Source: Girardia tigrina
Taxonomy: Eukaryota
Direction: 5' to 3'
Length of the DNA stretch: 59,069 bases
NCBI GenBank assembly: GCA_001938485.1
Contig: MQRK01216237.1
Coordinates: forward strand, 1-59,069
Position numbers and translations under genes: made by a program. Of the stretch, positions 1 to 59,069 are shown in pieces (within the stretch, counting starts at the first letter, position 1; every line of letters starts with the position of its first letter). The notes below the pieces were generated by a model. The model ran no database searches and was not told the origin of the DNA. It saw only the letters and a list, made by a program, of their open reading frames with translations.

Positions 1-109
1 AATAAATTGATATTTTTCCACATTAAATACAGAATTTTTTCATAATAAATTGATATTTTTTCACATTAAATACAGAATTTTTCATAATAAATTGATATTT
101 TTTCACATT
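1..109. repeat. Tandem repeat, ~43-bp unit x ~2.5 (may extend beyond the window start)
   Basis: aataaattgatatttttYcacattaaatacagaatttttt(t)cat begins at 1, 44 and 86. Confidence 0.85.
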
Positions 110-1281
110 TATTTTTCAACAAATAATACTATTATTACGTCAACAATTATTACGTCAGCGTTAGTGAGGCAGGCAGGAAGTGAGTGACTTGGGCTTTTAT
201 ATATTGCATTGAATAATACAATATGATTAATACAATGATTTATACAATGGATTGAATTATGGAAAATTCTGAATGTATAAATGACATTAAATTAATCAAA
301 CTTGTTTCTTCATCATCATCATTGTCTCTTTAAAAGGAGGAATTCAACTCTCTTCCAAATTAAATTTTTGATGCATCAATATTTATAAATTAATTTTTGG
401 ATCTTTCACTTATTTACCTCGCTTATATTAACTATTTTCGTTCATTTGTTTGTTTGCTACAGATCTTTACTTCGAATTTGTACTCACTTCCTCAGGTTTA
501 ATTGAGCTAAAAATTTGCACACTTGCGTAATCCATATGACTACACGTAAATCAATTAAGAAATTTATTAACTAATTGATTATAAGTTATTATATGCAAAA
601 ATCATTTTGCGATCATCCACAAAATATGTTTCAATTAAATAGAAAAGAATAGAAGAATGTTTCTTTATATTTGTCCTCACTTTTTGATTTTTTTTGTATT
701 TGTTCGTAGTAAATATATTTTTTGACTTATTATTATATGTATGTCTTTTGGTAATATCTTTGTTCTTAGAAATGTTCAACAACTAAATAATTTTCAGGAC
801 CATTTACCATAATTTTCCTGTGGGAAAAACATCTTCATGTTTTCAGGTGTGAATAAAGATCTCCAAAGATTGGTTATTGAAATCAGCAATCTGCATTGAA
901 CTATTCGTCAAAATGTTTCAAGTCGGACAGAAGAGTTCGAGAATTAACAGTAATGCATCGATTAAACATCGTCAAAACATGTATAGAAATGTTCCCTTTA
1001 ACCGCACGGTTTTCTTCATACCCTGAAATGCTCCAATAGAAAACTTATTCGAGTTGCGCATCTAAAATCTCGACTCCGCATTGATCAAATTTTCAAAAAT
1101 TGCAATCGATTCAGTGTGAAAATCCAGAAATCAGCACAGTCTCACCGATTATTGAATTTCATTTAAATAGTCGCCAAATCTAGCTTATAAAATTGAAAAA
1201 AACAAATCATAATATTTAGTTATAGTATTATTATTATTATTATTATTAGATTCAGTAAACAAAATAATAAAAATAAATTAC

Positions 1282-1348
1282 TTTCGGGTGAAAAGGAGAG
1301 ACGAGCTCTTGTCGTTTAATACTTTCCCAATCAAACCCTTGAAAGTAC
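1282..1348 (-). CDS. pkg: PKG exon, start of AGC C-tail ([22 protein letters not shown])
   Basis: tggtag acceptor and gtaatt donor; 67 nt. Confidence 0.92.
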
Positions 1349-4300
1349 CTACCAAAAGCATCCTGAATAAAAATTCCACAAAATATTCAATTTACTTGTG
1401 GGATTTTATTTCCTCTAATCCACCGGATCCATTTCCGAGTCTTTCTGCTGAATTAAATTTACACAATGCTTGTATAAAACTAGATGCTCGAAAGGTTATT
1501 CTTCGATTATGAAAAATATCTGTGGCTTCAATTCCTTTAAGAATGAGAGTGTAGATTTTCATCGGATCATTACCGGTAAATGGCGGTCTAAAATTATTCA
1601 ATTTCTGATAACAATATATTATTAACATGATTTTGATACTTAGATCAAATAGTTATATTTCTTCTGTTTACTATGTATAAGTTGTGTTCCAAAAAAGTAA
1701 GTTTGTAATCTGAACTTTTTATCATCTTACTTGCATTACCTATTAAACAAACATTCAGATGGAAAATTTAAGATTAACGCTATTAGAAAATACGGATGAA
1801 AACTGAAAAATTTTGTTATTTAAAGTAAAAACTATGTGAAAAATTTACTGCAATTGTACCTTTATTATTATTTATGTACAACAAGTTAATGTAAGTAACG
1901 AACAAGAAAATCAAATGTGGTTATCACTATCAAAGATTTGCCATAAGTGGAAAAATGTTTAGATGATTGACCGAATCTGAGACATATATGGAGTTAATTA
2001 AATTAATTAATTTTTGTTTTAGTCAAATTTTAAAATGAGTAATTTAATAATAAATAAGCAAATTTATTATTTAATGTGTACATTAAAAATCTGGTTTGCT
2101 TATCAAAGAAATAACTAGAATTTTGTTAATGATTTTGTTAACTATTAATTAATAAAAAATGTTAATTATTTTTTAATGTTTAAAATAAAATTAATTGTTT
2201 TAAAGAAATGCGATAAAGATGAAAATCACACCAATTTTTTAAATATAAATTTATAAAAATCAATTTTTATCTTTTTAACTTAATATGTGAAAAATCGAGC
2301 AGTGGGGTAACCAAACGGGCGAAAGTTTTGGGAAGGAATTTCTGACGAACATTGAGTTGGTCCCCTAGGGGGGGGGATTCTGAATCTGAATCCTACCAAG
2401 GAGATTCAGAACTTCAGTTGAAGAGAATAAATGTATACTACAACGGAGTGATTGAAAAGGAATATGCACATCGAGCAATACTAATTCCACACAGAGAACG
2501 AGAAATGGACTTCGTAAGGGTCAAATATAATGATCGGAAAAATAATCCGGATCACTAATAAGTAGTAACTCAAAGTCGTTTCGCATTATATTTCTGTCAA
2601 TCGAAATTCTCTGCTCGAAGTGTTCATTACTTGATTAATGAAGTGATTCTGTAATTCTTTATTGATGTTTGTTGGGTTCGGGTTCAAAATTTAAGCTCAT
2701 GACACAAAAATTTATTTCTCACATTACCGATTATTTAAATAAATATTTTTTTATTTTGAGGAGCTTAAGCACTTTCTTTTCTTTATACAAACCATTATAA
2801 ATAAAATAAATATAGATTCCGATATTGTTACTTTATTAATTACAAATATTAATTTTATACTCGTCTTTAAAATTATAAAAAATATTTTATTAAAATTTTG
2901 TCAAAGATTTTATTTTATATTTTATTAAATTTCCATTTTACTTTACATTTTAATTTAACCGTTTCTCAATCACATTTCCATTTCGATAAAATCTCATTTT
3001 CTAAAAATAAAATTAAAATCACACCTGTATTTCTATTTTAAATTAAATATTAAGTTTTATATTACCATCAAAAATAAAAATTACTTTATTACTTGATAAA
3101 AAATCTTTATATTTATTAAGAACATTTAAACAAGTCTCATTTGAATCTTTATTGCAATTACATTTAGAGTCATTAACAACTCTCGGAAAGTCTTTCATCA
3201 TTTGCCATCGTTATAATTGGTTTTCTTATTTCTGATTTTAATCATGATTATTCGAACAATTTTTCTAAGTTATTTTTTAAAATATTTAACCTCTAAAAAT
3301 ATTAATTTTTACATATTTTTTAATAAATCCTAAAATAATAAAAATGACATCAAATTATTAAAATCAAAATTTGAAAGCCAATTGAAAACGTAATTTTTTT
3401 TTTTTGAAAAACTAATTTTTTACATTAAATTTGGAAAATCTTATTTTAACATATCTATAACTCTACTTTAAGAAATGTTACGAAATTATTTATTTGATCT
3501 TATTTTAAATTCAAAAATTTTATGAGCTCACCAAACCTCCTAGCAATGTTAAAATTAAGTTTTGATAGGTATTCAGAAATGTTATTAAAAATTTATAAAA
3601 TCAAAATAAAATAAAATATTAAATTTGTTAGTATTTCATGTATTCATGTCGATTGAAGATTTATAAAACAAATTATTTTCTCAAAAAAAGTTTGTTTAAA
3701 TACTAGTGTTAATAATTTTTTTGAAAATTTAATATATTTTTTTCTGGATTTTTTGTCTGAATTAACTTTTAATAATAATTCTGAGGATGTTCTAATACCA
3801 TTTAACAAACACAAATTTACACGCTCAATTTTGTCCACACATCCAACTGCTCACAAAAAGCCCACTAAACCGATTTGATCATTTAAAAAACTAAAATTAA
3901 CTATTTTATTTAATTTAACGTTTGTTTTATAATTTATATTAAATTATTTTTTAATAATATTATTTAATTTAATTACCGTATCTTTATGAAAATAATCTGC
4001 CTAATTTTTCCACGCAAGTGGCAATTAGGATAAATAAAATCACACATTACCCGTTGATTATTATCGTCAACAAAAAATCAAACCACGCTAAAATTTTCAC
4101 AAATTTAAATATTATTTAAATGTAATTTAAATTTCTTTTATTTTTTTTGTTGTCTCAAAACTATTTAATAATTACAAAATTCCCAGAAGTTTTTTTTTCA
4201 CAAAGAATATCGGGATCAATCGACCCAAGAATTTTTCCACGTGAAATTAAATATGTAAATAAAAAAAACGAAAACAATTGTTTTAATGTTTCAACGGAGT

Positions 4301-7300
4301 GTCAATTCGAGTGTCACAAATTCAAACCAATTGAGACATTTTTTTAACCGTGAGCGAACTGCCGAAAAATCATGTAAAATTTATTTTGTGATCAATAAAT
4401 TTTGTATCCGATTCTGTCTTTTCCTTGTTTTTTTGCAAATGGGAACCGCCACGGAAACTCCCACTTCAGTTAGTTTCCCTTATGAGTGATGTGAGGCGTA
4501 GATAAAATCACACATGACCCGCAGCGTGAAAATACGGTTATTATTATTATGTAACTTTTACAAACTATCATCGGCATTTTAAATGTTCAGTCGATCCAAT
4601 TCTTATTTCTTTCCACTTCAGAGCGTGAGTGCAGTATAAGCAGCATATAGAGTAGCCGGCACTTAACTAAATTATATGGCTAAATGACTTCTGATCTATT
4701 GCTTTGCAGCTTTGATAAGAAACTTTAGTAAAAATTCTTGCCTCTCGCCATTTCTCGGATGGCGTAAGTTTTTTCGTGCAATACTGGCTAGCTCTACTAG
4801 TTTTAAATAATATTTATTATAAAAAAGAATCTTGAAAGGCAGAATTCAATGAATCTGTTAGTAAATTAGTTATTATATATGTTAATTCCAAATGTTTGTT
4901 ATTATTTATTTATTTTATTTCAAACCATTGTTATTATATATGTCCTTGACATTCTCTTATGAAGTGTCGAAGTTTCATTTGTATAAAAAATTAAATAATT
5001 TTATTAATTAAGAAATGAGAATTAATTAAACGAGAAAGAAACTTCCTCAATCTTGAGACTTTTGTCTCTGTTTCAACAAATTAGAAAAACATAATTTCCC
5101 CATTATTTTTCAAGCGATAAATGCGATGTTTGACAGTCTGAGAAAATTGTACATTGAAGCATTGTATGAATTTTTCTAAAATGTTCTCATATTAATAAAT
5201 ATTTATATTACATTTCTTTACAATAATTTTATTGAATTAGTCTATTTCGCCTCATCTCAGATATCATATTTCTTACTTGATGGAAAATTTCTTCTAACCC
5301 TCTAAACGTAAATACATTTCTCCAAATATCATTTCAGTGTCTTAAATCAAATTTTTTTCTTTAAAAGATCGAAAGTTTGGATTTTTATAATTTGTGTTTA
5401 CAATAAATAAAAATCAAATTCAGACGACAGAAAATACTCTCCTACAGGAAATATTCAATATTGGGTTTGTGATTAAGATCAAGTTTGATGATTTTAAAAA
5501 TTTATTTCTAACACATATTACATTTTACAATAAAATATACAGAGAAGGATGACATAGTCAAGACATAAAGTTACAGCAAGAAAAAGAAGACACAACAACT
5601 TGAAGAAATTTCGAAATTGGAGATGAAGTGCCAGTCAAGGTGGAAACAGGGATAAACAGTAAAGATAAATATGAAGGACAGTATAAAGTGATATAGAAAA
5701 CAATATGACAGAAGGTATGCACTAATAAATGAAGATGGAAGAATTTTAGATCGAAACGTGGAAAAATTGAGAAAATTCTTAAAGAAGGGGGATATGAAGG
5801 GTTAGTGTAAAGTTTCGATTCGTTGAATAAGTTAATGTTTTAATTTAAAAAATTTTGGTGTTAAAAATGAATACTGATATTGATGTTGCAACCACTTCTC
5901 ACAGTCACTATTCTTAAATATTATCGAAAATTGCTTTTCCAAATGGAAAAGTCATATTTCTCGAAGCAGCTGTAATTCGCCGGATGAAATTTTCGCTTAA
6001 ATAAATCGAGGATTTTACATGATATCGGAAGAAGACTTTATGGGGTTTTATTGTAAAATGTTAAGATATTTGTTCTAATAATTATTTTAAAATAATAAAA
6101 ATTTTAAAATGTTAACAATTTAGTTTGATGTTAACCGATGAAATTTTTGTTCAAAGTTGTTATAGAGACAATTCGAATTGGATTGTCATTTTCATCCTTA
6201 TAGCACCTGAACTGGTACTGAATTAAGAGCCATAATTTTATCATCCTAGAGGTGTACCTGTTAAAAGACAAGATTATTTGCTAAGATATATTAATAATAC
6301 AATAATAAACTAATCATTCTATCTTATATACAAGCACACCTCGATCCGGTTGCATAACTGGATTAGGGAGATCTGCTGGGTTAGCACCACATGATTGACA
6401 CCGCACACTATTACATGCATACATTATATCATCAAACTCTCAATCCTGTTACTCAATTTCATACTTCATAATCACGCATAATTTCCACGTACATCTAATA
6501 ATGATAATAATATATTTATAATAATAATTTCAATAATAATTAACAAACATAATAATAATAATTCACACATCCTTACAGTACCTATCTCACCAATGCTCCC
6601 GATGCTTGCTAAATAGTTAGACAAAATTACAAATTAAAAACATATTTTTTGCGGACACCTTTGTTTTTTAATGTTTTTATTATAAGCTACTTTTTAACAA
6701 AATTAATTTCATTATTTTATGATAGTGATGTTTTTGTGATTAGTAATTTGATGTATTAAATCCGATACATTATATTTTTTAAAATATTTTTTATAAAAAA
6801 AATATAAAACGATACACGGAGAAGTCGAGACTCATACTTACCGAATTATTTCTCATTAGCTAATTAATGTTCTTAAAAAGAAAAAATAATTAAAATAATG
6901 ATGAAAAATAATAAATTATACTTTTGTAAACAGTGTCTATGTCCTTAAAATTGTTCCTTAGGTGGCAAGGAAACATGAGGTTTCCTAACATCAATGAGGA
7001 AGAATAACCATATTTTGTTTAGGTGATTTTTGTGGGGAAACATATGACATTTTTAATGCAAATCGGAACTTAAAATCTCTATTTTTCTTTTTATTGATAA
7101 ATTAAGATTTTGTTATTTAAATTATTCCTCAGAAAAAAGTTTTTAATTGACTTTTAATTTAAGTATTAAAAATTGCATTTAAAAATGTTTTTTAATAGAA
7201 CGAATTTAATTAAAAGCAAATTAAAATTCCATAAAAATGAGAAAAGATTAAATTTCAAACTCAATTACTTGAGGCAGTGGCGAGTCTCTTCAGATGTAAA

Positions 7301-10300
7301 ATTTTAATGTGCATATCAGTGGGCATTATTTTTTATAATTTTTAAAAATTGCTATAAAATTAAATTTAATTAATAAAAAATATATTAATATATTCTCAAA
7401 AATTTCAAAACATTTTTTAAACATTTTAAATAATTAATATAATTTGATACAAAAAATCTTACGTCCCCGTAAGCAGCTCATAGGCAAGTATCCCAATCGA
7501 CCAGTAGTCCGACGTGAAATCGTGACTTTTATTGAGAATTATCTCAGGAGAAACATATTCTGGAGTTCCACAGAATGTCCAAGTACGTTTTCCTATACCG
7601 ATTTTTTTGGCAAATCCGAAATCACACTAAATTATCAGTATAGATAAATTATATAAAAATATATATATAAATATATAAATAAAAACACAAATCGAATTTG
7701 AAAGATTTACAGTTTATTAACTCTTCAACATTAACAAAAAAATACATAATTTTTTTAAATTTCTTTAAACAAAGTACTATTTAATTTTGAAAAAAAGTAA
7801 AAATTAAATTATTGAAATAAATATTTTTATTAACGTTGATTTCATAAATAGAGTTTTCAATCAATTTTTATGTACAAAACAAGACACTCAGAGATAAACC
7901 AGCGAATCACCAGCTTAATAGCTTAGTTCCAAAACGACCTTGATCGGCGTTTCGCCGACTTTGTGTTGCAATGGCTTAATGCAATCGATTCCGATAAATC
8001 GAATTTTTAAACGTGCAAATTGAAAAAAGACATCACAAAAAATAAAATAAGTATGGGAAAAATCGAAAAGTTTCATCAACATATAATTTTTTAACAAATG
8101 AAACCTAGTGCCATTTGATTCCTGACCAAAATGGAGAGTTCTGTCTAAGACGATTTCCTGAGAATAAAACGAAATTAACAGCTCAAATGTCTTTCAGATG
8201 TTTGATAAATATCATATTGGTTAGACGCCACAAGACATTTCAAATTGAGACTTGTCGACATTGATGTTGAGAAGGCCAGTTCAAACTGTGAGGAATATTT
8301 TTGAATGGGGTTTATTGTATGTTATTTGGTATGTTGTTTTAGGATTGTGTTTCGCCCACCCAGATGGAAGATTGATATCTTAAATATTTTAAAACGTCGG
8401 ATTATTTAATCAATTATTAAAATTTAAATAACCAATTTTAACATTAAATTAATATTTCATAAATAATATTTTAATAATAATTTTCTTAAAATAAATAAAA
8501 TTTATTTTTAATTTAAAGTATAAATTATTTTTGTAATAATTAAATTGTAATTTAAATTTGTTCGAATAATAAAACGTTAAAGAATATTATTAAAAATTAT
8601 CAAGAACGATGACGAGCTACGCAAGTTTTACGGAGAATTGTTCTAGTGGCAATTCAAATTATGATGCAAATAAATGTAATGAAAACCCAAATTAATGTTC
8701 TTAATACAAAGCATCAGCAGAAGATTATTCCGTTTTTTCAGACGGAATTACTGTTTCATGGCTCATTCGAGTTTTTCTCCATCAAATCAATGTGAATTGT
8801 CTCAAATAACTTTCACGATTTTGTTATTTGTTTATTTTCTGACTAAACTTTCGTTTCAACCTAATAGTTTTAATTAAAGTCTTGAAATCAAATCCGACGT
8901 AATACTATGGACTAGAAGATGTTTTATGATCATAAATCAATTATAATTGATATGTTGATAATTATCAACATATTAAAATTTATTAATCATTAAATTTAAT
9001 TAGATTATGCAAACATATTTATTCGATTTTGCAACTTTGAACGAGATCTTCATATGGTAATTAAAGAGTATATACACTGATGGAGTCAATGGATGTACCA
9101 CGCTTTTTATAATTTTTTATTTCCAAATGGATTTCTGTAAGATCCTTATTTCATTATTCTTTTTTATGCTTTAAACTAGCATAAGCCTTTTTTGTATTAA
9201 AAATATGTGTTTTTCAAATATATGATTAATACTAGTAAATACGCAATTCATATTCTGTGATTTAAAGAAATTTCTCTTCAAACAATAAGTTTTTTAAAGA
9301 CAATAGTGTGTTTTTTATGTCTATAAGAACATGTTTATGAATAGTTCATAACTTAATCATAATTATACTTGTGAAGAATATTTTAAATTTGGTATGTTGA
9401 GTTTAGTATTTGTAAATGTGTTTCTCCCACCCAGATGGAAAATTGGTATTTTGGATGTTCGCAATGAATAGTTATTCGAGCATAGTTTGCATTTTGAAAT
9501 TCAACATAGGATTTTTAAAAAATTTTTAAAATATTAAATCGTTTAAATTTTAATATCAAATAAAGTAAATAACATTAAACTAATTTTTAAATTGACTTAA
9601 TTAATTGTTTTGTCTTTGTTAGTTTTTAATAAGAATTACACAATAACTTCGTTTCCCAAAAATATATTTACTAATTAAAACAAATACATAAAAAATGCGA
9701 GAATTAATGATGAAATAATTGGAACCACATTTAAATAATTTTATATAAATTAATATTTATTTGAATGATTATAATTTTGAATAATAATTTAATAATACTA
9801 ATATTCTTCCTAACAGTCTTTAAATAAGATCATTTTTACAATAAAATTAATATTTAGATAAAATTATTATCAAAAGTATAAAATTAAAACTTTAAAAATA
9901 AAATCTGATAATAATGAAAATTTGTTCCAATAATTTTTTAATTAAAAACATTAACAATAATTTATTAATTTAACGAAATATCAAATTATTAAAGTTTTTC
10001 TCAGAATTGTTCAAAAGACAATTCAAATTGTGGTGAAAATAAAGTTGTGAAGACCCATATTGATATTCTTAATAATACTTGAAATATTTTATCTTCTTTC
10101 AAATGCGGATAAAAGTCAGATGGTTCCCGTGGTCACATACGTATAGCGAATGCTTCTTAGATTATGAAAGAGTTTATTTTACATTGTTTTACCCACCACA
10201 AACTACAGTGCCAATTGGTTCGTGAGCCCTATACTTTTGAAGTTTCTACAAATCATTAGTAAAGAAAGGATCACAGAAACAAATGAACGTAATTCATTTA

Positions 10301-13300
10301 TATAACGATAATGTGCAAGTAACATATTCGTTAACATAAATGTTGTTACATTCTGGTCAACATTCATTTTTTTAAGTCCGTAAAGTTAAATCAGACGTAA
10401 ATATTTTTTAGAACAATATTTTGATGATAAATGTTTACCGGAAAAAAGTTTCAAACAATAAAGTAAAAACAATTTATCTCTTAGTTTATTATTACTTACA
10501 TTTTTCAAAATAAAATTAACAAATATTCCTTTAATTTTCTTCCATTTTAAAATACAAATAATTTTATATTTACTCTTGGCAAATTAGGTTTCAATACAAA
10601 CTGATGCTTTGTGAAAGAGGAAGACGGGATGATAATTTGTCACTTAATTAATCTGAGAATGCCAAAATATTTTTAATTAAATAAGAGACAAATTTAAGTT
10701 TAATAATTAAAAGTAAATTAATATTTTATTGGTGATGTTAGCACAATTATAGTTACCTAATTTTAGACTTAAGTTAATTGCTCCATCCGAACTCCTGGCT
10801 GCCCCGAGGGAACCGGATTGGTTCCCCGAGGAACCAACACCTTTTGTGGTTTCTCATAGCGTGATGTTAGGCACGTTAACCGGATATTTGGTTCATCCCA
10901 CATCGCCAGTTCTGCTTACCAAAAATGGCCCACTAGGCATTTGTATTCGATGTACACCTCCAAAAAATATTAAAGAGAGGCGCACTTCGAACCCATTTAA
11001 AGTTTGAGAATAAGTTGAGAGCATTTCGCCCCCAATACTTCTAATCATTCGCTTTACCAGGTTCAACTACGGAATCATAAACGCCAGCTATCCTGAGGGA
11101 AACTTCGGAAGGAACCAGCTACTAGATGGTTCGATTAGTCTTTCGCCCCTATACTCATGTCCGACGATCGATTTGCACGTCAGAACCGCGGCGGTCCTTC
11201 ATCAGAGTTTCCTCTGACTTCAACCTGCACAAGCATAGTTGGAGGCACTCGGGAATTTCGTGATGGGCTTTCGAGATTTATATTATACATACTGATCATA
11301 CTCATGATAGTCTTTTTATTCATAATTCATTAAAAAATCAAATTCGAAATCATTCAACTTAGTGTCAATCCAGAACAAAATAAATTCTTTTTGAAATTGA
11401 AATCAGTAGATCGTAAATTTGTTTTTAAATAGTAAATATTAGGTGTACAAGTATGAAATGCGGATTAAATTTTGAAAAGAAATACGTTAAAAACAAAAGA
11501 ACGATAAAAAAAGCTTTATTTAAAATATGCTCCATTACTAATGATACATTTGTTCCATCTATATCTCAAATTGTGGATACCTCGCCAATAAAAGTCTTCC
11601 TTTTTTTCCATGAACCATTCATCGACCCATTTTTGCACATTTTCGTAAGAATCAAAACGCTGCTGAGCAAGTGCGAGACCCATCGATGCAAACAAATGGT
11701 AATCTGAGGGAGCCAAGTCTGGTGAATAAGCCGCATGAGGTAAAACTTCCCAATTCATTTCCTCAAACATGGCGCGAACCGGTTTTGATGTATGTGACGA
11801 AGCGTTGTCATGGAGATCAATAACCTTGTGTTGCCTTTTGAGGTATTCAGGTCTTTTTTGAAGCAGCGAACGGTTTAAATCGACCAACTGTTGTTTGTAA
11901 CGTTCAGTATTCACCGTTTCACCGGGTTTTAATAGTTNNNNNNNNNNNNNNNNNNNNNNNNNNNNNNNNNNNNNNNNNNNNNNNNNNNNNNNNNNNNNNN
12001 NNNNNNNNNNNNNNNNNNNNNNNNNNNNNNNNNNNNNNNNNNNNNNNNNNNNNNNNNNNNNNNNNNNNNNNNNNNNNNNNNNNNNNNNNNNNNNNNNNNN
12101 NNNNNNNNNNNNNNNNNNNNNNNNNNNNNNNNNNNNNNNNNNNNNNNNNNNNNNNNNNNNNNNNNNNNNNNNNNNNNNNNNNNNNNNNNNNNNNNNNNNN
12201 NNNNNNNNNNNNNNNNNNNNNNNNNNNNNNNNNNNNNNNNNNNNNNNNNNNNNNNNNNNNNNNNNNNNNNNNNNNNNNNNNNNNNNNNNNNNNNNNNNNN
12301 NNNNNNNNNNNNNNNNNNNNNNNNNNNNCCACCATGGAAGCGCCGAAACCATCGTTCACATGTATCTTGCGATGGGGCATATTCACCATAAGCTTCTTGG
12401 AGTAATCGGTATGATTCAGCAACAGTTTTCTTTAGATGGTAACAAAACATTAGTACCGTCCGCAAATGTTCCCTGCTTGGCATAAATTTGGACATCTAAA
12501 ACACAGAAATACAACAATTATTAAAACGCTTTATCAATTTATGAGTTACGTATGAGACACTACATAATTACTCAATATTATGACATCATTGCCTAACCAT
12601 TGACCTACTTTTTGCATTGTGCACAATCCGTTTTCTGAAATCCGCATTTCATACTTGTACACCTAATAATTTAGAAAAACTCGTAAAACAATTCAATTCA
12701 GGACGCAATTTCGATTCAATACAAAAACAAATTCGATAAAACACAATAAAAAATTCAATTATATAAATATAAAATTTCGGGTTATAAAAAAATCATTTAA
12801 TAGAAATTTAATCAAAAACTTGGATTCTTAAAAATTCGTTATTCAAAAATATTCATATCTTTTGATAATTGATTGACCAATCAGAGCGAGTCATTTCAAT
12901 AGCGTGGAATTCAAATCTCACACACACTATGACCAATAGAACTATTCAGTCATATGACTAATCAAAAGTTTGAATCCAAATAATAAAAAATTAAAATTTA
13001 TTATTATTATTTTTAATTTATTATTTTTATTTAATTTAATTAGTTAATCATATCATTTTATACATATATAATTATTTATATCATCAAACCAATCGAAATA
13101 AAACATTTCAAGTGATATACAACTAAAAGCTATATTCATAAAAATTTCAAGTTTTCAAAGAAAGAGGTTTTATAACACGATTGATATTGGAATCGTCCTT
13201 GGGCACGAAAGAAGAAGGATATTTGAATAAAAATAAAGATAAAACAAAATTATAAGTAACTTAGCTTTTAAATTCCAAAACAGTCAATTAAGAATTTAAG

Positions 13301-16300
13301 TTACATCTAAATATAGTTGTAAAGAAATATTATATCATCTTACAACTTCACGCTTTGCTTAATTAAAACTAAAATGGTCCATAGTTGGTTAAGTAAGAAA
13401 ATTGTGTTTTGCATAAGGAAGGATGAATTTAAATTGGCGTAAACTATTTTTCGGAACTTTATGTTGCAATTTTTCTATCATAAGCATTCCTGGAGCTGAT
13501 CATAAAAGAAGTTATATAATTAATTTTGATTTTGTTTGAAGAATGAGGACCATGCATGGATGGATTTAAAAAGGAAAATTATTTTATCTGAGTGGTTCGT
13601 AAACATTTAAGCAAGATACTACCAGAAATTGACCAAATTGAGTAACTTGTTATCATTACAATTTTGAAGATTAAACTACTTCCATAAACATCTTTGGTTA
13701 AAGGTATACTTGTACGTTATTGAAATGTACAGCCTCTTAATTGTACTATTTGTTAGGCATCACATTAAAATGATATTCAGTCAAACCTATTTATTTACCA
13801 CGCTCCCAAATTTACCATATTTTTTTGCATATCAGGCTTGTTTAAGATTTAAAAAAATATATTTTTTGTTTTTAACTTTTCCATAAAAAAGTAATATTAG
13901 AGTTTAAAAAAACTTAATAAAAAAATTGAAATAAAAAATAATTACCAAAGATAAATTTGCTTTGGCTCCGTTGTTTAAATGAAACAACAAAAATAAAAAT
14001 GGAATTTAAAAATTTGAATTTGGAATTTTGTGATAAAAATAAAGTTTTTGAAAACTAAATGTTTTCGTTATTTGGAATGATTGATGCCGAGTGGTTCCGT
14101 GGAAAAATCGTGATTGGCGCCAAATATTTCGGCGGACAATCATGATTTTTGCCGTGTGTTTCGACAGACAAATTGCGATTACTGCCGAGCGGTTCGGCGC
14201 GGAAATGCTGTCGGATGGTCCGACACTCGGATTGCTTTCAAGGGAATGGCCTGCTCGCAAAAAGAAACAAGGCTTTTTTAGCAATATATATAATACCTCT
14301 ATTATATTTCAAATCTCTATAATTTACCATTAAAAAAATGTTTTGTGATATAGTAACTTTTTATATTAAATTTAACTACTAAAATTTAATTTGTTTTTAT
14401 TTTTGATAAAATTGTTTAGATATTATTTTTTATAGGTTTCCATAGAGAAGAAGTACAATTTATCTTAATTTATCAACAATTTATATTAATTTTAGAATAC
14501 AAAAAATATTGAAACGTTTTTATTTGACGAACAAATGTCTAAAAATTCAAAAAAATAACTGATTATTTTAAATAAATCTTATTTGGATTTTAAATAAAGA
14601 TTATTTGGATTTCTTCGTCTTTTGTACTCTTATAATATATTATTAAGTTAAAAAATAAAGATGATATTAATTTTTAATAATTGTCCATTTCACAAACTGG
14701 TATATACACCAAAATATATAAAAATTATAATTTACAATTCTATGTATATTACATATCCAATAACTATAAACTCAATAACTACATAACTCAACCAATAACA
14801 TAACCAAACTCTATAATTTATCACCCACTCAAATTTACCACCTTTTTCCAATCCCGGAAATTCTCAATATTTTACCCTTAACTAAAGATTTTAGCTTTCT
14901 GTTTACTGATAAAATCTGACTTTAACTTTCATGATTCCTAAACAAAACTTACACTAAAAAGTATTCTTTCCTTAAATACAAAAACCACTTTGACTGATAC
15001 ATCAGTAAACAGGAAAATATTGTTGTAAGGAAGTTAAATTGTCAAATAACAACTGTAGACTTAACAAATGCGACATCCTTTTCTGTTGCTGAACATTTCA
15101 ATTATTATAGAAAATGTTAACAATTTTTGTAAACTGTTGTATACTTTAAAAAATCTTTTGTACGAACAAAGTTGTAATAACAAATTTTAAAATATTAAAA
15201 ATATTGAAAGCAAATAAATGGCTTTTCTTAAGAACTAAAGCATCAGAAAATTCAAAACCTTTTCTGTGTTAATTAAAGAGAGAGTTTATCGAAAGAAAGA
15301 ACATCTGATTTTTTGTTCATTCCAGAACATTGCAATAGATTGATTGAGATCAACATCCGGATCCCTATGTCAAAATATAGCATCAGAACAGGGAATGTAA
15401 ATTTATGGAACTAAACTTCACAATAGGTCTTGTTTTATAATCGAATTTTATTATCTCACCAAAATTTTTGTTACAAGTTATAGTGGTCTAAATTCATATT
15501 TGCTTAGATTTTTAAATGTAATTTTCTTTTTGTCTCTATCTCTAACTGTTTTCTGTATATGAACAATCTTCATGTTTGCTTATACGATTCGGAGGTCAAT
15601 GGGGCGGCTATAGAACTCCGAAGTTATTTATTCTGTATAACCCAGAAAAGAGTCGACCATTGAAAATTACGTGACCATGCTTTTACTAAAATCCGATGAA
15701 TCATTATAAAAAATTACAAGTTATCTTTTCGTTTATTGATTTAGTTTTCCTGGGTTATTTTTATTCGTCATTTAAATTTAAATATTAATCTTTTTTTCAA
15801 TATTAACAATTAACACCAATATACCAAACAATCAATTATTTAGAAAAATGGTAATTATTAAACAAATATTTGTTCAAATTTACTTTATCTTAATGGTTAA
15901 ATAAATTTTGCAAATTTTAATTTCTAATAATAAAAAAAATAAAAATAATAATAATAATAATAATAATAGTAAGAAAATCAGTCATCTGCAATAAAATTTA
16001 TTAAATAATTCAAAAATGTGACAAGCAATTAAATAATCAAATTATTATTAAAAGAACGTTTTATCTAACTTCCATCTCCATTAGAATTTAGGATGCGCTT
16101 CAACCATTCAATTCTTCTTGGTTTTGGATTTCCTGGAAAATCAATCAAGACTTGATGTGGACTTAGAAATTCAAGAATTTGAAAAGGACCATCATATCTG
16201 TTNNNNNNNNNNNNNNNNNNNNNNNNNNNNNNNNNNNNNNNNNNNNNNNNNNCGATCTGAAAATCTCTATGGCCTCTTCTGCTTGCTTCTAAGTTTCGAA

Positions 16301-19300
16301 GTTTGTCTGCCGCCTTTCCTGATTCAAATTTTGTTTTCAAAATTATTCTCTCATGATCAGTACTGCTTGATGGTGGTAACCCATGTAAAATAACTTTCCT
16401 CTCAAACACAATTTAAAACGGTGAAAGTTTAGTTGAGCTCTGATATGTTGCGTTTATTGAAAACTCTATTTTTGGAATCATCTTCTCCCACGCTATTTTT
16501 TCTTTCTTATTCTTCAAAGATGTAATCAACATATCTCGTACAGTTCGAATGGCTCGCTCTGCTAATCCATTTGCTTGATGTTGATACGGAGAAGTAAATT
16601 CTTGTTTAATTCCAATTTTTTCTGTTAGTTTCCTTAAAATAGATCCTTCAAATACTCGGCCTCGGTCTGACAATGTAGATTTAGGCTTCCAAAACTTGTA
16701 AAGCCAGTGATCTTTTATAGCTTCTGCAACACTCAATTCATCTTGTTTGTTCAAAGGTACAAGACTCACTAGTTTGCTGAAAAGGTCTATCATCACAAGT
16801 AAATATTTGTATCTGGATTTGAATTCTGAGAAGTATGCTAAATCAATTATCATTTGTTCCAGCAGCCCAAAATCTTCTCGTGGTATCAATAACTCTTTTG
16901 CGCACCCAGAATATGTTTTCTTTTTGCACAGATTTCACATCTCTGTACCATGAGTTCGATAGTTTTACTCATGTTTGGCCAATAATAGCTTTCCTGAATA
17001 TATTCAACTAACTTTTTGCTTCCCAGATGACACAACTCCTCGTGAATATACTGGGTTAACTTCTCTGCATAATTTTCTGGGACTAATATCTGTAGTAAAA
17101 TACATTTATAATATCTGTAAATACAGTATAAACTCCTTAACCGCCAGCAATTCTTTTCTAGTTACACAATAACCTTTTTTGTGGTCATTTATAGTTCTAG
17201 ATGCAAATGCAATTATTTTCTCGTTCCCAATATTATCATTTTGACTCAAAACTGCGCCGATAGCTCTAAAGCTTGCATCCGTGTCTAAAATCATTGTTTT
17301 CTTCATACCCGGATATGCTAATATTGGAGCTGTTCCCATTCACTCTTCAACTTATTAAAACTCGTCTCGCAATCTTCCGTCCAGTGATTTCTTTTCTCTT
17401 TTTCACTCAGGATAGCATACAATGGTGCGTTAATTAATGCGTAATCTTTAATGAACCGCCGATAATAGTTTGCTAACTCTAATAATGACCTCAGCTATGT
17501 AATACATCCTGGGCTTGGAGCTTGCATAATCTTTTTGATTTTATCATCGTTCGTTTCAACGCCCTTGTTGCTGATTGTGTGTCCAAAAAACTTAAGTCTT
17601 CTGGTTCCAAAAACACATTTATCTGGGTTTGTCATCAAACCAGATTTCCTAATTATTGTAAACACTTGTTCTAATATACTTAAATGGTCTTCCTCATTCT
17701 TAGCATAAATTAATATATCATCTAAATATACAATAACTCCTTTATAAAGCAAATCCTTAAACAATAAATTCATAAGGCTCTGGAAAGTTGCTGGAGCTGT
17801 GCATAATCCAAACGGTAAGCGATTGAAACAAAATTGACCGATTTTAGTACTAAAAGCTGTTTTTAATTTTGATGCTTTATCCAGGTCCACCTGATAGTAC
17901 GTTTGGCCTAAATCAATGGACGAAAAAAATTACTGACCCCCCTAAAGTATCCAACAATGTGTAGATATCCGGCACAGGAAATGTAAATTTCTCCGTAACA
18001 TTATTCAGTCGTCTAAAATCTAAGCACATTCTGATGGATTCATCTTTTTTCGGTACAATAACCAGAGGAGAATTCCAAGGACTCTTACATGACTTAATAA
18101 TATTAGCTTTTAATAGATCAACAATTCAAAAATGTGACAAGCAATTACATAATCAAATAATTATTAAAACAACGTTTTATCTAACTATAATAATAGCATT
18201 AATAATAATAATAAATCTCAAAATTATTTCAAACATTTTTATAATTTAAAAAAATAAGAAAAAACATTGTGTAATAAATGAAAATTAATTTTATAATTTC
18301 AAAAATTTATAAAATATTTTTTTCAAGAAAAAACAAATATTTTCTAACCAAAAACATAAAACTTATTTAATTTTTATTTTTTAAAAAATAAAACAAAAAA
18401 TAGTTTTCATAAGAATATATTACCGGTATATAATTATTCGATCATTAAATTTTGCAAATAATATTAAAAAAACTCATTTTTTATAAAAATTTAGAAAATT
18501 TATTTTTTCTTTTATGTAACGGAAATTGTTTTTTTTACAAATTTTGAGTCAAATAAATTAAGATTGAAAATATTTAGAAAACTTTATAATAAAGTTTTTT
18601 CAAATTATTTTTGAAAGTCTTTTTTGTTGGTTTTGGTTGCAACTTATTGATAAAATAATATGCCTAATATACCGATTTTCTTAATTCAAATTTATAAATT
18701 TTCTTTCAAATTCTGATCTTGGTTTTTAATTTTTTTATCTATTTTTAATAGTGTTTCTACAAGGTGCAGACTGAAATCTTCGCCTCAGTGTAAAGACAGA
18801 TTTTAACCAAGGGCCACATCACTCAGATAACCTTCATCAGTCTCTCCTACAAAGGATTAAAAAATAATTTTTGATAGTTTTATAATACTTTTTAGATTAT
18901 TTTTTTTCAGATTTCTACGGGTAAATTTTGTTAGACTCTCGTAAATATAAATAATAATTATAAGTAGAGAGATTTTGCAAATGCCTGTGCATGATTGGGG
19001 GCACTCACGGCCCAACGGCTAAAATGAAAAAGAAGAAGCAACACATTCTATCAGTTCTGAAAATTTTAAAGTTCGGTTTAGTGTTTGACTACACTTGGCT
19101 TTTTTATAATAAATATTGTACAGAAATAATTTCGTACATTTGCCATTATTCAGGAAAGGTTGCGTATTCTTAGAGATACAAAATAAAAATTATGGAAATA
19201 AAGTAATAGAATTAAAACAGCGGTTATTTATACCTCAACAAAATAAATTTGAATCGGTCGTCCATAACAAATGAAAATGTCTTCGTGAATGTTTTTTAGA

Positions 19301-21863
19301 ATATTGTTTTTTTTGTAATTACAAACCTCATATATCGTTAATACTCCCAACAAACCCTTCATCTTATTATGCGATATCAATGTCACAACCATATAAAGAA
19401 CCAAGCCTAAACAATATTTGGGAACTTAATAACTCTTCCTTAATTTTATATTTTGGAGGGAAATATTTTTCACAAATATGGCTGTCTCGTGATGAGGATA
19501 CTAATGTCAAGGTCCGTGTCTGAATATTTTTTTATTTAGAGCAATGTAAAAACAAACTTGATGAAAGAACGTAAGAGAAAAAATAATCTAATTCAAGAAG
19601 AAGAACTAGAAGAATGTATGATATATAAACAAAGTACATCATTTGATTCCATTGGAAACTTGCATTTATTAACAATCTGGCTTTAATATCCTAAAAGTTA
19701 ATTGGTTTTAATAATTTCTTGAAAATTTATTTTCCTTCAATTCTCAAATCGAAAGGAAATCTAAAATGAATTGAGGATTTATTTGCAATTAATTTACAGT
19801 AATCTACCAAAAGTCCACAAAGCTTTTAGAACATTTTGTGTACACAGTATAAATACACCAAGAACGCCATTCTAATAATCTTTAGTCGTTCTTAAGCCCG
19901 GTAATTTAGGATTTTTGATGTAAATATATTTTATGCAGATTCAAATTTTTTTTATGTTAGTTTGAATTAACAAAGAGATTTTAATATTATTTATTATCTA
20001 AATATTGGGTTGTTCGGAATGTCCTTTCGTTTTTTGTATTAAAGTAAAAGATAAATTTTTATGACGAATAAATATTTTATTGAAATACATATTGACCTTT
20101 GTGGTCCAATACCTTCTTCCATCTTCCTGGCAATGACATGATTCCACGTTCATAAAATATTTGTTCTTTGCTGCTAAAAATCTTTTCCTGGTGATTTTTA
20201 ACATCTTCATTTGATCCAAAAGTGTTACCATCTAAATAATTTTCTCGAGACAGGAACAAATGATAATCAGAAGGTGCGAGGTCTGCAGAATATTGTGGGT
20301 GAGGCATGATGTTCCATTCAAGCTGTAAAAGCTTTTGGCTATTTACCAAACTTGTATGATGTTTGGCATTATCTTGGTGAAACACTACACCTTTTCTATT
20401 GATCAATTCTGGCCTTTTGTGTTTAAGGGATTCATTTAATTTGTCCAGCTAATGACAGTAGACGTCCGAATTGATCGTAGTTTTGTCCGGAAGAAGCTCA
20501 TAAAATACGATTCCTTTGAAATCCCACCAAACAGATAGCATCACTTTTTTTGATGAATGTCAGCTTTTGAAGTGCTTTGAGCAGGATGATCTTTTTTGCT
20601 CAAAGATCTCTTGCGTTTTACATTATTGTAGACTACCCATTTCTCATCTGCAGTGACAATGCGCTTCAAAAATCGATCATTTTCTTGACGTTTGAGAAGC
20701 ATATCGCAGATGTCTAAGCGACAGCATAAATTTTGTTCGGTAAGATTATGAGGAATCCATTTGTCGAGTTTTGATGTAAAACCTAGGCGCTTCAAATGAT
20801 CATGGACGGTCGAATTAGATAAATGTAATGTCTGGGCAATTTCGCGAGTTGTTATCCGCCGGTTTGAATTAATCAATATTATGTCTTCGTCGGCCTCAAC
20901 GGGCCTTCCGGGATGTGAAGAATCTTCAACATCAAAATTTCCGGATATAAATTTTTTAAACCAGTTTTGACATTGGTGTTCTGTTAACCCATCTTTTCCA
21001 CACACTTCGCATAATTTTCTTCTTGCTTGTACAGCATTTTTACCTTTTCGGAAGTAAAAAAGTAATACATGCCGTAAATGCTGATTCTTGCTTTCCATCT
21101 TTGATAGGTCAAAAATCAAACATAAATGTTTTTAATTATTCCAAAATTTTCCAAATCTAACCTTGATTACCATCTGCTAAAATAAATAATATAGTCAATG
21201 ATTATTAATGATTATTAATATAAAAAATACATTTAAAACAAGTATTAAAAAAAACGAAATGACTCCGAACAACCCAATACATATGGTGCCCTTGATAATT
21301 TAACTATAATTTACTTTTCAAAATACTTTATTTAAAATTATGTTAAAAAACATTTATGTGAATTCTAGATAAAAAATATTTTACTGAAAATTAAATTAAA
21401 ATCAATATATAAATTAAAATATTATATTTTGTTAAAAAACACACAATTTGTTAAACTGAAAAAAACAACTTATCATTTTGAAGAACGAAACATATGATTT
21501 TAAACCAACTTAAAAATCTGGGATTGATTTTCAGAACAGACAAGAGACTACGCGTTGAAGATCACACTGAAAGAAACGTTCTCTTCGTGGGGACCAACCG
21601 GGACATTATCCACTAGTATTATCCACGACGGGGGTTGATGGCTAGGATAGGATGCTGGAGTTAATACCAGCAATTGGAGATGCTGTGGTTGAACAGAAGA
21701 GCTGTACTCGCAGATATAGCACATCACGGTACTGGCTCATTATGGGAGGAATGATCGCGGAAACAGAGCAACTCTCTGGCCTAGATACGACGTCCAATCA
21801 GGGTTTTCGAATCATAGGATCCTTTGCGGTTAAGCGCCAAGATCACAACAGATTTCAGCGATC

Positions 21864-21927
<64 letters not shown>

Positions 21928-24900
21928 ATGCAAGGGCAATAAATCATTGATTTATTATTCAAATGAGATTATTAAAATCTTAGAAGAAGAATAAAAAGAT
22001 TATTATAAAGATTTTGGAAATGCCGAAACAATCGTCAACAAAATATTGTATTGTAAAGTGACGCAATTTTTTTTACTTAAAAGTCTTTGAAATGTCTTCA
22101 CATTTATTTTCAAAATAACTTTTTTGTTTGAACGGTCATTTGCAGTTTATGCGTATTGTTTATTTGTAACAAAACTTAAATGATGAATTATATATAGTTA
22201 ATTTAATTACTCAAAAAGAATATAAGTCGATTTTCCCTATCTTTTTTAGAAAACTCATTTTAGAAATGTCATTACTTTTAATAAAGTTAAAGAATTTAAA
22301 TATTGAATATTTGGAAAATGTAAAGAAGTTTCACCAAAGAAATATTAATTGTAAGTAACTGAAAACTAACCAATTTTAAATATCCGGATGTTGTTATGAG
22401 AAGGTTTTCTGGTTTTAAGTCTCGGTATATGATCCCTCTAGAATGAAGATAGTTGAACGCTTCCAGGACGCAACCGAGACAGAATTTCGCAGTCATATCA
22501 TCAAAATGAATTCTAAATGTTAAATATATTTCTAAACGTTTAAAATTAGTAAATCTAATTTCATTCTAAGATTTTATGAAATGACAAATAATGTTATAGT
22601 GCGAACAGGATGAGACTTAGGGAAGCATCAAGTAGGTCGACATAACAAAAAGATTTGGTTTTCATATAATAAATTACAGTTTTATAACATCTATACAGAC
22701 ACGTAACTTTAATAAATCGAGCCCAACAATTAAGTTTAATCACTGTTTATGTCACAAAACCGCCCTGTGCAGATGAAGTAAACATACTTAAATAATGCAA
22801 CAGAAAGTGATGTTACCATGAAGAATTACTTTTCTTTCAATTTAGTGTTAAGAGACCTTCAATTCAAGCCTAGATTGATCTTATTATCATACTCTTTTTA
22901 TCAATTGCGAAATGAACGAAGCAAAAATGTAATTAATACAAATTTCAATTTAACCCTTCGTAACATGGTGTGACACTTCTGTAACAAACCGTTGTAACTC
23001 TTACAGGATCTCTAACTATTAACATATCACATTTTAAATCACTGTTGCATATCTGTTACACAACGGTACATACTCGGTGTATAACAGATACGCAACAGTG
23101 ATTTAAAATGTGATATGTTAATAGTTAGAGATCCTGTAAGAGTTACAATGGTTTGTTACAGAAGTGTCACACCATGTTAAGAAGGATTACAAAAAATAAT
23201 TACAAAGTGAAGAAACTATGATTATATTAAGATCATATACATGACATTGATAAACCAATATTTATAGGGCTCCTTGTTATGATTACAAAAGATTTAAAGA
23301 TTTTAATACTTAAAGGATTAAGTTATCGATGGAAACTCAGTTAAGTCGCGTCGGCATGTTAGAAGGACATATAATGATGAGTACGAATTATCATTTTATA
23401 ACGTCTCAAAGACTTTATTTATTTATAAGCACAAATCATTAACTTTAGACCGGTTAATTTATTATGTTTCAATTTCGAAATTATTTTTAAGATCTCAAAA
23501 GTCGAAGCGATTCTGATGTCACTTGAATATAAAAATACTCTTTAAATTTGTATTATTCCAAACGATACCAATCATGCCTAAAATATAATTTTGCTAAATT
23601 ACAAATAATGGAAATTATTTTTATGTTTCTATTTTAGTTCTTATAATTTTTCACCTACAGAATATCCTAAATTATTCCCCAAACTAAAAAGTTTTCCATC
23701 AGCATCAAAAAGTAAAAGGCGCTTATCGAATACTTTGTAAATATAATATATATCGTTTTCGTTATCGTCTGTTTACAGACGTAACTGATAAAATATTTTC
23801 GTGATTAAGTTACATTAATTTATATATTTGTAAAGTAAATAAGATATGTCATTTAGAAATCTTTTATTACTTAAATATTGTTAGATGTTTTTGGAACGTC
23901 TTCAACGTTGTCGATATTAGAAGCCGACATCAGTTTTCAAATTTTATTAATTCACAAAAAATGCCTAATACTTTTTATTTAAACAAATTTATTTAAAATT
24001 AAATTATTTATTTTTTTTAATTTCTGACGATTATATAATTTCATTAACTTTAACTAAATTGACAAAATTTTATCATGCTTAACATAAACTTATTTAGTTC
24101 TTATTTTTATGTTTAAGTTTAAAATGATACTTTTAATTCAATTATTATTTCAAAAAATTAAAAAAATTATCTAAGAACTCCTAACAAACATAAAACACGT
24201 TTTGCAATTAAAGCATTTTCAGTTATGTGAAAATTGATTATCACAGAATTTATTAATTTATAAAATACTCTAATATGATTGGATAGATCACTTTGTACAT
24301 TTAAGCATCGTCGAGGTACTATAAATTCAGTATTTAAAACTATTGTTCTATATGCAAAATGATTTAAAAAATAATTGATAATCAGAGATCACTTAATTGA
24401 CGTCTCTTATTTACTTTATATTTTAATCATTTGCCATTAAACGTTAATGATTGTTATGAATTACCGTTGTCGAGTTATATACGAAATAGACAACTGTCAA
24501 GGAATCATCTATATTCCCATTGATATATCTATTCAAATAAATATTAAAATTTTATAGACAGGGATATCAGATTTGGATGAAATTTTAAGTCTTAAATTCT
24601 GACTAAGCAGATTGTAAACAAAAAGCCACACTGAGTAAAACAATATACTGTTTAACTTACCTACTCTAGGGGAGTACAATGATATCCAGATTGATTGACG
24701 GTGACCATCAAGGACTGAGATGATTCCTTGACAATGGTCATTTTCTATATAACTCGACAATGGTACATCCTAGAGAAGCTAATTCGGCACTGGGATGACC
24801 GACTTGTGATACCGATTCTTTCTGTACGACATTTGTATTCATTTGTCGTTTCTATTGAATGTTATGCTTAAAAAATCAAAAATTTAATAATTTATATTTG

Positions 24901-27900
24901 CTTCGAAATCAACGTGACCAGTACCGAATGACAGACCTAAACTAATTTATCCCTGTAGTGAATTAAAAAAAAATCAAATCAAAATATTTTTTTTAAATAA
25001 CAAAAAAACGATTAAAAAATAAAATTGTGAACGTAGTGATCGAAATGTAAAAATAAAAATTCGAGCGAAAAAAAATTAGCAAATTATATCAAAAAATACA
25101 CTTGTTTAAATAAGCTCAATATTTACAAAACTCGAACTACATAATCAAAAAAAAACAGTTAAACTCTAATCATGTCCGACTGTGAAACCGAGACATTCGC
25201 CTTTCTGGCCGAAATCGCCCAGTTGATGAGTCTAATCATCAACACTTTCTACTCTAACAAAGAGATTTTCCTTCGGGGATTGATCTCCAATTCCAGCGAT
25301 GCGCTTGACGAAATCCGTTACAAAAGCTTGACGGATCAATCCGTGTCCGTCACCGCAAAAGACCCAATGATCAAAATCATCCCGGACCAAGATGCTGACA
25401 CTCTCACTCTCATCGACACAGGAATCGGCATGACGAAAGCCGAGCTCATCTACAATCTTGGAACGATCGCTAGATCTGGAACCATAGCATTTATGGAGGC
25501 GCCGCAAGCCGGTGCCGACATCTCGATGATCGGTCAATTCGGTGTCGGTTTCTACCCACCGTATCAGGTCGCCGACAAAGTTCAAGTGATTTCCAAGGGC
25601 AACGACGGCGAGCGGCATCTGTGGGAACCATCCGCGGGCGTTTCGTCCACCGTCAAATTCGACAACAGCGACCCGATCGTCCGAGGAACGAAAGACATTT
25701 TATGCATGAAAGAAGACCAAATCGAATATCTAGAAGAACGGAAAACCAAATACGATGGGCCTTTTGGGCGTGATGGTTGCCCCTCTGTTCGAAAATCCGC
25801 CATCCCAACTCGGTTGGTTGAACGATTCGCCTCGTCGCTTTTTTTCCTTTTACATTCAGGAACGTGTTATCGAGCGAGAGAATAGTTGCCCGTTCTCCGA
25901 CGGCCACAGAGAGCTGGACTATCTTCTCGCATCAATGTGGGAACAGACGGAAGTTCCGCGCTCGAGGCGTGCTTCCGCCAACGTCGATCCGACAACGGGG
26001 TCATCGCCTCATCTTACCGCGATCGCCGCTCGAAGCCTCACGTCGGTGTCTGGAGCAACTGCCTCATTGAACTTTTCAATCCCAGCGATATATTTATGTA
26101 ATCACTGGGATATATCTTTAAGATAAATAGTTAGATCTAATTCCAAAATGAAAACATTATGTTTTTTAATTTTAGAATCTTTATTAGATGTTATTAAACT
26201 TGTTTTATAGTAAACTTCACAGGGATGTAAAAAACATTTGTTCAAAGTTTGGTTACAATCAGTGTAATAGTTTCTAAGTATATTTGAGACATCACATATA
26301 CCTACATATTCACATATGATGATGGTACAAAGATTTTGCAACTTTTAGGTTGTTAATGAAGTCAATTTGATCAAAATAAGCATCATTAGAATCAGTTAAT
26401 CTTTCCCAACGAGTCACAAACGATGTATTCCATCAGTAAAAATTTTGGTGATTGGGATTCAATGAAGTCGACGAATTCTCATTTTGCTTCGTTCTGATTG
26501 GTGAAGATCTTACCATGGATAAAGTTATCAAGATACTTGAAAAAATAATAATTCGTTAGTGAAAGGTCTGGAAAGCATGATGGATGAAGGAGAAGCTCAA
26601 TCTCTAAAATGTAAAATTTTTGTACAATGTTCCGTAAAATGTGTGATCTGTCGGTGTCCTGCAAGATGATTTGGACTCTCCAATTATGTTTACATAATTT
26701 TTTAAAACATATTATTAATTTTGAGACACTATCACTCTGCTGTAATAATTTGACCCGTTTCAAAAAAGTTTTAAGAGATATTACCTCCCACAGATCACCA
26801 TACTGTATATAATAATTGTGAGGAATGTTTTGAATTGTGTGTTGATATTGTGCATGTTGTATGTTGATTCGAATTGTGCCTCTCCTACACAGATGGATGA
26901 TTGGTATTTTCTTTGATTCCTACTAATTAAAAATAATTTAATTTAATTTTAAAGTAAAAAGATTTAAAATAATTTTTGAATGTATTACTTAATTTTTAAT
27001 CTAATTTAAAATTTTAATATATTAATTTAATATGTACTTTTTAAAAAATGTTTAGATTTAATTTTAACCAATTAGATTCTTTATAATTAATAATTTTTAT
27101 TAAAAGATTTTTATTTATTGAAAATAATTAGTATGAATCCAGAAATATATTGATCAAGAAAAATGTCAAATAGTGAATGCGCTTGTGATATTAATAAATG
27201 TTGTAAAACTCATTTGGATGTTGTTAATAATAATATCGAACAAACCATGTATATAATAAAAAAATGAAAAAAATAAGTGACTTGACTATAAATAAAATGA
27301 TTGAATTATCATTAGCATATAATGATCGAGAACTCAACTATGTGATTAAAATAAGTATTTAAACATATGTTATAGTCTGAGACCAATCGACTTCAACCAG
27401 GACTCTCATTTCTTTATCCTGGATTACTGCAGGTCAATCGGAACGTAGTGCATCTTCAAGACCAAAATATGTGGAACAAAATTATTGGAGCTAACATAAC
27501 ACGGTGGTTTTGTTGACACTTATTTTGGTTGCTTTGAGCCTTTGGAAATAGTTTTTGGGGCTCGTCTTTGTCCCGCAACTGGCCAGAACGCTCCACGTTA
27601 TCGTACAGAATCCTCTTTTAATTACAGCTAACAATGCGGTCTAAAAACTTGATAACTAATATTCACTCCAATGGCAACATGACCTGTACCGAATTAAAGA
27701 CCACTATTCTTGCGGAAAATTAGTAAAGAAGAAACTTAAAAACGTGAAATTTTTGATGATCTTCCAAGATCGTGAGGAATTCATTTTTCAATATTAGTCA
27801 AATTCTCAGTTATATTCGAAGCATCTTCAACTACATGGCGACAAACATTAAGTTTTCTTCCGCGATACTATGAACTGTCTGAGACCAATCGGTTTCAACC

Positions 27901-30900
27901 AGAACTCTCATTAATTTATCCTGGATTACTGTAAGTCAATCGGAACGTGGTGCATCTTCAAGTCCAAAATATGCGGAACAAAATTATTGGAGCCAACATA
28001 TCACGGTGGTTTTGTTGACACTATTAACGTCACAAACAGTGTTAATTTTGAGCTGTCTCCGGTGTGCTTTGACTATCTTGAACTCAAAAGAAAATAGTCA
28101 AAATCGATCCTGTAATATGTGAGAATTACATGCAAAAATGTATGAATAAAAGTGCTATAAAAAGTATTTTAAAATTATTATTTAATGAATATTTTATTCA
28201 GAAAAATACGACAAAAAGTGCACATATCAAAAGATGCAAAACTTTCATGTCAACCCAATAAATTTGTGTATATATTTAAAAAATGAAAAAAATTTTTAGG
28301 GAAGAATGACGATATCTAAAAATAAAGTCCGAAGAATATTAAATTAAAGACAGAGGACGTCTTATTTCCCAAAGGAATCGGTAGAATTAATTTATTATGC
28401 ATTCCTCACAATTTTTATATGCTTTTAGTGAAAAAAGAATTATTTGATAAAAAGTTGAAATGCATGAAACACTTGTTGCGTTCAGAGTCAATTATTTATT
28501 TTTTCTAACAGAAAAATTATTTGGATAAAAAATTGGTTCAATTTAATTTTTTTATGGTTGTGAGGAATATTTTTAAGTGATGTTTATTGTATGTTGTTTT
28601 TAGGATTGTGTTTCTCCCACCCAGATGGAAGATTGATGTTTTAAATGTTTCTAACCGTGGGATTCTTCGGACAATTTAAAAATGTAATTAACAACTGTAA
28701 AATTAAATTAACATATTTTAATCATAAACAATATATTTAAAATAAATTTATATATTTTTGAAAATAAATTTACATTATTTAGTAATTTAAATTTGTTCCA
28801 ATAATTAGAGGTTCAGAAATAGAATTTAAATTTATCAATCGAGAACGATGTATAGCTAAGATCGTTTTGTGGAGAATTTTCCAGGAGGCAATTAACAGAA
28901 AGATATTATTTTAAAATTATTATTTTATAAGAAAAATGCATTAATCTAATAAGGAAATCATTTCTCAAAGATTTAGAAAAAAACAATTCAATATTATTTT
29001 TTTATTAAATTGAAACAAAATAGTGTTCTACAACTTTCGTCTTTCCTTCAAGGAGCTACTGGAGTTCGAAATACTTCTGAAAAACGTTATAGAAATCTTC
29101 GTAAGAGTTCAGTGTGTGTTAGGAGCATATCAACAGATTAACAGACTTACATTTCTACAAGCAATAGCATATTTGTCGTATTCATAAAATAAAGTTTTTA
29201 TATTAAAACTTTTATATAAAGTATTTATTCATTCTGTGAGAGGTGGTTGCAACATCGATATTCGAGTTCATTTTTTTAACACCACAATTTATTTATATAA
29301 CAATTCACATTTTAAAACAAATTTTCCTGTTAATTTAATTATCTCGACCCAAATTAATCTATTAAATTTTTTTCGATTCAATTTTTAAAATCCTGAAAAT
29401 TTATTTCAAAAATTATTTAAAATTGCTTATTAAAAATATTTTATTTATAAATAAATATTTAATATTTTATAGTTTTCTTAACTTTTTTAATTTTAAGATA
29501 TATTTAGATACATTTTTAGATACATTAAAAGATATTTTTTATTTTGAAGTAGATATTTATTTTTTTATGCTTTTCTTTTATAATATCATTTTTAATTTTT
29601 TAAAATATTTAAAAACACATTTTTAAAAACGTTTTTGATTTTTTAATAGTTGTTTTATTATGTCATTTTTAATTTTAAAATATTGAATAAGCATATTAAC
29701 ATTAAAATATTTTACCCCTTTAAATTAAAAAAATAATAAATTATTCTGGCGAGATAAAAATTTAAATTAACCCCTCATATCCCCCTTCTTTAAGAATTTT
29801 CTCAATTTTTCCACGTTTCGATCTAAAATTCTTCTATCTTCATTTATTAGTTTATACCTTCTGTCGTGTGTTTTCTCTACCACTTTATATTTATCTTCAT
29901 ATTATTATTTACCTTCATATTTATCTTTACTCTTTATCCCCGTTTCCACTTTGACTAGTACTTCATCTCCAATTTCGAAATGTCTTCTGGTTGTTGTGTT
30001 TTCTTTTTCTTGCTGTAACTTTATGTCTTGACTATGCCATCTTTCTCTGTATATTTTCTTACCGAATATAATTTCTGCTGGGCTCTTCCCTATTGTTTTC
30101 TGAAAAGTTACGTTTAATGTGAATTCTATTTCCGGTAGTAGTTCCTCCCAGTCTGATCCTTTCTTTGTATGTAACGATGCGTTTAAATATTCTCTAATCG
30201 TCCGAAATTGTCTTTCTACTATTCCATGATGGAATAGTGTTATGATGGTACGGACTTGAGTAACACATTTTTATATTCATTGATTCTGCCATGTCTTTGA
30301 TTACCTTCGATTCGAATGTCTTCCCACAATCTGTATGTATTTCCTTCGGTGCTCCAAATCTCAAGATCCATGTGTTCATTATGGGGTCTTTTATGGTTAT
30401 TTCATCCTGATTGCTAATGGCTGTCAAAGATATGTACCTACTAAACTGTCTTTGCAACAATATGATTGATTGCAACAATATACTTTTTTCTTCTCCAAGT
30501 CTCCTTTAGTGGTCCACATATGTCTATGCACGCTTTCTCAAATGGTTCATTTGCGACCAGTGTCACCCGTTTTTCCTTCATAGCGGTCGTTAATGTTTTA
30601 CTTTTTTGGCATGCTTCACATTGTCCAATTACTTCTTCTATTATTTCATTCCGATTGATCATGTCATAATTTTCTGAGATGTATTTCGTTACTTTCTCTG
30701 CGCCCGCGTGCGACAATAGCTTATGTATTTGTATGATCATTTCTTCTCTTTTTGACTTTCGTATCCAAATCTTCCCCATGTTTGTTTTTATCATACCGTC
30801 TTCAATCGTAAGCTTACTATCTTTACCTGAACTTGGGTCTCTTTTAATTTCTTCTATTTCTTCTTGTTGATATTTGAATATCTGCGATGTGTCCAGCACG

Positions 30901-31234
30901 TTGATTCTTCGAGTCTTTATCTTCATTATTTTAGCATCTTCATGATCCATCAAACATTGTGTACATGTATCATAATCCAATTAATGTACTTAATAATTGT
31001 TTCCTTTCTTTGTTTTCTGTTTGTGATAAATATAATAAAATAATTTAATTTGAATTTCTTATATATTTAAGTGATTTTTCGTATGATTATTAGACAAAAT
31101 TATAAACTTATGGTAGATCAAAGGAAGATCAATCGGTCCTATTATTTTTACGAATGATCAAAACGAGAATAATTTGGAATATGAATATGAATAATTTGGA
31201 AAATATATATATTCATATAAATATTTTTATATTC

Positions 31235-31265
<31 letters not shown>

Positions 31266-33881
31266 GATCAAAAAGTAACTACCGGGTTTTAAACTGCAAT
31301 AACTTTTTTGGCAAAATATTATGAAAAATGGTTTTAAATAACAAAAAAGCATTTATTAAAATTTAATAATATTCAACAGAATAGCCATTGACATCAAACA
31401 ATGTTTAAGGCGTCCTTGAAAAGATTTATTGGCATTTTGGCACATTTCACTATCTATTTTTGCCGCTTCTTGACATATAAAATCTTTAAGCTACTGAATT
31501 GTTTCTGGTTTTCTTCAAATATCTTCCTTCTTCAAATATCCCCACACAAAAAAATCGAGTGGTCTCAAATCAGGTGACCTGGCCGGCTATACATATGGAC
31601 CACATCATCCCAGCCAACGTTTCATCCAGAAATTGTCGCACAATCAGTGAATAATGGGTAGGTGCTCGATCTTGCTGGAACACAGCTTTCCGTTTGCATG
31701 TTCTTGATAACAATGGCATAAATCAACATTTTAACATATTCAGGTAAAGCACTGCTGTTATGTTTTCTTCAATAAAAAAGGGCCCACGAGTTGAAGACAA
31801 CCCCATCCAAACATTAACTTTTTCACTAACCTATGACCTCTGATATGTTTTGGTTGGTGTTTCAGTGCCCCAAATTCAACAATTATGTCTGTTTGCAATG
31901 CCGTTAAGATGGAAAGTTGACTCATCAGGGAATATCAGGTTACTAAGAAAATTTTCATCTGTATCTATCGATTGAATTAACGTTTCACACATAACACGTC
32001 TAAGATCACAATCTTCTTCATACAAAGGTTGCATGGCTTGAATTCTGTAAGGGGACATTTTAAAGTCGTTTCGTAATACTTTTTGAACAGTTCCCTTAGA
32101 GCAATTCAGAGTTGACAACGACTTTCCGATAGAAGACTGGGGTTCTTGCTTAAAATGTGCTGTTATCTCATTTTTTCTTTTAATCATCAATGGGTGGTAT
32201 TCCAGATTTTGGGGCATTTAGAACGCTTCCTGTTTGCATTTGAAGCATTTTCTTTCTGTCAAATGCACTAATATTTTGATATCCGTCACATAAATGTCCA
32301 CCGGTTCACTATCGGCCAGTCTTCAACGGCATATTTCGTCAAACCTGTTACTCTGTCGATACAGAACGCCCTCTGCATTGCATTCTTCAATTTCCCGTAT
32401 TCCAGTTTCTCGTCGTCCGCCAAACCGTCGTAGACAGTGAAAACTCCTTTCGACAAAAACAGCGGCAATATAGTTTGCAAATCTTCTAATTTCTGGAGAC
32501 GCACCACCAACTCGAATTTGGAGATCCATTCGGAAAAATCGTCGGTTCCATCGAAACGGCCGATAAGGTTTCCCAACTTGGTCGACATGTTCTGCCGCGA
32601 TAGCTTGTAACAACACAAATGAAAAGGAAGCAAAAATTTATTTTCACCGACAAATTAATTCACTTCAAATCACGCGCCACTGACTGTTCAATATTTAAAC
32701 AAAAACGATTAATCACTTTCTCTATCACACAGACAAAATCTTTTGTATCAATAAATATTTGACAAATAAAAGTTGATTTCTTTATTTTTAGTCATGCAAC
32801 GGATACTTTTGACCACTCCTATTTGTCCGCCGAATGGTTGAATTTGTTAACCTCAATCAAACAAGTTTTGACCCAAATATTTTTAACCATTCCAATTTTC
32901 TCAAAATAAATTTTATTAATAAATAAATTTTGAAATTTATAATTGGCATTAATAATATTTAATTTGATAAATAAATCGAATTTCATAAATTTAAAAATAA
33001 AGCTTTTATAATTTTTTTCTTCACATCTCACTGATTTCTAATACACTAATATCACTGGAATGTTGGATTGAAATTGAGATTCGTAACTTGATTTTACAAT
33101 TGCTTTCAATATTTTCTGCTTGATTTCGTAAAATGGCTTTTGAAAATTCTAATGATAAATTTTACAATTGAAAGAGGGTGAAAGAAGTATATTTTTATTA
33201 GTTTTAATAAGGTAATTATAAATGTGCTAGGAACAATAGAAATTGTTTTCATAATTTGATAAAAATACAATTGATTCAATTCATAAAAAATCCAATAATA
33301 AAAATGAAAACATTGTAAATAATGATAGTAGGTGCGTGTGATTTGAGAAAAGGCCTAGTGAAAAAGGTTCCTTTGGGTTTTAATTTGCGGACGATCTTCA
33401 AAACTAATAAACTATCGAGATATTTCTCAAATAAATCAAAAATTTCATCGGGTGTCCAAGCTAATCTAGTATATCAATTTAAATGTCACAAGTGTGAATC
33501 CTTATACATTAGAGAAACAAATCGTCATCTCTGCACTAGAATAGCTGAACACACCAATCGATTCTCGATCACATTAAAAAAATGCAGAAATGGAGATAAA
33601 GTTAACTGTGAAGAGAAAAATTTTGACACAAATCGTGAGAGGATAGTCACTGAATTTAAAAGCATGCTTAAATGTTCTCAGTGAATTATCCAATCATATC
33701 AAAATATTTTAATATTAAAAAAAAGATTAATTGCGTAATAGTCAATGTGTCATATAAGTAATCTGAAATTTACTTCACAACTGATGATGCCGTAATGGCG
33801 AAACATGTTTTGAAAAATAAAAAACAACTAAAATGGCGTTTGTTCTTTATTTTCTTTATAAATTACCATTATATTTAAATG

Positions 33882-33912
<31 letters not shown>

Positions 33913-33962
33913 NNNNNNNNNNNNNNNNNNNNNNNNNNNNNNNNNNNNNNNNNNNNNNNNNN

Positions 33963-34012
<50 letters not shown>

Positions 34013-37000
34013 ATTGTTTTAACAAAGTTAAAAAATGAGAAAATGTCATCTAAGTAACAATTTATTTCATTAAAATTCTCTACATGTTTCGTCATCTATT
34101 CGAAATTTATTCATTATAAAAATATATTTTAAAATAAAAACGTTTCCTTTTAACAAAAAATAAAATTAAACTTTTTTACAACTTTACTATACTTTTCTTG
34201 TTGTAAAGAAACTATTTAAGCAATAATTCTCACTTATCCCTGAGACATGTCCACAGTTCTCCACCCAAACAAACCTCCATGAGCATGTATACAAATTTGA
34301 CATCTTTGAATGTTTTGTAAAGTCTACAAGTTATAATTGTAACATTAAAGTTTTAAAAAATAAAAACCGTCCAACCGGCAAATGAAAATTGATCGGCATT
34401 CCATCAAGATATTCTTTTCGGAAATTACGTGATCCTGTTGTTTGGTTTGTACAATGTGATATTTCTTCATACATTTAAGTGCGTATGTTGACTGATGATC
34501 AGAGGTTATTCGAACCTTAAGTAATAATGATTTTATTTAATATTTAATGTCTCGTTAACTTATTATTTTCAGTATTGGAAAAGAGAAATTGAACTAATAA
34601 AAGAGACATGAATAAATGAATGACGAATAGGAAAAAAAGTGAATTTAAAATTAAAACATAATAATAGAATTAGTTGAGATTCATAAGAATTTTGAATTTT
34701 TAAAGTTTTAATAATTCTAATTAAATTGTTTTTATTGTACATTGATTATCTGGGCTGGGCCGGGCCCGTAGCCCTGCCCGTGCTCGTACCTAGCCGCCCG
34801 GACCGAGGTACGGGCTCCAAAATATAAATTAGCTCTTTCTTTTTCTAATATTGTTTGGACATACACAAAATTTTAAATACTAAAAACCTGAAAATAGCGT
34901 TATATCAAGCACTTATAATTACAGCATGTGACAGTTAATACCGCGCAATTTAATACTAAAATATTTAATCCAAAATATTTAAAATTAAAATGAATATCAA
35001 ATTAAAATATTTTTTATTTTAACTTTTTATTATTAATGGAAATTAATATTAAATCACAAACGTTTTTTTTTAAATTATTCAACTTAAGTTTTATAACTTT
35101 AGTATACCAAATAATACCAAAACATTTAATTCCGCAGAAAAGCACCGAAACAATTAAAGTTATAAAAAAATTTAAATGATTAATGTTTTATAAAATAAAT
35201 TTGAAAAATTAAAAATTAGTTTTTTTCATTATTTTTTTAAAATAATTCTGAAATAATCCAATTCTGATATGCTTGTTCACATTGAGAATACAATATTAGC
35301 TTTGTCTGCTTTCATTTATGTACTCAATGTTGCTCAAAAAGACGGTTGTGATTGACTGACGTTGTACAAAGAGTTCTCCACAGGAATAGCAAAGACCTCT
35401 GAATCCGGTTGGATTACTTGGTAAAAGTGGCTGAAAATTGCAGACATTTACTAATGTATCCAGTTGTTCACCTTGATTTGTTTGTGAATGAGCAAACATT
35501 GTTATCTGAAGCTTCTGAAGGTAGGCTTCACAAGTGGTGGACGCTCCTAAAGTTCCGGAATACCATCAATACATTTGCGAACACGAAATTCATTCAATTG
35601 CAATCATTCCGAGGCGATTGCGTCTATTTGTGGAACATAAACTCAAAATGCTACCAGTTTCCGAGGAAGCTGTGGAAAGGTGTTTTAGTGTCCACAAATG
35701 TATTCATTTGAGAGAGATCATCTAGAATGAAGTAGTTGTGGTTGACATTCTTTTTATTTGAAATAATCACTCATTTAAATATGACATTAATTATATTTAA
35801 TAATAATTAAATATGATAATAATCAATGATTATTAAATATTTTAAATATATTTGATTTTATTAAATTAATAACTTAATTAAATGTCCATTTTAAAATTTT
35901 TATTTTCTTGTTTTAATTCGAGTTTTATGTGACATTTCAGTTTAATTATGTTCTGAAATAAAAAAATTTTTTTCTGTTTTATGATTTTTAAGATTCCATT
36001 TAATTTTGAAAGTTATTTATGGTTCATCTGGGAAAAAATAGGTTGTTTACTGTCTCATTTTTTTGTAAACTTTTTATAAATCTTTTTTTTTTATTTTATG
36101 AGATTTGAACCACATGTGAATGTTACCTAATCACTCGCCTACAAAGGAGTAAACTAAAATTTGGATAAAGATTTTTTGGTTTAAGTAAATGGAAAAATCG
36201 CTATTGGAAGTAGACCAAAGTAATCAGCAGCCGAAACGATTTCAGGAAGCTTGGGGAAACAAAAATAAAGATATTTTGACTACTTCTTAATACTTTAATA
36301 ATACTTTAAGTTACTATCTTTAAGTTAATACTACAGTACAGTAAAACTTCGATATAACGGACTGCCTGGAGGAGGGGGTGTCCGTTAAAGCTGAAAGTTC
36401 GTTATAGAAAAATAGGTTTAAAATAAATCAAAAAACCTTTTGTTTTGAAAATACACTGTATTTAAATATAAATAAAAAATACAAAACACAAACAAAATTC
36501 TATTTGTCTTCGGACACTCGTCGTGAATTGACGTTGCTGTTTGATATCGAAGCGTTTGCTTTCGGTAATTCTGCTTTGAAAAAGAAATTGCATGTTGTTT
36601 GCATTTTTGAAGTTTACTGTTTTTTTATAATCAACTCTCCAAATTTACGAAAATACGTATATAGTTGAACTTTGTTATGGGACAAATAACACTACCCAAC
36701 AAATTTGAACTTTTTTTAGACAAAGAAGTCTTTACCTCTATTATATGCAGAATTCGACGCTGAACACGAATATGATAGTCGTTTTTTCTCCTATACGTCC
36801 AGATTTTTTGTTATCTTATGTTTTTTATTTACTTTGAAAAAGAGCAAACGTACGAGGTCGAAAACCAGTAACATAGTACTTATGACGAAGTAATTTATAT
36901 TTTAATGACTGCAAATCATCCAGCAATAGTCAGCCATCATTCTCGGATCTGCTCTTCCTTGATATCGCTGTTCCAGTGTTGAAAGGGTCTGGTGAAATCA

Positions 37001-40000
37001 TTCACGATGTCATCTGTGACCTGTTCCATCTCGGATGGGAAAAAGTCAATGTTAATTTTTAGAAAGTGAACTTTTAGAGACAAATTCACCTTCATCAGTT
37101 CAAATGCATCCAACATTTCTGAAACTATATCTCGGTAATCAGGAGATCGATGTTTTCCTGAGAAAAAAAATAAAAATAAATAACAAATACCATTTAATGT
37201 TATCATACGTATGTTGTTCAAGTGATTGAAGTATGAAAACATACCAAGCAAGTTTTCCACACACTTTTTTATGGCATTCCAGGCACGCAATTCAATTGGG
37301 GATAATACATCTTGAAACTTTTGACTTTTCATTAATTTCCTCGTATCTGGCCCAACAAAGACACCTTTTATTTTGGTTGCTGACAGTCGCGGAAAAATAT
37401 TCTTCAGTGTTTTCCTTGGCTCGCCTTCCGAATCCAAAGCCTTGACGAAATTTTTGAAAATCCAAAGCTTGATATGCAAAGGTGGTAAAATTACTTTTCC
37501 CAGTGGTACAAGAGCCTCGTGGAGAACATTTTGCACTCCTGGTGTTCGATTTACACGTTCTGGCCAATGGTTTCTGCTGTAATACTGCTGACGCGCTATG
37601 CTATCCCATAGACAAATAAAACAATTACACTTGGTGTGGCCTCCCTGCATCCCAGTGAGTATTCCGATGATTTTTAAATCAGAAAAAACTCTCCATTTGA
37701 AGTTGTCGTAATGAATATGCTCAAATATCAATTTCAATGAGGAGTAGGATTCTTTCACTTTCCTGGAATAGGCCACTGGCAGTGCAGGAAACTTGTTGTC
37801 CTTATGGAGGAGCACAGCCTTCATACTATTGACACTACCGTCGACAAAGAGCCACCAGTCCTCTTTCACATTTGTGTGAATGTTCATTCTTGAAAGAAGA
37901 CCTTCAATGTCATCGCAGTTTCATTTATTGACTATAGTCAATAAACGTTATTAGATCGTTGAGATGTTATGTCACCACTGATAACTTTATTTTTGGCAGT
38001 TTTGTTTCTTCGTCTTTGCTATCTTCAGTTCCATTCTCATTTTTTAGGTTCATAACTTCATATGCTATTTCGCTTTCCGTCATGATATTATACCCAGGGT
38101 CACCTTCATCTACTTCTAGCCGGCATTATTATGTATTGTCCTACAGAAATCAGAAACTTCTAACCCTTCTAAATCTATGATTGCATCTTGGCCATGAAAC
38201 AAATTCCTCCAACCCTCTTTCACCTCTTTTCAGGCTGAAGCAAAATTAAAAATTGTTGATTTTAAATTGTAACCCTTTAAGTTTTGCAAGGTACACTGTC
38301 CTCTTGTATTTTCTGAATTATCTTCATTCTAAAAACGGTCTGTGATAAATTTGTTTGATTGCCAAAATTATTCCCTGATCTATGGGTTGAATAAGCGATG
38401 TTGCATTTTTTGGCAAAAACATAAAACTAAAGTTGCCATCTTCTGAACGTAGAATATTTTCAAAGGGATGAGCAGAAGCGTTGTCTAGAATCAATAAACA
38501 ATTCACCTCTTCCGGAGTTATTCTCAGTTTCTTCTCTTGAAATTTACTTACTGAATGTACAAATTCGTTAAAAAAACAGTTTTTGAAAATATCTGAATTG
38601 AACCATGTCTTATTAGAGTTATAAAATGAAACAGGAAAATGATATATTATATCTTTTAAAACTCTAGGTTTACGAGATTTGCCAACAATTACAGGAGTCA
38701 GTTTATGTGATCCATCGGCATTGGCCCAAAGCAGTGCTGAGATCCTGTCCTTGCTGATTTTTCTTCCAGAATTCGATTTTTTCATATTTGGAGGTTTGAG
38801 TGTTTTCAGGCAAACTAACCCATAACAAACCAGTTTCGTCAGGATTGGAAATTTGAGATTCTAATAGCATTTCGTTACTTATATCGTCTATTATTTTTGC
38901 CTAAAAGGCTCAATTTCTTCTTTTGGTGGACTTGAAGCTTCTTTATTCATGATTCCAAAGGGCCAGAGCCAGCCATCACTTGCTCTGAAGGGTATGTTCA
39001 TATGATTTTCTAACTTCATTGCAGCAGATTTCATTCGACTGCCTGAACGGAAACCCCACTGGAACGTTGTTGGTCGTACCATTTTAAGATTGCTTCTTCA
39101 AGTGAAGTTTCACGAGTCAACTTCATTCGTTTTCTGAAATTGCTGTTTTCTCCTACATCACGCATTAACAAAAATTTATTTAGTTTACTTTTATTTTTTC
39201 GTATGCCCGAAACAGTTTGCTTTTTTATGCCGTATTATTCAAATATACGGGTCACAGACATTCCAGACTCCAACTTTTGTATAATTTCTAATTTTTGATT
39301 GATCATTAGATTGATTCTGTTTCGTTCTTTCATATTTAAAGGGTAGTATTGAGAAAATTTAAATATATTTATTTACTAAATGCGTTCATTTACTTCGATT
39401 AAATAAAAATAAAACTGCTATTGAGTTGCATAAAATTTTTTACATGCGATTACACTTGAATTTGAAACATGTATGTATTGGGTTGAGGAATAAGTTCCCG
39501 CCGTTTTTTGAAAAATTAAAATTTTATTTTTTAACAAAAAAGTTACTACAAATTAATCACAAATATAATCTCCGTGGTTCTATCAGCTATAGCATCTTCT
39601 CCGTATACAGCACAAAGCCCTCGGGCAGCGTCTGCGACTTTGGCGCCTCGATTATACGCAAACAATAGATTGTGTCGGAAATGCTCATTTTTGTCGACTT
39701 GACACTCCATTTCAATGGTCTAAAAATCGACAAAAATTAATCTAAATAAAAAAAACAAAATACACCATTTTTTAGAGCAAAACAATAGCTTTCAAATAAC
39801 ATATAACATTACATCAAAAAATTTGATTGAAATATTAAATTGATTAAAAATTCAAAAAATTGCGGGAACTTATTCCTCAACCTAAAAATATTAACAGGAC
39901 GTTTTTATTTTTTTTTACATTTGACTGGATTTTTGTCTGTTATATTCTAAGTCCGATATACAGAGGTCCGTTATATCAAGGTTTTACTGTATACGTACAG

Positions 40001-43000
40001 GTTTTAGAAACAAAGTTATTTTCATGATCCTAGATCATAAATAACAAACCTATTGGAAATGTTAAGGGGGATTAGTAAACTTCTTCACTTATTGATTTAT
40101 GTGAAGATGATTCTCGGTATCAGAAAAGGAATATGTGGTTCTCATATCTAACGGCTACTAACCTTGTTTTGTTAGAAGAATAAACTTTATTAGAAACTTA
40201 GTTCTACTTAAATGGGCTTCCAAGACTACCAAGACCTTGGAAGGATGTCTTAATAAACTGAGAATTTCTTCCTTCTTATGTATATCCTCAAAGCATATTT
40301 CTAAATGATGAGCACAGTAACTTGTTAATAGTGCGGTTATATTTTCGATTTATAAATCCAGGAAACTCACAATAATAATTTATTCTAATAATATACACAA
40401 TCTTCCAATATTTAAACAACTCTATTTTTATTATCTCACAGGAGTATCTGTGATTTTTTTTGTATTTGATTCGAGACATTATTGTTCGTAAATTTAAATT
40501 TTTTTCCTAAATTTTATAAAAAATAATTATAGTATCGGAAGAGGTTTACATTTTGAAGTGTCGGAAGTTTAATTTGCATAAAAATCGCTTTCCTTAAAGT
40601 AAAAATTAGTGTTAATTCATTTATCTTACAATTCTTATTTAATAAACCTTTAACAATATACATTCTAAGACCTATCTTGAAACAAATAAATAAAAGTGGC
40701 CCTTAAGTAACAATATTACTTATTCAAACTTGATTTGATTATTAATATAAATGACATTTAGCGATTCCTATGTATATTTATATATATAGTATTATTAATC
40801 TTGACCGATAAGTCTCAGAAGAAACAAATCTCATTATAAAATCAATTTTCTCCTACAGTCTTTTGCAAGTCTTATCTCAATTCTTATCTCAATCGCGTTA
40901 CTAAATAATTATAATATTTCAAAAAATAAAAAAATTCCCTTGTTATTTTTCTTGAATTTATAAATAATAAATTTTAAAATTTTAAATAATTTCCTTTCGA
41001 AATGCGACTCACAATTAATTGACTTGGGTTCACTGAATGATTCTATAATGGATGAAGGTTGATCTTAAATTAAGTTAGTCAAGATAACTGTTAAGAGCAC
41101 CGACCCAATTACTAAGCAAACATTTATTCATATCCCATTTAGAGTCATCACAACTCTCGGAAGTTCTTTCACCATTTATCATCATTTTAATTAGTGTAGT
41201 TGCTGCATTTTTAATAATGACTATTCGAACAAATTTCCTGATAGGATTTATTATTTTAACTATAAAATATTTCATAAAATGAAAAAAAAATAATTAAACT
41301 AAATTTAAAATTATTCAAACCTCTAAAATGTCTATAATTAAAACATGAAACATGGTTTTTTTTTAATTTTCGAAAAATTTTACTTATATTAGAAATTATC
41401 CCATATTATTACTTTTTAAATTTAGATTTTTTCAGATTATTAATTTTTCATTAATTTTAAAAATGTTAATTCTTTGTGAATGATCAATTATTGCAAATAT
41501 AATAAGACACCAATTTTCCAATTCCAATTTAAGCATACTCAAATAAACACAGTACTTCTATACACAATTTGAAATTTTCCTCACAATAACTTTGCAATAG
41601 ATTGGAGAAAGACTTTTTGTAATTAAAGAACTTTCTTGGTATTATTTTATTTTTCATTCGTAATGATGATAATATATTATGTTTAGTACACATTGTATAC
41701 TGATGATATGATTGGCAAAGAATATTTACAAAAAATGATTATGGAATAAATTAAAGTAAAATTCAAATTTTAAATTTGAGTGTGATGAAACAACCTATAA
41801 GCAAATAATAATTGTGATTGGATAGTAATATAATATAGTCATGTTTTGTTATTAAGCTTTGTATGTGATGATAACATTAATTTTTATTATATTCTCTTTT
41901 TAAATTATCATGTAATTCATTATCAAAACACAGTAAATATTTGTAACTACGTAAGAAAATTCGATTCCTTTGACAAATTCACAATTTATTTCATTTATCT
42001 TATTTATTTGTCTTATCAAAAAACAAAGATCATTTATTTGAAATTTTATTTGCACTCAAAATTCAATTTTCTATTCGCACAAATTAGGTTTGACAATGAC
42101 AATTTCAAAACACTTTTTTTACCAATTGAATAATTTCTCTTTTTAATAGAAAAATATTTTTAATTCAAAATTGAACCTTGTTCAAAATATATTATTACAC
42201 ACATTTTTTTCATTTTTATACTAACGATTTTTGTAATTTTGATAAAGTCACATTTATATTTTCACACACCAGCAATCAAATGTCATTTTTTGACAATCAA
42301 ACACACATACACGCAATCATATTCACACATACACACCAATTCAAAAAAAAGATATCACGTATTGGTTAATTAAAAAAACAAAGAAAACCACGTGATTATC
42401 ACTCACTTTAAACCAAACAATTCGAAACTAAAACTCAATTATTGAGAAACTCAACCATAGAAAAAAGCCAAATTATTTACTTTTTACTTATTTATTTAGT
42501 AATTTTTTAAATATGTTTAAACTTATTTAATTTTTATTGAAAGTTATTTTAACTTATTTATTTTTTTAATTTATTTATATTATCTTTCCCAAACTGGCAA
42601 AATATTCGGTCAAACCATGAATTAATTTCCGCTCCAGTGCTTTTAAGGTATGTGATACACATAACATTTAAATGTCGTGAAAAACTTGACTCAGGTATAA
42701 AGAGTGTAAAAAACTATTTACAAATGTATTGTAAATCAAATAAAATAAAGAATTCTAAAGAATATATTCTAATCATAAAATTGGCGGTCTTAATAAGTAT
42801 GATTCTTTCATCAAATTCAATAGTTGTTTCCCTCTGTAATTCAAAATCTATTTCTGGTCTGAATTTCAGTATAATAAACTAAAAAAATTTCCAATACTTT
42901 AATTGATATCACAACTCGAATTGTCTTTAGGGCAACTCGCTACAAAACTTTAGTAGCTCGACATTGATTTTGATTAATAATTTATTTGTATTCTATTTAT

Positions 43001-46000
43001 AAATCTCTAATTATTGGAACAAATTTAAATTAAAATTCCTCGCTTAAATAATTTTAAATTATTTTCAAAAATATTTTTAATTTATTTTAAATATATTATT
43101 CACGATTACATAAATCTTTAAGTTATAATCCAATATTAAAATATTTTAAGTCACTTTCAAATAGATTTAAAATATTTTGATTAAAATATTATTATATATT
43201 TGTTGATTAAAATATATTAATTTAATTTTAAAGTTGTTATGTACATTTTAAAATTTTCTAATTAATCCGACGGTTCAAAATATTTGAAATATCAATCTTC
43301 CTTCTGGATGGAAAAACATAATCCTAAAAACAAAATACCAACCACAACATACAATAAACACCATTCATAAATCTTCCTCGCAGGGGAATTTTATTTTTAC
43401 CGGATTTATAGATAGCTTCAGTTTAAATTTGCCGGAATTCCAGCTCGTTTGGATTGTTGAGAATTATTAAGTCCAAATGAATAGAAGAACATGGCATTTG
43501 AGGAAGTGAATTAAAGAAACACTGTAGTAGTGATACTCCTATAATCTCGAAAAAGATTAGAATGTCTTCGACATTCAGATCTATTTTCATTCTTTTTACA
43601 ATTTTAATTTTATTTTTCCTAAAACTCAATTCAAACAGTGAATGTTATGCCATCAAAGATTTGCTATGTTATTCTTTTCATTAAATTATTTTTTCAATTG
43701 AAAATTTGTGACAAAATAAATAATAGATTTTATGATATCCTAAAAAAATATTTAATAAAAAATATTATAAAATATAATTTTCTAGTAATATTAGAAAAAA
43801 ATTATATTTCCTCTGTTACGAGGAGATGGTAAAGAAAAACGATTTTACAGTCTTTAGCTAAAATTATTTTTTATCAGAAAAAAGACTCAAAAATATAATT
43901 CCATCTCAGAATTAATTGTGAAATGTACGCACGAGAATCTTGCAGAAAAGATTGTAAATTCGAAAACAAAACACATTTTAGAATAAAAACAGAAGAAAGA
44001 TTTTACAAATCTCTTATAATACAAAAAAATAAACTAAATTGTTTTTTTGATATTTTGCTATTTATTTTTGTTTCTAGTAAATAACTGTCGAAAAAGATTT
44101 TATTTTATGTGATTTTTTTATATAAACACAAATTTATATATTAATTATATAAATAAAAGGCATTTTGTTCATTAAAATTGTAAAGTTACTGTAAAAGAAC
44201 GAAGTCTGAAACAGAGTCTTTGCAACGCAGACTGAGACCGATGAATTTTATTAATGTTTTACAAATATTTTTTAGACAATTATTAATTTTACTGTCATAA
44301 TTAATTTGTTGATAACTTTAAAGACTTCTTTTATACTTTCTTGTTGTCTTTTACGTCGTTTCTTCATAGATGAAACAAGACGAATCCCAATATGAGGAAG
44401 TATGGAATAAATATTTTTCAAAATTGTTATATTATATCCTAATATTTTAAAGAGAATAAAATACGCGGTGCGTTCAAGAAGTACCCGACTTAAGGTAACA
44501 AAAATGTAATAGCAAATTTTATTTTTTTTGTGTGAATAAACAAATTAATATAAGTTTTTATTTCAGTAATTATTTTATTTTATCAAACGCATTAAACTTT
44601 TATTGCGATATTTTGAATTTTCGTCGGCTCGATGATTACAGACCCCGAATATCACGGCATTATCAAGTTTTTTGTGTTGCAAAAGAAGACATGAAGTGAA
44701 ATTTAATATCTTTTGCATTTAACTTACCTGCATAATTCCCCATCTCTGTCAACTGTAAAATATTGGCCAGAGAATTTAAAGGTAGCATATTCGTTTTTGA
44801 TGAAGAAAATCAGGTCGGCCACAAGAAAAGTTTTACACAGTTTATGTAAAATTACAGATATTTATGTAGTTTATATATGGGGAAATATATGTAGTACAAT
44901 ATTAATTGAATTTAGTATTCTCATTTCCTCAAATAAACTTTTCATCAACTGCTTTTTGAATCATACGCAATCCATATACAAACATCTGAAGCGATGAATA
45001 ATTAACTTTCAATTCTCAACTCAGTTTTAGATGAACGGCTTCCACAAAATTATTGGTCTTAGATTCATTATTTATAATTCTTTAATAGCAATACTCAATT
45101 GCATGGGAGAAATTAAGCTGGCAGCGTGTATTATTATGTTGCATAATTATTGTATAATACTCTTCTGAAAAAGTTGTAAACTCGCTAAATATGGCCCCTG
45201 TTTTACCTTCAGATTACACCTTCATTTTCTACTTTAGGTTTTCTATTTCAAACTAAATGGAATTAGAATCGTTGTACACTTGCATTAAGAATAACATAAG
45301 AAAATACATTTATCACTGTAACCTCAAAGTTTAATGATATCTCATTAGGACGAAAATTAGGCCAAAATTTTATTATCGTTTGAATTATTCGAGCTCTTGA
45401 ATTATTGCTCTTGCTTATTTAGTAGAAGAGCGTATAAAGTCGGTGATTATTCCGTGGGTTGTTGGAAAACTATAGTAATTTTATTCTCATCATGGGAGAG
45501 GGCAAAGGCGGATATTCCGTCTGTGAGAAGTGGTTGCAACATCGATATCCGAATTCATTTTTTACACCAAAATTTTATTTCTATAACAACAATTCACATA
45601 TTTAATACAATTTTTCTGTTAATTTAATTATCTCACCACAAATTAATCTATAAAATTCTTTTCGATTCAATTTTTAAAATCTTGCAAATTTATTTATTAC
45701 ATTTCACATTAAAACCAAAAATTTATTTTAAAATTTATTTAAAATTGCTTAATACTTCAATTAAAATATATAAATTGTTATGACAATAAAAATATTTTTA
45801 TTTATAAATAACTATTTAATATTAAATGGTTTTCTTACCATTTTTAATTTTAAGATATTTAATAGATACATTAAAAAGATATTTTTTATTTTTAAATAGA
45901 TGTTTAAATTTTTTATGATTTTCTTTTATTATATCATTTTTAATTTTTTAAAATATTTAAAAAACACATTAAAAACATATTTTATTTTTAAATACGTATT

Positions 46001-49000
46001 TAATTTTTTTAATATTTGTTTTATTATATCATTCTTAATTTTAAAATATTGAATAAGCATAAAATATTTTACCTTTTAAATTAAAAAAATAATAAATTAT
46101 TCTGGCGAGATGAAACTTTAAATTAACCCCTCATACCGTCATCCGTGACTTCATCTTTTAATCTGAAGAAGGACCAAAGGCCTGGAACCTTAATATTTGA
46201 TTGGATTTCTTCGTTAACCAACATTGTATTAAAGAAAAGATATTTTTTCGTTATACTACGTGACACTCGCTGTTTTTGAAAAGATTAAATAATCAGTTTA
46301 TTTAAACAATGATATTTTCATAAAATAAAATGGCAGATTATAAATACTTGAAATGAATTTCTTTGTTTTTTAGTAATTAAATCAAGTTATCTAATTTAAT
46401 TTAATCAATTATTTTTTGTTGGTAAAATAAATTCGATTAGTCGATTTAATGTGTAATTAATCATATTGAGTTTTCATTATAATTGTGATAATGATCACTA
46501 CATATGAATAAAACGTTATATAAATGTTATATTAATTACATTCTGTGTTAAAAAAAAATTTTATTTCGACGTTTAACTTGATCTTGAATTTCGTCAATCT
46601 TATCAAATTTCTTACTAATTCAACTCTTCCGAATCCTCCAACTCCTAATGTACAAACGAGTTCCAAATCTTTCAATTTGATATTCACCAATTTATCAGAT
46701 TCTAGATCAACGCATATAGATGTTTTTGAGCTACAATAAAAAATTAAAAAATTTAAAGAGAATTACAGTATAACCTGGATTTAGAGAGCAGGTGTTTTTC
46801 GTCTTCATAACATTTGTTCTTAAGTTCGTTCAAATCTCCAATCAATTCTAGAAACGGTCTGTAAATAATTATTTAACCTGATTTAATAACACAAAATTCG
46901 AACTTGCGGTATAAACATAGAACATCTGTTTTAGCACTATTAGCATAGACGTTGGCTGTTCTAGTCTCAGTTCTGGAAAGTCAACAAAATAGCTGTGATT
47001 TTAGTTTAAATTTAATTTAAAAAGCAGAAAATGCAAAACTTAAATCTGAATAATAATTATTATAAAAAAACATACGATAACAAGGCTTTTTCCCCAAAAT
47101 ATTCGCCCATAGAGAGAATTCGAATGACTTGTTCTTCGTCCTCGAATCTTTGTGTGACTTTTACCTAAATAGAAAATTCAATGATTTTTATTTTACAACA
47201 AATTAGTAAAATAATTACAACTAATAATTTATATATTTTGTATTTTTTAACGAATTCATTGGACATATTTAATACTTTTTCTTTAAAGAACTTAAACATT
47301 CAAGAATGAACAATTATTTCAAACACAATGTTCCTGTACCACGCTTATATTAACTCACTTTGTCTGTTTGTGTATTTTTTTGCTACGAATTTCTATTTTT
47401 TTACCCCCTTTCCTTGGTCTGATTGACCTAAAATTTGGGAAAATGTATAATCCCAATGAATCAATGCAAAATTTACTTTTAAAATGGTTAATTAGTCAAT
47501 TTGTTTCGTAAAAATAGATTTGCGATTACCCTTATAGAAAAAAATTAAATTCAAATTATTGTTTTTTTCTATTTTCATAACTTTATGAATTTAGTTATTT
47601 TTTCGTAATAAATACATTTTTCGATACCTCACTAATTAAAGTTTTTCTGTTATGTCTTTGTCATTAAGAATTTTCAAACAGATTATGGATTTTTAAGTGT
47701 TGGTGTATCTTACCTTTGGTTGGTCTTCGATGTTTAAACATCGCTTCGAAGACCATCAAAATCATCAATTGGTATCGAACTATATCGATCAAAACGTTTC
47801 GAGCCAGACTGAATAGTTCGTGATTCCACTGTGATACCACAATTGGACTACACTGAAACACAGACCAAAATGTTTTAGTAAATATGCACGATTGGGCAAC
47901 TCTTTAGAATTGTTAACCCGAAATCTTGACTCTGAATCGATCAAAGTGCTGAAAATTGAGATTGATTAATATTCTAACTCCAGGAAACACAACAGTCCAA
48001 TCGATTATGGAGGCTTATTTTAAAATGGAACGATCTGCAAAAAATCTACAGAATTCTGTCCAAGAAAAACTATTAGTTGATATTAGTAGTTCCCACGGTT
48101 TTCTACTGCAGAGTCAATGACAATTTAAACGTAGTTTTTTTTATATTTTACTTGTACAGGGTGCGGCAGCTATTTGAGAACACGTAATATAGACACCATA
48201 TCTTTTTGTGTGTTATAATTACATAATTTTATTTTTGCTGGTAGACATGGCAGAAGCTACTCTTACGANNNNNNNNNNNNNNNNNNNNNNNNNNNNNNNN
48301 NNNNNNNNNNNNNNNNNNNNNNNNNNNNNNNNNNNNNNNNNNNNNNNNNNNNNNNNNNNNNNNNNNNNNNNNNNNNNNNNNNNNNNNNNNNNNNNNNNNN
48401 NNNNNNNNNNNNNNNNNNNNNNNNNNNNNNNNNNNNNNNNNNNNNNNNNNNNNNNNNNNNNNNNNNNNNNNNNNNNNNNNNNNNNNNNNNNNNNNNNNNN
48501 NNNNNNNNNNNNNNNNNNNNNNNNNNNNNNNNNNNNNNNNNNNNNNNNNNNNNNNNNNNNNNNNNNNNNNNNNNNNNNNNNNNNNNNNNNNNNNNNNNNN
48601 NNNNNNNNNNNNNNNNNNNNNNNNNNNNNNNNNNNNNNNNNNNNNNNNNNNNNNNNNNNNNNNNNNNNNNNNNNNNNNNNNNNNNNNNNNNNNNNNNNNN
48701 NNNNNNNNNNNNNNNNNNNNNNNNNNNNNNNNNNNNNNNNNNNNNNNNNNNNNNNNNNNNNNNNNNNNNNNNNNNNNNNNNNNNNNNNNNNNNNNNNNNN
48801 NNNNNNNNNNNNNNNNNNNNNNNNNNNNNNNNNNNNNNNNNNNNNNNNNNNNNNNNNNNNNNNNNNNNNNNNNNNNNNNNNNNNNNNNNNNNNNNNNNNN
48901 NNNNNNNNNNNNNNNNNNNNNNNNTTTATGTACGTGTTAATATATGTAAAATTTTAAAATGTAATAAATGTTATTTTTCTGTTGTATATTCATTTTTTGA

Positions 49001-52000
49001 ACTTTATGTCATTTTGTTCTCAAATAGCTGCCGCACCCTGTAAGTAATATCTTCATTTTGTTTAGGATACAATTTTAATCTGGGTCTTCACATCTGTTTC
49101 TAATAAAATGTTTACTGAGAGATAATGTTTTGAATTTCTTGATCAGGAATCTTACAACTAATTTGTATTAGTTGATTTGTATTAGTTGATTAGATAAAAT
49201 TGATAATAAGCAAACTTTGGATTGATTTAAATCCAGTTTACTGTAGAATAAAAGAAGAAAAAAAATCGTAGATCCATTTTGTTTAAAAACTACTGAGCTA
49301 CAGAGTTTTCGAAAGGTTTTGAGATCATTAAGAGACCATAATTTTTTTTCAAATGTACATTGGTTCATGATATATGTTGCGAACTTTGATTTCTCACTGA
49401 CGTACATATGGAACATAAATGCTGAGCATGTACTCTGTTATTTCTTTAAAAGGAACCCATGTACTTAGTTTTTTTTAATCTGTTTCGTGTCTTAAATAAT
49501 CTCATGGCTGAATGTCATTATTTTTTTTACCTGTAATAATTTTATTTATCAGTTTTCTTTATTAATTCACTTATATTTTTGTTTCTTTTTGTCATCTTTT
49601 TACAACCTCGTAAAAATTCGAAAGTTTTTTTTTGGATTAAAAAAAGAAGAAAAGAACTCCGTGAAAATAAAAATTAAAAGAAAACCCAAGAAGTCATAAG
49701 TCATCTTAATCGAAGGAAAATATCTCAAATTTGGCTCACGATAACTTAACTAAAATATTGCTTTTAGCAATAATTAAGTTAAAATTGATAATTAAAAACA
49801 ATCGATTAAAAAACGATCACAATTATACATTAAAATTTGATATCAAGAAACGGCAATTACTGCTTGGAAAATTGCCGTTAGAAATTAATTATCCGTTGTC
49901 CAGTTATCGTCAGCGAATTGGTTAATTCACTTGATTATCGTCGTACACAGAAACAATCAATACTGATCTATTAGGTTGAGAAATAAGTTTCCGCCGTTTT
50001 TGAATTTTTAATCAATTTAATATTTAAATGAAATTTTTTGATGTAATGTTATATGTTATTTGAAAGCTATTGTTTTGCTCTAAAAAATGGTGTATTTTGT
50101 TTTTTATTCAGATTAATTTTTTGTCAATTTTTAGACCATTGAAATGGAGTGTCAAGTCGACAAAAATGAGCATTTTCGACACAATCTATTGTTTGCGAAT
50201 AATCGAGGCGCCAAAGACGCAGACGCTGCCCGATAGCTTTGTGCTGTATACGGAGGTGCTATAGCTGATAAAACCGCTCGTGATTGGTTCGCAAAATTTT
50301 TAATTGGCAATTTTGACCTCAAGTATGCACCTTCAGGACGACAAAATGAATTCGATGAACAGCGTTTGAACAAACATTTGCATGAAGACGCGCGTCATAC
50401 CACTCGAGAATCGGCGGAACAAATGGATTGTGATCAAAAAACTGTCGTGAACCACCTGAAATCAATGGGAAAAGTTCAAAAAATTGGAGCTTGGGTCCCA
50501 CATCTTTTTACTAAAAACAACAAAAACCAGCGATCCACAATTTCGGCGAGTTTGCTTGCCCGTCATCGCTCTATTCACGGTCATAAGCAACAATTTCTTA
50601 TCGAATTGTAACGGGTGATGAAAAATGGTGCCTGTACGTCAACATGAAACAGCGCAAAGAATGGCGTAGCCGAGAAGAACAATCGACACCGCTAGCAAAA
50701 CAGGATCTTCATCCACGAAAGACAATGCTATGCGTTTGGTGGGGTTGGGAAGGGATTATTCATTATGAATTGCTTCCTCGAAACCAAACAGTGAACGCAG
50801 AACTTTATGTTCAACAGCTGTATAGACTAACGCCGCTATAAGACAAAAACATCCGGATCGACAACATGGCGTTATTTTGCAACACGACAATGCATGTCCT
50901 CATATTGCCAGAATAAAAAAGAAGCCATTCAAACGTTCGGTTGGGAAGTGTTACCACACTCTCCGTATTCACCTGACTTGGCTCCATCTGATTTTCATCT
51001 TTTCCGTTCGCTTTCTAACGCTTTGCGTGGTGTTTCGTTCAACAATGATGGAGAACTGCAAATTTGTTTGCCTGAATTCTTCGAGTCAAGACCGGGCGAT
51101 TTCTACCAAATAGGCATTGAAAAACTCGTTGAACGTTGGGAAGAAGTCGTGAACAATGACGGCGATTATATTTGTGATTAACTTGTAGTAACTTTTTTGT
51201 TAAAAAATAAAATTTTAATTTTTCAAAAAACGGCGGGAACTTATTCCTCAACCCAATATAATATCGTTCTTTCCTGTATAATACCAAGTTAGACGAAAAT
51301 GACCAACCAAGACGAAATTCCTGATTGAAATAAAGCAGAACCACTTCCTGATCATTATAACGATTCTACAACACTCTCGTCGAGTTACCAGACATTGATT
51401 TGTGACGGTCAAGAGTTCCTCTCGATTTTGAGCTTAAAAGTAATTGTCATTTTCTCTGGTTAAATTATTGACGTTTACATTTCTGAAATTTACTCTTTGT
51501 GTGATTAAATAACTTTTTATCTCTATCTCTATCTCTTTCCGTTTCAATTGTTATCTATACAATTATAGTTTAATAGTTTATATCTCTTTTTATTTATTTC
51601 ATTAATTACGAGATTGCGTAATTGAGTTGATAAGATTCTTTGATCTTTTTAACTCGCTTCCGTAATAATATAAGATAAGTAGGAAAAGTTCTGGAAAATG
51701 AATACATTTAGGGGGCTTGAAAGTTTGATGTCAATTTTTATTGTTTAAAAGTAATTATTTGTCAAAAAAGTAAATATTTTAAGATTTTTCTCTTAATTTA
51801 TTGAATTAAAATTTGAAATTTTTAAAAATTACAAAACAATTTATGAAAATTAAAAAAAAATAAAAATAATTTTTCAAACAATACTTTTGAAATTTTTCAA
51901 AACATATTTTAATAAAAATAATATCTGGATTTTATTCTACTTTGTAATTTTAATCGCAATTACTTTCTTAAAAGTTTTTTTTTAAAAATACATTATTAAT

Positions 52001-55000
52001 TTTTTATAAATTTTTATGTTCAAAATGTAAATTTAATGATTAATTATTTATAAACAATAGTATTTTTGAATATATCAAACTAAATTTATGTTAACTCGAA
52101 AATCAGTAGATTAGGTTACAGCTCCATCAGATTTCCAGGTTGTCCCGAAGTCCGGCTGATGGTAGCAGAGACGCAGTGATGGCGAGTTTGTAGAGATTCA
52201 GGAATTACGTGATCGTTACGGGCCCAATTAAAAAGATTCAGACTGATCATCATTTATTTTATTATTTTGGCTCAATAATAGTTGTCGAAATTCAAATTTC
52301 GAAGTAGTAGCAATCAAAAATATAATTATCGAAAAATTCGTAAACTTGTTTCTTTGCACAAATTACAAAATGAAAATCGTACAAACAATTTTGTGACAAT
52401 TAAAATAGCACAAAATTGAAGCTCTGAACAAACATTCGCTCAAAGTCAAGAAACAATTTCTTTCAATTCAAACAATAAACTATTTAACTCGTGAAATCAC
52501 AAAATACCGATAAAAGAAATTGTTTCGACTCAATTAAAATTCAAATTAAAAATTGTTCTTCTAAAGAAAACTCGACAAACCTTTATGTCTGGCCCAAGAC
52601 TCGCCCTGATTGGTTATTGACTCAATGAGTCATCGTTAACAAATTTCATTGTTCGTTTTGAAAATAAAAACCAGCAAAAATCAAATAATTAATTTTTAAT
52701 TTTTTTTATTTTATTCTTTTTTAATATTGATTATTTAATTTTCTTTTAATTAATGTTCATATAATTATTTAAATATATATTAATAGAATTAGGATTTATG
52801 TCTGTGTGAAGTTCCCGATGATTAAAGTGATTCGTTTAAACAGCGACTGGAAATTTACAAATTATTGCGATTATCTTTATCTTTATAATTATTTTAAATT
52901 ATCTAAAACGTTTTCTTAAAATCCATATTGGATAAAAACATGTAGAATTTTTATGTACAACAAAATAAGCAAAACAAAAGTTCAAAAAATCAATTAATTA
53001 ATTTTTTTTCGAAAAGAATCGTTTTACAATGTTTACAATGTTTTTTTGCTAATTTAACCCCCTTACCCTGATATTATCGAGTTATTATCACTTATTATTT
53101 GTATTATTTTTACTATTATTCTTATAGTTTCATTTTACTTATTATAAAAAATTTAAATTTAAAAAAATTGAAAAATTAAACACCCGATTCGAAACAATAA
53201 ATTATAACTACGATTTATAAATTAAAACAGAAACTTTCAAAGTCAAAAATTTAACTCCCCATCATACATGACTGGTCTTTATCTACTATATATATAAGCA
53301 GCAAGCAACAAAGTTCAACGATAAAGGATCACTGAATTGTCATTCAATATTGCACGAAAAAATGTTGACTTGAATCGTCTTTAGAGAAGGAGAGAGAGGT
53401 TATTAAATTTAGTTTAATTTCAAAAAATTTAAATGCACGCTTTTTATATTGATTATTTGAGTAATTACAAGTAAGAACGTCAGGAAGGTATTATATTTTG
53501 TTCAACAAGAAATCCTAACTGAGAAAAGTTACAATTGAAAACTTTTTTATGAAAAATAAAAAATTATTGAGATGTACGCTAAATACATTCTGAAACCACA
53601 GTTAAGACGTAATCCAAAATTATCTATTAACCGATATCGATCGTAATTTGAAATAGGAAAACCGGAAATCCGTGGATGAACGACCATCACCAAACGGAGA
53701 GGCTTTTAGGAATATCAATTATCAGTTACAGAGAAAAGAGAATCGATTTCGAAATTACATTTACTTCCTCAAATGTAATTATAATTTAACTGTATATGTA
53801 TCTTTTATATTTTATGACATGATTTATTTAAGTAACACAAACTAGAATCATTAAGAGAAAAAGAAATATCAAGAAATATGATTTATTATCTATAAAATAA
53901 ACTTGTTGTTATAAAAATCTAATTTTATTATAATATTCGGAATAATTTGTGTTGGGAATATTAAAATTCGTTTCAGGCTCTTATTTCAATGAAAAATAAT
54001 TTCCCATTAATTAAAGGAAAAATATGACTTAAACCCAGAGGTAGTTTGAGAATTTATGTCTACTAGACTCATATTATGGTAATATAAATAAATTAAATCT
54101 GGTAATATAATACGTCAATAATTTTTTGGGGAAATATTCCATATCTAAAACTGTGTCAACTAGTTATAAATCAGTTAATAATTATTCAGGTCAATAATAA
54201 AAATAAAATAATAATAATAGTTTTAGTCACACGACATTTATAAAATTGCTATATGAACACTATATGTAGTTACTATATAATCTTTTAATAAATATCTTTA
54301 CTAAAAATGTTTTTAATTATGTTTATATCTGCAAGTAGTAAATATGTAATCGATGAACCATTACAACATCCAAACAGTCTCAGTAAAGTTATCGAAATGG
54401 TATAACGTTCGTTCATCTTCTTTCTTTCGTCCCGAATTTATTTTATTCTTACATGATGAATAGAAGGAACGATATGTCTATATTTAAAATAGTTTCACAT
54501 CTATATTAGCAGAGATTTAACCAAATTGCGAACAGTTGAATGAACTTATAAAACTCTTCGAATGTACGTTTGTTCAAGGAAGAAGGCTTCGAGGTAGAGT
54601 TCATAGATCAGCGCTTTATCGCATCCAAGTCTGGAACAAGCATACCGAAGGTTTTTGATGGTATATCCCGTACGAATAGTGCGATCAAAGAGTAGCACTG
54701 TGGTTTGCAGACCCTCTTCACTGCCACAATCCAAGTCTATGCAGCTTTTTAGACGGTATAAGAGGAAACATAAATAAATGGAAAGCATCACTACCACAAG
54801 CAAAGGCAGGTGTTATACATCTGACAAAGAAACTGTATCGCCAGATTAACAAACGAGTGCAGCATACTGTTGAATCTAGTAGAAAAACAAAATATTAACG
54901 TTTCTGCATTCAATTACTCAATTGTCTTTTCACTTTTTTTACTATACTACGCTTAATTTTCTTTTATAAAGATAATACGTTTTTGTTTATGGCTGTATGT

Positions 55001-55614
55001 GTGTAACTATTTTGTATGCACTAAAATGTTATCTTACACAAAAGAAAAAGAAAAAAATTAATTTAAAAAACGAAAAGGTAAATCTACCAAAGCTGGTTCC
55101 AAGCCCAGTGTAAAAAAATAAAGGACTCTTTTACATATAGACATTTTGTTCCTTCTATTTATCATGAAAAAATAAAGTACATTCGGGTCGAATGAATGCG
55201 GTTCGAACGGGTTGTGGATGAAAGAAAAGTGATGAAGGAACTCTAAACCATCGAAAGAACCAACTGTTTATTAATTTGAAGAAATCCACACTCTACTTAG
55301 TGAGGTTGCAAATAGAGGCTTACTAATTAAATACAAAACTTAATGGCAACTCTTTATTCAGTGCATTTGAATGATATAACCGATTATGTGATTACTTCTA
55401 ACATTTCAAAGTGGATTATAACAAATCCTTTTCTTCTTTAATACTTTAAATATTAAAAAAACATTTACTTACAGATCCGGATTGTATGATGAAAAAACAT
55501 TCCGCTGATTCTCCTTGACGAATGATACATTCTCCTTCTTCATGTCTTTGCAATTCAAGAAGCTCAACTAACTTGTTTAATTTAACTTCTGGTAAACCTT
55601 TAAGAAGGGGAACA
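1282..55614 (-). CDS. pkg: cGMP-dependent protein kinase (PKG), partial: 11 exons (1294 nt) encoding CNB-B and the complete kinase domain
   Basis: Manually spliced exons 55473-55614, 47076-47164, 46904-46972, 46775-46858, 46616-46730, 34376-34515, 34234-34323, 22371-22512, 7463-7626, 1396-1587, 1282-1348. All have GT-AG borders and compatible phases, with no stops. Motifs: [81 protein letters not shown]. Confidence 0.96.
1396..1587 (-). CDS. pkg: PKG exon, kinase subdomains X-XI ([20 protein letters not shown]…[16 protein letters not shown])
   Basis: ttttag acceptor and gtaaat donor; 192 nt; within ORF 1392..1628. Confidence 0.95.
2285..2520 (+). pseudogene. tubb: Decayed 5' fragment of beta-tubulin
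   Basis: Reads [18 protein letters not shown]…[18 protein letters not shown]…HRAIL…MDFVR, versus beta-tubulin MREI..QCGNQIGAKFWEVISDEH…YHGDSDLQLERINVYYNE…PRAIL…MDSVR. Contains stops and frameshifts. Confidence 0.88.
3120..3270 (-). repeat. Unknown dispersed repeat module, partial copy F
   Basis: catttagagtcattaacaactctcggaaagtctttcatcatttg…ttcgaacaattt aligns with 41136-41236. Confidence 0.65.
5530..5903 (+). mobile_element. Gypsy 3' end: pol tail, PPT (aaagaaggggga) and short 111-bp LTR (5793-5903)
   Basis: 5530-5800 is the close reverse complement of ~29780-30057. The LTR starts TATGAAGGG and ends GTTGCAACCACTTCTCACA, like the LTRs at 29235 and 45522. Confidence 0.85.
7463..7626 (-). CDS. 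pkg: PKG exon, DFG and activation loop ([54 protein letters not shown])
   Basis: atttag acceptor and gtaaga donor; 164 nt. Confidence 0.96.
8287..8940 (+). repeat. Unknown dispersed repeat module, copy A
   Basis: tgtgaggaatatttttg…ttttaggattgtgtttcgcccacccagatggaagattg…aaatttgttcgaataat…acgatgacgagctac…gagaattgttc; shared with copies B-G. Confidence 0.8.
9369..10430 (+). repeat. Unknown dispersed repeat module, copy B (tandem with A)
   Basis: tgtgaagaatatttt…gtgtttctcccacccagatggaaaattgg…atttgttccaataatt…cagaattgttcaaaagacaattc. Confidence 0.75.
10831..11240 (-). rRNA. 28S rRNA: Isolated ~410-bp fragment of 28S (LSU) rRNA, non-functional copy
   Basis: Contains universal LSU sites CGCCAGTTCTGCTTACC (10904-10920, LR6 primer), TCCTGAGGGAAACTTCG (11091-11107, LR5 primer) and GGTTCGATTAGTCTTTCGCCCCTATAC. 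No other rDNA nearby. Confidence 0.95.
11439..12666 (-). mobile_element. mariner transposon, mauritiana (Mos1-like) subfamily; middle falls in an assembly gap
   Basis: Perfect 28-bp TIRs ttaggtgtacaagtatgaaatgcggatt with TA TSDs. Mos1-like N-terminus [28 protein letters not shown]; C-terminus HDNA…[10 protein letters not shown]. Confidence 0.93.
16071..18122 (-). mobile_element. Decayed Ty3/Gypsy pol fragment (RT, RNase H, integrase), no LTRs
   Basis: ORFs 17495..17890 (KTAF…PFGL…YLDDILI), 17106..17339 (DTDAS…ELLAV), 16413..16889 (SDRG…ANGLAER), 16065..16409 (YDGPF); frameshifted. Confidence 0.92.
20005..21277 (-). mobile_element. Full-length mariner, mellifera-like subfamily, frameshifted
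   Basis: TIRs ttgggttgttcgga…ttcgttttt with TA TSDs; ORFs 20541..21119 (WIPHNL, TADEKW) and 20077..20406 (QDNA…DLAPSDY). Confidence 0.93.
21866..21927. repeat. (TA)n microsatellite
   Basis: Read directly from the sequence. Confidence 0.95.
22371..22512 (-). CDS. pkg: PKG exon, catalytic loop ([47 protein letters not shown])
   Basis: atttag acceptor and gttagt donor; 142 nt; overlaps ORF 22296..22496. Confidence 0.96.
22954..23186. mobile_element. Foldback MITE, probably piggyBac-type (~233-bp near-perfect palindrome)
   Basis: Arms of ~107 bp are near-perfect inverted repeats. Left end TTAA|CCC; right end GGA|TTAC, read as decayed GGG|TTAA. Confidence 0.85.
24464..24763. mobile_element. 300-bp MITE with ~45-50-bp TIRs and TA TSD (Tc1/mariner/pogo type)
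   Basis: ta|ccgttgtcgagttatatacgaaat…tgtcaaggaatcatct versus agatgattccttgaca…tatataactcgacaatgg|ta. Confidence 0.8.
25172..25750 (+). pseudogene. hsp90: Intronless 5' fragment of cytosolic HSP90 (N-terminal ATPase domain), decayed
   Basis: [34 protein letters not shown]…IGQFGVGFY…EYLEER. The catalytic Glu of LRELISN is Gly and many other invariant residues are changed. Homology stops at ~codon 193. Confidence 0.93.
26316..28258 (-). mobile_element. Old cecropia-type mariner, interrupted by an insertion (~26812-27520) and carrying a 146-bp internal duplication
   Basis: TIR-like ttgggttgacatgaaagttttgca at 28258. HTH remnant ([12 protein letters not shown]), then [14 protein letters not shown], resuming at ~26810 with TVW*SVGG…IITAE and …[17 protein letters not shown] (ORF 26479..26763). 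Confidence 0.75.
26817..27260 (+). repeat. Unknown dispersed repeat module, copy C (inside the mariner)
   Basis: tgtgaggaatgttttg…tgtgcctctcctacacagatggatgattgg…gcttgtgatattaataaatgttgtaaaactcatttggatg. Confidence 0.7.
28559..28895 (+). repeat. Unknown dispersed repeat module, copy D
   Basis: tgtgaggaatattttt…ttttaggattgtgtttctcccacccagatggaagattg…aaatttgttccaataatt…gaacgatgtatagct…ggagaattttcc. Confidence 0.8.
29235..30990 (-). mobile_element. Gypsy 3' part: integrase remnants, PPT (29780-29791) and 545-bp 3' LTR (29235-29779)
   Basis: ORFs 30441..30980 (HHCC zinc-binding region) and 30194..30478 (IHTDCG…SSPYHH); the PPT abuts the LTR start TATGAGGGG. Confidence 0.9.
31260..32821 (-). mobile_element. 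Decayed Tc1/mariner-superfamily element (DD41D/rosa- or Tc3-like) next to a (TA)n tract
   Basis: Degenerate TIRs agggtgatcaaaaagta / tacttttgaccactcct; ORF 31876..32217 ([17 protein letters not shown]); downstream FQQDRAP and [19 protein letters not shown]. Subfamily is inferred. Confidence 0.8.
32286..32640 (-). mobile_element. LTR-retrotransposon gag N-terminal fragment nested in the Tc1-like element
   Basis: [25 protein letters not shown]…[16 protein letters not shown]…[12 protein letters not shown] fits a Gypsy gag-like FDG..F.EW..KFE pattern; higher GC than flanks. Confidence 0.7.
33340..33882 (+). mobile_element. Penelope-like element 3' end (GIY-YIG endonuclease remnant plus tail)
   Basis: ORF 33322..33684 [30 protein letters not shown] matches the PLE GIY-YIG VY...C..C...YIG.T.R.L..R..EH motif. 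Confidence 0.88.
33770..33815 (+). ncRNA. Minimal type I hammerhead ribozyme motif in the PLE tail
   Basis: CTGATGA (33781) - t - stem II gcc/gtaat/ggc - GAAAC - palindromic ACATGT; weak stem I (ttcacaa / ttgaa); putative cleavage triplet GUU. Confidence 0.7.
33883..34008. repeat. (TA)n microsatellite with internal gap
   Basis: Read directly from the sequence. Confidence 0.95.
34234..34323 (-). CDS. pkg: PKG exon ([29 protein letters not shown])
   Basis: ttgtag acceptor and gtgaga donor; 90 nt; PKG-typical CLGGELW. Confidence 0.95.
34376..34515 (-). CDS. pkg: PKG exon, kinase subdomains II-IV ([46 protein letters not shown])
   Basis: cttaag acceptor and gttgga donor; 140 nt; catalytic Lys in ALK. 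Confidence 0.94.
34751..35760 (+). mobile_element. hAT transposon remnant (GC-rich end plus C-terminal dimerisation domain)
   Basis: LHKWW… and [19 protein letters not shown] at 35520-35725 match the hAT dimerisation motif; GC-rich gggccgggcccg repeats at 34751-34818. Confidence 0.65.
36690..37920 (-). mobile_element. 3' half of a Chapaev3-type (CMC) transposon with an 87-nt intron, nested in the Tigger element
   Basis: ORF 36937..37887: [16 protein letters not shown]…CFICLWDS…LPPLHIKL…FVGPDTRKL…SLKVHFL…DYCW. Terminus taa|CACTACCCAACAA at 36690. Family assignment is from recalled motifs. Confidence 0.7.
39478..39885 (-). mobile_element. 408-bp non-autonomous deletion derivative of the mariner at 49971-51256
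   Basis: Both TIRs (ttgggttgaggaataagttcccgc) and both subtermini are near-identical to 49971-51256; most of the transposase is deleted. Confidence 0.92.
41075..41586 (-). repeat. Unknown dispersed repeat module, copy G
   Basis: Reverse complement: ttgtgaggaaaattt…tggaaaattggtgtc…aaatttgttcgaatagtc…ATGATGATAAATGGT…GAGAGTTGT (ORF 41075..41275); similar to 3120-3270. Confidence 0.65.
42895..43383 (-). repeat. Unknown dispersed repeat module, copy E
   Basis: Reverse complement: tgcgaggaagattt…tttttaggattatgtttttccatccagaaggaagattg…aaatttgttccaataattagag…atgtcgagctactaaagttttg. Confidence 0.75.
44463..44830 (+). mobile_element. Decayed 5' fragment of an irritans-like mariner
   Basis: TIR-like ta|cgcggtgcgttcaagaagt; [11 protein letters not shown]…[10 protein letters not shown] remnant. 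Confidence 0.55.
45522..46135 (-). mobile_element. Solo LTR (614 bp) with 5-bp TSD CCGTC, same family as 29235-29779
   Basis: ccgtc|tgtgagaagtggttgcaac…aattaacccctcata|ccgtc; collinear with 29235-29779. Confidence 0.92.
46616..46730 (-). CDS. pkg: PKG exon, kinase Gly-rich loop (…[20 protein letters not shown])
   Basis: ttgtag acceptor and gtaaga donor; 115 nt. Confidence 0.95.
46775..46858 (-). CDS. pkg: PKG exon, end of CNB-B/linker ([27 protein letters not shown])
   Basis: ttacag acceptor and gttata donor; 84 nt; phase consistent with both neighbours. Confidence 0.88.
46904..46972 (-). CDS. pkg: PKG exon, CNB-B ([22 protein letters not shown])
   Basis: ttccag acceptor and gttcga donor; 69 nt; RTA motif with the cGMP-selective Thr. 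Confidence 0.9.
47076..47164 (-). CDS. pkg: PKG exon, CNB-B ([29 protein letters not shown])
   Basis: atttag acceptor and gtatgt donor; 89 nt; FGE start of the phosphate-binding cassette. Confidence 0.93.
48157..49040. mobile_element. Tc1/mariner-type element with perfect TIRs; interior is mostly an assembly gap
   Basis: ta|cagggtgcggcagctatttgagaac … gttctcaaatagctgccgcaccctg|ta. Confidence 0.85.
49971..51256 (+). mobile_element. Full-length mariner (mellifera-like), frameshifted
   Basis: TIRs ttRggttgagRaataagttYccgccg with TA TSDs; WVPHL, TGDEKW, QHDNA and [10 protein letters not shown] in broken frames. Confidence 0.94.
54546..54880 (-). mobile_element. Possible decayed CR1/L2-clade LINE C-terminal fragment
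   Basis: Weak similarity to the post-RT motif (Y.ERL..L.L..L..RR...DL…FF..R); higher GC than flanks. Confidence 0.35.
55473..55614 (-). CDS. pkg: PKG exon, start of CNB-B ([47 protein letters not shown])
   Basis: atgcag acceptor and gtaagt donor; 142 nt; matches the PKG CNB-B pattern IIRQG...FFII..G. Confidence 0.93.
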
Positions 55615-55702
55615 CTGCATAAAAATAAGGATCATTAAATAAAAAATCATTAAAAACAAAGATTTAAAATAATTAACTGCCTAAATATATAAATATACCA
55701 AA

Positions 55703-55705
<3 letters not shown>

Positions 55706-55765
<60 letters not shown>

Positions 55766-55815
55766 NNNNNNNNNNNNNNNNNNNNNNNNNNNNNNNNNNN
55801 NNNNNNNNNNNNNNN

Positions 55816-55862
<47 letters not shown>
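55706..55862. repeat. (TA)n microsatellite with internal gap
   Basis: Read directly from the sequence. Confidence 0.95.
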
Positions 55863-55867
<5 letters not shown>

Positions 55868-56300
55868 AGTTGATTAAAGCTTTTTTTATATAAGTATTTG
55901 ACATTTTTCGATGTTTATATACATCATTATCAGCAATTTTAATACAATTTTAATAAATGCATTAACTTTAAAAGGTATATTACGTATTAAATACTATTAT
56001 TTATGAAAGTATTTTTGGGTAATAATGGTAAAAATATTTTAATTAAAAATTTTAAGTATTGAAATAACCTTACTTGCCCATTCTGAATGTTTATTGATGG
56101 GTTGTAGTGTCTTATTAGTAGAGATTCACAAAATTGTCGTTCGTAATGTGAATCAAATCCCTTTTGTAGAACAGAAAACTCATCTTTTGAAATGGATGAG
56201 GTTCTATCCTTACAACATAACCAATGATCAAGAACCTTACTCAATCGAGTGCTCGCTAATCCGGGTTTTGAGATGACGATTTGTCTTTCCGATGTGGGCC
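55863..56300 (-). mobile_element. Second Penelope-like 3' end (GIY-YIG C-terminus) with a degenerate hammerhead motif at ~55893-55940
   Basis: HIGKTNRHLKTRISEH and EFSVLQKG…FCESLLIRHYNPSINIQ; reverse complement CTGATAA-t-gatgt/atataa/acatc-GAAA-aatGTC. Confidence 0.8.
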
Positions 56301-56309
56301 TCCCATCTC

Positions 56310-57420
56310 TGTAATGGTATTGAGCCTAAGGCTCTTTAGAGGGTCCACCCAAAATAAAGTCCTTAAGGGCCCCTCGATAGGCCTCCTACGGAGTCAGTGG
56401 CCTTCCGCCTCTGAGCAGTCGGCTTGCCAGTAACGAACGACCAATCATGGAACTTTGTACCATGGTCGTACAAGCCGTTGGCTTTTACGGTGGACTCGTA
56501 ACAACCGCGAAATGGCACTTGAATTGTCCTCTTGCAGTCTTGTAATCGGCTGGCAGTCGGTATTGTAGGTGCGTCTCTTCTGCATCGTCGTTCGGCTGTA
56601 TCCTCGGCATACTCACAGTTACGTCCGGCAACTGAGGATTGGATTGGTTTGATGTCGCTTTTCCTCGTTCTCTTCTTCCAAGTTTTCTCTCTGGGCGTTG
56701 GATGTTGGCGTTTCTTGATGATTCTTCTGAATATGAATCCTTAGGAAACCAGCGGCCTTGTATTCCCTCGGACAGTGTTNNNNNNNNNNNNNNNNNNNNN
56801 NNNNNNNNNNNNNNNNNNNNNNNNNNNNNNNNNNNNNNNNNNNNNNNNNNNNNNNNNNNNNNNNNNNNNNNNGTTTAACTCCTTCACTTCCGCATATTGT
56901 TTGTAACAGGCATCCATCGGGCAGCTGTGTTCTTTCAGACGAGGTAGCACCAGTCTTAGTGTTTGCTCGTCCCCGCTTCTTTGGATTCTCTACAGTCGGA
57001 ATACTTTCTCAATCTTTCCATCCATCTTCAGTAAGTTTTCCTGCAGAACGTCTCTTTTAAATTCACCGAAACTGTACTCAGCTCAAAAGAGCCAGTGAGC
57101 ATCCACTCTGAGACATTCTACCAGATGTTGCTTTCTCCGACCGCTGATCTTCTTTCCTCCGATGAATTCGCATCCACTGATCTGCTTGACGTTCTCCGGG
57201 CATTCTCCTAAATCGACCTTGGTATTGTGTACGATTCTTCTCCGCGCGATGATATCCATTGGGCTTTGCAGTCCAATTGATATCCCATCCATCCTGATCC
57301 TTTCGGCTTTCGAAATCCCCAAAGTTCGCCGAGTACATAGATTGTGAAATGCTTTTAGCTTTTTCATGTGTACTTCATTTGTCCTCCAATTTTCACAGTA
57401 CGAGTTTGACACCCGTGACA
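56310..57420 (-). mobile_element. RTE-like LINE 3' fragment (post-RT region and zinc-finger-like tail)
   Basis: CENW…KKLKAFHNLCTRRTLGISKAERIR…RRR…RMP…GRRKQ matches the RTE C-terminal pattern; CPMDACYK is zinc-finger-like. Confidence 0.7.
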
Positions 57421-57921
57421 ATTAAATTTATATACCAGATTAACTTTCAAATCACAAACTGTTTTAATTAATTAATAATAATAATAATAAATTAATTAAT
57501 AATAAATTTCCGGAGGGGTTGAGAGGGGGAATCACCGCAGCGAGAAGCAGCGTCCACTACGATGCATAAAAATCTGCGATCATCCACAACACCGGCATTG
57601 TTGGCGTTTAAAAAATTTGTAGTCAATTTAATCTCTTTTTTGTGCATTTTTTCATTAACAAAATTGTTTACTTATTATGTTGAAACGAAACATTTGGTAT
57701 GCATAAATTAATTTTTATTTTTTAGTATATTTGTTAAGTTTAATGAGAGAAGCAGTCGGAACCAGACATTAAGAAAGGTTGGGTCTAAGGTGATGTTAAT
57801 TTCTTGAAGTAATTTATTGTTGAGTTATTGTTGATCGAATATTTAAAATAAAAAGATAAGGAAATCGCAAAATGAAGATCTATTTGTGAACACGTATTTA
57901 TAATATATTAAAAACTCCGAC

Positions 57922-58339
57922 GTATGTGCCCGAGATTGGTCAATATGAAGGGGCCAATTTCTCCTCCACGACAACGCCCGGCTACACATCGCAAAACCGA
58001 CTCTGCAAAAGCTAAACGAATTGGGCTACGAAACTCTGCCTTATCTATCAGACTCATCGAACCTCTCACCAACCGACTACCATTTTCCCAAGCATCTGGA
58101 CTACTTCCTGTAGGAAAAATGCTTCAAAAACCAAGACGACGCCAAAGACGCCTTTAACGCTTTCAACGCATCTGGAACTCAGGAGTTCTACACTAAGGGA
58201 ATCAATAAAATTGTTTCTCGTTGGCAAAAATGTATTGATTCTGATGGTTTTTATTTCGATTAATAAAGTCTATTCTGTGCTGAGTTACATTTGTTTAAAG
58301 TTTAGGTTAAAACCCTGCTTTGCTTTTGCAACAACCTAA
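57922..58339 (+). mobile_element. 3' fragment of a cecropia-subfamily mariner
   Basis: LHDNAR.H…LSPTDYHF.KHLD…GINKIVSRWQKCIDSDGFYFD*, followed by TIR cttttgcaacaacctaa|ta. Confidence 0.88.
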
Positions 58340-59069
58340 TATATTCTTATCACGTCGATTTTGGGGTTGACAATCAATGTAAACACATTTGCATCATTCA
58401 GAGAAATAATCCACAAAATAAAATTTTACAATTTTTGAATTAAATATATTTTTGTTGGTAATTTCTCTAACTCTGCAACATTATTTCTAATTAGAACATA
58501 AAGTAAAAGTCTTGTCGACGTTTGGTGTTGAGGAAAAACGTTCAGTCGAGCGTGTCGGATTTATGAAGCACATCGCGCATTTAGAGAGATGATGCAAAAA
58601 GGTTAAGTAAAATACGATTTTTGCATTTCTGTTGAATAAATCAGCAAAATTCGTCACCTAGATTATTTAATTTATTGTTTAAATCGAATGAAAAATTCAA
58701 TATTAGAAAGGAGTTGATGATCACAAAACAAAAAACATAAAATTGATGAAATCTTCAAGATAGAATCTCTATCTCTTCATTGTTACCCTTTTGTTTTACA
58801 AATTTTATCGTTTTTCATAATTACTGGAAAACAAAAACAAATAGTTCTAATAGATCAAGTGATAAAATATTTATTAATTTTTAAATAAAATATTTAAATT
58901 TTATTAAATATATTTGTCATTAATGATTTTAAAATTCATGTTACAATTTTTCGACAATTAATTTTAATCAAACGTTTCCTGTTTTCATTACTTAAATTAA
59001 TTAGCTAAAACCTCACAAATATAAATTAAGTGTTAATAGTTTTACAATTATATATATATATATATATAT

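Follow-up and report, generated by a model that had tools for sequence, protein, structure and literature searches.

Introduction

The long terminal repeats (LTRs) of retrotransposons typically begin with TG and end with CA, and exceptions are known. Exceptions in print include the Zam group and Spoink, a Drosophila element of the Ty3/gypsy mdg3 group that is described as ~5.2 kb long, with an LTR of 349 bp, no env and TG...TA ends (PMC10965091). The LTR ends of TARE1 are given as TA...CA (PMC3701649), and the LTR_retriever report names a TGTA motif among non-canonical LTR ends (10.1101/137141). For Ty1 of S. cerevisiae, whose LTR measures 334 bp, an RNA start at base 241 and a 5' UTR of 53 bases are reported (PMC5454406).

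Here we analyze a stretch of 59,069 nucleotides of Girardia tigrina DNA (contig MQRK01216237.1; "the window"), in which a repeated module almost certainly represents the solo and truncated LTRs of small Ty3/Gypsy retrotransposons that lack env and belong to a single lineage. By description only, this lineage resembles Spoink in size, short LTR, absence of env, RT-RH-IN order, TG...TA ends and a primer site adjoining the LTR; it differs in having 5-bp instead of 4-bp target duplications and a separately called Gag of 370-397 aa instead of one gag-pol polyprotein (PMC10965091). As described for Ty1, a putative Gag AUG lies within the 5' LTR and the primer site within the GAG frame. Ty1, however, is a Ty1/copia element using initiator tRNA-Met, whereas the element studied here is a Gypsy element that uses tRNA-Arg and has another in-frame ATG where LTR and primer site meet (PMC5454406). 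The nearest solved RT/RNase H is that of Ty3 of S. cerevisiae (PDB 4ol8, 7q5b; E 3e-67), a sequence match and not a clade placement; the pol order is the same, and two CCHC knuckles and TG...TA ends set the element here apart. As in TARE1 and the TGTA elements, the terminal change has spread through a whole high-copy family; those are described as plant and mostly Copia elements, whereas here CA and TA ends coexist in an animal Gypsy lineage (PMC3701649; 10.1101/137141). The giant Burro elements of Schmidtea are likewise retroelements of an AT-rich animal genome, at >30 kb as against ~5 kb here (PMC11410931). Spoink is thus a precedent for TG...TA termini, and Ty1 for a Gag start codon within the LTR.

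Results and Discussion

The module occurs in the window well above chance. Three nhmmer profiles made from real genomic copies were run on the window and, as a control, on the reversed window, which gave no match with any of the three. Seven of the eight copies listed in the initial annotation were confirmed, with matches at 8288-8705 (A), 9371-9504 plus 9992-10073 (B), 26818-27228 (C) and 28560-28893 (D) on the forward strand, and at 43381-42888 (E), 41585-41089 (F) and 3347-3119 (G) on the reverse strand. In the window, TGTGAGGAA is present at 8287, 26817 and 28559 (+) and at 41585 (-). The eighth listed copy, H (14450-14830), has no profile match at E<0.01 and is a different repeat without these LTR termini; a further TGTGAGGAA at 28410 (-) has no module after it. 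Altogether the LTR repeat makes up ~5% of the window, as follows.

3114..3347, reverse strand: copy G, LTR reduced to its 3' part (5' end missing), ending in TA; frameshifted, its frame resembling the N-terminus of public Gag P0122
8287..8706, forward strand: copy A, whole solo LTR of 420 bp; TG...TA; duplication CAAAC/CAAAG; R/U5 frame frameshifted
9370..10074, forward strand: copy B, complete solo LTR belonging to subfamily B; TG...TA; duplication ATACT; nested LTR inside; frame with stops
9617..9815, reverse strand: solo LTR of 199 bp from a young sister Gypsy family, nested in copy B; TG...CA; duplication AAGAC
26817..27229, forward strand: copy C, whole solo LTR of 413 bp; TG...TA; duplication ATAAT; between the halves of a mariner relic
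27163..27228, forward strand: open ATG frame of 22 codons closing copy C, in frame with gag in copies bearing the primer site (PBS)
28559..28893, forward strand: copy D, LTR without its 3' end (profile match)
41089..41585, reverse strand: copy F, whole solo LTR of 497 bp; TG...CA; duplication GTTAT
41090..41185, reverse strand: open ATG frame of 32 codons closing copy F (frame reading)
42888..43382, reverse strand: copy E, LTR without ~20 bases of its 3' end (profile match)

The four whole copies (A, B, C and F) have sharp ends and 5-bp target duplications. Copy B is long because the 199-bp LTR of the sister family is nested in it; a full-length copy B query retrieved that nested LTR instead, and subfamily B was retrieved with the 3' part of copy B. 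Copy C does sit inside an interrupted mariner, as had been observed: two mariner halves flank it, together with ~290 bp of other DNA.

The identity of the module follows from its genomic context. An A-type query gave 40 scored matches in the genome, all covering roughly the same stretch of 420 bases with 93-100% identity, and LTR lengths in the lineage range from ~410 to 540 bp. Two-LTR copies were found in three of the 21 stretches examined: L086 (duplication AACGT), L069 (CTTGC) and L032 (3' LTR cut). In all three, direct terminal repeats flank a gag-pol interior, and the LTRs of a pair are ~4% apart (K2P 0.037-0.044). The element is ~5 kb long (about 5.0-5.7 kb) with an LTR of 421 bp. Between the paired LTRs the order is gag(2 CCHC)-PR-RT-RH-IN; IN follows RH, which rules out Ty1/copia and Gmr1-type elements (integrase before RT). 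Pfam matches comprise RVT_1, RT_RNaseH, Integrase_H2C2 and rve as well as PF17917, PF17919 and PF17921; the named Pol homologues are of the 17.6/297/412 type at 40-46% identity; and the protease was assigned by its LLDTGA motif and homologue annotations. In Gag, two CCHC motifs are visible with weak zf-CCHC Pfam scores just under the cut-off, and for a putative capsid there are Atlas Retrotrans_gag look-alikes at 0.92-0.93; the Gag model is poor (pLDDT 44.8), and its fold search gave only sub-threshold Arc-capsid matches (best E 0.11). The initial suggestion of an unannotated Gypsy LTR is thereby borne out by the linked gag-pol, as a whole short LTR and not as part of a long or giant one. The lineage is ordinary biology, a Gypsy family without a name so far; no account of it, or of an LTR-coded leader such as that described below in any Gypsy element, was found in the part of the literature covered.

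Termini, target duplications and priming sites agree with this identity. The LTR ends in TA at 25 of 30 A loci and 27 of 30 C loci and in CA at 15 of 17 F loci, so the expected CA terminus is found in subfamily F, side by side in one lineage with the TA ends of A, B, C and E. Since exceptions are known, TG...CA is not counted as defining. In the ATG frame, the terminal C or T occupies the third position of an Asn codon. Target duplications of 4-6 bp had been anticipated, and exact 5-bp duplications flank 13/20 A, 21/24 C and 4/14 F solo-type copies (30 loci per type, minus duplicates, partial matches and copies bearing a primer site or purine tract), as against 0.3-1.1% in shifted controls. 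The primer site proposed as a further check, TGGCGACCA, lies directly 3' of the 5' LTR and complements the end of host tRNA-Arg(ACG), whose genes match its complement over 9-11 nt, the added CCA included. The LTR end is immediately 5' of the primer site in 28 of 30 gag loci, and a purine tract, GAGGGG(G)A, adjoins the LTR start at 7 of the 30 A loci, a number that includes some assembly duplicates. Solo LTRs would stem from integrase-mediated insertion followed by LTR-LTR recombination. The findings matter chiefly for annotation, where a highly abundant repeat can pose as a small gene, and since its LTRs end in TA and not CA it could escape searches requiring TG...CA.

The "ATG-initiated" reading frame ascribed to most copies is a real, frame-conserved stretch, but among the window copies it is open in C and F only, being shifted in A and G and interrupted by stops in B, D and E. 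It occupies the last 66-96 bases of the LTR and continues, uninterrupted by stops, across the primer site and on into gag. The second in-frame ATG consists of the last A of the LTR and the TG of the primer site, and is read across the junction in 26 of the 28 gag loci with an LTR directly before the primer site. The upstream ATG lies 22-32 codons ahead of it, at a homologous place in five subfamilies, and the gag frame is open for at least 20 codons in 44/52 A, 16/20 B, 25/29 C, 9/10 E and 13/17 F copies. All three subfamily-level indels within it (-30, -6 and +3) keep the frame, and no stop has been fixed, with ~6% of single-base changes creating one. The frame is also kept in public Gag proteins 58-94% identical: the junction is included in six of seven homologues and the leader is present in all six, and among the 61 listed members of the Gag cluster it is found in 42 of the 46 that bear the junction. 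A Met stands 31-32 residues ahead of the junction even in Gags only 58-70% identical.

Judged from these sequence patterns, the frame is probably translated as a loosely constrained N-terminal Gag leader of 22-32 residues. The transcription start would lie ~150-160 bases upstream of the LTR end (TATAAA occurs at -190 in subfamily A only, and a conserved TTTGTTC block at about -150), and scanning ribosomes would therefore meet the upstream AUG first. Selection would then preserve the reading frame of the leader and keep stops out of it, with its residues free to drift. The AATAAA at -36 (peptide "NK") would serve as poly(A) signal and the terminal "VLN" would be the integrase end; part of the frame's conservation is owed to these two. 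The LTR end would be a compact example of a single DNA stretch with three roles, as poly(A) signal, as integrase end and as apparent start of a protein, the pol stop codon sitting in the opposite end of the same LTR (usually a TGA within LTR bases 3-5). If translated and functional, the leader would add modestly to what is known of Gag.

A serious competitor, somewhat less probable than translation, leaves the LTR identity unchanged and holds that the peptide is never made: Gag would start at the junction ATG, with the open frame arising as a by-product of shared ancestry and of signals conserved at the RNA/DNA level (R region, AATAAA, integrase end). The third-position excess looked for between subfamilies in the leader was not found (A-B 0.28/0.34/0.32 by codon position, about 0.2/0.17/0.4 in gag itself), nor with AATAAA and the end codons removed. 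The dN/dS ratio of the short frame, a test proposed at the outset, is 0.43-0.69, no lower than the 0.41-0.49 of a shifted frame-1 control, and 0.94-1.86 for A/B/E versus C; pairs with F were left out because indels put them out of register. A second frame is open as well in 38/52 A, 24/29 C and 13/17 F copies. The junction ATG is preceded by A at -3 and followed by G at +4, 3 of the 61 listed proteins are called from its Met, and it can suffice, since the young sister family has no leader and no open frame upstream of its own junction ATG. Gene callers prefer the longest frame, and public Gag start sites are therefore not independent evidence. Against an untranslated peptide speak the homologous upstream ATG with its frame-keeping indels, the lack of fixed stops and the Met placement in distant Gags. 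In the comparison with RNA runs, 13 runs matched, all of them as contigs, and only two are on record as RNA. One RNA-run contig covers L086 451-1374, across the LTR/primer-site/gag junction, and is not taken as proof of expression because contigs show neither starts nor strand.

Building on the translated leader, a rather unlikely elaboration would have two Gag forms arise by leaky scanning, a short one from the junction AUG and a long one whose Cys/His-rich leader of 22-32 residues, encoded inside LTR R/U5 over the poly(A) signal and integrase end, would have its own job (metal binding, lipid anchoring or particle targeting); each intact solo LTR would then carry a promoter-plus-start-codon unit into host DNA.

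Three further explanations concern the module itself. The initial annotation had considered a mobilized 5'-UTR or first-exon cassette from an amplified, lineage-specific gene family, and a segment resembling a GT...TTTTAG intron. On this reading the module would be a host promoter and first exon, with a GT-AG intron and a short secreted-type peptide. The frame is open, and the TTTAG "acceptor" is present in 21/25 A-type and 8/8 E-type copies, but in only 1/30 C-type and 0/17 F-type copies; none of the 15 joints listed (of 22) from contigs of four runs is GT..AG, weak evidence when taken alone. Moreover, the frame leads into gag; in solo copies, lacking its own stop codon, it continues into unrelated flank; and the repeat has target duplications, a primer site and a purine tract. 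The intron is thus not supported, and the cassette is extremely improbable. For these subfamilies, hardly any credence can be given to a giant, Burro-like Gypsy element (>30 kb) with the module as the terminal part of its long LTR: the TG start, the AT-rich genome and the Gypsy pol would suit it, but both LTR ends and the target duplications lie only 413-540 bases apart and L086 measures just 5692 bp with a ~655-bp DNA-transposon insert counted in. A TG...CA/TA-ended DNA element (Ginger-like or MITE), suggested by the target duplication and by inverted ends that are short and imperfect, is equally implausible given direct repeats around RT-bearing DNA, a primer site and purine tract, and the absence of long inverted repeats.

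The window also holds Gypsy pol relics of its own, at ~16065-18761 and 29905-30980. They share only 33-58% protein identity with the LTR family, and the relic at 29905-30980 has a different LTR; for these reasons they are not taken as the parent element.

Results

Our analysis identifies the repeat modules, almost certainly, as solo LTRs of an unnamed, ordinary Ty3/Gypsy lineage. The window is AT-rich DNA of animal type, crowded with transposon relics, and the motif named in the initial annotation lies at 8287, 26817 and 28559 (+) and at 41585 (-). Seven copies (A to G) are mutually linked at 68-79% identity in a self-BLAST of the window, and profiles built from real genomic copies pick up all seven, with zero matches in the reversed window used as a control. 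Of the roughly seven to eight copies first proposed, these seven stand; the eighth (14450-14830, minus strand) has no profile match and belongs to another repeat family. A member of this separate dispersed repeat occupies 14440-14840 (-), with 361 candidates genome-wide that are 86-94% identical. Target duplications of 5 bp accompany copies A (one mismatch), B, C and F; the 3' end is missing in D and E, and the 5' end in G.

Used as a genome query, copy A returned 3554 candidates at first look, a figure that is not a copy number; each of the 40 matches that were scored covers roughly the same stretch of 420 bases, with 93-100% identity. Queries with the other subfamilies, named like the window copies, gave 1096 (C), 2964 (F), 3488 (E) and 767 (B) first-look candidates. 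The LTR starts with TGTGAGG and ends with TTAATA or TTAACA. A TA terminus was found in 25/30 A loci and 27/30 C loci, and a TTAACA end in 15/17 non-redundant F copies; the CA terminus envisaged in the initial annotation is present in type F, A and C ending mostly in TA. After removal of duplicates, partial matches and copies bearing a primer site or purine tract, an exact 5-bp duplication was found in 13/20 A, 21/24 C and 4/14 F copies, against 0.3-1.1% in shifted controls.

Other genomic copies are directly followed by the primer site TGGCGACC or directly preceded by GAGGGG(G)A. The complement of the primer site is the end of host tRNA-Arg(ACG) genes (22 matches to the pattern, none in the control), and ARAGORN, run on six candidate loci, found tRNA-Arg in two of them (5 genes, 3 of them ACG). 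Target duplications, the tRNA-Arg primer site and linked gag-pol, all named beforehand as features to look for, were found, and together with the sharp termini, the purine tract and the position of gag-pol between LTR pairs they bear out the LTR reading. Solo-LTR formation and 4-6-bp duplications are described as standard for LTR elements (10.1101/137141).

Parent element

Three of the 21 stretches extracted beyond 5' LTRs contain a matched LTR pair:

L086: 5692 bp, two LTRs, target duplication AACGT
L069: 4084 bp, internally deleted, two LTRs, target duplication CTTGC
L032: two LTRs, the 3' LTR cut

K2P distances between paired LTRs are 0.037-0.044. Near the pol end of L086 (G000:C72743, bases ~4576-5229) sits a ~655-bp insert with inverted ends of at least 23 bp and TA flanks; since the 5692 bp include this insert, the parent element measures ~5.0 kb. 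Its order is gag (two CCHC knuckles), protease, RT, RNase H and integrase, and the integrase frame extends up to the purine tract, which therefore leaves no space for env. Among solved structures the best match is Ty3 RT; named homologues are 17.6/297/412-type Pol (40-46%), and unnamed ones are closer (up to 94%). Stops or frameshifts are present in the copies whose frames were read.

The pol frame passes through the purine tract and ends at a TGA in LTR bases 3-5 in four of the five A-type 3' LTRs with an anchorable frame (two more were not anchorable); in the single C-type copy the stop comes later. This stop may help to explain the conserved TGTGAGG start. In a sister family, that of a 199-bp LTR nested in copy B, the pol stop is a TAG in LTR bases 4-6 in 7/7 anchored copies (two not anchored).

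In Spoink too, the LTR ends are TG...TA and the primer site adjoins the LTR directly (PMC10965091), and TGTA is among the plant non-canonical motifs reported in 10.1101/137141. For TARE1, a terminal change that spread through the whole family is reported (PMC3701649), and for Ty1 a Gag start inside the LTR (PMC5454406). Burro is given as >30 kb (PMC11410931), in contrast to ~5.0 kb here; microsporidian single-ORF Gypsy groups have been described (PMC4202319). The main-text literature searched contained no description of this Gypsy LTR family.

LTR-encoded frame

In 28/30 gag loci the primer site follows the LTR end directly; 26 of these 28 loci open gag at the junction ATG, formed by the last A of the LTR and the TG of the primer site. 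The ATG of the short peptide in the initial annotation lies upstream and in frame, at a distance of 22 codons in type C and 32 in types A, B, E and F, and is exactly placed in 32/52 A, 13/20 B, 4/10 E, 23/29 C and 5/17 F copies. The leader between the two ATGs is open for at least 20 codons in 107/128 copies. Three subfamily-level indels within it are multiples of three, whereas several just upstream are not; about 6% of base changes would make a stop, and no stop is fixed. Public Gag proteins (58-94% identical) open with the same kind of leader. The frame is real and widely open, and it leads into gag.

In contrast to gag, the leader shows no third-position excess, and the proposed dN/dS test gave values not below the shifted-frame control. 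Leader identity is 10-17/32 against 94-122/150 for gag in the same comparisons. A second reading frame across the leader is also often open, and in the young sister family gag begins at the junction ATG, the leader being absent. AATAAA, in frame as 'NK', lies 36 bases before the LTR end in 45/52 A, 16/20 B, 22/29 C and 5/10 E copies, and AATAAA lies 39 bases before it in 11/17 F copies; the last codons coincide with the integrase end. Leader conservation is in part due to these two elements, which PMC3601003 treats as general LTR features. Judged from the sequences, the leader is more likely than not translated but loosely constrained, and any function of its 2-4 cysteines is speculative.

The proposed GT...TTTTAG intron is not supported: the GT-rich block sits at the LTR 5' end, upstream of the putative promoter, almost no C or F copy has its TTTAG, and among the 15 joints listed (7 more unlisted) from contigs of four public runs, themselves weak evidence, none was GT..AG.

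Neighbouring elements and possible captured gene pieces

Further LTRs in the window:

9617-9815 (-): sister-family solo LTR, 199 bp, young, nested in copy B
45522-46135 (-): other Gypsy LTR family, TA...CA ends; target duplication GACGG
29235-29779 (-): same TA...CA family; after a purine tract, downstream of an integrase relic (29905-30980)
~5800-5904 (+): same TA...CA family

Because TA...CA copies occur beside A-G and the sister LTR, the window holds TG...TA, TG...CA and TA...CA families together. Most of 40 scored sister-family matches are 94-100% identical, and many fetched loci carry a primer site or purine tract. A relic of a different Gypsy element (RT, RNase H, integrase; protein 33-54% identical to the A-G family) lies at ~16065-18761 (-), and a 146-bp direct repeat (92%) flanks mariner-like sequence at 27375-28022, beside copy C.

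At 25163-25885 (+) lies an uninterrupted, GC-rich fragment resembling the HSP90 N-terminus, with PF13589 scoring slightly below the cut-off; it has the appearance of a retrocopy or of a captured fragment. Elsewhere in the genome, an element copy in L076 (G000:C247078) contains a ~1.15-kb insert (1707-2852, element orientation) with an uninterrupted Longin/Synaptobrevin gene piece, which we take to be SEC22-like and whose frame continues into element sequence; by eye, a similar head lies near 42636 (-) of the window. Near other element copies are a chimeric frame in L074 (G000:C232290; 5555-6094, element orientation), presumably containing a cyclophilin-like piece, and a 649-aa intronless frame in L036 (1363-3309, opposite strand), which we assume to be BTB/kelch-like.
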